Below are positions 1 through 64,000 of a stretch of 64,000 bases of DNA, piece after piece. Source of the stretch: Haliotis cracherodii (taxonomy: Eukaryota); assembly GCF_022045235.1 (NCBI RefSeq), contig NW_027266266.1, positions 14,570,001 to 14,634,000 of the forward strand. The letters are read 5' to 3'. Both the position numbers and the translations under genes were made by a program. The number at the start of each line of letters is the position of its first letter. Within the stretch, counting starts at the first letter, position 1. Below the pieces are notes generated by a model. The model searched no databases and had not been told where the DNA came from. It saw only the letters and a list, made by a program, of their open reading frames with translations.

Positions 1-117
1 TTTGTCTCAACGTAATGTCTCGCACAGTACCGTGACCTCCCTACACCCCTATTCTACCCCGGAATCTTAACGGGTCTTGGGATAGGATGACATGCATCAA
101 CCATGTCAGCGAGCCTG

Positions 118-2207
118 GGGCGGTATTCATAAAAAAAACTAAGATTCGTCTTAAGTCTAAACTTAAGTTTTTGAAATCTGACTTAGCTAATCTGAGACTT
201 AAGTTAATATTCATAAAGATGATAAGTCCGAAAAGTCAGTTTCGTAGTACGTACCCGCGTGATCACTAAGGGGAATCCGAGCTATTTTTAAACTTCCAGT
301 GGAACTCTTTAAAACAGAACGGTGTGAAAGCAAATGTACATGTGTTGGAAGGAAGGTTTGGTCCGGGCGTGACATCGGCGAGGCGTCAAGAGGCGTGGCA
401 GGTACAGTGACACGTGTCGTTGTCTGTCACTCAGGCAGTCGTTGTACACAAATGTAGTATTTACACCAGACATGAGTTTTATAAAGTTATATTTTAGCAG
501 TGTACATCTACTAATTTAACTTATCCGTGATATATTGGTACGCCAACCAAGCGACTATAAGTGCATGATTAAGGGACTTGCAATTTATTGTGCGTTGGGG
601 GTGGAGAGGGAGCCTGGTGGAGAAAATAATATTTTTTTTAAATCGATTAAATCGAACATTATTTAAATATTAGTATAACAAATCCGACACACCCCTATAA
701 TAAATCACCTGTCCCTGTAGCCAACTAGCTGATTTTCAGTAACAATATTTTTACTAGTATTTACCACTGCATATAGATTTAATGCAACATTCTACCACTA
801 AACATGAAATCATCACTATGGGTGATTGGTCCTTTTATCAGTGGAATTTAAGTCACCTCTGCTATAGCCATAACATATTCTATTACTATCATAAAATGGG
901 ACATTTGTTATTTCCAATTTGAGGTTTTTTTTACTGACAGTGCCCTTGCAGCAGACTTGGGGCTAAATATGAAAGTATCTTGAAGTGATATCCAAAGTAT
1001 TAACATCTTAATTGTCGGCTTATATATATATTCCAGCTTTATGACGGCGGTCTGATTAAGGGATTTGCAATATATTGTCAAAAGCGATCTGCGTATTTAT
1101 ACTGTGATAATGATGTCGGTTTACGTATTCATTTTCCTTTACTGTTGGTGCCTGGATTTGTACGTGGGTTCCATCGATCACCCTGACAACTCCGGGAAAG
1201 TTCGCAATGTGATAAAAGTTGGTTTGGTGACGCCTAATGTCCCCGAGTTGCAGGGGGAAGCGGACAAACTGTTTCCAATCCTGTCAGATGACAAACTGGT
1301 GATGCACTGATTTTCAACTCTGGAAATGGTGGGCTGGGTGACACCTTGATCATCTGCATTACACAACTGAAACTTTCCCGTTGCAAAGTACCTTAATGTG
1401 ATCAACTCCGGGAAAGTTCGCAATGTGATAAACGTTGGTTTGGTGACGCCTAATGTCCCCGAGTTGCAGGGGGAAGCGGACAAACTGTTTCCCAATCCTG
1501 TCAGATGACAAACTGGTGATGCACTGATTTTCAACTCTGGAAATGGTGGGCTGGGTGACACCTTGATCATCTGCATTACACAACTGAAACTTTCCCGTTG
1601 CAAAGTACCTTAATGTGATCAGAGTCTATTGTATCTCGTCAAGGGCGTGGTTACGGTTGGTTGCAGGCTCCACGTCAGCTGCTATTAAATTAGCTACATA
1701 CCTACTACCATTTCCATCTTAACGGTATCGCCGTCTCAATTCCTCATCGTTGTATTCAACAAGACTTTGTCTTCTTTGATGAAACGAACGACGACCTAGC
1801 ATACGGCAGCAATTTTGTTTACTGATTTAAGTCAAACACCTTGTAGTTAAGCCTACCCCTACCCCTACCCAGTCTTTAGATTTAAGTCAGAAATTGCTAG
1901 AACTTAAGCCTAAGTCGCTTCATGAGTGAGTTAGTGAGTATGGTTTTACGCCGCTTTTAGCAATATTCCAGCAATATCAGGGCGGGGGACACCAGTAATG
2001 GGCTTCACACATTGTACCCATGTCGGGAATCGAACCCGGGTGTTCGGCGTGACGAGCGAACGCTTTAACCACTAGGCTACCCGACCGCCCCCAAGTCGCT
2101 TCATGAATATGATATAAGTCAAATCTTAAAACTTAAAGTCAGAAAAGGTAGTTTTTTTTCAAGACTTAACTTTTTTTCAGACTTAAGTTCTTTTATGAAT
2201 ACCGCCC
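118..2207 (-). mobile_element. PIF/Harbinger element family 1, internally deleted (copy 1)
   Basis: TIR GGGCGGTATTCATAAAA at both ends, CWG-type flanks and many subterminal CTTAAG palindromes. Minus-strand HARBI1-type transposase remnant (TLRYFATG, QPTISR, FPGV.GVIDGTHV). Plus-strand Myb/SANT exon remnant near 324-401. Confidence 0.88.
1188..1620. repeat. ~217-bp tandem duplication inside the Harbinger transposase of copy 1
   Basis: 1188-1403 is repeated at 1404-1620. The segment is single-copy in the 7538-9567 element. Confidence 0.9.
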
Positions 2208-2450
2208 CAGAACACCAAATTATGTATATATTTAAATTTTGTGGAGTATGAACCTATCGATCTATGTGCGCTCAAACAGACAGATGTTGTATGGTTCTAA
2301 TGTGACTGGGCTCTCCTTTTGATTTTGATATTGCTTTGTTTGTTGTTTTACGCCCCATTCAGCAATATTCCAGCTATATGACGGCGGTCTGTAAAATAAT
2401 CGAGACTGGACCAGACAATACAGTGATTAATATCATGAACATCGATCCAC

Positions 2451-3420
2451 TTTCTCGTTTACAGATATCAAAATTTCTCAGTAAGGCACCATGGGCAGAC
2501 AAGCAGGAAACGCGGATTCCTCCGCCCCTACAACCCGAGAATTATCTATTCACTTAGATACTTTATTAGGGGCAGCTCTCTGTAAGTATAGTCAGGCTAC
2601 ATATACCAGGGCGTGGGATTTGTACAATGAATATTCCCGGGATTGTCTAGGTATTTCGCCGGTGCTACCGATAGCAACACCTAACTGGGCACTATTTTTG
2701 GCGTATATGTTTCATTTAGAGTTAGCACCTTCAACAATGATGACCTACATTTCAGCGATAGGTTACATTCATAACATTTGCGGTTTAGAGGACAATCAAA
2801 TTCTTTTCAAGTTCAGAAGTTGTTACATTGGGCTAAGTGTCTAAACTCTTCAGTAGACCAGCGTCTACCAATCACAGAGGACATACTGGGCAGGATGATT
2901 GACTCATTACCTGTCATGTTTTCCAACCCTTCAATCAGACTACTTTATGACACAATGTTTTTAGTCGCCTTTCACAGATTTTTTCGGATTGGTGAACTGA
3001 CGGTGCGTAGTTCGGATGACGAAGCGGCCTTGCAGGTGCAGGACGTTTCACTCTCCAGCTCCGAGGCCTATCTTAACATATCGACGTATAAACACAACAG
3101 CGGTAAAGCTAGCAAGATCGTCACACTAGACAAGTTAGACAGTAAACTATGTCCAGTTGCTGCGCTCAAACGTTACCTATGACAAAGGTCTCTCTTCCCA
3201 GGCCCTCCGTTTTGTGACTGAGGCTTTAAACCGGTAACAAGATCCTCCTTTAACAAAGCACTCAGAGTTGTATTTAACTTCTAAAGGTTAGATTCTACTA
3301 GATACAAAGGACACAGTGTCCGTAAAGGTACAGCATGCTCGGCAGCAAAGAAAGGCTGGTCTGACGCAAAGGGGCCGGTGGAATTCAGATGCATCTAAAG
3401 CATACATTCGTGTTCAGCTG
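2451..3420 (+). pseudogene. DIRS/Ngaro retrotransposon remnant: RNase H C-terminus + tyrosine recombinase
   Basis: LSRLQISKFL..APWAD, then N-terminal YR helices, RLPIT, FFRIGEL, CPVAAL, YKGHSVRKG and GRWNSDA..AYIR. Contains frameshifts and stops. Confidence 0.85.
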
Positions 3421-3663
3421 TAGAGAATAAGGGTTGTTGTCGGTAGCGTAGCTCAGCGGAAAAAGAGCCTATTCGCTGAATAGGACCAATTAGCAAGGGC
3501 AGTTTGGCTATCTAGAGTTTTATTTATCACTTACATGTAGGGAAAATGCGATTGTTATTAATCTACTCATACAGCTGCGATTACACAGTAGAGTCTGTTG
3601 TTCAATGTTTTCACTTACTATGTTATAATGTGTGTTAACTTGTTATGGTTCATTATGCCAAGA

Positions 3664-5326
3664 GTGAGTGAGTGAGTGAGTTTTGATTTTACATCGCATC
3701 GGCAATATTGCAGCCATATCGCGATGAGAACAAGTTTATTATTATAAAAATACCTGTCGACAAAGGACAGTAAAACAGTAAGGTAATTATCACAGTGTAG
3801 ACATAAAACTTACCTGAGCAATATTAAAACAAAGAAGTCTTCAGTGTATTAGTTATTAGAAAGTAAAACCAGACTATAGACCACTGGTAACCAAAGCTAA
3901 ACCACCTAACTGGGGATCATGGGGACTTACAGTACTTTTGCTTCCTGCATGATTCCCAGCAGGATTTATGTCATCACTTTGGTCACGTGTGGTTGTATGA
4001 AATATTAACCAATATTAAAAATCAAAACACAATCAAGGAATTAAAACACTAGTTGATATTAATTACTTCAATATAGATGGAATTATGTGCCACAGTCAGG
4101 GGGACAATAATTTTACACTACTTTAACCCCCTGAGTGGCACCGCCTTCATACATTTCAGTTGACAAGAATATCCAACTATTCTAAAACAATTCAAAATTT
4201 ATCAAATAATAGTATTTCTTTTAAAAATCCGAGTATTAAATGAGCACTGGTATTATAAAAAAGATCCTTTAAAGACGTTGAATGATAATAATTGTCCCTT
4301 ATGAGAGAAAAATCAACACAGTCAAGCAAAACATGCTTGACTGTGATTCTCTCATCACAAGGGACACAAAATGGAGAATCCTCACCTTTTAAAAGATACT
4401 CGTGTGTACATCGACTGTGTCCAATACGACATCGTTGCAAAACAACTTCGTCATGTCTCGAATGGCAACCCAAGTAGGTATACCCTATTGTTGGTTTTAT
4501 AGCATAAAGTTTGTTTATACCTACTTGGGTGTTCCACTTCTTTTGCATTAGATCTTTGATGTAGGATCTAATTATTGGCTTGTAATCACTGTAAGGTAAA
4601 AGAAGTGGTGTTACTGATTTGTTGAGTGCTGCCTTTGCAGCAGTATCAGCCATAGTGTTACCAGCAATTCCAACATGACTGGGCAGCCAGCAAAATACGA
4701 TGTCGTATTGGGCAGTGGCGAGGGTATTATTCAATTCTAAAATATTAAGAATCAGCGGATGATCTGAAGAACAATTATGTATGGCCTGAAGGCATGACAA
4801 GGAATCAGAAAAGATGATGAACTGTTGAGATGATTGGTTTTGAATGTATTCCAATGCTATAAGAATAGCATTGGCCTCAGCTGTAAAAATAGAGCTAGTA
4901 CCAGGAATTCTCGAAGACACTCTTTTAGATCCAATGACAGTGGCACTTGAAACTTTGCCACCATCCTTTGAACCATCGGTAAAAATAGATCGATGAGAAT
5001 CATATTTGGACCTTAATTGGGCATATTCTTGTTGATATACCAATGGGTTGGTGCCAGATTTCTTTAGGGTAGTTAGAGTGAGGTCTACCTCTGGTTTAAC
5101 TAGTTGCCAAGGAGGTGTAGACAGTAGCCGGGAAGGTGAGATAATAGAAAGATCAATATTAGCTGCTGTAATATGTGGCTGAATTCTGAACCCCAGAGGA
5201 GGAACAAGTTTTGGTTTGGAGTGAAATAATTTGGCATACATGGGATTAAACACACACTCATATGCTGGATTCGAAGGGTTTGAGTACAATTTAGTCACAT
5301 ATTGTAACGAAAGTTTGATTCGACGT
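3664..5326 (-). mobile_element. 5'-truncated RNase H-bearing LINE (I/Nimb/Ingi group)
   Basis: 11-bp TSD TTATGCCAAGA (3653-3663, 5327-5337). Open ORF2 C-terminus to 4192 with RNase H (FTDGSK, TAEA, FSDS, WLPSHVGIAGN..AD) and CxxC...H...C knuckle. ~530-bp 3' UTR ending in (CACT)n. Confidence 0.9.
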
Positions 5327-6499
5327 TTATGCCAAGACAGGGAGTGTGGTGAATTGCATGGGCAGACACTATGCTTCATGGTTGGGCGAGTTTGTTCAAT
5401 TAAAGTCTGTCATTAACTACATTTTGAGTAGCTACATGTAAATATTTACACGTCCCAACTATGGGTCTTTATGAATTACAGAGTAGAGTTGTGTGTTGTA
5501 TGGTTGCATTTTATACCTCTCTTATAATAAGTGTTAAGACAGGGGTGTGGTGTCTCGCATGAGCAGACACAATGCCTCAGGGTCAGGCAATTTGCTCAGT
5601 GAGTTTCATTATTTAATTCTAATAATTATTAATGTGAATAATTTCTTGTTCCATCAAGGAATCTTTTACAATTTCCATTTCGTGCGGGCTATCTCAAGTA
5701 TTGGTCCGCACCAATAATTAACTACAGCTGTTTTAGATTACATTGTTTACGAAATGTAGGCCTATATAGTACGTCATGATACAAACTATTTTATGATAAG
5801 CTAGATAAGAGATACTGCCACCAGGATTTACTTTTGCAGGCAACAGATGATACCGAAGACGAATCCCCAGGTGGAAGTGGAGAGACTTGGGCGAACCGGT
5901 CAATAAATGACACTTTCTATAGACCTGGAACTCTGTGCTATGTTTGCGTGTTTGTATCAAAGATACAAAATCAATGCAGATCGAGTTAATGGAACATTTT
6001 CCTGGAATCCGGAAACATTCTTGATCAAAGTTGCAGGACTCTTCGCGGGCCTTGTAAGGCAGTGAACAATAAAGTTTCACAAATATTCCATACGTAATTA
6101 AATAGCTTGCATATATCAGGGTGTTAGGGGAGAGGAAGCTGCTTTACATTTTATTGATACGTTACTAAAACTCGTTACGAGACAGTCATCAGGTGGGGGT
6201 ATAGTGTTCCACTATTGTGGTGTCGATTCCCCCACCTTTGTGGCTTATTCATACAATTTCGGATTGGCGAATTGTAACGCTTAGGCGTTTATATATACCT
6301 TGTAATAAATTTCATTGTCTGTAATTTTTGCCACAAATGAACTGGACGTTCTCGGGTCTAAGGGTTTTTGAGTATAAACATAATTATTTCTTGACTTTAA
6401 TCACTTGTTGGTTTTATATTTGGGAACGATCTAATACTATATCAGTAAATATTTATTTAATTAACTTTGAATGTAGGGGTTATTGAGATAACATCCCCA

Positions 6500-7270
6500 A
6501 GCAAACCCCTGAGAGCGTCACAGCTATCCTAACAGCTTTGACCTGTATCAAACATCAAAACCAATCTAAAAATTTCATCATCTTCTCTGATTCGTTGTCT
6601 TGCCTTCCGGCACTTAAAAGTGCCTCACCATATAACCTTATTATCCTTGACATTTTAGAACTCTATATTGATCTTTCAACTGGCGAATGTGACATCGTCT
6701 TTTGCTGGTTATCAAGTCATGTTATCAAGTCATGTAGGCATAACATGTAACTCGAAAGCCGATGCTGCAGCTAAAGCCGCTCTTGACAAACCATTGTCTC
6801 TACTACTGATCCCGTACAGTGTTTGTTTGTTTGTTTGTTGTTTTACGCCGCACTCAGCAATATTTCAGCTATATGGCGACTGTCTGTAAATAATCGAGTC
6901 TGGACCAGACAATCCAGTGATTGACATCATGAGCATCGATCCACACAAATGGGACCGATGACATGCATCAACCAAGTCAGCGAGCCTGATTTCAAACCAA
7001 CCATCAAGAGTTAATAAACTCGGGATCTCATGCAAAAGAGGTGGGACATACAGGTAGGAAGCAATAAACTTCACGAATTAAAACCAACAATCGGTCATAC
7101 CTACTTGGGTTGTCAGTCAAGACATGACGAAGTCGTTTTACAACCTGATGTCGTATTGTCCACAGTCGGTTTACTCACGAGTATCTGATAATGACAGATG
7201 AGGACGAACCTCATAAGTGTATCCCTTTTGATGAAAGTTCACCGTCAGGCATATATTGCTGACTTTGTTG
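6500..7270 (+). pseudogene. Degraded fragment of a related RNase H LINE
   Basis: FIIFSDSLSCL, DIVFCWLSSHV, ADAAAKAAL, IKPTIGHTYLG. Interrupted by SINE-B at ~6820-6989. Confidence 0.8.
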
Positions 7271-7537
7271 ATACATGTCATCGATCCCAATTGCGTGGAT
7301 CGATGTTCATGATATTAATCACTGTATTGTCTGGTCCAGTCTCGATTATTTTACAGACCGCCGTCATATAGCTGGAATATTGCTGAGTGGGGCGTAAAAC
7401 AACAAACAAAGCAATATCAAAATCAAAAGGAGAGCCCAGTCACATTAGAACCATACAACATCTGTCTGTTTGAGCGCACATAGATCGATAGGTTCATACT
7501 CCACAAAATTTAAATATATACATAATTTGGTGTTCTG

Positions 7538-9567
7538 GGGCGGTATTCATAAAAGAACTTAAGTCTGAAAAAAAGTTAAGTCTTGAAAAGGTAGTTTTTT
7601 TTCAAAACTTAAGTTTTAAGATTTGACTTAGGTCATATTCATGAAGCGACTTGGGGGCGGTCGGGTAGCCTAGTGGTTAAAGCGTTCGCTCGTCACGCCG
7701 AACACCCGGGTTCGATTCCCGACATGGGTACAATGTGTGAAGCCCATTACTGGTGTCCCCCGCCGTGATATTGCTGGAATATTGCTAAAAGCGGCGTAAA
7801 ACCATACTCACTAACTCACTAACTCACTCATGAAGCGACTTAGGCTTAAGTTTTAGCAATTTCTGACTTAAATCTAAAGACTGGGTAGGGGTAGGGGTAG
7901 GCTTAACTACAAGGTGTTTGACTTAAATCAGTAAACAAAATTGCTGCCGTATGCTAGGTCGTCGTTCGTTTCATCAAAGAAGACAAAGTCTTGTTGAATA
8001 CAACGATGAGGAATTGAGACGGCGATACCGTTCAGATGGAAATGGTATTAGGTATGTAGCTAATTTAATAGCAGCTGACGTGGAGCCTGCAACCAACCGT
8101 AACCACGCCCTTGACGAGATACAATAGACTCTGATCACATTAAGGTACTTTGCAACGGGAAAGTTTCAGTTGTGTAATGCAGATGATCAAGGTGTCACCC
8201 AGCCCACCATTTCCAGAGTTGAAAATCAGTGCATCACCAGTTTGTCATCTGACAGGATTGGGAAACAGTTTGTCCGCTTCCCCCTGCAACATTAGGCGTC
8301 ACCAAACCAACTTTTATCACATTGCGAACTTTCCCGGAGTTGTCGGGGTGATCGATGGAACCCACGTACAAATCCAGGCACCAACAGTAAAGGAAAATGA
8401 ATACGTAAACCGACATCATTATCACAGTATAAACACGCAGATCGCTTTTGACAATATATTGCAAATCCCTTAATCAGACCGCCGTCATAAAGCTGGAATA
8501 TATATATAAGCCGACAATTAAGATGTTAATACTTTGGATATCACTTCAAGATACTTTCATATTTAGCCCCAAGTCTGCTGCAAGGGTACTGTCAGTAAAA
8601 AAACCTCAAATTGGAAATAACAAATGTCCCAGTTTTTGATAGTGATAGAATATGTTATGGCTATAGCAGAGGTGACTTAAATTCCACTGATAACAGGACC
8701 AATCACCCATAGTGATGATTTCATGTTTAGTGGTAGAATGTTGCATTAAATCTATATGCAGTGGTAAATACTAGTAAAAATATTGTTACTGAAAAACAGC
8801 TAGTTGGCTACAGGGACAGGTGATTTATTATAGGGGTGTGTGGGATTTGTTATATTAATATTTAAATAATGTTCGATTTAATCGATTTAAAAAATTATTA
8901 TTTTCTCCACCAGGCTCCCTCTCCACCCCAAACGCAAAATAATTGCAAGTCCCTTAATCATGCATTTATAGTCGCTTGATTGGCGTACTTATATATCACG
9001 GATAAGTTAAATTAGTAGATGTACACTGCTAAAATATAACTTTATAAAACTTATGTCTGGTGTATATACTACATTTGTGTACAACGACTGCCTGAGTGAC
9101 AGACAACGACAAGTGTCACTGTTCCTGCCACGCCCGGACAAAACTTACCTTCCAACACATGTACATTTGCTTTCACTACTTCCGTCAACAGTAAAACCTC
9201 CTCTTTCGTCCAGTTAGGCTTCCTCTTCTTCATATCTATCTTTGACATGAGGTTGGCAATGTGGACAAAGTTTCGCTGTGTGTGTCGTCTGCCGTAAATA
9301 GCAACCGGGAAATCCCACCGAAAAAGACATTCACACCGTTTTATTTTAAAGAGTTCCACCGAAAGTTTAAAAATAGCTGGGATTCACCCTAGTGATCACG
9401 CGGGTACGTACTACGAAACTGACTTAGTTTTTCTTTTGAGACTTAGCTAAGTTTCGGACTTAGCATCTTTATGAATATCAACTTAAGTCTCAGACTTAGC
9501 TAAGTCAGATTTCAAAAACTTAAGTTTAGACTTAAGACGAATCTTAGTTCTTTTATGAATACCGCCC
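7538..9567 (+). mobile_element. PIF/Harbinger element family 1 (copy 2, inverted duplicate)
   Basis: Same TIRs. Transposase pseudogene ~7950-8470 (ANFPGVVGVIDGTHVQIQAP...NRHHYHSINTQ). Convergent Myb/SANT exon ~9249-9125 (KRKPNWTKEEVLLLTEVV). Confidence 0.88.
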
Positions 9568-12051
9568 CAGGCTCGCTGACATGGTTGATGCATGTCATCC
9601 TATCCCAAGACCCGTTAATGTTCCGGGGTAGAATAGGGGTGTAGGGAGGTCACGGTACTGTGCGAGACATTACGTTGAGACAAACAACGTCTCGCGGCAA
9701 TAGCGACAGCAGTATTACGTCGGACAGGGCCCGGCTAATCATATGCGGAACACTCTGGTGTAGCTTCGAAAAAAAACATGACATTGTCACAGGCATTAAA
9801 ACACTCGAGTTAGGTGGCATGAATATTAAGTGTTGGCTTCTCAAAGCAGTTACAGTGTTGTCAAGACGTCCTATGATCGATGTCAAACTGGCCCCTACCC
9901 ATTCATAAATATTGAGGTAAGCTTTCACTCTTCTCACGCTTCTGATAGGCTGGTATAATTGTCAGTGTTGATTAGTCAATACTGATCGGTTAATCATCAC
10001 ACGTACAGTGATGATGGCGTTAAAAGCAGTCGTGCTGTGACTTGTTTGATTGAATTTGTTGTTATTTATTGTCAAAAAAGAAAGACGACATTTGGAATTG
10101 CAGTATATTCCCAATTAAGCATCATGCAATGTTATTGCAAATTTCCATTCATCTATTCTGAGCCTTTTTCAAAAATTAAATTTCAGCTCTGACAAGGATT
10201 TGTTTGTTTTTGTGTTGTTTAACGCCGTACTCGGCAATATCCAGCTATATGACGGCGGTCTGTAAATGATCGAGTCTGGACCAGACAATCCAGTGATTGA
10301 TATCATGAACATCGATCCACGCAATTGGGATCGATGACATGCATCAACCAAGTCAGCGAGCCTGACCACCCGATCCCGTTAGTCGCCTTTTACGACAAGC
10401 ATAGTCGCCTTTTAGTTGAAGATACAATGTACATGCTTAATTTATTTATTATATCTTGATGTAGGCATTGTAAGAAATTGACTGTAATTGTTGGTATTTT
10501 AGAAGTATATGTTATATGTTCTCATAAGAGTTATCTATCTTTTGCAGTTGGACCAGCTTTCCATGTTTGAGGGGAGAAAGCATCTCAGACTGTAACTGAT
10601 CTTCAGATTTCTTTGAATATTTTGTCGTCAAGCTATATACATTACCTATGAAAGAACAGCTCTTGTGTATGTATACAGTTGTAAACATATTAAAGTACTG
10701 GTACTGGTTCTGTAAATGATTTCTGTGACAATCATAATACACCATGTACACTGGACACTTGCTGGAATAGGACCTTCTTGTCATCAACATGGTGTTGCAG
10801 AATATTCTGGGACTCGCATATAAAGTCCAGTGTGAATTTAGATACTGACACTAGTGACAGTACATACTGTTGGAAATATTCCAATTCACACTGGCACAGT
10901 AATTTGTTCAGGCCTGGCTTTTCGGAATATTTGCCAAGAATGTTTAATATTTTCAGAGTAATCATGACCTGGTGTTAAAATGTGTGGATATGCCATACAA
11001 TGTCATTAATATTTATGGTATCAGCCATGATACAGAATTGATATTGAATATAATATCATAACAAAGTAATGTATGATAATAGTTTTTCAGTTTAAGGGTC
11101 CAAATCTTCCTAGAAAATACAGCAGATGCTCACCAATAAAAATTAAACATAACAAATGGATTAGCAGTTGTTGCTTTAGAAATGGTTGGTTGGTTATTTA
11201 ACGCCGTACTCAGCAATATTCCAGCTATATGACGGCGGTCTGAAAATAATCGAGTCTGCACCAAACAACCCAGTGATTAATATCATGAGCATCGATCCAC
11301 GCAATTGGGAACGATGACATGCATCAACCAAGTCAGCGAGCTTTAGGAAATTAATTCCTTGTTGAAATATCAACATGTCTTGATTTTGCATCGGCTGTAG
11401 AAGGGTTCAGGGGCGGTCGGGTAGCCTAGTGGTTAAAGCGTTCGCTCGTCACGCCGAAGACCCGGGTTCGATTCCCAACATGGGTACAATGTGTGAAGCC
11501 CATTTCTGGTGTCCCCTGCCGTGATATTGCTGGAATATTGCTAAAAGCGGCGTAAAATAATACTCACTCACTAGAAGGGTTCAGCATGCAAAATACACTG
11601 ATTTATTTGACAATAGCCAAAAAACATTATTCTTGACCAGTAATCTTAGCACAGATTGGTCCTTATGGATACTGGAAAATGTTAAATGTCAGTCACCCCA
11701 TTTGTTTAACTTGACTTTATTGGAAAAAATATTTGAAACACAAAAAATAAATGAAAAACAGGTATAATTGTTTCTGTCTCTGCATCATATGAATGTTGTT
11801 GTACCAAAGTTTGTTCATCAGTGTACACTGAGTGATAAGTTGAATGTAGAAATGTTTTGGTTGGTTGGTTTGTTGTTAAACGCCGCACTCAGCAATATTC
11901 CAGCTATATGACGGCGGTCTGCAAATAATCGAGTCTGGACCAGACAATCCAGTGATTAATATCATGAGCATCAATGCACGCAATAAGCCATTTCATCGAT
12001 TACGTCACAGTTTATGTGCACATACGCGTCACGTGATACACAATAATATTT

Positions 12052-12080
12052 CGAGGGACAAACATTGCAGTTTTTCGCGC
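12052..12080 (+). promoter_or_regulatory. Left subterminal inverted repeat (17 bp) plus E2F-like site of the ISL2EU element
   Basis: CGAGGGACAAACATTGC (12052-12068) is the exact reverse complement of 20893-20909. TTTTCGCGC lies at 12072-12080, about 50 bp upstream of the exonuclease ATG. Confidence 0.6.
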
Positions 12081-12127
12081 GCCTCTATTTGACAGTTGTT
12101 TTGCCGTTTACCCACATCAGTATTAGC

Positions 12128-15100
12128 ATGGCTTCTACCTCGCCTTTGTTTAATGTTTCCCTGCTGCCCGAAGATGTCCCTGGAGCTCAGTTTATTTATC
12201 CAGACGTCGATAGACATTCAGTTGTTCAGCTGAAACGGTGGTTGGAGTGCCGAGGCCTGTCGATGACAGGAACGAAGACCGAACTCGTCGAAAGGTAAGT
12301 CGTCTTATTTATTGGATTTCGTTAAAAATAGTATATGTCAGTTATGAGAATCTATGAAATATACATCTTTGTTAAAGGTATCGTGCCGTGATTGTTATTA
12401 CAATGGCATTAAGGTGCTCTGATGATTAACCCGATGAGCATATAATTTACGAGACAGACGTCATATCAAAATCCAAACCGGAAGTGATTTCCGTAATATT
12501 TGTTTATGCTAATAACGGATAATATTGAAATACATTTTTGTGTTTCAACTCCATAAATGTATGTGGGAATAATAGATTAAATCTGTCGTGCTCTGTCGTA
12601 TTCGTTATCAGAACGACATTTGCCTGGATGAGAGAATTCGGGCACTAAACGTTCGTCTGAAAAAGGGCAATAACTGTTTTCACCATTCTAATCTAACAGC
12701 TTGGGCTATGATACGGTATTTCCTCTATTATTTGTATATATTCATATGATGACCAAAACCTGGTCTGGCAGCCACAATACTATATGTACCTGTGCCAATT
12801 ATTCTATTTACACATGCAAACGTTGTTGTTATTACTATTATTTTCCAGATTATTTAAGGCATAAATAATTCCACACAATTTCCACGTAAAAATAGAATCG
12901 AATTACCAAACACATTTATTGTCATTTTCATCTCTATGTAGTGTTTTTCTTCACACACTTGGGCTAATATGAACAGAAGTATACAATTAACTTAGTTATT
13001 AATATGTATTATTATTACTTCAGTATATAACACCATTGCTTCAGGTCACGAGTAAGAGCCTTTCGGCATTACTATACTCTGCAAAAAAATTGATCTTATT
13101 ATCATGATTACCCCATAACAATGATTAAAGTGAGTGGACTAATATTACTAGTAATAATATAGATGGAAAGTAATCATGCAATCATTTACTAGTAAGCTCA
13201 GTGGTTGGAAACTGAATTCATCTACTCATTGATCAATATCTGAAATTGTAACATAACTGATGTTTACCCATTGTTTTCCCACAGATGTCAAGAGTGTATC
13301 AGAGCTCAGCAGGACACAGACATTTCCATTTCTATTGATAGTGGGAAATGGTACCAAATAAAGGTTCAAGATGTTTTGGCATCTCTTAACAGGTAACTAT
13401 GAGGTTTCAATTCCAGATTTTATCTTTGACCAAATGCAAAGATTGTGTAAGAATGGGTTGAAATATTATTGATGCATTTCCATTTCTGGATTGAAATGGC
13501 ATTGAATTCTGTGAACTTTTGTCAAATGGATTTAATATTGTGAACAACATTTGTAACGGAACATCATTTAAAAAGTACCCAAAAATAAAATGTAAGGGAA
13601 TTTTAATTACTGTTCACAGCATATTTTATTCTGAGAAAATTATATTAATCACTTAAATAATTGAATTAATCAACTCAAAAAAGATTTTTTTACAGGAATC
13701 AGAAAATATTTTTCCATCAGGTTGAAAAAAAAATGTTCGGAATATTCTAATTTTCAAAAGCTTCATGTCTTATGGGTCTTCAATATCCTATGGGTCTTCT
13801 GTTATAAAGTCCCAGGACCCCACACCCCACCCCCAAATTAAATCAAAATAATTGGTCCCTTAAGAAAGATAATACTTGCATCACATATATATGATATTAC
13901 AATGTCACATAGCTCGGTTTTAAGGAAGTTGATTTAACTTGCACCAGGTGCATGTTGACATGAAAACGCAGTTGCACTAAACAAAATCAGTTAGCCCTGG
14001 TCCAATATATATATTAAAGTTGAAACAGGCTGGTCTGCTGCCTGTGTCTTGTTTATTTTTGGATTATTGCTGTGAAACGTGATAGGAACATTTGCACACA
14101 ATCTAGAAGTACCTACAATGTGACAATGTCAAGCCCACGAAATCATAACAAATTACACACAACACAGATTAGTTATGTAGTATGGTAAATAAACTGTACA
14201 GGTATTGAATGTGATCCAAGATTGATGTGTGGATACACAAGGGTTAGACTTATAGACAAACAAATTTGGATATATTTTTTTACATGCATTTAGTGCATTT
14301 TGACATCAATATTAGGTTGCATGTTACAATAATATGTTGCACTGGTGCATGAATTATATAGCCAAATAGTTACCTGTGTCATGATTGTGTATTGCACTAT
14401 TTTCTCTTTGTATTACAGTTCAAGTCTGTGTTCGGCTGTGAGGCAACCTCCCACACCACCTATCACTGGATGGAAGGCCTTCCCTTCTGGCAACATCCCA
14501 CCAACCTTCTCATATGGTGATATATACCAGTATATTATTGCATCAGCCAGACTACAGCCTCTACCACAAGTCACTCCTATCAATGACGGTGATGATGATG
14601 ATGATCAGGACAACACCTTCAGCACTGCAAAGCCAATGAAGAAGGGACGAGCTTTTTTTAAGAGTGGCCACATACAAAATATTCAAACATGTTCTAAAAA
14701 TGAGTATTATTATCTTAAATGTGAATGTCTTCCATCATACAGACTAGGTATGATGTACCATGTACATGTTACTCTTGATAATTTTGCTGTCATCCAGGAT
14801 GCATCATGTGATTGTGTAGGTTCAGCCACTGGACGTTGTAGCCACATTACAGGATTGTTGTTTGTATTAGAGGATTATACTGTCAACTTTGGCTATACAG
14901 CACCCTCATGTACTTCTTTCTCTTGTTCCTGGAATAAACCCCGAAACAAAACTAGAAACCCACAACCTGCCCACACTTTGCAGTACAGCAAAAAGAGAGC
15001 TCCAAACCGTGTTATTGATCATGACCCATGTCCTGTTGCAGATCAGTCTCACAGAGCTGACAGTAGTTTTGCAACTGCTTTCATTTCTTCTGCACTAGCC

Positions 15101-15958
15101 TTGGATACAAATACTTCATGGCAGAGTATCCTAGAAATTACTTATGATGATTATGAATTGTCTAATGACTTGAAGTTACATCTCATGGATAAATGTGATG
15201 TTTTCATTGAAAATGTGAAAGAAAGTATTTCAGAGTATGGGGTTGGCCCTTGTGAAGTACCTGGTACTGTGGGTCAAGCAATTTCTGATCAGTGGCATAA
15301 TGCCAGGTGGTACAGAGTGACAGCATCTATTTGTAAAGACTGTTCTATGGTATCCACAGATCGAGGTAGATATCGCTTGTTATCATCACATGTATGGGGT
15401 ATTGATTGTTTTAATACAGTTGACATGAGGTATGGATCACATAATGAAAAAAGAGCCTTTGAAGACTATTCATTAAAATATGTAGAAACATTTACCTGCC
15501 TTGCAAGTGGTTTCTGGATAAATTCAAAGTATCCTGAACTAGGATGTAGCCCTGATGGCATCTTACAGTCTCTCAGTACAGATGTGGCTGATGGTGTTTT
15601 AGAAATTAAGTGCCCATCAGTACTTGAAAACATTAATCCAACTGAGGCAAAAGAAAAACTCACAAAGAAGCAATACTATTCATTTTGCAGCACTTTCGAA
15701 AATGGCAGACTGAAATTGAAAAGGAATCATAAATATTATTTCCAATGTCAAATGCAAATGGCCATCTGTGAAAAATATTTTTGTGACTTTGTAATATGGT
15801 CGCCTGAGGGTATGTCAGTAGAAAGAATACCCTTCAATAAATTATTTTGGGAACAGACATACCGCCTCTTGAAAATATTTTACAAAAATATTCTAGTTCC
15901 TGAGATATTTGAAATGAGAGTGCCAAGAAAGCTACTTCCCTTTGATCTGTCTAAGTAA
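12128..15958 (+). CDS. SAP + SWIM zinc finger + YqaJ/lambda-type PD-(D/E)xK exonuclease, ~604 aa, 3 exons (12128-12294, 13285-13392, 14419-15958)
   Basis: Exon 1 is SAP-like (VVQLKRWLECRGLSMTGTKTELVER) and ends AG|GTAAGT. Exon 2 (ccacag|ATGT...AACAG|gtaact) and exon 3 (ttacag|TTCA) join in phase 2 without stops. SWIM CDC-x6-CSH. Nuclease motifs WHNARWYRVTAS, MRYGSHNE, GCSPDG, LEIKCP, YYFQCQMQM. Confidence 0.88.
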
Positions 15959-17979
15959 GCATAACAAACATGTAACATGAGTGAATGTCCATAAAAAAAC
16001 AAGACACAGAAGCTAATGGTCAGTGTGTTATATTTATTCACTTCCAACATTACTTTGATCATAGAACTGAATCACATGATGTATGATTCAGCTTTTTTTG
16101 AGTACAGTGTATCCTTGTGAGGTTGTCATGATTATTAGTACAATATACTTCATGTGTAAACTTGACATTATACTAAGTGAGCTCCATATCGTACCACACT
16201 TATGGTGAATATTTTTCTTGTGCTGCATTCATGAAGAAAGTGAAACACCTTTGCTCCCAGTTAGTATCGTGAGGGCTAGAACTTGTTCTCGTTATTCAAG
16301 TTAGTAAACATTTCAACATTTTTTCACTTCTAACATTGTATATGCAATGTGAGAATATATGCAATGTGAGAATGATGAACGTTAATAACTAGTATGCATG
16401 GTGTACAGCTTTAGCAAAGCAACTAAGTGTCCAGATAATGTTATTCAAGTTATGTTAACAACCATGATAACAATAATGTGCAGTACTGTCATTTGTCATT
16501 ATTTTTATACTTCACGGACTAAGTATTTCACAAATGTGGATACAAGTTAACTTTGATTAACACAGCATGAAGAGATTTTGTCGCATACCTACTTATTGAT
16601 GCAATACATGTAGTGTCATAAATCGTACGTAAGTAACGAAGAAGATTCAAAATTGCATGTGGTACCTTCAGAATCAGGAAGGAGAAAAGGACACATTTGA
16701 GTTTAAATACATAATTGGTAATAGAAACAATCATATCATGAAAACAAAACCAGTAATGACTTCCTGAAACATTTGTTATTGTTTTCAAGGAACAAGAGGT
16801 ACTAAGTTGACAATCAGAACATAATTGTCATTGTTTAGAGTTTAACAAACAATTATGGCGGTGACAAAATGGTTGGGCTGAAAGGCATAAAATGTTTTGC
16901 ATATCTACAGTGGTAATGTTGTTAATATTTTTCATTATCACTATTTTCAAAGTAATAGTTCCATTGTTGGAATATTATTTTATCATAAACTAGATCAGTG
17001 GAGACATGCAGATACTGTTACAATTGAAACAATGGTTATGAGTGTGTAGTTTTTTTTATATAACCATGAATCATACTTCTCGCTGAGAGATACCTCCGTA
17101 ATGTTTACCCTTTTCTAGTTGTAGTCTTGACATAGTCTTGACATGTCAATTATTCATGCTGTACAAAAGTGTGCATACCTCCTATACGGAAACTGGGTCA
17201 ATGTTTCCGGCCTGTTCCCATGACAGACATATCAATTTGTACAACAATACCATGTTCAAATGATCATTCCAATACATACTGCAGTTGTTGGGAAAAATAC
17301 CTTGATAAACAGTGAAATAATTGTAATACCTTGTTTTCTAATAACAGTTATGACGATACATCTCACCCTCAGGGACATGTAATAACACAGGTGAAGTACT
17401 ACAGCCAACAATGCTGTTAAATATTAAAGTGGTTCAAAGCTCATATGATGATGGCTTCATGTCCTTGAAGAAAGTTTAGCATGATTCCAAAAACGATTTT
17501 CTGGGATAATATGTATGAACATTATGACACAGAACAGATCACAATTGTGAATGATTCAAACATCTATCTTCACAAAAATAAAACTGATCAACTAATTAGT
17601 AGCTATTTGATAAGGACGCAGTGAAAACTGCAACAGACATGAGTCTAAAATTGTTCACCAGCGCCAGTCGTGGACATATACATGAGGTGTCAATAAAAAT
17701 TTTACGAGCTATATTACTCTTCGTTATTATTTCTTGCTGCAGGTAGTCACAAGTCATGATTGAACACCGATATATGGCATCGCAAATGGAAACTGGCGAT
17801 AGATGCTGAGCAATGACTTGGTTCATGATGTACATGTTTTAGTGCGCTTTTTATTGTATAAAGAAGTATTTATGAGATATTGAAAAATAATCAGCTGATA
17901 ACGACAACTACTCGGGCTAGAATTATCGTACCTCCAATCATATGTAATATACATTCAATCATGGTAATGGGCTAATGCC

Positions 17980-20835
17980 CTATTTAACAAGTGGTGGCTG
18001 ATAGTTGGAAAGCATTCCTATAACAAATACTATCTGGGACGCTAAGTGTTTCATTGAAAGAGGAATAACTGTGTTTAATATACGATACTCCCTCAACCTT
18101 CCCACTGATCTCTCCACATGTATTCTTGTTCTAGCAATAGATCGAGTCAAGATATCTTCTTGAGGAGTCAGCTTGTCCCTTTTGCCTAGAAATGGAGGAA
18201 TATTCAAGTGTGCTCTACGGCTCATGAGGAGATCTTTGATATTGAAGCCTCTATCGGCTAAGATCAAATCACCTGGGTTAATTTTTTCAAGAAAGCCTGA
18301 TTTCCTGATAATATCTCTGTCTGATATGCCACCTTCATATGCATCAGACAAAAATGTAACAGCACCAGTTGGAGAAATACCAAGTAAAACTTTCAAGGTG
18401 TTGTGAGTTTTGTACTGAGAGTACATGTTGCCTTGCTCACCATAATCACTTGGTCGCTCAGAAAACACTTCGAAACAATCAACAATAACTCTGATGTTTT
18501 TGAAGCTTTTAAACACAGATGGCAATGTTTTCCTGATAAGATGTCTAGAAGGAAAGATGTGATCTTTCAAAGTAATAAATTTCATGTACAGAAACTGAAT
18601 CCAAGTGGTAATGATACAGGAAACAGAACCGACACTGATGTTATATCTATAGGATAAATCTTTTGTTGGAAAGTTTCTCCTTAATCTGACAAGTGTCAAA
18701 ACAAGCTGGTCTTTGATTGATAAAACCCTGCACTTGCCAGGTTTACTGGAACTTATCTTATTTCCACGCCAGTAACAAATGTCATTTACACTGTCACCAA
18801 GGGAAGCAAAAAGATGATTAAAATGAACAGTTTTCATGCCAGTAGAGTACTTGAATTTCTTCTTATTAGATACCAAATTATCAAATAGTAAATCACAGCT
18901 TTTGTTGTCAAGATCCCTGCTTATTTCACAATATGAATCAGGGACTTGTGCGGTCATCTTTTCATAAATTTTAGATACCAGAATGCTGGAACACACAAAC
19001 TCAGTCTGGTTGGACTCATGCTTCGTTGTCGGCATTGCTTGGCAGGCAGCATCACTGGACCTGAGCTCAGTCAAGGTAGCCTCTTCTGTGTCAGCACCAG
19101 TAGCACAGACATTTTGTTCCTGTTGACATAAAAATTAACTAATGATACATAATGTTTGCTCATTAACATCTAAGGCATGGTTAGGAAATTGTTGTATCTT
19201 AGTGGCAATGTCATGGTTGAAGTAAGTTCCTGGTGCCTGAGTGAGTATGGCTTTACACCGCTTTGAGAAATACTCCAGCAATATCACGACAGGGGACACA
19301 AAAAATGGGCTTCACACATTGTGCTCGTGTGGGGAATTGAAACCATTCTTTGGCATGGCGAGTGAACACTTTAACCACTAGGCTACCCCACCGCCCCACC
19401 TGTTGCCTTGAGGTCATACTTGTAAAATATATTTTTTCAACAATACCATAATACCACCTACTACAATGATTGCATCAGCTGCTATTAATAAGATAAACAA
19501 ATGGTGAACAAACAACGTGCTTAAATGCTTAATGCATCAATGAAAACAGTGTTATCAATTTCAATGAAATTGAAAAGGATACGGAATAACTTTCAAATTA
19601 CAACTGCTTATTATCTAGCCATGGTAAAATGACATTAATGAGTCTTCTAGTTGAACCTTTATTCCAAAAGGCACACCTAAAATGTTCATGTGTGACTGTG
19701 GCAGACAAGAAAACAAAAACAGGTCTAACCCTTTAAGGTTAGGTGTAAGGTGACATTTTCATAAACAAGTTATCTGCTGAAGCTAACACTGACTTGCAAC
19801 TAGGTCTATATACAAAGTAAATATTCCTTTAGGATAATATTATTAATGGTTTACATTCCAAAATTGCATACCATAATTTTTTTTACTTAAACAAAATATG
19901 GATCTAATATTTACCATTGTTTACATGGTTAAATATGATTGCAGAGCCCATTTACATCTGATTACAGGCTTAAATTAATTTTTTTTACAAATGTAATACA
20001 TTTATGGCAATATAAAAATTGGTCCATACCAATTCGGTATTGACTGTTTCCTGCCACTCCAGGTGCTTTCTAGAGGTGTATGGGTGGTCAGCTGCACACA
20101 CTGCAAGTAAAGATAGGCCATCACCTGCTGTAGAAGTGGGCTCCAACCTGGATACCTTACATGGAAGGGGACATCTCTCCACAGGGCTCTTTCTTTTCTT
20201 TGAAAATTTCACCACCTTGAAAAAAAATAATATATGGACTGCACAAATCTGCAACTATGTTTGGAACATAGGCCTAGAATCTACTTATTGCTCACATGGT
20301 TGCTTTAATCAATTTTCCATGACATTTGAACCCAAATTAATGCTTGTCATAATTCCAAATTAAATAAATCTGAATCAGTTGTTAAATCTGAAAACTGTTC
20401 ACCAAATTGACAAAATGTCGTATGACATATCCAGTAAACACTTTGAACATCGAACATTAATTTGACCTTCTAGGCCTAGTCTACTTATGGTGTATCGACA
20501 TAGATCTAGATGTATGTGTCTGACGTTATAATGACAAAAATACACAAAATCATAACACGTCCCTGATCAAAAGTATATGTTGCCGGGATAGGATCGGGAT
20601 GTTCAAGTGAAGGACCATTCCCGCCGATAAAGTGCTTGGAACATATGTAGGTGTACTTGTTGACCTTGTCCGTCGTAAAGCCCTCTCGACAACAAGCGTG
20701 AACCCACCTTGCACACTTCTCAGGCTGCTTGTGAAACTTAGGAAACAAAATAAAATGGATCCCTGCCATGTCAGGCCTATCCGTATAGCGGTTGTCACTT
20801 CGGCAGATCCCATACGCACAGTGTTTAGCTGGCAT
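17980..20835 (-). CDS. THAP + HTH + DDE (DDE_Tnp_4-like) transposase, ~532 aa, 3 exons (20835-20563, 20215-20030, 19119-17980)
   Basis: THAP C2CH finger (CAYGIC...FPK...W...ICSKHF). HTH region (QLVLTLVRLRRNFPTKDLSYRYNIS). Catalytic IVDCFE / LADRGF / IHVER. Phase-0 joins keep the frame. The first donor reads CAG|GGACGT (non-canonical), so the end of exon 1 is uncertain. Confidence 0.85.
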
Positions 20836-20880
20836 CGTGTTAAAATATCCGAAACCGCGCTACAATTCTAACAAGCGGAA

Positions 20881-20948
20881 GAGGGACAAATGGCAATGTT
20901 TGTCCCTCGTTTTTCGCGCATGCGCGAACCTAAAATAGAGCGGAAGTA
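20881..20948 (-). promoter_or_regulatory. Right subterminal repeat and putative transposase promoter
   Basis: GAGGGACAAA/TTTGTCCCTC inverted pair (20881-20908). Perfect 16-bp palindrome TTCGCGCATGCGCGAA (20913-20928, NRF1/E2F-like). ETS-like CGGAAGT at 20941-20947. Confidence 0.55.
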
Positions 20949-21132
20949 TCTAAAATTCTATTTTTAGTAGTTTGGCCTTGTTGATGAAATGGCTTATTGG
21001 GATCGATGACATGCATCAACCAAGTCAGCGAGCCTGACCACCCGATCCCGTTAGTCGCCTTTTACGGTAGACTAGGTCTTCAGCAGCATATGATTGCCGT
21101 TAAAGGCGACTTAGCTTGTCGTAAGAGGTTAA

Positions 21133-22056
21133 CCCTTTGGCCCCATAAATCAGGCAGCTACTGTCCAAGTCCCTCACACGACTGACCGCTAAATCGGGCG
21201 CCTTCAACTTCCTTTCTCGTGTGTAATCTCGTTCTAAAAATAGAAACGAGATCTGGACGTGATAATACGTCTATTCATTTTATTTTCCGCGCGAACATCG
21301 AGAGTACATGTAGGTAACGTGTTTTCGCGACAGGTAAATTTTCTTGTTTGAATCGATAAATTCCTTGCGTAATGGCGGCCAACTACGATTCGGATAGCGA
21401 TCAGATGTCTAATGACGACCTTTTTGGGAATGATAATGTTTTTGATATGATTAATTTACACGAGGTGGAAAGGGAATTTCGCGATCTTTTGGGGGATTCG
21501 GACGACGACGAAGATTTTGATGGTTTTGACCAGGTGTACTCCCCTTTGAACTTTCAAGAATGGGAAAGGTAGAGGGACTACTAAGGTGGAGACATGAGGA
21601 GACTCGGCCCAAGAATATTGACACGGTGAGTGAAGATAGTCGTATTACAATGATTCTTTGTTTGAAAAGATTATCAGGGCAGCGAATGACAATGCAGCCT
21701 ACAAGAGAACGAACGATCCCAACAACAACAGAGGTGAGTGGTATGACGTATCTCTTGTTGAAATCAAGGCTTTATATGGCATTTTGCTGTACATGGATAT
21801 CGTCAAACTTGACAGGGATCAAATGTATTGGCATTCTGGCATTAAATATCCTTTGTTGAAATATCCAGTCACTGACATTATGTCCAGAGATAGATTCACT
21901 CAGGTAAAAAGGTACCTGCAATTCAGTACTGATATCCTAATGCTAATGACAAACTGCACAAGGTACGCTACATGCTTGATCATCTCAGGTCTTCTTTTCA
22001 GGAACACTACAGTCTCCAACAGCAAGTGTCAGTGGACGAGGCAATGATTCCCTTCA
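21133..22056 (+). mobile_element. piggyBac 5' fragment (copy A)
   Basis: TTAA|CCCTTTGGCCCC terminus. Acidic N-terminus from ATG 21372. IMSRDRF and VSVDEAMIPF motifs. Frameshifted and truncated. Confidence 0.88.
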
Positions 22057-23987
22057 AGCATAGCTTTTTACGGCAAGCATGGGTTGCTGAAGACCTATTC
22101 TACCCCGGAATCTTCACAGGTCAGAAATATTTTGGACTTCTGGCAATTTTTTTTTTGGATCGTTTAAGCCTTACAACCAGAATTTTTTTTAAAAACACAA
22201 CTGTTCCTCACAGTTAATCTTTCCCATGCTATCAATCACAGTGTTGTAACAATTATATATATATATATATATATAATGTAGGACATGTCATGGTGATCGC
22301 CTCCATAATTCAGGTTATTTGTCTTGCATTTTCTGACTTGAAGTTGCTGTATGCTGCTTCATCTTTTGGTTGCTGTACAGCAAAAAATCACTCCCGCATA
22401 ACCAGACCCGTGAAGATTCCGGGGCAGAATAAGGTCTTCAGCAACCCATGCTTACCGTAAAAAGCGACTAACGGGATCGGGTGGTCAGGCCATCTGACTT
22501 GATTGATGCATGTAATCGGTCCCAATTGCGTGGACCGATGCTCATGATATTAATCACTGGATTGTCTGGTCCAGATTCGATTATTTACAGACCGCCGTCA
22601 TATAGAGCTGGAATATTGCTGAGTGCGGCGTAAAACAACCAACCAACCAAACCAACCATGGTTTTGCATACACAGCTGGTCATGCAGTGATATTGATCTA
22701 TATAATTAGATGCATCAGTATTCTTAGAGTGCCAAGTAATAGTAGCAGGAAATACTTCCATGGATTGAAGTAGGAGATTCAAAACAGTCCCTATATCTCA
22801 ATCCTGTTGCTACAGACCTCAGTTAGCTGTCCGGATTAGTTTCCTGTTTCCATTTACAGCTGGCATGGGCACATTCCTCTCTTTGCTGATCTGATGCAAC
22901 CCTGCACAGGAACATATTACCTAGGTAGGTGTTTAGTAAAACGTAACATACTCTCAGTAGGATGTTTGTTTGTTAAACGCCGCACTCAGCAATATTCCAG
23001 TTATATGACGACGGTCTGTAAATAATTGAGTATGGACCTGACAATCCAGTGATTGATCTCATGAGCATCGCTCCACGCAATTGGGATCGATGACATGCAT
23101 CAACCAAGTCAGCGAGCCTGACCACACGATCCCGTTAGCTCTTTCATGCCTGGCTGCCCCAGAGTTAAATATGTCCCTTGAAACACTGCTGTCCCTGACA
23201 AAAACCTGTACACTGACCTCCCTGGCAGTATTATTGAAAAATCACACTGTCAGTTTTAATGCCCTTTTTTCTTCCAGAAACTTGCTTTTAATATATACTT
23301 ATCATATCCTTTGTTGTTATTGTCTCTAACCTTTGTTATTTTCTTATTACTGGTGATGACTAAAACACTGAAAAAATGATAGCAGACAATGAATTTGGGT
23401 TCAAATTGTATTCAGAATCACAAAAATAAATCACAGATACAACGCGGTGGACGGCACAGGTCATCCCAGGTGTTACAGGTAAATCCTCTTCATGCGCATC
23501 TGTTAACAAATTTACAACACTTGGTACTGTTTTCTACACTGATCTCACGTATTACTTATGATACACTTAGCGCCTCTTAGGTAAACTCGTTAACTAATAT
23601 AAGAGACCCGTGAAGATCCCGGGGTAGAATAGGTCTACAGCAATCCATACCTGCCGTAAAAGGCGACTAACGGAATCGGGTAGTCAGGCTCACTGAACTG
23701 GTTGATACATGTCATCGATCCCAATTTGCATGGATCGATGATCATGATGTCAATCACTGGATTGTCTGGTCCAGACAAAACGTAATAAATAATTAAAAGT
23801 ATCACTAAAGTGTAAACTAGGTGTAAAAGGTAATGTAATAAATAATAATACAATATATATATATATATATATATATATTTTGACAAACATGAAAAGTGGA
23901 AATAAATATTTTCACAATTATTAAAAGTGGAAATAAATATATTTACATTATTTACAATGTTTGTGGCAAAGGACTGGGTTGAAATAA

Positions 23988-26002
23988 TCAGCACCAATAC
24001 TGAACCTTATTAGTGTGGTATTTTTGGAAACAATTCTCCTTTAATGAACAGCAAAGTGGAACGTCACACTTGGAGCACTTCATAGACGTCTTTGACTCCT
24101 TGCATTTGTAAAAGGCGACTAACGGGATCGGGTGGTCAGGCTCGCTGACTTGGTTGATGCATCGATGCTCATGATATTAATCAATGGATTGTCTGGTCCA
24201 GACTCGATTATTCACAAACCGCCGTCATATAGCTGGAATATTGCTGAGTGCGGCGTCTTTGTACGGCATGCCTGGATGGGTTGTCTGAAACACTTGATGT
24301 TTTTCAGCAGAAACGCGACACGCACAGTCACTACACTACGTACTGCTGTAACAGGCCAGTGGTTGTTGCAGTCCAGACGCTGTTCCTCGTAGTCACCATG
24401 TCGCTGTGAAGTGTTCCTGTTGGTGATGTTGCAGATGGGCCAGGTCAAGTCTGAAGGACAAGAGATGTCTCTTGCGGCTTCCCTGGGGGTTATGGTCGAT
24501 GATTGTACCTTCAAGAAGAAATGCATTATCAATGGCAATCTCTCTTTGCTTGATCTCAACACGCGTGTACCACTTCATAGATTTTTTACTTTTGTTCACA
24601 CGCATGTTCTGATCAAGCTTATCTACACCCCCATGTACTTCCCATACTCTACAACCGCTGGTGTTACTGCAAGTGCCTCCCGAGTTCCATCCTTCTTCCT
24701 CCGGGGGAGGGAATGCTGTAGATAGACCAGCCTGTTGGCCTTCCACATAGTAACGACGAAGTCTCCACAGACAACCCAGTCGTTGGATCCACGGTGGAGG
24801 CGAGTAGCATCTCTTCCTGTTGGTAGCTGTGCCGTCGGGTAGCCTTTCCTGTTGATCCTGTACGTCCCCTTCCACAAAAGATAATCAGCAAGTGTAGGAC
24901 TTGTATAGAAATTATCTGTAAAAATGATGTGACCTTGGCCAAGAATTTCCTTTCAAAGCCCAAGCTGTCGATCGACTACTGTTCCAATACTTCCCTGCAT
25001 AAACTTCAAAGTTGGAACAGTAGCCGGTGTCAGGACCCACAACAAACTTTACCTGCTGTACTGTTTAACACTAAGCCTGCCATTGAAGGGAATCATTGCC
25101 TCGTCCAGTGACACTTGCTGTTGGAGACTGTAGTGTTCCTGAAAAGAAGACCTGAGATGATCAAGCATGTTGCGTACCTTGTGCAGTTTGTCATTAGCAT
25201 TAGCATATCAATACTGAATTGCAGGTACCTTTTTACCTGAATGAATCTATCTCTGGACATAATGTCAAGGACTGGAAATTTCAACAAAGGATTCTTAATG
25301 CCAGAATGCCAATACATTTGATCCCTGTCAAGTTTGACGATATCCACGTACACCAAAATGCCATATAAAGCCTTGATTTCAACAAGAGATACGTCATACC
25401 ACTCACCTTTGTTGTTGTTGGGATCGTTCGTTCTCTTGAAGGCTGCATTGTCATTCGCTGCCCTGATAATCTTTTCAAACAAAGAATCATTGTAATACGA
25501 CTATCTTCACTCACCGTGTCAATATTCTTGGGCCGAGTCTCCTCATGTCTCCACCTTTGTAGTCCCTCTACCTTTCCCATTCTTGAAAGTTCAATGGGGA
25601 GTACACCTCGTCAAAATCATCAAAATCTTCGTCGTCGTCCAAATCCCCCAAAAGATCGCGAAATTCCCTTTCCCCTTCGCGTAAATTAATCATATCAAAA
25701 ATATTATCATTCCCAAAAGGTCGTCATCAGACATCTGATCGCTATCCGAATCGTAGTTGGCCGCCATTACGCAAGGAATTTATCGATTCAAACAAGAAAA
25801 TTTACCTGTCGCGAAAACACGTTACCTACATGTACTCTCGATGTTCTCGAAATAGAATGAATAGACGTATTATCACGTCCAGATCTCGTTTCTATTTTTA
25901 GAACGAGATTACACACGAGAAAGGAAGTAGAAGGCGCCCGATTTAGCGGTCAGTCGTGTGAGGGACTTGGACAGTAGCTGCCTGAATTGTGGGGCCAAAG
26001 GG
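23988..26002 (-). mobile_element. piggyBac (PGBD4-like) pseudo-element (copy B)
   Basis: GGG|TTAA end at 26002, ATG 25767, DEAMIPF, FTDNFY, GVDKLDQ, cysteine-rich tail. Multiple indels. Confidence 0.88.
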
Positions 26003-26650
26003 TTAACCTCTTTCGACAAGCAAAGTTGCCTTTAACGGCAATCATGGGCTGCTGAAGACCTAGTCTACCGTAAAAGGCGATTATGCTTGTCGTAACTAAC
26101 CCCTTTACTAACGGAATCGGGTGGTCAGGCTCGCTGACTTGGTAAAATGCATGTCATCGATCCCAATTGCGCGGAGACCCGTGAAGATCCGGGCTAGAAT
26201 AGGTCTTCAGCAACCCATGCTTGTCGTAAAAGGCGACTAACGGGATCGGGTGGTCAGGCTCGCTGACTTGGTTGATGCATGTCATCGATCCCATTTGAGT
26301 GGATCGATAATCATGATATAAATCACTGGATTGTCTGGTCAACACTCGATTATTTAACAGACCGCCGTCATATAGCTTGATTTTGCCGAGTCCGGCGTTA
26401 AACAACAAACAAACAAACCAAACCAATTGCGTGGATCGGTGCTTATGATATCAATGACCTGATTGTCTGGTCCAGATTCGACTATTTACAGTCCGCCGTC
26501 ATATAGCTGGAATATTGCTGAACGCGGCGTTAAACAAAAACATTAATCTAGTGATGTGGCATTTCCAAAATCTCCGCCTCTACAGTGCTGACTGACAACT
26601 TCAGTATTTGAGCCCGGTAATATAGTCAATTTAATTTGGTTGCCACAAAG

Positions 26651-26898
26651 TTGGTTGGTTTGTTGTTTAACGCCGCACTCAGCAATATTCCAGCTATATG
26701 GCGGTTGTCTGTAAAAGATCGAATCTGGACCAGACAATCCAGTGATTAATATCACGAGCATATTTCCACGCTATTGGGATCGATGACATGCATCAACCAA
26801 GTCAGCGAGCCTGACCACCCGATCCGGTTAGTCGCCTTTTACGACAAGCATGGGTTGCTGAAGTTTGCATGGGTTTCTACCCCCGATCTTCACGGGTC
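26651..26898 (-). mobile_element. SINE-B, near full-length reference copy (non-tRNA head, (AAC/AACC)n tail)
   Basis: 13-bp TSD GGTTGCCACAAAG fixes the 5' end at GACCCGTGAAGATC. About 30 copies or fragments, e.g. 2335-2450, 10199-10413, 11184-11341, 22405-22657, 23604-23776, 29814-30022, 36687-36950, 39853-40150, 49737-49952, 55608-55741, 59070-59233. Confidence 0.85.
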
Positions 26899-27369
26899 GG
26901 TTGCCACAAAGACTTTTTCGTTTTGGGCCACTTCTCAAATATTTTTGAATGTGTTGAATTTGACAAAATGAAATGTACGGTAAGCATTTCTAAAATGTTA
27001 CTAGGTACTGTTTGATCTCAGATATATTTGCCTAAATATTTTCTAAAGCAAGATATAAAATAAGTCAAAAGAAAATGAATATTGACCATCGATACAGATA
27101 CATTATACAGATTGGGAAATCGCATTGACTTTGTTTACAAGTACACATGACAGTGAGTGAGTTTAATATCATGTTTATGAAATGTTGCAGTCATTAAATA
27201 GAAATTAATGTTGACTGTATTAATTGTGTTTGTTTATTTTTCAACCTACAGTATATTTAGTCCTGACAATAATTATTGTGAAAAATGAATAACTGTATAA
27301 AAGTCTGAGTCTAAGAAGACTCTCCTTGTTTCTACTGCAATTGAGAAAAAAACATTTTTTAATTTCTAT

Positions 27370-28563
27370 ACCTTGCAAGCCTTGTGCGGGGAAAGACAGA
27401 TTTCCCCATGTAATACATGAAACCTCCGTTTCAACTGCCCCATGCTCCTCTCAACACAGCTGGTTTTCTTATGTCTGTTTCTTTGTTGTTTGTCCACAAT
27501 GTTCCAACAATAAGACGGCTGTCTGTTGTAAATAATCGAGTCTGGACCGGACAATCCAGTGATTAATATCAGAGCCTTGATCCACGCACTTGGATTCGAT
27601 AACATGCATTAACCAAGTCAGCGAACGGTCAACTTACAGGAAGCCGGTTCCCCTCAAACATCAGACATAAACCCACTTGTGGTCAAAATGCGGGACTCTT
27701 GTGTTGCGCCAGGCCAACGTGCAACAATGTCGATGATGCGATCGTCGCTGTCAGACACTGTGTATTTACACTATTATGGTTAATGTGCCTGTGACTAATT
27801 CATTCTCATTAACTGATTGGGCCTGAATCAGATTGCCGTCAATTACCCCAACAATACCGTGGAGGTTGGCTGTCTGATAGAAAGGATGTTGATGGCGTCT
27901 TATTTCTTGGGGTTGCACAGAAAAGGTGACAAATCTACAAAGGATACGGTGACTTGTGAGGCTGTCAAGCGTTTGGAAGATAACCCTTGAGATAGTGGGT
28001 TTGGCTCAGCCAATGGTCAACACCATTACACATTTGATAAATGCCAATAGCAAGATAACCCAAAGTGAGAAGCACCTTGGAGTAACGCAGGACACGGCAC
28101 AACTCCTGCTCAAGTAGGTTGGTTGGTTTGTTGTTTAACGCCGTATTCAGCAATATTCCAGCTATATGACGGCGGTCTGACGAGTCTGGACCAGACAATC
28201 CAGTGATTGTCTGCTCAAGTATATCACAAATGTTAACAACACTGTTCCTGTCAAATCTGTAGCGCTGTATCAGATCATTATCATCTAATGAATGTAGTAC
28301 ATCTCTTAAAGCTTCTTTCATTAAATAGTCTTGGATTACGTCTGGCGGCCATTTTGTTTCACGTGATAAGAAGATATGATTTAAGCCTAGCAAGGTGAGT
28401 CTTAAAAGTTCAGTAAAAAAATAAAACAAAACTTAAGTCTAAGTCTATTGATAAATATGACCTTAGTTAATCTACTTAACTTAAGTCAATAAAACAACAA
28501 AACCAAGTTTATTAACTGACGTAAGTTTTATTTATGACTTAAGTTGTTTGATAAATACGACCC
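27370..28563 (-). mobile_element. PIF/Harbinger family 2 remnant (one terminus + transposase pseudogene)
   Basis: Terminus ...GATAAATACGACCC|CTG with ACTTAAGT subterminal motifs. ATG 28352, IQRYRFDR, GIVGVIDG, IVARWPG. Confidence 0.82.
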
Positions 28564-29682
28564 CTGACCACTCGATGCTCTTACGACGGCACAGGTAATC
28601 CCAGGTGTTACTGACTTTGTTTTCTATACTGATGTCACATATTACTTATCTTATGTAAAATCGTTAACACGGGTAAAAACACAAATATAAGATATTTTTG
28701 GTTCTTTTTATCTGGATATGAAACAAAAATTAAGTAATTAAATAATTAAATAGTAATTTTTCACATAACCTGAACATTGAAACACAGCTACTACAAGAAA
28801 GATCACAGATTGAGCTGAAAAGACGGAAAGATTGTAAGTCCTACAAATAAACAAGTTGTGATAACATATTTACGATACATTGCTATTTACAATTGCATAA
28901 TAAATTAAATTAGTACTTAATAATTCAATTAATAAATAATTATTAAAGTTACTAAAATTTAAACTTGGATGAAAAAACCCAAGAAAACAAACATGAATAT
29001 GGAAATACATTTTATTCAAATTGTGCAAAATACAAGGACATACGACAAACCGACGGCCAACTACAATTTGGATTGCGATCGGAAAAACAAATAAAATAGT
29101 TGTAGTCAAGAGTGGCCTCCCTTTTCAAATTGTAATCTGCAAGATATAAGCTTGAAAAACCCACATATATATGTCAAAAGTTACTTTTTAAGTTATTCAT
29201 AACTAGAATAATTTAATGTTTGTGTTTGAAGGATAATTATTGTTAACTACTACTGAGAAGAAATAAGTTACCAATACTTTTATTGCTAAAATTTACTTGT
29301 CAAAAATTTACATCTTTATAAAAAACGGCTTACATGTGCTGAAAAGAAGTTCTATTAGACCAAAAAATTACATTTCATTTACCTATGATGCATGGAATTA
29401 GGTAATTACAGTACAATATATTACATTGAGATGCAGACAGATGTGTGATTACGGAGTATATTCATGGAACTACAACCTGAAAGGAAAACTTATCACAGTA
29501 TAACAAACTCTAAAATGTAAACAAGCAAAACGTGGAAAATAGATTTGTGTATATAAAAGAGGTAATAAATATATTTACAAATATAAGAAGTGGAAATAAA
29601 TATTTTTACAATAATAAAAAGTGGTAATAAATATAGTTACATTAATAACAAATGTTTGTGGCAAAGGACTTCGTTGAAATAT

Positions 29683-30392
29683 TCAGCACCAATACTGGAC
29701 CTTAGTGTGGTACTCTTGGAAACAATTCTTCTTAGATGAACAGCAAAGTGGAACGTCACACTTGGAGCACTTCATAGACGTCTTTGACCTCTTGCATGGG
29801 TTGTCTTTGTACAAACCATGCTTGTCGTAAAAGGCGACTAACGGGATCGGGTGGTCAGGCTCGCTGACTTGGTTGATGCATGTCATCGATCCCAATTGCG
29901 TGGATCGATGCTCATGATGTCAATCACTGGATTGTCTGGTCCAGACTCGTTTATTTACAGACCGCCGTCATATAGCTATAATATTGCTAATTGCGGCGTT
30001 AAACAACATACCAAACAACCAAATCTCTGGTCTTTATACGGCACTCCGGTATGGGTTGTCTGAAACACTTGATGTTTTTCAGCACGAACGCGACACGCAC
30101 AGTCACTACTTACTGCTGCAACAGGCCAGTGGTTGTTGCAGTCCAGACGCTGTTCCTCGTGGTCACTGTGAAGTGTTCCTGATGGTGATGTTGCCGATGA
30201 GCTGATGGGCCAGGTCAAGTCTGAAGGACAGGAGATGTCTCTTGCGGCTTCCCTGGGGGTTGTGGTCGATGATCGTACCTTCAAGAAGAAATGCATTATA
30301 AATGGCAATCTCTCTTTGCTGTATCTCAACACGCGTGTACCACTTCATAGATTTTTTACTTTTGTTCACACCCATGTTCTGATCAAGCTTGT

Positions 30393-30440
<48 letters not shown>

Positions 30441-31926
30441 CATGTACTTCCCGTACTCTGCCAGCGCCGCTCTTAATGCAAGTTCCATCCTTCTTCCTCC
30501 TCTTTGTCGTCAGTCCTTCCTCCAGGGGAAATCCAGTAGATGGAAAGTTGACCGGCCTGTTGGCCTTCCACATCATAGCAACGAAGTCTCCCCGGGCAAA
30601 CCAGTCGATGGATCCACGGTGGAGGCGAGTAGCATCTCTTCCTGTTGGTAGCTGTGCCGTCGGGTAGCCTTTCCTGTTGATCCGAACAGTGCCGCACAGG
30701 TACATCCCCTTCGAAATAAGATAATCAGCAAGTGTAGAAGTTATCTGTAAAGATGATGTGACCTTTGCAAAGAATTTCCTTACAAAGGCTAACAACAACC
30801 TGTCCTGAAAGCCGAAGCTGTCGATTGACTACTGTTCCATTCTTCCCTGCATCAACTTCAAAGTTGGAACAGTAGCCGGTGACAGAATCGGCCAGGACCC
30901 ACCACACCTTCACACCAAACGTTACCGGCTGTACTGTTTAATACTAAGCCTGCCTCGTCCACTGACACTTGCTGATGGAGACTGTAGTGTTCCTGAAAAG
31001 AAGACTTGAGATGATCAAGACTGTAGCGTACCTTTTGCAGTTGTCATTAGCATTAGGATTATCAGTACTGAAATACAGGTACCTTTTTACCTGAGTGAAT
31101 CTATCTCTGGACATAATGTCAGGGACTGGAAATTTCAACAAAGGATATTTAATGCCAGAATGTCAATACATTTCATCTCTGTTAAGTTTGACGATATCCA
31201 TGTACAGCAAAATGTCATAAAAAGCCTTGATTTCAACAAGAGATAGGTCATACCACTCACCTTTGTTGTTGTTGGGATCGTTCGTTCTCTTGTAGGCTGC
31301 ATTGTCATTCGTTGCCCTGATAATCTTTTCAAACACAGAATCATTGTAATACGACTATCTTCACTCACCGTGTCAATATTCTTGGGCCGAGTCTCCTCTG
31401 CAAAAAAACCCATGTCTCCACCTTTGTAGTCCCTCTGCCACTCCCATTCTTGAAAGTTCAGAGGGGAGTACACCTCGTCAAAACCATCAAAATCATAGTC
31501 GTCGGAATCCCCCAAAAGATCGCGAAATTCCCTCTCCCCTTCGCGTAAATTAATCATATCAAAAACATTATCATTCCCGAAAAGGTCGTTATCAGACATC
31601 TGATCGCTATCCGAATAGCAGTTGGCCGCCATTACGCAAGGAATTTATCGATTCAAACAAGAAAATGTACCTGTCGCGAAAACACGTTATACCTACTCTC
31701 GAAGTTCGCGCGGAAAATAAAATGGAATGACGTATCATCACGTCTAGATCTCGTTTCTATTTTTAGAACGATATTACACACGGGAAAGGAAGTAGAATGC
31801 CGCCCGATTTAGCGGTCAGTCGTGTGAGGGACTTTGACAGTAGCTGCATGCCTGATTTATCGGGCAGCAGTGGACTGGGCTGTGATGTATGCTGCCCGAT
31901 AAAACGGGCAAGTCGGGGCCAAAGGG
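29683..31926 (-). mobile_element. piggyBac pseudo-element (copy C, intact subterminal palindrome)
   Basis: GGG|TTAA at 31926-30. TTATCGGGCAGCA...TGCTGCCCGATAA subterminal repeat. GHIIFTDNFYT, GTVRINRKG, CSKCDVPLC...CFQEYH. Confidence 0.88.
30394..30437. repeat. (CA)n microsatellite inside piggyBac copy C
   Basis: About 22 CA units. Further microsatellites at ~33219-33248 (CA), ~22254-22275 (TA) and ~23853-23878 (TA), plus a G-run at 52759-52790. Confidence 0.95.
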
Positions 31927-32221
31927 TTAACCTCTTACGACAAGCAAAGTCTCCTTTTACGGCAATCATGGGTTGCTGAAGACCTAGTCTACCCCTGATC
32001 CTCACGGATCACAGTAGGATGTGGTTGGTTTGTCGTTTAACGCCGCACTCAGCAATATTCTAGCTATATGACGGCGGTCTGTAAATAATCGAGCCCGGAC
32101 CAGACAATCCAGTGATTGATATCATGAGCATCGATCCACGCAATTGGGATCGATGACATGCATCAACCAAGTCAGCGAGCCTGACCACCCGAACCCATTA
32201 GTTGCATATTACGACAAGTAT

Positions 32222-33219
32222 AGGGCCTGTAAGTCTCGCGAAGCGCTACTTCCGGTACCAGCATTTCCGGTGACATGCCAATATTCATGAACTAGTTCTG
32301 CTTTCGAAATGCGCGACCGCCAAAGCTAACTCTGTAGACGGGACCAAGTATACTACCATACTTGGTTGTCACCGCTGTTGACAGTCGTAAAAGTTTACTT
32401 ATTTCGGTATAATATGATCGGTTATTTGTCATTCCTGCAAGGTGTATTGGTTCCTGATTGACAACTGACAACCATAGGACCGTTCGTAAAGGTATGTGTT
32501 CTTTTCTTTACCTTTAAAATAATTTTAACAACCAGTGCGGTACTATCGTTCAGACGCGTATTTATAGTCTCAGTGGACAGTGTTTTATGATTACGGAGGA
32601 TGTGTTACATGTTTCTCTGATGTTAGATTATTTATGAAGATGTAACTACTAATAGGTAGGCCACATTACCCAACTTACCATGGTATTCTGGTATCTGACA
32701 GCATGAGCAGTGTCAAGGAAGCCGTGCCTTTGACAGTTTGAATAGGCATTAAATTATTAGGCAAGATTTGGAGGATGAAATTTGGAATATTTATGCTATG
32801 AACATATTTTTAAACGTGAAATATATTTAAGGATATTCTATTAATTTATTTTTTTAGTATTTATAGTATTTAATAAACCAGTCATATGTTTGAAACTTAA
32901 ATTTAAAAAATGCATTATATTTGGTCATATATATATATATTTGCTCTGTCACTCACCTTTAATAAAGTAAATAATTTTCCATTATGGCATTTGTTAGCTT
33001 TGATGAGAAACTTATTTTTAAAATATGTTTTGTATGAAGGAAGGTTTATGCAATGTATAAAGCATATGCATAAATTGTTGTGTAATTATCAAAATGAGTT
33101 TGTATATTTAATGTGAATAGTTATAATAACATGCAGAGTTATTATTATTTGCACTTTGGTAGGCTTGAACTAAAGTTTTACTCTCATCTAAATGTAAAGG
33201 ATGACAAAAATTAAGGAAG

Positions 33220-33251
<32 letters not shown>

Positions 33252-36200
33252 TCAAAAATGGTTTATTGAAATAATTAAAAGTTTAATAACCTATTTTGGA
33301 TGAATGATTTTCATAGCCCTGCCAATATATATATTAATCCCAAAAATAATTACGCTAATTAAATAAATGTCCTCTCAACATGCACCAAAAAAGAATATAT
33401 GTGAAACTTCTATTATAAACATAAACAAAATTATAGTGTCACAAATCACTCAATAGTTAATCAAATAACCATGAAACCAAATCAATACATTATATCGATG
33501 ACTATAATTTAGTATTTGAAATAAATATATCAAACCCTAACCTGTAAAACACACATATCCCTTGATTTCGAATTCCATTCGAATATACAATATTATGGGC
33601 ATAATGAAATTGTGTCAGTCAAAATTTTTTTTTTTATTTTACTTGCGAAATTCAGTTGAAGACCTCTTAGTCTTAGGTGGTTTCAGGTTTGTGCAACAAG
33701 TAACTGCTGTTAGTATTCCATATGAATATTCACAGTGATATACCTATTTTTCAAATTGTGTAAACATTATTTGTTAGTCCGGTGATGAATAGAACTGGTG
33801 TTAGACAATGGTAATTTTACACTGTGTATGTACTTGATGTCTAGCTCTATGTTGTTGCAGAACATGAATGTTTTTTTTCTTGGTTATGCAGGAGTGAATT
33901 TCTGCTGTACAGCAACCAAAAGTCGAAGCAGCATCCAGCACACAGCAAATTCAAGTCAGAAGTGGCCAAAATGCAAGACAAATACACTGAATTGTGTAGG
34001 CGATCACCAATGACATGTCCTACATTAAGAAAGATTCTTACTATTATATGAAGTGTAATGTTATTCTGAGGGAAGAAATAAAAGTGTTACACCTTGTCAG
34101 CAATATAATTGTTATGACACTGCAGACTGTGATTGATAGCAGGATTAATTGTGATGAACGGTAGGGTTTTTTAAATTAATATTTCTGGTTGTGAGGCTCA
34201 ATTGAACCAAGTAAAGAAAATTGCCACAAGTCCAAAACATTAATACATTTACCTTATCACTCAATCAACACTGATGAACACAAATTTAGTGCAACCATAT
34301 TGACTTGATGCAGAGATAGAAACAATTGCACCTATTTTTCATATATTTGTGTATTTCAAATATTCTGCTCAAAATCCAAGTCAAACAAATGAGGTAACTG
34401 ACATTTCACATTTTTCGCTATCCATTTGGACCAATCTGTTTTAAGATCTGGTCAAGAAATGTCAATGTTTATTGGCTATTGTTCTATGAATCAGTGTAAT
34501 TTGCATGCTGGACCCTAAAACAGCGATGCAAAAACAAGACATGTTGATATTTCAACAAAGAATTCATTTCACAAAGCAACAACTGCCATGCCATTGGTTA
34601 AGTTAAATTTTCATTGGTAAGCATCTGTTGTATTTTTTTGGAAACTCTTGACCCATAAACATTCCATGTGCATTGTTATGATATTATATTCAATATCAAA
34701 TCAGTATCATGGCTGATACCAGAAATATTAAAAAGACTTTTTTTGTATGGCATTATCCCAGACAAAAAACAATAAATAAGCTTCAGATCTATTCAGTAAT
34801 TTTATTCCAAGGTCACAAGTATTAAACATTCATGGCAAATATTCCCAAATGCCAAACCTGAACAAATAAATGTGCCAGCATGCACTGTTACTGGTGTCAG
34901 TATCTAGATTCACACTGGACTGGAGAGTCCCAAGATGTTCTGCAACACCATGTTGATGACAAGTAGGTCCTGTTCCAGCAAGTGTCCAGTGTATATGGTG
35001 TATTCTGATGTTCACAGACATCATTTACAGAACCAGTACTTCAGATAGAACTTTAATATGTTTACATCTGTATACACAACAAGAGTTGTTCTTTCATAGG
35101 CAATGCAGTGCTTAACCACAAAATATTCCCAAAAATATGTTATTGTCCGAGATGCTCTTGAGGTGCAGTTATGTTTGGCATCAAGGTAATTCTGGTGATC
35201 CATATGCATCTACTCGTGGGTCAGATGAGGAAATCTTTCTCCCCTCAAACATGGAAATATGGCCCAACTGCAAAAGATAAATAACACTAATGAGATCATA
35301 TAATATATACTTCTAAAATACCAGTCATTTCTTACAATGCCCACATCAAGATATACTTAATAAATTAAGCATGTACATTGTACCTTCAACTGAATATGAT
35401 AAACAAATGCTAAATGGGGTTGTAATGATCAAGTCTATTCACATCATACAGAATACATTTAAGTGAGGTCACTTTTCAGAGATCTTAAAAACAAACACTG
35501 CAAGGATTTAATCATCATTATTTACAAATTAGATTAATATTTTTTTTTGTGTGAATAAAACCTGATTTTTTAGTGCACATAACATTATCATCGTGATATT
35601 GGCACATATCCTTATTTATTTACACAGGCCTCCCCATAAGTCTCCTTGCACAACATTAAGTATTGACAAAATTTGCATTGCCAACATGCACATGATAGGC
35701 CTTCTTTAAATATGACTATAGTTTGTGTCATCTCCCCTGGACCTACAAATATAATTTTGTGACGTTCCTTATCAGAGCTGAACATTTATTATTGGAAAAG
35801 GTTAAGGATAGATGTAATGAAAATTTGCCATAACATTGTATGGTGCATAAACCGAGAGCATATTGAAATACCTTCAGAACGAATGTTTATGCTCATTTTA
35901 CAACGCCAACACCATTGTACGTGTGATGATGAACCATGAACCGACCAGTATTGCCTTATCAACACTGACAATTATACCAACTTATCAGAAGTGTGCAAAA
36001 AACTTACCTCAATATTTATGAATGGGTAGCGGCCAGTTTCACATCGACCATAGGACGTCTTGACAACACTGCAACTGCTTTGACAAGCCAACACTTGCTA
36101 TTCATGTTCCCCATCTCCAGTGTTTTAATGCCTGTGACAATGTCATGTTTTTCTAAGTTACACCTGCGTGTTCCAAATATGATTCGCCGGGCCCTGTCCG

Positions 36201-36301
36201 ACGTAACACTGCTGTCGCCATTGCCGCGAGACGTTGTTTGTCACCGGAAGTACTAAATAACGTTATGTCTCGCGTAGTCCCGTGACCTACTTACACCCCC
36301 T
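32222..36301. mobile_element. Non-autonomous TIR element with AT TSD (ISL2EU-like), 4,080 bp
   Basis: Termini AGGGCCTGTAAGT / ACTTACACCCCCT (11/13 inverted match). AT at 32220-21 and 36302-03. The empty site restores SINE-B gacaagtATagtcgcc. No transposase recognised. Confidence 0.8.
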
Positions 36302-36948
36302 ATAGTCGCCTTTTTACGGATGACATTTCATAATGAACATTTTGAGGGACAGATGTTACAGTTTTTGTTCGTTGTTCATATCTCTTATAACAACAGTAAT
36401 TACATGTATATTGTACTCTTGATTTTCCACCATTGATATAGCTACCAAGAAAGCTAATTTTTTTTATACCTATTCATGAATTAATGTGGCCTCAATCTAT
36501 CAATAAATATTTTTTAATGTCTTTTTTTCCGGCATAATATAGTGTATGAATAGGTTTAATTTTACTGCCATGATCAATGAGTCATAATATCTCATTTTGA
36601 GGAAAAAGGGGAATTACTTGAAATCTTGCCAATTCCATCTTTTTGATGAAGAGCCTATTACATTGTAATACTTCATGGCTAAATGGACCCGTGAAGATTG
36701 GGGGATGGAATAGGTCTTCAGCAACCCATGCTTGCCGTAAAAGGCGACTATGCTTGTCGTAAACAGCGACTAACGGGATCGGGTGGTCAGGCTCGCTGAC
36801 TTGGTTGATGCATGTCATCGATCCAAATTGCGTTGATCGATCCGCATGATATCAATCTGGATTGTCTGGTCCAGACTCGATTAATTACAGACCGCCGTCA
36901 TATAGCTGGAATATTGCTGAGTGCGGCGTTAAACAACAAACAAACAAA

Positions 36949-38160
36949 CCTTGCAAGCCTTGTGCGGGGAAAGTCAGATTTCCCCATGTAATACATGAAA
37001 CCTCCGTTTCAACTGCCCAAAGCCCCTCTCAACAGAACTCCTTGTTTTCTTATGTCTTTTTCTTTGTTGTGTAACGCCGCACTCCGCAATGTTCCAACAA
37101 TAAGACGGCGGTCTGTAAATAATCTAGTCTGGACCTGACAATCTAGTGATTAATATCATGAGCCTCGATCCACGCACTTGGATTCGATAACATGCATCAA
37201 CCAAGTCAGCGAACGGTCAACTTACAGGAAGCCGGTTCCCCTCAAACATCCGACATAACCCACTCGTGGTCAAAATGCGGGACTCTTGTGTTGCGCCAGG
37301 CCAACGTGCAACAATGTCGATGATGCGATCGTCGCTGTCAAATGCTGTGTCTTTACACTTTTATGGTAATAATGCCTGTGACTAATTCATTCTCATTAAC
37401 TGATGGGGCCTGAATCTGAATGCCGTCAATTACCCCAACAATACCGTGGAGGTTGGCTGTCTGATAGAAACGACGTTGATGGCGTCTTATTTCTTGGGGT
37501 TGCACAGAAAAGGTGACAAATCTACAAAGGATACGGTGCCTTGTGAGGCTGTCAAGTGTTTGGAAGATAACCCTTGAGATAGTGGGTTGGCTTAGCCAAT
37601 GGTCATCACCATTACACATTTGTGAATTTTGCCAGTAGCAAGATAACCCAAAGTGACAGGCACCTTGGGGTAACGCAGCACCCGCACAACTCTGCTGTGT
37701 TACTGGACACAACTCCTGCTCAAGTAGGTTGGTTGGTTTGTTGTTTAACGCCGCACTCAGCAATATTCCAGCTACCGTACATGACAGCGGTCTGTAAATA
37801 ATCGAGTCTGCTCAAGAATATCACAAATGTGAACAACCCTGTTCCTGTCAAATCTGTAGCGCTGTATCAGATCATAATCATCTAATGAATGTTGTACATC
37901 TCTTAAAGCTTCTTTCATTAAATATTCTTGGATTACGTCTGGCGGCCATTTTGTTTCACGTGATAAAAAATATATGATTTAAGTCTAGCAAGGTGAGTCT
38001 TAAAAGTTCAGTAAAAAAAATAACAAAACTTAAGTCTAAGTCTATTGATAAATATGACCTTAGTTTTTCTACTAAACTTAAGTCAATAAAACAACTAAAC
38101 TAAGTTTATTAACTGACGTAAGTTTTATTTATAACTTAAGTTGTTTGATAAATACGACCC
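36949..38160 (-). mobile_element. PIF/Harbinger family 2 remnant (duplicate)
   Basis: Same terminus and flank as 28563. ATG 37949, SQPTISRV, GIVGVIDG.IQAP. Confidence 0.82.
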
Positions 38161-39260
38161 CTGACCACTCGATGCTCTTACGACGGCACAGGTAATCCCA
38201 GGTGTTACTGACTTTTGTTTTCTATACACAAATTACTTATCTTAGGTAGACTCGTTAACACAGGTAAAAACACAAATATAAGATATTTTTGGTTCTTTTT
38301 ATCTGGATATGAAACAAAAATTAAGTATTTAAATAATTAAATAGTAATTTTCCCATGACTTGAACATTAAACCACAGCTACTACAAGAAAGATCACAGAT
38401 TGAGCTGAAAGGATTGTAAGTCCTACAAATATACAAGTTGTGAAAAAATATTTACGATACATGGCTATTTACACTTGCATAATAAATTAAATTAGTACTT
38501 AATAATTCAATTAATAGATAAGTATTAGTTACGAAAATTTAAGTTTGAATGAAAAAAACACAAGAAAACAAACATGAATATGGAAATACATTTTATTCAA
38601 ATTGTGCAAAATACAAGGACATACGACAAACCGACGGCCAACTACAATTTGGATTGCAATCAGAAAAAAAAGAAAAAAGTTGTAGCCAAGAGTTGCCTCC
38701 CTTTTCAAATTGTAATCTGCAAGATATAAGCTTGAAAAACACATATATATGTCAAAAGTTACTTTGAATGTTTGTGTTTGAAGGATAATTATTATGTAAA
38801 CTACTACTGAGAAGAAATAAGTTACCAATACTTTTATTGCTAAAATGTACTTGTCAAACATTTACATCTTTATGAAAAACGGCTTACATGTGCTGAAAAG
38901 AAGTTCTATTACACAAAAGAAATACATTTAATTTACCTATGATGCATGGGATTAGGTAATTACATTACAATATATTACATTGAGTTGCAGACAGATGTGT
39001 GATTACGGAGTATATTCATGGAACTACAACCTGAAAGGAAAACGTATCACAGTATAACAAACTCTAAAATTTAAACAAGCAAAACGTAATAAATAAAAGT
39101 ATCACTAAAGTGGAAAATAGATTTATGTATATGAAAGAGGTAATAAATATATTTACAAATATAAGAAGTGGAAATAAATACTTTTACAATTATAGAAAGT
39201 GGTAATAAATATAGTTACATTATTTACAAATGTTTGTGGCAAAGGACTTCGTTGAAATAA

Positions 39261-41225
39261 TCAGCACCAATACTGGACCTTAGTGTGGTACTCTTGGAAA
39301 CAATTTTTCTTAGATGAACAGCAAAGTGGAACGTCACACTTACAACACTTCATAGACGTCTTTGACCCCTTGCTTGGGTTGTCTTTGTACGTCACTCCTG
39401 GATGGGTTGTCTGAAACACTTGATGTTTTTCAGCACAAACGCGACACACACTGTCACTACATACTGCTGCAACAGGCCAGAGGTTGTTGCAGTCCAAACG
39501 CTGTTCCTCGTTGTCACCATGTCGCTGTCGCTGTGAAGTGTTCCTGTTGGTGATGTTGCCGATGAGTTGATGGGCGAGGTCAAGTCTGAAGGATAGGAGA
39601 TCTCTCTTGCGGCTTCCCTGGGGGTTGTGGTCGATGATCGTACCTTCAAGAACAAATGCATTATAAATGGCAATCTCTCTTAGCTTGATCTCAACATGCG
39701 TGTACCACTTCATAGATTTTTTACTTTTGTTCACAGGCGTGTTCTGATCACGAAGATTCCGGGGTCCGCCGTCATATAGCTGTAATATTGCTGAGTGCGG
39801 CGTTAAACATACTTCCCATACTCTGCCATCGCTACTGTTCCTCCCGAGTTCCGACCCGTGAAGATCCGGGTTAGAATAGGTCTTCAGCAACCCATGATTG
39901 CCGTAAATGGCAACTATGCTTGTCGGAAAAGGCGACTAACGGGATCGGGAGGTCAGGCTCGCTGAATTGGTTGATGCAGGTCCGCTGAATTGGTTGATGC
40001 AGGTCATCGATCCCAATGGCGTGGATGGATGATCATGATATCAATCACTGGATTGTCTGGTCCAGACTCGATGATTTTACAGACGGACGTCATATAGCTG
40101 TAATATTGCTGAGTGCGGCGTAAAACAACAAACCAACTAACCAACCAACCATCCATCCTTCTTCCTCCTCCCACCTCCCTCCAGGGGGAATCCTGTAGAT
40201 GGAAAGTAAACCGGCCTGTTGGCCTTCCCCATTGTAGCGACGAAGTCTCCACGGGCAACCCAGTCGATGGATCCACGGTGGAGGCGAGTAGCATCTCGTC
40301 CTGTTGGTAGCTGTGCAGTCGGGTAGCCTTTCCTGTTGATCCGAACAGTGCCGCTCAGTACAGTGCCGCACAGGTACGTCCCCCTCATCAAAAGATAATC
40401 AGCAAGTGTAGGACTTGTATAGAAATTATCTGTAAAGATGATGTGACCTTTGCCAAGAATTTCCTCACAAAGGCTAACAACAACCTGTCCTGAAAGCCCA
40501 ACCTGTCAATTAACTTCTGTTCCATACTTCCCTGCATAAACTTCAAAGTTGGAGCTGTAGCCGGTGACAGCATCGGCCAGGACCCACACCTTCACACCAA
40601 ACTTTACCGGCTGTACTGTTTAACACTAAGCCTGCCATTGAAGGGAATCATTGCCTCGTCCACTGACACTTGCTGTTGGAGACTGTAGTGTTCCTGAAAA
40701 GAAGACCTGAGATGATCAAGCATGAAGCGTATCTTGTGCAGTTTGTCATTAGCATTAGGATTATCAGTACTGAAATGCAGGTACCTTTTTACCCGAGTGA
40801 ATCTATCTCTGGACATAATGTCAGGGACTGGAAATTTCAACAAAGTATATTTAATGCCAGAATGCCAATGCATTTTATCCCAGTCAAATTGACGATATCC
40901 ATGTACAGCAAAATGCCATATAAAGCCTTGATTTCAACAAGGGATACGTCATACCACTCACCTTTGTTGTTGTTGGGATCGTTCGTTCTCTTGTAGGCTG
41001 CATTGTCATTCGTTGCCCTGATAATCTTTTCAAACACAGAATCATTATAATTCAGTTGAAAAAAATCTATAGCACGACTATCTTCACTCACCGTGTCAAT
41101 ATTCTTGGGCCCTGTCTCCTCTGTCCCCATCTTTGCAGTCCCTCTGCCACTCCCATTCTTGAAAGTTCAGATTGTAGTACACCTCGTCAAAACCATTAAA
41201 ATCTTCGTCGTCGTCCGAATCCCCA
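39261..41225 (-). pseudogene. piggyBac transposase pseudogene (copy D)
   Basis: MSRDRF...LHFSTD, SVDEAMIPFNGRLSVKQY, CRVC...CCKCDVPLC...CFQEYH. Contains SINE-B insertions. Confidence 0.88.
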
Positions 41226-43080
41226 GAACGATCCCAATTGCGCGGATCGGTGCTCATGATATCAATCACTGGATTGTCTGGTCCAGACTCGATTATTTAC
41301 AGACCGCCGTCATATAGCTGGATTATTGCTAAGTGCGGCGTTAAACAACAAACTACTACTACTACTACAAAAATGGCGCTTTGCGAAACGAACAGTCTCG
41401 ATTGACGAGTGAAAATGAGAAATTTACAGTTTATAAGGAAACTTTTTCGAGAGTAAAACAAACGGCAGGAAGTGATATTAACTCCATAAACGACCATTTG
41501 TCCTTATTTTCCCTCGTCAATGTGGACCTAACGTGAAACAAACGTCAACAGTTTGTGTACGGGCTAGTCACTTACGACAGCGAGACATTTTAAGGGGAGG
41601 TAATTCTTGTATGACAATTGTTCCGTCAAAGTGTTATGTTCACTTGAGTGAAATATCATGTTATGTTAAATGCAATGAAGGGGAAAAAGAGAGAGAGTAC
41701 AAAAGTCCTTAGATGAGCTGTATAATTTACTCAAACGGTTTCACGAATGTGATTTTTCAAATATTCTATTTTGAACAGTATAAATTATAAAACAGAAGAT
41801 GATATTTGTTTTACAATAACACAACACACAACCCAATTCTTGTTTGCCGAGATTGAAAAGTTTTTAAATGAACATCCTACCGCCTAACTATCTTCATAAC
41901 CTTGTTTATAGTCAATAATGGACTACTCAGGACATTATCATGACAAAGCTACTGGTTAATTTGATCTGATTTGATTTCATTCTTATTTGGAAACTATTTC
42001 CTGAGCCTTAATAGGAAAAGACCAGCTATATGTACACATTGTGAGGTTTTCCCTATCGAATCTATCTCATGTTCTACTGGCCCTTCTCAGAATTTAACGC
42101 CGCTTTTTAACATTATTTCAGTTATATCGCGGCGTGTCAGCTTAATGTGGGAGGAGAGCCCGAAGTGATGCAGGTCTCAGACGTTTACCACTTCGGTGAA
42201 ACCCACGAGCACGGGTATGGTGCTGACAAACCTAGAAACATAATCGGGGCGAACCGGGATTCGAACCCACAATCATAGGTTTCTGGCTTGTCCAAGGGCC
42301 GCAACTCTGCACAGCGAATCGCGGCGCCTTAGACGATTGCGCAACCAGTGCCACCGACCCTTCTCAGAGAATTTCTGGACATAAACCCCGTGGTTGTCAA
42401 ACGATTCGACCATAATGTTGCGGACACCAAGAATGGGCTTTAACACCTTGTATAAATGTGACGAATCGCACCCGGACCTTCAACGTGACACCCGAACGAA
42501 TATACTACTAGGCTCTACGATTCCATAACGAAATATCAGACTAACATCTACTCCTGCTCATGGCCTACCAAGCGGCGACTTTAGTCAATAGTGATCGGAC
42601 TTATACAACGTGTTACCTGACTGATTGTGTGCCATCGTGTCCCAAAAGCTCGGGTCATTGAGCATTGTTTATTTTAGCAACCACTGGTTTGCTTGAGCCA
42701 GTCTCAGGTATTTACATGCCTCTGTGATGTATTTGGAATATTGCTGACTCTGACAGAATGATTCTAGTTTTCACTCAGTATCTCCTTAATCTTCCGTACA
42801 CGGACTTTGTCGGCTATATTTTCATAGAAATCTGTCGGAATTTCAGTAAATATAGGGCTGACGCGAAGTGAGGACAATCAATGATAGGACTGACACTGCA
42901 CCAATGAAATAAATCAAGCTCTCACGGAACTGTTTCACAACTATGCACTGGGAATTATGCAAAACTAATTCTATCTTAACCGGACTCTGTATATGATAAT
43001 AAACCAACTGTGTATTGTTCGTTTATAAATGAGTGTTTGATATGTATCGCGAAGATTTTGAATGGCATTTAGAAGTGACA

Positions 43081-43312
43081 CGCATGATATTGAAATTTAA
43101 TATTTATTTTCAAATCTTTGCAATGCATAAGGAAGAGAATTTATGGATGTCAACTGTTTTACTAAGAGGAACACAACGTTTGGGAATATGTTCTGACTTC
43201 TTCATCACCTCAAACGTTGTGTTCCTCATAATAAAATAGTTGACATCCATAAATTCTCTTTCTTATGCATTGCGAAGATTTGAAAATAAACATTACATTT
43301 CAATATCATGCG
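43081..43312. repeat. Long palindrome / MITE-like hairpin (~100-bp arms, ~25-nt loop)
   Basis: 43081-43182 is the imperfect reverse complement of ~43210-43312. Confidence 0.85.
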
Positions 43313-44265
43313 CACCTTGAAACTGGAAGCAAACTCTCTTCACGTGATGTATATACACAAATATCCTAATTGAATTATTGCAGATAATTACAGGAAAAGG
43401 ATTAAGTCAAACGTTTCTCCTCTGTGTTATATACATAAATGTAAATACATATCTACAGCTGAACCCTGTATATGATTTTGAAGGACAGAAAATAGCAACT
43501 TTTTCAACCTGTTTTGTGGTTTGAAGGGTATAAAACGATCGCCATTTTGCTGCTACACCAATGGTATCCATACATTGCTAATTGATTACGTATGCAATTA
43601 TGATAACGATATTGAAATTATACAAACACCATAGCAGGAAAAATGTTAATTACAAGTAAAGATTAAATTTCAAATTTAATTTCAAATATAAACTCCTTAG
43701 TACTACGCTTATATTCTTGGATACTTGGATACCTGGATATCGACACCTGTTACCTGTGACATTCGACAATGTAAGTATATTTCGTTTCCAGTAAAGTATC
43801 TTCACAATGTAGATATTTTCACCTACCTGCCTCCAGTCCAACTTACTCTACAAAGTTTGAATTTAATAATTTTCATGTTATCTTTTTTATACATTTATTG
43901 TGTTTACGTTTGCTAGATTTAAAGACACGTTCAGTAAGGAGATTCAAAAGTTTAAATGGTGTGGCCTGGTTGTTTGTATCACAACTTGACCATTCACCTT
44001 GACCACAAGGGGCGATGGCCTATTGGTTAAAGCGTTCGCTCGGCTCGTCACACAAACCCCCGGGGTTCGATTCCCCACTTGGGTACAATGCGTGGAGCCT
44101 ATTTTTGGTGTCTCAATGATATTCCTGGAATATTACTAAAAGTAGCGTAAAGCCCTGCACACATACTCACTATATGATGACGAAAACACGTTTATTTTTT
44201 TACAACATACCAAGAATACCCTTTCCATGACCCATTGTAAGACACACACGATTTTGCATAAGCGT

Positions 44266-44551
44266 GTGGGGGCCACGGGTGGCCCAGTCGTCTAAGGCGC
44301 CGCGATTCGATGTGCAGAGTTGCGTCCCTTGGGCACGCCAGAAACCTATGATTGTGGGTTCGAATCCCGGTTCGCCCCGATTATGTTTCCAGGTTTGTCA
44401 GCACCATACCCGTGCTCGTGGGTTTCACCTAAGTGGTAAACGTCTATGACCTGCATCACTTCGGGCTTTCCTCCCACGTTAAGCTGACACGCCGCGATAT
44501 AACTCGAATACTGTTAAAAGCGGCGTTAAACCCAACTCACCCATCCACCCA
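44266..44551 (+). mobile_element. SINE-C, tRNA(Leu-like)-derived, ~285 bp
   Basis: GTGGCCCAGTCGTCTAAGGCG A box, GTGGGTTCGAATCCC B box, V-domain-like TTTCCTCCCAC, shared 3' tail, TSD CATAAG(C/T)GTGT. Other copies at ~42090-42352(-), 52787-53061(+), 58143-58411(-). Confidence 0.85.
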
Positions 44552-44929
44552 TAAGTGTGTGTATCATGCATAGCATGATCGTGTTTACTGTGTTTTCAAT
44601 GTCAAGTGCAATACTCGCCCTGACACTCATTGTTACAAGGTGATTTGATATCATATTTGTTGTCATGCACAAGGAAATAGAAACCTGCTTTTATTTGATG
44701 CATGTTAAATAGCAAGTGCAATGGAGTAATATTCAGACTTATTCAATGTGAGACCATAGTTTTGCACAAAGTCGATTTAAAAATGTCTTAGAAACTCGTG
44801 TAAACCACCTTTATGATGTGTGTAAAAGTAGTAGGTTCAGGTACACAAAATACCACCCATGGCGATGCAGAGTAAATAATTGAAAATTGGAGCGAGTTAT
44901 TTCCCCTAGACCTTAATATGATCAGTCTA

Positions 44930-45190
44930 GTATAGTCTACGCCTGCGCAAAGTCGGATGACAACACATTCTCAGATCGATCAGGCGAGACCGCTTCTGTA
45001 GTGTACAGGATGGAACATCTACCCATAACAAAAGACGTTGAGAGATGGTACTTCTTGTTACCCTACCTGGTACCCTACCTGAGATTCGACATTTGGGAGG
45101 TTAAAATGAGTTGACATACTGTGTGTGAATAGGGTATCCATGTTAAACTGCGGCATGGTATCTCACGGGGCTAGCACTAAAAAACCGGCG
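44930..45190 (+). mobile_element. Old SINE fragment (Meta-domain-like)
   Basis: AAAGACGTTGAGAGATGGTACTTCTTGTTACCCTACCTGG resembles, from memory, a conserved SINE central domain. Confidence 0.35.
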
Positions 45191-45239
45191 TTGGTTATAA
45201 ATGTATCATTACATTAAGTGTCCCTTGTGTTGGTCTTAC

Positions 45240-45435
45240 CTAAACTCTTTTGAAGTTTAATCGAGCATGCTCTTTCTACGACGATTTCAATGAGCGTCAT
45301 ACGACACTGGGTTAAAAGTTGTTTGATCAATGTTACAACATACAATGGCTCAGCTTTCAAAACATGTTATGGTTAACATGATTCAATTTCCAAATTTGAC
45401 ACATCAATGAGAATATGGTGTCCGATGCAATTACT
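45240..45435 (+). pseudogene. Penelope-like element RT C-terminal remnant
   Basis: RACSFYDDFNERH...KLFDQCY, homologous to 53270-53480. Confidence 0.6.
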
Positions 45436-48239
45436 TTTTTGGACTTTACTGTACTTGCCTTTGCGTGTATTTGTGTCGGGTAAAACCGGTGGGCAGGATA
45501 TGCTCATTTTTTCGCGAACACCTGGTATCATCACTGTTTGACTCTGACTCATAAAAACATGTTCATGGTACAGAGGCAGGGAAATCCCTTTGTTCTCACG
45601 GTTTCATACACAATCTACTTACGGACTCTGCATTTAGAAGGCCGCGAATAGCTGTAAAATTGCTGATGCGGCGTTAAGCAATATTCACTCACTCACTCAC
45701 TCACTCACTGCATTTAGAAGCGACGTGTTAGGATGATGGAATTGTTTTCTTGTTTCTATTTGATCAAATGCGTTCGGTTCAGTGTATATAAAGACCAACT
45801 TCGTGTTTAGAACTGAATAATTAAGAAAATACTTTAGTTTGTTGAGCATTTGGTAATTTGTACTCGTCGTCGTCATGGTCGTAATGATGACGGATTGGAT
45901 CCCATAACACGGTTGTCAACAAATGTATCGATTCCCCGTGTACCTAATCTAAATACATGTATGTACTTGCAAAATGCAGTCTCCCATTGATATATGTCAT
46001 CAAATATTGAGACTAGGGACATAGGAAAACATGCATAGAGATGAACCATGTATTTTGTGACATACTTCTTTTTGTCTATACATCTGTTATGGTGTAGAGA
46101 TACAGTTCACGGTTTAAAAACAAAAGCGTGTCAACCTGTCTTAACAAAGAACATTTTTATGTAACAATTGCTTAATTCTTGATTGTTTTATTACATGAAT
46201 AAATTACACTTTTTGTGGTCTTCTTTTGTTCCCACAACATAATCTCAATGTGGATCTCGAATGGAGTCTTTGATAGCCATAAAAGAAGTTGTTATCCATA
46301 AAAAAGGTCATGTATTCACTTCTAAGTGTCAATCAAAGACGGTGTATTAATACAATATCAAACCCATATTCTTATTAATGCGCGGCAAATATGAAACAAG
46401 GTTGAGTGAAGTCAATTCATTTTATATGCTGTCTCAACAAAGAGACATAAAGGATAAAAATCTATAACATACAAATAACATATCCTCGTTAGGTTACAAT
46501 AAAAAATAAAAACTGAGTAAAAGAATGAACTTATATTTGTTTCCATTCCCGACATGGGTACAATGTGTGAAACCCATTTCTGGTATCCCCCGCCGTGATG
46601 TTGCTGTAATATTGCTAAAAGCGGCGTAAAACCCTACTCACTCACTCACTTATATTTGTATGTAATGTTACATCAGCAAACTGTATACTTACACATGCTA
46701 GTTGACATTGTATTAACATCACAAGTTCATGGATGATGGTATTCGAATATAAGCATAGTGATGGAGGATTGGTTTGGTTTTAATCGCTTTTAGCAATATT
46801 CCAGCAATATCAGAAGAAATGGGCTTCACACATTGTTCCCATGTAGGGAATCAAATCAGGATCTTCGGCGTGACGAGCTAAGGCTGTAACCACTAGGCTA
46901 CCCAACCGCCCACATAAGCATAGAAGAAACTGTAGATATGCGTTGACAATTACTATTTTAAATATAAAGAATACAGAAGGATGTACATATATTGGAATTA
47001 AATAAAATGACAATGAAATTCAGCTATGAAACAACTTGCAGTTGGTCTGACAATACATATCACTGCAAGGAACAATTATTTCTATTTCACAGTAGAGGGG
47101 GAAAAGCATCAACACTAGCTCAACAAAGCCTGTTACGGCAAAACTGAATTACAAATTCAGGGATTAATATGAATAAACATTATTCATAACAATAATAAAC
47201 TCACCCCATGTGACTCGCTCAATATTCAGGACTATTGGCACGATGTGACATCTGTCACCACTGGAGTTCAGTAAGCTGACATTAATTATTACGCCAATAC
47301 AAACACAATGAAAATCGACGTTCCGTTTATCACAATGAAATGTAAATGTTTTGTATTGCAAGGCTCGGCTAAGCCTGAATACGTTTACATTTCCTCTTCA
47401 TGGCTACCGCCCACGATACGTTGGCAAAGGGAAGTAACTCGTATGGGCAAGCACACCGGAGCGAAATACAGGCCAGCGCTCGTTATGCGAATGATAAATA
47501 CTGACAGTGAAGTAAAAAAGTGATACAGTACTGTATCTTTACTTGAGATATGCGTATCTTGAACCAACAGTTCTACTTAACAATGAAATCCTAATGAGAT
47601 GCAAATTCATGGTTTGTCGTATTTCACTAGTACTTTCACTTTGCCGCTACTGACCAATGTCCTTTGGTCGGCTATTCACTATACGCATTGCGAATACATA
47701 GAGGCTATTTTAATCCCTACACAGGTAAGACTTCCACACGTAATTATTCTGCTGAAAAGAAAATACCCGTGAGCGAATGCTTCTGCGACCCGCTTGGACA
47801 CGGTGAGCTCATTGTGTCGTATATCGTGACGTATGTCGCAAAAATAGTTTACAGTTAAAACATTTTACAAAAAGAGGAAAAGGGCTTAAATGAATAAAAA
47901 CGCTCGATTTTACGGGTACAATTTTCAAAAAAATATGAGCCAGTCTCTGACCAAAGGTAATGCAATCTCCAGCTTGCCAACAAAATAAAGGAAATAGGTC
48001 TACCGGAGGTATTGCAAGATGTATTCGGTATCACTAAAAGCTTGGAATTTCTATTTTGTGAAAACAAATGTTGCCATACGTTTTGGCAAAATAAACTTGC
48101 CGAAAGAGCATAACTACTACATATGACTGTAGATTAAATTATTTCAAGATATCATGAAGACATTTTTCCCGAAACAAAAACAAAACATTGACATGGAGAA
48201 CAAAGGCCTTGGCTTTAATAACAAAAAATAACATTTACC

Positions 48240-48963
48240 ATGTAAATATAGAATACTAAACGAGCTCCCGTGTAATACCAATTTTATGAAACGAGTGAAT
48301 AGTTCTGGTATCTGACAACCCGGAAGCGAGTCAGATACCACAACTATTCACGAGTTTCATAAAATTGGTTTTACACGAGAGCGAGTTTAGTATTTTATTT
48401 ATTACTTGTCATTTATAATGTTTTTAGAATTATACTGTTGAGTGTAAATAGGCTGACACCTACACGATCCATGGCATAATCCAATTGAGTTTAACAGAAT
48501 AATACTTCAAACACGTCAAAAGTTGAAACGTATGAATTTAATATCATACAATGGTCCACCTTTAGAATTCAGGCGTTCGTCCCACAAAATTATCGTAGTG
48601 CTAAGGCTATCACAACTCACATAATTTAACTGAGACTAACGACTGTCGTTGCACTAGAGTACGATCGCCTTGTGGAACGGGCCTTGCACCTCAAAGTTTA
48701 CAATCACGTCACAATACCCGATGACGTAATTTCTGGAATTTTGTTGCAAGATCCATCGGCGAAACAATGCCATGTGACGTTAGCCTAGCAACAAGGTTGC
48801 TGGGGTCATCGAGTGTGCATAAGCTCCTCCCAGTGATCTATCATCTCAACACACAATGTCGTTGAATAAGCCAAGGGATGTTGAGAGCTTTCAATATTTG
48901 TTCGTGAAACGTGTTCCGAGAGTACATAAGCACGCGTTTTGGTATTACACAATGTGTAATAAA
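48240..48963. mobile_element. Non-autonomous element with long subterminal hairpin (possibly Crypton-type)
   Basis: ~73-bp-arm hairpin at 48244-48403. Distal palindrome TATTACACA-A-TGTGTAATA (~48943-48961) carries GGTATTACAC, the reverse complement of GTGTAATACC in the hairpin. Confidence 0.5.
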
Positions 48964-49399
48964 GCTGTATGTTTATTAAACGGGTGATCTCTTCACGGGC
49001 AAGTAATAAATGAGCTTCTTAAAGCAAGTGGGACAGATGTGACTGAAACTGCTGCCGGCCAACCCGAAGGTGCCCGGACGGTGCAGCCAGCATGGTACCC
49101 CATGCGGAATCAAATCATGTGACTCTCCAGGGTACTCAGGCAGGGAGCAAACCATCATTAAAACTAAACTAGGCCCAGTGGGTAAAGCCACAAAGAACCC
49201 AAAACCAATTCTTACCACCCCCAGCCCACAAGTATTCTGCCACGGGACGTGTCTATACACATACCCTCCAGTACTTGTGCCAGTGATACTATGCAACTGA
49301 CAAAACAAAGACATGAATGAGGCTGTAAAAAACACACATAAAGTCTTTTTTGATAGTAACCAAATGCAAAATTCTTACTTTACTTAACAATGTTTACCG

Positions 49400-51200
49400 C
49401 TTTATACTAAGCTGGACAATATCATTGACAATTTCCATGTTAATAAACGTGTTTAACATTTCCTGCTGCCAGCTTTCTAAGCTTTGAAATCCCTACTCTG
49501 TGCCTCGAGATCCATGACGAAATTCTCTTCAGCCTCCCGAAACGTGTTGAGAAACAATACGTTTCCTACATCAGAAAGATGAACAAATCATACTGTACTT
49601 ACCAGTTTCTGACATGGTAACCTAATGGTAGATACACCTGCCTGAATGACAGCTTATACTCAAGCTCTATTAAGTCTCCTTTGTGACTTTTCTTCTCTTT
49701 TGGGACTGAGAGCTCCATGCTTATAAAGCCTGGGTAGATCCGGGGTAGAATAAGTCTTCAGCAACGAATGCTTGCTGTAAAAGGCGACTATGGCTATGCT
49801 TGTTGAAAGACGCGACTAACGGGATCGGGTGGTAAGGCTCGCTGACTTGGTTGATGCATGTCATCGATCCCAATTGCTTGGATCGATGTTCATGATGTTA
49901 ATCACTGGATTGTCTCGTCTAGACTCGATTATTTACAGACCGCCGTCATATAGGTTATTAGGACACTTTGAGGTGGTATTCGCTGTAGTTGATTTATAAC
50001 TCCATCAAGGTCGTTCCATCTCGCCCCTCTCTTACCAAACCAGTGAATTCGTAACCCCAAGTGCATTAGACCAAGCTGGTTTAAACTTCAGTGCCCAAAA
50101 TATAAAGGAAGAACCTATAAATCTGTAGTACATCTGGAACATAAACTGTGCAAACGCTGACTAAAAGAACATTTGCACAGACAAATATATAGTCATATAC
50201 CTGTTTATTAAGTATATATGTTATGTAGCTCATTACATAAACAAGGCACTGGTTATTTGGGGTCTAATGTAAGAAGTGTAACAGTTCGACATCAATCTCC
50301 CCAAATGCTGTATTGTGTCAACCTGAATACTCATATCCGCAGGACCAATCCGAAAGGAGTGGGATTTATAGAATGTTGGCCCCATACTTAAAAACTTGAT
50401 AGATAACTTGTTAGTGACACCCTAGAAACTCATTTTTATGTCGGCATTTGCCAGCAGAGCTCCTTGACCAAGTTGATGCACCATTTTATAGCCTGATCAA
50501 TTTTTTGCATATTCCACTGAGCACAGATCATGATCAATAAAACATTAACACTGTAACCTTCTGGATGTGATCAATGAAGAATTAATCTGTATTCACCTGG
50601 AACTGGTGTGGGCACTAATCCTAAAGATGAACTGAATGGACCTCCATTTCGGCCTAAACTTACTTCCTTTGATATTTTTGCTTTTACTATATCATCATTT
50701 TCTTTCACAGATCTGAGATTGTTTGCCATCCTTTGGTGTCTTGGTCTATAGTTACCTGACTTAAAGCCTTACTTAAAAACATTAATGAGAAACTGTGCCA
50801 CCCCGTGATCCGAATGGATCTTTGTCATTTACTCTGACACTTGGACTTTGTGTTTGTGGCAAAATTGGTCGGGCTGCTGAACTTAGTGAAGAACATCAGT
50901 GTGCTAAACGTTTGTTTCCACAGTTGGATAACTGTCTTTGGTTGAACCGGTTGCATGTGGATGCAGGACGTGGGAACTAACCGGCAAATGAGCTTGCATA
51001 CTTTGGTTGATCATCATTTTTGTACCTAAACGTACTTGTGCATGACTTGATGTTTGGGGTTTGCACATATGACATCAACAATTCACGATTGTCTTTCCCC
51101 ATGGGTGTGTTGGATTGAGTGACTGACGCAATCTTAATTGTTCATACATACTCAACCCTGATGGTGTTCATATAGGTGTTCACATATTGTTACATGTCGA
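49400..51200 (-). pseudogene. DIRS/Ngaro retrotransposon remnant (RT N-half and SGNH-hydrolase-like tail)
   Basis: NNLRSVKENDDIVKAKISKEVSLGR.GGPF, SSLGLVP...GEYRLILH*SHPEG.SVN and LGQGALLANADIK at ~50770-50430. VHLSDVGNVLFLNTF at ~49585-49540. Confidence 0.8.
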
Positions 51201-51889
51201 TTCTCAAATTGAAACAATAAGTTAACCCAGAAATCTGTACGTAAAAGAATTTAGTGTGAAACCAACAAACAAACAACAAATGGTACACAATCAATAAATG
51301 TATTACAAAATTCACTTGGTTTATAAATCCATACAAAATACTGGACAGCAATAACAATGATAGTACAAAATAGAGTAGTACAATATATTTACTGACAGTA
51401 TATAATGTGATGACAGTGGTCAGTATCAAATATAAAAATACATTGGTGATAGCAAACATCAGTGATAACCAGCTGTGACAGTGGTCGAGCTTCCAAGATT
51501 GGCCCAGGCTAGGAATCCATAGTGAAAAGTTACTTCACACGAAATCTGGTCTTGATAATGTCAGATAAAATTGTGACATGAGATAGTCCCGCCTTCGTTC
51601 TCTTCTATAGCCCAAACACCTTCCAGAATATGTTTAATGCTCCTCAACAGTCCACACTGTTCCGGACGTTTACACATCACACCATCATATAAATATAGTA
51701 ACTTCCCTACCACTGCTTACATTAAATAGTACTACATTCCTGGCACCTAACCACTATCTAAATGTCATGCAATAAGCTTCTTTCGAATCTAAACAGGAAT
51801 AATGTAATACAGTTATAATCTTAGTTTAACAATTAAATACTAGTACACTACTACATGCCACTATTTCAATATCCCCTTGAGGGCTGGCT

Positions 51890-64000: not shown

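Follow-up and report, generated by a model that had tools for sequence, protein, structure and literature searches.

DNA transposons nested in copies of SINE-B at an abalone locus: likely a duplicated local pile-up rather than a genome-wide landing pad

Most types of transposable-element nesting in the human genome occur at chance level, and the nested pairs described there include MER1 hAT elements, which enter MIR3 at two positions, as well as Alu inserted into Alu (Levy, Schwartz and Ast 2010, PMC2836564). The abalone locus described here resembles these hotspots in that transposons lie within older repeats, one position is reused and integration motifs are invoked; it differs in that four families are found in one SINE family at one locus, whereas human type pairs are mostly at chance and old SINEs tend to be under-represented as targets (PMC2836564). 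Dada and Pokey are likewise DNA transposons residing within multicopy sequence, which may serve them as a safe site, but each Dada family uses one sequence-defined site over many copies, compared here with five different sites, none of them used by more than two events (PMC8869645). In Alu/Alu-mediated rearrangement (PMC6071635), SINE copies also stand at the boundaries of duplicated or templated blocks; here the SINE is molluscan and the copied blocks bear DNA-transposon ends. A literature search, with most subscription journals outside its scope, retrieved no report of several DNA-transposon superfamilies targeting one SINE.

The window, that is the whole stretch of 64,000 nucleotides of Haliotis cracherodii DNA that was analysed, is packed with repeats and contains a real cluster of five or six DNA-transposon insertions, each separate, nested in copies of a SINE family designated SINE-B (Table 1). 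Ten junctions between transposons and SINE-B had been listed in an earlier note on this DNA, and checking of the sequence located every one of them where it had been placed. Comparison of the duplicates collapses these ten junctions to six events, in agreement with the approximate number first proposed, because three arose by segmental duplication and one, at a piggyBac end, is a SINE-guided copy. As to the three superfamilies then announced, piggyBac and PHIS (ISL2EU and NuwaI-type elements) make two under the scheme of Han et al., and the third is replaced by an unclassified family.

Table 1. Coordinates of the SINE-B copies, nested transposons and copied blocks in the window
Feature	Coordinates	Strand	Description
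Harbinger-1 duplicate	118..2207		within inverted block 1-2450
Harbinger-1	7538..9567		NuwaI-type: GGG ends, CWG flanks, DDE_Tnp_4, Myb/SANT; 9567 end at SINE-B reference position 103-105
AT-element relative	9635..22404		SINE-B reference position 25-26 at the one preserved end; nested SINEs and ISL2EU inside
SINE-B hosting ISL2EU and 1-kb copied block	11857..22122	-	one full-length copy, 12/13 flanking duplication
ISL2EU transposon in SINE-B	11985..20995		13-bp TIR, AT duplication, SINE-B reference position 142-143
1-kb templated block (piece of SINE head, TTAA, 5' part of piggyBac)	21066..22057	+	source 25083-26069
3' part of piggyBac-host SINE-B	22963..23138	-	continues same SINE-B
piggyBac copy in SINE-B	23139..26002	-	candidate CTAA end to TTAA end; SINE-B reference position 85-88
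SINE-B inserted in SINE-B	26176..26421	+	12/13 duplication; at hairpin loop also used by ISL2EU
Harbinger-2 remnant	27627..28563		same SINE-B site as Harbinger-1, flanked left and right by SINE-B, without its left TIR
piggyBac duplicate	28588..31926	-	TTAA flank retains intact SINE-B head and flanking duplication
AT-element, unclassified TIR element in SINE-B	32222..36301		SINE-B reference position 65-66; no Pfam family above cut-off
SINE-B full-length copy, coordinate reference	36686..36950	+	likely Haliotis LP-SINE: LINE-like head, without tRNA head
Harbinger-2 duplicate	37214..38160		duplicate-block comparison

SINE-B is likely the Haliotis LP-SINE (Hmi_LP/Hdi_LP) of Matetovici et al. (2016, PMC4758252). 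LP-SINEs are defined by a head that derives from a LINE and is about 70 bp long, and section 10 of that paper proposes this head as a promoter. SINE-B shares with the LP-SINE a length of ~255 bp, variable flanking duplications, short terminal repeats and, apparently, the lack of a tRNA head, and a 16-nt motif of its head also occurs in LINE-headed SINE copies of the supplement (PMC4758252). It carries AATATT where AATATA is named for the LP-SINE, the comparison being with the motif named in the text (PMC4758252). The tRNA calls made by ARAGORN fall on the other SINE only, and the Rfam search gave no match. There are tRNA-headed SINEs with the same tail as SINE-B.

ISL2EU elements are characterized by an A|AT|T target, a THAP/HTH/DDE transposase with a YqaJ protein, and TIRs that usually start with GG (Han et al. 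2015, PMC4482050). The element found here shares the target, its AT duplication lying within A|AT|T, and the open reading frames (PF05485, PF13613, PF13359 and PF09588), with YqaJ on the + strand and the transposase on the - strand; it differs by TIRs beginning with AA and by its length of 9 kb. The TIRs are perfect, AT is present at both sides and removal of the element leaves an uninterrupted SINE-B. Excision in silico of the AT-element likewise restores a clean empty site, and in these two cases the transposon did go into the SINE, as had been claimed. The transposase is 99% identical to a Haliotis cracherodii protein, and two public Haliotis assemblies have annotations for at least 14 near-identical ISL2EU proteins. 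Sequences from three raw-read runs and a contig set were compared with 7420-23600; SINE reads dominate the resulting tables of loose ends and joints, with no transposon-end flank among the read entries listed. In a contig from another individual, the 87 letters that follow the right end of ISL2EU and three flank bases are unlike the window, and that ISL2EU copy is therefore not at this SINE site. A MITE suspected inside ISL2EU from raised depth at 13900-14439 has no clear TIRs.

The NuwaI group combines a CWG target, GGG ends and DDE plus Myb/SANT proteins (Han et al. 2015, PMC4482050). Harbinger-1 displays all of these features, and Harbinger-2 is tied to the group by one end and by its protein likeness to Harbinger-1 (51-54% identity, in pieces); both are decayed, unlike the published group (PMC4482050). 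The TIR starts at 118, 9567, 28563 and 38160 all adjoin one SINE-B trinucleotide, meaning that both families chose the same CWG out of the 10 in reference SINE-B. SINE-B to the left of Harbinger-2 stops 3 bp before the site. No identical 3-bp duplication is found on both sides of either element: Harbinger-1 has one precise end and unequal flanks (CTG and CAG), and the left end of Harbinger-2 is lost. One flank of Harbinger-1 lies outside SINE-B, a caveat already raised in the earlier note, and equals the SINE half-site at 7/10 bases beyond CWG, as do 12/3477 non-SINE CWG half-sites. A scan with the Harbinger TIRs gave 69 stretches; every one of them lies in a bacterial record, and they were regarded as matches by chance.

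A transposase matching PF13843 (DDE_Tnp_1_7) and a TTAA-flanked end starting with CCC identify the piggyBac element, whose TTAA junctions (21129, 26003 and 31927) have one flank in common with 93-97% identity. A second junction is probably present at 23139, where the same SINE-B resumes at CTAA. The candidate right TIR next to this CTAA is identical to the left one at 7/12 positions, 3 SINE bases are missing on the TTAA side, and the host SINE-B is bracketed at 22952 and 32009 by the SINE's own 14-bp duplication (13/14 identical). Insertion of piggyBac at CTAA/TTAG is known at a minor level (PMC3983033), and the element here seems to have gone into CTAA even though 325 TTAA sites are present in 1-41.4 kb. 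Furthermore, one piggyBac junction is a copy placed in another SINE-B by SINE-guided template switching; the copied block is joined by a SINE-internal 13-bp repeat at one side and by 3-bp microhomology at the other. The locus is a well-resolved nested-transposon cluster that includes a probable natural non-canonical piggyBac insertion and shows how a transposon end was copied on a SINE template.

The AT-element has TIRs identical at 11/13 positions, and a TATA target with GGG ends fits its boundaries as well as AT does. No Pfam family scored above cut-off in 38 short frames of its family, and a homologue search with one frame found none. Its relative is 89% identical at the common end, lacks the opposite end and shares a 5-bp microhomology with the SINE head at the junction; its status as an insertion into SINE-B is ambiguous. 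Reading the precise TIR-plus-duplication junctions as mere SINE-mediated deletions was rejected, such an origin being plausible for the AT-relative only. The stretch 22654-22960 gave no alignment and was rejected as a continuation of this relative.

Large-scale copying is evident at the locus: block 1-2450 repeats 7295-9684 in inverted orientation (97% identity between the Harbinger-1 copies), 27370-29812 is a copy of 36948-39390 (Harbinger-2 copies 95%), and the blocks have boundaries within or at SINE-B (2451, 21066, 22058, 22405-22653, 26069, 36950 and 41229). SINE-B is also locally dense, as the earlier note had warned, with 11.2% of 1-41.4 kb against 3.0% of the remaining window, and once the DNA-transposon bodies are taken out it amounts to 30.8% of the remaining 9.2-kb backbone. 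ISL2EU at A|AT|T and both Harbingers at CWG occupy published motifs, and 35% of backbone CWG sites lie inside SINE-B. Local SINE density, known motifs, duplication and SINE-guided copying explain much of the pattern, which is likely to reflect local accumulation amplified by duplications and not a genome-wide landing pad. The explanation that we favour, and consider somewhat probable, is that five or six DNA transposons entered SINE-B copies, likely because these made up a substantial part of the local target, perhaps 14-31% at insertion time, and supplied the short target motif of each family, after which duplication and SINE-guided copying would have multiplied the junctions. Recombination through SINE-B homology may preferentially gather and keep transposon ends embedded in SINE-B, and the two one-ended junctions may be relics of it; a modest general nesting bias and the post hoc choice of the window would account for the remaining excess. 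The chance of five SINE-B insertions at this locus is about 2e-5 to 3e-3, uncorrected for a locus picked post hoc, and five of five at a 31% share gives p = 0.003, or about 4e-4 with rough age-graded shares. Also counting against the pile-up, only 5.6% of local AATT sites are inside SINE-B, piggyBac sits at CTAA, two Harbingers share one CWG, and all five sites are confined to reference positions 25-143, in the 5' half, a range that contains 45% of the SINE-B bases present locally (p about 0.02).

Alternatively, SINE-B would be a preferred target genome-wide for several transposases, its putative LINE-derived promoter in the 5' half being open or protein-marked chromatin in the germline, which we regard as unlikely but the most serious alternative reading. 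In the same region, 5/6 DNA transposons are in SINE-B compared with 2/23 retro-insertions (Fisher p = 0.001), a tally made by hand and biased because most retro-insertions are later. Every site falls within the 5' 145 bp of SINE-B, the SINE copies into which ISL2EU, piggyBac and the AT-relative went have kept their heads, the piggyBac site is non-canonical, and piggyBac favours open chromatin (PMC3983033). However, this evidence comes from six events at a single locus chosen post hoc, the promoter role of the LP head is proposed rather than demonstrated in PMC4758252, the other ISL2EU contig has a different flank, and old human SINEs tend to be under-represented as targets (PMC2836564). Five further DNA-transposon candidates, at 43-63 kb, are all outside SINE-B, a weak test of density since SINE-B makes up only 3% there. 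The fuller version, in which a promoter-bearing SINE 5' half is a genome-wide landing pad shared by the unrelated cut-and-paste transposases of ISL2EU, NuwaI, piggyBac and the unclassified family, draws piggyBac to a non-canonical site and has the nested transposon ends spread to further SINE copies by SINE-to-SINE recombination, is possible but doubtful, as is SINE-B as a family-wide landing pad in general. Were the bias to hold throughout the genome, several transposase families would have a safe site in common in one SINE, the reverse of what is seen in human, and this would suggest that LINE-headed SINEs act in chromatin or as promoters.

A narrower alternative, to which we give somewhat less credence, limits extended target preference to the NuwaI-type Harbingers, whose preference would match SINE-B 103-105, and leaves the rest to local chance. 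The single CWG used by both related families and the resemblance of the non-SINE flank of Harbinger-1 to the SINE half-site are consistent with it, and motif-driven SINE hotspots are known (MER1 in MIR3, PMC2836564); yet it relies on three half-sites, neither Harbinger has a clean second flank, and the unequal flanks of Harbinger-1 imply that rearrangement was involved. Attraction of transposases by hairpins or cruciforms in SINE-B DNA is very improbable. Three AT insertion sites are indeed predicted unpaired in DNA folds (0.65-0.86), as had been suggested for two of them, and SINE-B itself has inserted twice in the hairpin loop used by ISL2EU; but 10-16 of the 24 AT dinucleotides of SINE-B are unpaired anyway, the Harbinger site is predicted in a stem (unpaired 0.0-0.2), the piggyBac site is intermediate and the folding z-scores are only -1.5 and -2.3. 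Hairpin loops are not enriched among the sites, and extrusion from duplex DNA is unlikely for stems of 8 bp with loops of 9-11 nt. What survives of the landing-pad interpretation is that transposons did insert into SINE-B and, at this locus, did so more than a flat share of 11% would predict; its structured-DNA component finds no support.

The variant 'ctcttacgac' was rejected as a marker of one SINE copy, as it is the majority form in reads. Searches with SINE-B motifs gave 0 matches in viral contigs and 0 in prokaryote genomes, and metagenomes yielded 1 short contig, which carries a diverged, uninterrupted copy of SINE-B.

DNA transposons nested in SINE-B, a short retroelement family, form a real cluster in the first 41 kb. 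An earlier note regarded this family as a landing pad for unrelated DNA transposons, and its ten listed junctions were all found where it had placed them. As it had also estimated, they represent six independent events, since the remainder stem from segmental duplicates, a flank common to the piggyBac copies (93-97% identity) and a copied block: 1-2450 is the inverted duplicate of 7295-9684, 27370-29812 duplicates 36948-39390, and a 1-kb block from 25083-26069 was copied into the host SINE of ISL2EU, with entry via a 13-bp repeat within SINE-B and exit via a 3-bp microhomology. The piggyBac junction at 21129 is a product of this copying and was rejected as a separate insertion. Two of the six events are clean, two have SINE-B on both sides, one is one-ended but precise, and one is ambiguous. 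Further block boundaries lie in or at SINE-B (2451, 22405-22653, 26069, 36950, 41229), and Alu/Alu events, in the available part of PMC6071635, provide a parallel to this SINE-guided rearrangement.

Insertion of the transposon into the SINE, previously proposed from restored empty sites in two cases, holds for ISL2EU and for the AT-element, a member of an unclassified family in whose frames a recognisable protein was looked for and none was found. In silico excision of ISL2EU makes SINE-B whole again at reference position 142-143 (counted along the full-length copy), and its target here, A|AT|T, matches the published one (PMC4482050, available part, which also gives CWG for the Harbinger-like group NuwaI). 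Its transposase frame (17983-19134) shares 99% identity with a Haliotis cracherodii protein and 88% with an H. rubra protein, which identifies the window as abalone DNA. The H. cracherodii protein belongs to a 90% cluster whose 14 members come from H. cracherodii (8) and H. rufescens (6), and finding almost the same protein at several loci of two abalone species suggests that this young ISL2EU has been active recently. The YqaJ and transposase frames are long and open, and probably split by introns. On a contig from another individual, the right end of ISL2EU and three matching flank bases are followed by 87 letters differing from the window, and that copy therefore sits outside this SINE site. 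The AT-relative shows one end only, at reference position 25-26, with 5 bp of microhomology with the SINE head.

Coordinates of SINE-B, its full-span insertions and other repeats (TIR, terminal inverted repeat)
Feature	Position	Remarks
SINE-B natural reference copy	36686-36950 (+)	
ISL2EU	11985-20995	domains YqaJ, THAP, HTH, DDE; perfect 13-bp TIR; AT duplication
AT-element	32222-36301	removal restores SINE-B at reference position 65-66
Decayed frames	2452-3660	tyrosine-recombinase-like by eye (DIRS- or Crypton-like); begin at SINE-B breakpoint; no relevant Pfam match
LINE 3' fragments	4192-5409; 6523-7237	RNase H (PF00075); opposite orientations
MITE-like fold-back palindromes	43081-43312; 48223-48424; 61983-62048	none in SINE-B
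Diverged pair of one repeat	45248-45539; 53098-53429	one end Tc1/mariner-like by eye (TA then CAGT)
Tandem array	54416-54965	about six 91-bp units
Mutator-like transposase fragment	61387-62936	PF20700; divergent second frame

On the other side of piggyBac, SINE-B picks up again at 23138, at a CTAA (reference position 85-88) that is the stop point of the TTAA flank save 3 missing bases, and a 13/14-base duplication at 22952 and 32009 encloses both halves of the host SINE. This points to entry at a non-canonical CTAA site, of a type known for piggyBac (PMC3983033, available part), which is not certain because the candidate right TIR agrees at 7/12 only. Read depth of 10-25 and fixed differences in two runs mark 23139-23600 as multicopy; this family may represent the 3' terminal region of piggyBac. 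At 32009-32022, the SINE-B hosting piggyBac landed at the tail end of that hosting the AT-element, giving tandem SINEs.

Harbinger-1 and Harbinger-2, which are related to each other and of NuwaI type (GGG ends, CWG, DDE and Myb/SANT), adjoin SINE-B at one common CAG, reference position 103-105. Harbinger-2 has SINE-B flanks on both sides and lacks its left end; Harbinger-1 keeps two TIRs with unequal flanks, one of them outside SINE-B, confirming a caveat already raised. This flank matches the SINE half-site at 7/10 bases beyond CWG, as do 12 of 3477 non-SINE CWG half-sites, hinting that the lineage may have a target preference longer than CWG.

SINE-B lacks a tRNA head, ARAGORN calls are restricted to the other SINE, and it is probably the LP-SINE that Matetovici et al. 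describe in Haliotis (PMC4758252, available part), which it resembles. It was rightly suspected of being locally dense, with 11.2% of 1-41.4 kb versus 3.0% of the remaining window, and it makes up 30.8% of the 1-41.4 kb backbone once DNA-transposon bodies are taken out. Read depth relative to ISL2EU suggests ~0.2-3% of the genome, a figure hinging on ISL2EU copy number and on a genome size that we take to be ~1.3 Gb; the locus is therefore strongly enriched in SINE. Scans of sequence collections recovered uninterrupted SINE-B in one short contig.

For a region picked post hoc out of a very large scan, five of five insertions in SINE-B have p = 1.6e-5 at an 11% share, 2.9e-3 at 31% and ~4e-4 under rough, assumed age-graded shares, and all five sites fall within the first 145 bp at the 5' end, a part that accounts for 45% of local SINE bases (p ~0.02). 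SINE-B received 5/6 DNA transposons versus 2/23 retro-insertions in the same region (Fisher p = 0.001), the latter a hand tally that excludes the piece at 78-117, because its two flanks are lost, and a biased control because most retro-insertions postdate transposon bodies that thinned the SINE share. These counts would fit a true family-wide preference for the 5' half of SINE-B, but a junction flanked by a known repeat is more readily located, and five candidate DNA transposons between 43 and 63 kb lie outside SINE-B, though it covers only 3% there; we consider such a preference rather unlikely. A sequence preference of NuwaI alone, at which the resemblance of the Harbinger-1 flank hints, seems unlikely as well. 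As for hairpin structure drawing transposons to SINE-B DNA, three AT sites are unpaired in predicted folds, in line with the loops invoked earlier, but roughly half of all AT dinucleotides are likewise unpaired, and the Harbinger site is predicted to be paired, leaving this idea with little support. Local AATT sites lie in SINE-B in 5.6% of cases, and CAATTG sites in 10/16. We lean slightly towards a cluster that arose through local SINE density and short target motifs and grew by duplication and SINE-guided copying: density would supply much of the available target, motifs in SINE-B would fit the transposon families, and duplication and copying would then multiply the junctions.

In the available part of their study of nested human elements, Levy et al. 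(PMC2836564) describe hotspots driven by motifs, among them hAT elements at fixed MIR3 positions; 35,846/36,478 type pairs agree with chance, and old SINEs tend to serve as targets less often than expected. Dada and Pokey target multicopy genes, each family-specific (PMC8869645, available part). Our literature search found no report of a SINE targeted by several DNA-transposon superfamilies.

The 3' tail of SINE-B is common to two further SINE families (1922-2091, 42093-42358, others), with 0 of their ~12 insertions within SINE-B. SINE-B is itself nested in SINE-B twice (26176-26421, flanked by a duplication of 12/13 bases, and 48-76 / 9609-9637), at a hairpin loop near reference position 138-150 also used by ISL2EU.

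Follow-up and report, generated by a model that had tools for sequence, protein, structure and literature searches.

Transposons of the ISL2EU (PHIS) type are found in animals and carry two genes, a layout that has been published for 12 potentially active families (Han 2015, PMC4482050). The second ORF encodes a YqaJ protein in place of the Myb protein, and its role was named as unknown in the 2015 account (PMC4482050). A 2022 paper notes, where it touches on these elements, that no proof of ISL2EU activity was known (PMC9179366), and a literature search found no functional test of the second ORF. PIF/Harbinger elements carry a related DDE_Tnp_4 transposase and likewise a second ORF, a Myb/SANT protein shown to bind the transposase (PMC9179366), and create a 3-bp TWA duplication. 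Spy, the sister group with a single ORF, is active and cuts blunt (PMC11304231), and KolobokE (PMC9587614) combines an unrelated transposase with a nuclease located downstream on the same strand. In Tn7 the DDE transposase TnsB works at the element ends together with a distinct nuclease, TnsA, which cuts the non-transferred strand (PMC9308760); the Tn7 proteins are bacterial and unrelated, and the likeness to the element described here is an analogy in how it works.

A 9,011-bp element (11985-20995) was identified in the black abalone (Haliotis cracherodii) within the window, that is, the whole stretch of 64,000 nucleotides that was analysed (table 1). It is a genuine ISL2EU (PHIS) transposon of the type already described, and not itself a new type. 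An earlier note, made from the letters alone, had assigned it to ISL2EU with a YqaJ ORF replacing Myb and an ORF2 without an established role, which agrees with the published account as far as that account covers these points (PMC4482050). The element shares with described ISL2EU families the AT duplication within A|AT|T (PMC4482050, PMC4122938) and the Pfam sets of both ORFs (THAP, HTH and DDE in ORF1, YqaJ in ORF2), and its transposase resembles in length those of the oyster elements ISL2EU-3_CGig and ISL2EU-4_CGig (THAP, HTH_Tnp_4 and DDE_Tnp_4 in 534-537 aa, with a YqaJ ORF of 477-536 aa). The terminal inverted repeats (TIRs) are short but fall inside the described range of 6-259 bp; they begin with AAG, whereas ISL2EU TIRs usually begin with GG, which is a tendency and not a rule, and since seven related loci (L003, L020, L035, L055, L061, L071, L079) have AG-initial ends, non-GG ends are common. 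The total of 9.0 kb, compared with an ISL2EU mean of about 4.8 kb, is due to four introns and a 2-kb spacer. The supplements of PMC4482050 list no gastropod host and its main text mentions neither SAP nor SWIM, and the local copy further differs from published elements by a GG splice donor. The gene models are identical to H. cracherodii RefSeq proteins, and the family may already be catalogued in Repbase.

Other assignments were considered and rejected. PIF/Harbinger proper does not apply because the element has neither a 3-bp TWA duplication nor a Myb/SANT ORF2 but a 2-bp duplication, a nuclease and a THAP domain on the transposase. Spy (single ORF, AAA|TTT, no duplication) differs by its one ORF and its target from the two ORFs and the AATT target found here; a blunt AA|TT insertion and an AT duplication are indistinguishable by sequence at this target. 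Three PF20700 loci, whose assignment to KolobokE is our own inference, gave no SWIM match.

Table 1. Features of the abalone element and its flanks, numbered from the first letter of the window.
Feature	Position	Strand	Basis or remark
Intact host-repeat copies	10240-10402, 11220-11341, 22448-22605 (reverse)		Sequence match to interrupted repeat
Host short repeat, left half	11899-11984	+	Matches intact copies; last 2 bases AT (11983-11984) are the left target duplication
Left TIR	11985-11997	+	13 bp
Subterminal motif, 17 bp	12052-12068	+	Inverted copy at 20893-20909; found via shared 9-mers
Exonuclease exon 1 (start codon, SAP aa 31-56)	12128-12294	+	Pfam; RefSeq-identical
Exonuclease exon 2	13285-13392	+	GT-AG
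Exonuclease exon 3	14419-15958	+	RNA-like contig break at 14415
SWIM motif	14807-14845	+	Exon 3
Predicted transposase-docking linker (aa 274-331)	14963-15136	+	Exon 3; complex prediction
YqaJ catalytic residues E435/D471/E487/K489	15446-15610	+	Exon 3
Spacer between convergent stop codons	15959-17979	.	2.0 kb
Transposase exon 3 (HTH_Tnp_4, DDE_Tnp_4)	17980-19119	-	Pfam, alignment
Transposase catalytic triad	D367 18478-18480; D442 18253-18255; E489 18112-18114	-	Exon 3
Transposase private S245	18844-18846	-	Exon 3
SINE-like repeat in transposase intron 2	19238-19397	-	74-87% identity to 7 other window stretches
Transposase exon 2 (basic KKRK stretch)	20030-20215	-	
Transposase intron 1, first two bases	20561-20562	-	GG, not GT; weak cryptic GT 6 bases further in
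Transposase exon 1 (start codon, THAP domain)	20563-20835	-	Gene model, Pfam
Right TIR	20983-20995	-	13 bp
Right target duplication AT (20996-20997) and right half of host repeat	20996-21066	+	

The ends bear out the earlier description of perfect TIRs and an AT duplication. The two 13-bp TIRs are identical, their 13-mer occurs in the window only at the two element ends, and AT flanks the element on either side. Elsewhere in the window the host repeat that the element interrupts occurs intact three times, each time with a single AT at the insertion spot; these paralogous empty sites support the target context A|AT|T. Two DNA runs contain 220 and 929 reads with an empty-site joint (9,013 bases skipped, AT..TT); use of this joint as evidence of a polymorphism at the locus was rejected, as the joints derive from very high-copy paralogous host repeats. 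The 17-bp subterminal motif is a candidate THAP binding site. The spacer yielded no third gene and no RNA family (two frames compared with Pfam, and Rfam, no match). The neighbouring DNA transposons are decayed, as had been noted: piggyBac-like, Harbinger-like and PF20700 remnants contain no frame above 224 aa.

The exonuclease gene consists of three exons with GT-AG introns and encodes 604 aa without a stop, identical to RefSeq XP_071093087.1 (P0180). In the profile check proposed by the earlier note, SAP and YqaJ of this protein and THAP, HTH_Tnp_4 and DDE_Tnp_4 of the transposase all exceeded the Pfam cut-off. The SWIM motif follows the pattern CxC-x7-CxH (C222/C224/C232/H234); the Pfam SWIM profile gave no match for the local protein and matches 9 of 53 alignment members, and the structural model matches ZSWIM8 (Z 10.0, rmsd 2.7, 100 residues). 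The nearest folds are LHK-Exo (Z 17.4) and lambda Exo (Z 16.2), with Cas4 chains also matched (Z 10.8). Residues E435, S469, D471, E487, K489 and Q534 are kept in all 52 homologues (23-98% identity), W384, R388, T393 and S395 in all 50 that cover them, and among 35 loci paired with a transposase, all that cover a given catalytic site have it intact (34, 33, 34 and 34 loci for the four sites). R388 aligns with Arg-28 of lambda exonuclease, a residue that binds the 5'-phosphate (PMC11611040), and ORF2 thus presents both lambda-type features, the PD-(D/E)xK residues and the equivalent of the phosphate-binding Arg. Lambda Exo, LHK-Exo and SXT-Exo (PDB 1avq, 3syy; PMC3118119, PMC11611040) have the fold (Z 16-17), the catalytic motifs and this Arg in common with ORF2 but are without its additional N-terminal SAP, SWIM and linker, and the abalone element is without an annealase partner. 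The catalytic motifs are complete in both proteins, as first read (D367/D442/E489 and D471/E487/K489), and the conservation supports the claim that ORF2 is an active 5'-3' exonuclease.

What is new here is a predicted binding between the two proteins. The predicted complex of transposase and exonuclease scored 0.77 (best control 0.00), with at least 56% of contacts in agreement between runs and a partner pLDDT of at least 72. Among solved complexes 51 of 78 pass the docking mark (39 of 65 in eukaryotes), compared with 2 of 108 mismatches (2 of 126 in eukaryotes) and 7 of 44 blind-picked neighbouring genes. The linker between SWIM and YqaJ is predicted to bind the pre-HTH helices, the core and a C-terminal N-x-Q-x-P-L motif of the transposase, which points to a tethering of the exonuclease through the transposase, additional to the DNA tethering by SAP and SWIM that had been proposed. 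Predicted interface residues were not more conserved than the remaining positions, neither in the exonuclease (0.41 vs 0.49, p 0.07) nor in the transposase (0.54 vs 0.60, p 0.09). Of 27 paired loci, only 5 score 14 bits or more with the linker profile. A convergent transposase was present at 35 of 80 related loci, a tandem one at 1 and a divergent one at 0. Across 23 pairs, sequence identity in one domain tracks that in the other (rho 0.51, 0 of 5000 permutations), as linkage alone would produce. Of 21 paired loci searched for TIRs, about eight have convincing ends; as the script required AT, this is no independent test of the duplication.

The preferred reading, held at slightly below an even chance, is that the element is a recently amplified ISL2EU family copy, itself likely disabled, whose ORF2 product, predicted to dock on the transposase, would degrade the donor ends left by excision as a 5'-to-3' exonuclease. 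The THAP and HTH domains would bind the element ends, the DDE core alone would cut both strands as in single-gene Spy, and docking on the transposase would deliver the nuclease to the 5'-phosphorylated flank ends. Resection of the donor break would favour homology-directed repair from the sister chromatid that still carries the element, and excision would therefore end in a net copy gain. The wider proposal, that ISL2EU is a heteromeric transposase-exonuclease machine whose own resection enzyme drives the host to restore the element through homologous recombination as a programmed copy gain, is possible and is put forward tentatively. If the donor-resection model is true, a transposon would steer the repair choice of its host with its own enzyme. 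The predicted docking and the Cas4 matches are also consistent with ORF2 as a second catalytic subunit of the transpososome that, like TnsA of Tn7 (PMC9308760) or Cas4 on Cas1, would cut or trim the non-transferred 5' strand of the element itself, or a 5' flap that strand transfer leaves behind; excision or clean insertion, as opposed to donor repair, would then require it. Such a role is somewhat unlikely, as the conserved 5'-phosphate-binding Arg suits an enzyme that begins at a pre-existing end and Spy transposes with one protein (PMC11304231).

The transposase gene bears on the state of the local copy. Its exons contain no stop or frameshift, as the earlier note had stated for both three-exon ORFs, but its intron 1 is GG-AG at the junction TFDQ|VVKF that is used in 13 of 13 sister proteins. 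Read-through of this intron leads to a stop at codon 110. Judged by their proteins, the sister copies probably carry a GT donor; the 40 differences listed, of 276, do not include position 20561. Furthermore, S245 replaces a residue that is Y or F in every one of the 83 homologues aligned at this position (83 of 85 rows, the other 2 being gapped). It is unlikely, though the open exons would allow it, that the local copy is fully autonomous, with Ser245 tolerated and GG either an assembly error, as it could be given that single-base errors occur in assemblies, or bypassed through the cryptic GT with two added linker residues. The RefSeq model of the locus (534 aa, identical to the alternative model made here; a sister transposase has 532 aa) uses this cryptic donor, which scores -5.4 on a heuristic matrix of our own, where the three remaining donors reach 8.8, 5.0 and 1.3, and an RNA-like contig over exon 1 ends at 20562 and bears the sister allele R46. 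Contigs of this kind, from runs only presumed to be RNA, break at predicted exon borders (14415, 20562); that X12 and X13 are RNA runs is a guess, and both cover introns, X13 almost continuously. The local copy is thus likely disabled by a lost transposase splice donor, and it would depend on a sister copy for transposase, while its ends and exonuclease gene look usable. The earlier wording of an apparently intact, young and nearly reconstitutable element holds for the exonuclease gene and for the family, whose sister transposases are 97.0-99.8% identical and whose sister copies occur in two Haliotis species, but not for the local transposase with its GG donor, S245 and other private substitutions. 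The local copy is a poorer reagent than its sister copies. A PDB sequence search found no relative of the transposase (best E 0.96), and a fold search gave generic DDE/integrase matches only (best Z 9.3, piggyBac).

ORF2 might instead be mainly an adaptor equivalent to Myb, which supports the transposase by binding, stabilisation or import and contributes DNA binding through SAP and SWIM, with a nuclease that is secondary or aimed elsewhere (e.g., at host nucleic acids). In Harbinger, binding between the Myb-like protein and the transposase serves to bring both into the nucleus and onto the TIRs (PMC9179366). No part of the interface predicted here falls within the nuclease domain, and SWIM is present in 27 of 27 paired loci tested compared with 1 of 16 unpaired loci; against this stand the invariant catalytic residues and the transposase's own THAP and HTH domains, which make a mainly adaptor function quite improbable. 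Resection of target ends during insertion, which the earlier note had offered as an option and which the enzyme class alone would allow, is highly improbable, because the target sequence is unchanged to the base around the 2-bp duplication and DDE strand transfer leaves no free double-strand end in the target.

Read depth on the element was about 1.4x in X19 and below 1x in most X18 bins; its use as a copy number was rejected because the host share of both runs is unknown. Window-private alleles were found in 0 of 6 X19 reads at 15661 and 0 of 8 at 18289, numbers too small to call absence. A mutable predicted interface and many near-identical open copies turn the question of ORF2 into a simple assay. 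The Haliotis family is near-identical, spliced and multi-copy, and the reading as a heteromeric machine is directly testable in it.

The element ends in a perfect 13-bp terminal inverted repeat (TIR), whose 13-mer has no other match in the window, and is flanked by AT on both sides. It splits a short host repeat in the middle; the repeat also occurs uninterrupted at three places in the window, each with a single AT in A-AT-T, so that the target can be reconstructed to the base. The perfect TIRs and AT target-site duplication claimed in an earlier note are borne out. In two sets of raw DNA reads the empty form appears as well, 220 and 929 reads joining the flanks across a gap of 9,013 bases; these reads derive from paralogous copies of the very abundant repeat and are uninformative on polymorphism of the locus. 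A contig from another species (X13, a run guessed as RNA, record 15) matches up to exactly position 20998 (TIR plus ATT) and differs beyond, which fits an independent insertion into the same target context. The AT duplication with AAG..CTT ends (11983-11985 and 20995-20997) yields the same sequence as blunt insertion at AA|TT of an element longer by one base at each end. Since Spy, the single-ORF sister group, inserts without duplication (PMC4122938), describing ISL2EU by an AT duplication may be conventional and need not reflect a staggered cut.

Han et al. (2015, PMC4482050) describe ISL2EU by an A|AT|T target, one THAP-HTH-DDE and one YqaJ ORF, and TIRs that span 6-259 bp and mostly begin with GG. 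The abalone element, assigned to ISL2EU by these features as the earlier note had proposed, agrees in target, ORFs and TIR length and departs only from the GG tendency. The same paper lists 12 potentially active families and calls the function of the second ORF unknown; "Haliotis" is absent from its supplements, and a Kolobok paper was the sole one found naming both Haliotis and ISL2EU. The literature searched (subscription papers and Repbase being outside its scope) yielded no functional test of the second ORF and no SWIM or lambda-exonuclease description of it, and the accessible parts of PMC12730594, PMC3706591 and PMC5718144 cover only classification and other accessory exonucleases. The element type is already known, and the predicted transposase-nuclease complex described below is the only new, testable lead.

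Coordinates of the element, its genes, other repeats in the window and related elements at metagenome loci (L0xx)
Feature	Sequence	Coordinates	Strand	Remark
ISL2EU element	window	11985-20995		9,011 bp
Exonuclease exons	window	12128-12294, 13285-13392, 14419-15958	+	three GT-AG exons
Transposase exons	window	20835-20563, 20215-20030, 19119-17980	-	532 aa
Exonuclease intron 2 segment	window	13889-14215		probably fragment of another repeat
Spacer	window	15959-17979		2 kb, between convergent stops
SINE-like repeat	window	19238-19397		within transposase intron 2
piggyBac-like copies, decayed	window	21360-22047, 24212-25500, 29976-31644, 39261-40505		one element; PF13843 match at 21640
PF20700 (Mutator/Kolobok-like) remnant	window	61387-62936	+	adjoins unassigned 197-aa minus-strand frame
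Fragments resembling tyrosine-recombinase retroelement (by eye, no Pfam match) and non-LTR retrotransposon end	window	2485-3182, 4192-5409		RNase H (PF00075) in the latter
Apparently complete ISL2EU-type element	L003	7147-11645		TIRs about 475 bp
Apparently complete ISL2EU-type element	L019	1537-5694		
Apparently complete ISL2EU-type element	L020	1011-4398		
Apparently complete ISL2EU-type element	L035	7484-11150		
Apparently complete ISL2EU-type element	L055	7586-11113		
Apparently complete ISL2EU-type element	L061	6409-10658		
Apparently complete ISL2EU-type element	L071	7408-10771		
Apparently complete ISL2EU-type element	L079	3806-11193		

The 90% cluster of the transposase holds 14 entries (8 from H. 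cracherodii, 6 from H. rufescens) and that of the exonuclease 10 (3 and 7); the accession numbers of several entries are adjacent. Thirteen full-length sister transposases are 97.0-99.8% identical and, judged by this identity, the abalone family is young; a more distant transposase (88%) occurs in H. rubra and a multi-copy transposase/exonuclease pair in Ostrea edulis. The description "young, nearly reconstitutable" fits the family but probably not the copy in the window. Its transposase retains THAP, HTH_Tnp_4 and DDE_Tnp_4 domains and the triad D367/D442/E489, but the exon-1 junction used by all 13 sisters reads GG instead of GT, which could be an assembly error; sister DNA would carry GT here. 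Reading through intron 1 leads to a stop at codon 110, and RefSeq XP_071093088.1 (534 aa), the model for this locus, is identical to our alternative product spliced from a weak GT that lies six bases deeper in the intron (heuristic score -5.4; other donors 8.8, 5.0 and 1.3). Private residues are H46 (R in 12/13 sisters, and in an RNA-like contig over exon 1), Y216 (D in 13/13) and S245 (Y in 13/13, Y or F in 83/83 aligned homologues). The copy is likely non-autonomous, and of the two apparently intact ORFs reported earlier only that of the exonuclease is confirmed as such. In a run guessed as RNA, two contigs break off at 14415 and 20562, which agrees with the predicted exon borders allowing for shared letters, and the latter has 217 more letters, as expected for all of exon 2 and roughly 31 bases from exon 3; this is supportive of the borders but not proof, as the same run covers introns and the splice joints themselves are not among the 15 of 285 matches listed. 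The SINE-like repeat is entered for 50 bases by an other-species contig and may therefore belong to the family rather than being a late insertion. In the spacer, the nearest canonical poly-A hexamers (plus strand 17423-17692; minus strand 17850 and 16033) are placed such that the 3' UTRs of the convergent genes may overlap, with double-stranded RNA as a possible product.

The exonuclease (ORF2) is 604 aa long, combines SAP and YqaJ with a SWIM motif of the form CxC-x7-CxH, is identical to RefSeq XP_071093087.1 (Haliotis cracherodii) and has five recurrently private residues, none catalytic; in its intron 2, depth over the probable repeat fragment is raised in 3/4 runs. Residues E435, S469, D471, E487, K489 and Q534 are kept in 52/52 aligned homologues, W384, R388, T393 and S395 in all 50 that cover them, and in 35 transposase-paired metagenome loci none of the four catalytic sites is altered in any locus that covers it (34, 33, 34 and 34 loci). 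The closest solved relative is LHK-Exo (E 7e-31; Z 17.4, rmsd 2.7, 178 residues), followed by lambda exonuclease (Z 16.2), whose Arg-28, aligned to R388, binds the 5'-phosphate (PMC11611040); SXT-Exo and lambda Exo digest 5'-to-3' from 5'-phosphorylated ends (PMC3118119). The nuclease looks active, and with its catalytic residues, lambda-type fold and Arg-28 equivalent ORF2 goes beyond the "DNA-binding protein" described by Han et al.

Among 80 related loci, an ISL2EU-type transposase was convergent in 35, tandem in 1, divergent in 0 and absent in 44, many of the latter on short contigs; of the 22 loci flanked by 4 kb or more on each side, 13 lacked it. In the three of these 13 that were checked (L022, L024 and L040), YqaJ lies downstream of a PF20700 transposase in the same orientation and SWIM is absent, and KolobokE likewise has its transposase upstream of the nuclease on the same strand (PMC9587614). 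By our own assignment these loci are KolobokE-like and would represent a second transposon lineage with the same nuclease. A SWIM score of 25.9 bits or more was reached in 27/27 paired loci (picked from 35) versus 1/16 unpaired (picked from 45). The eight apparently complete elements span 3.4-7.4 kb with ends AT|AG in most, and the TIRs of L003 exceed the published range.

Complex prediction for the two exon-3 products scored 0.77 (best control 0.00), on a scale where the binding mark was reached by 51/78 solved complexes and 2/108 mismatches (eukaryotes 39/65 and 2/126), and by 7/44 blind-picked neighbouring genes. Runs agreed in at least 56% of contacts with partner pLDDT of at least 72, placing the SWIM-YqaJ linker (aa 274-331) against the pre-HTH helices, core and C-terminus of the transposase. 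Sequence search found no solved relative of the transposase (best E 0.96) and structure search only generic DDE folds, making memory of a like complex unlikely. Two results speak against binding: conservation at the interface is no higher than elsewhere (exonuclease 0.41 vs 0.49; transposase 0.54 vs 0.60), and a profile of the linker reached at least 14 bits in only 5/27 paired loci, although it scored above zero in 14/27 paired versus 1/16 unpaired. The prediction supports, but does not show, binding of ORF2 by the transposase.

Our leading reading, held tentatively at somewhat under even chances, is that ORF2 resects the donor flanks, favours homologous repair and restores the element. The DDE core would excise alone, as Spy does with a single ORF and no second protein (PMC11304231). 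An enzyme needing a 5'-phosphorylated end would find such ends on the donor flanks after excision. Resected flanks would favour homologous repair, which would proceed from the sister chromatid and restore the element. Less probably, ORF2 acts on the element's own 5' ends in the manner of TnsA (precedent in PMC9308760) or Cas4, and an adaptor role like that of the Myb-like protein (precedent in PMC9179366) is unlikely. Resection of target ends, the other option in the earlier note, is very improbable because the target is undamaged.

Neighbouring DNA transposons are decayed, as noted previously, being remnants without a frame above 224 aa. The piggyBac-like copies are themselves strewn with the same host short repeat.
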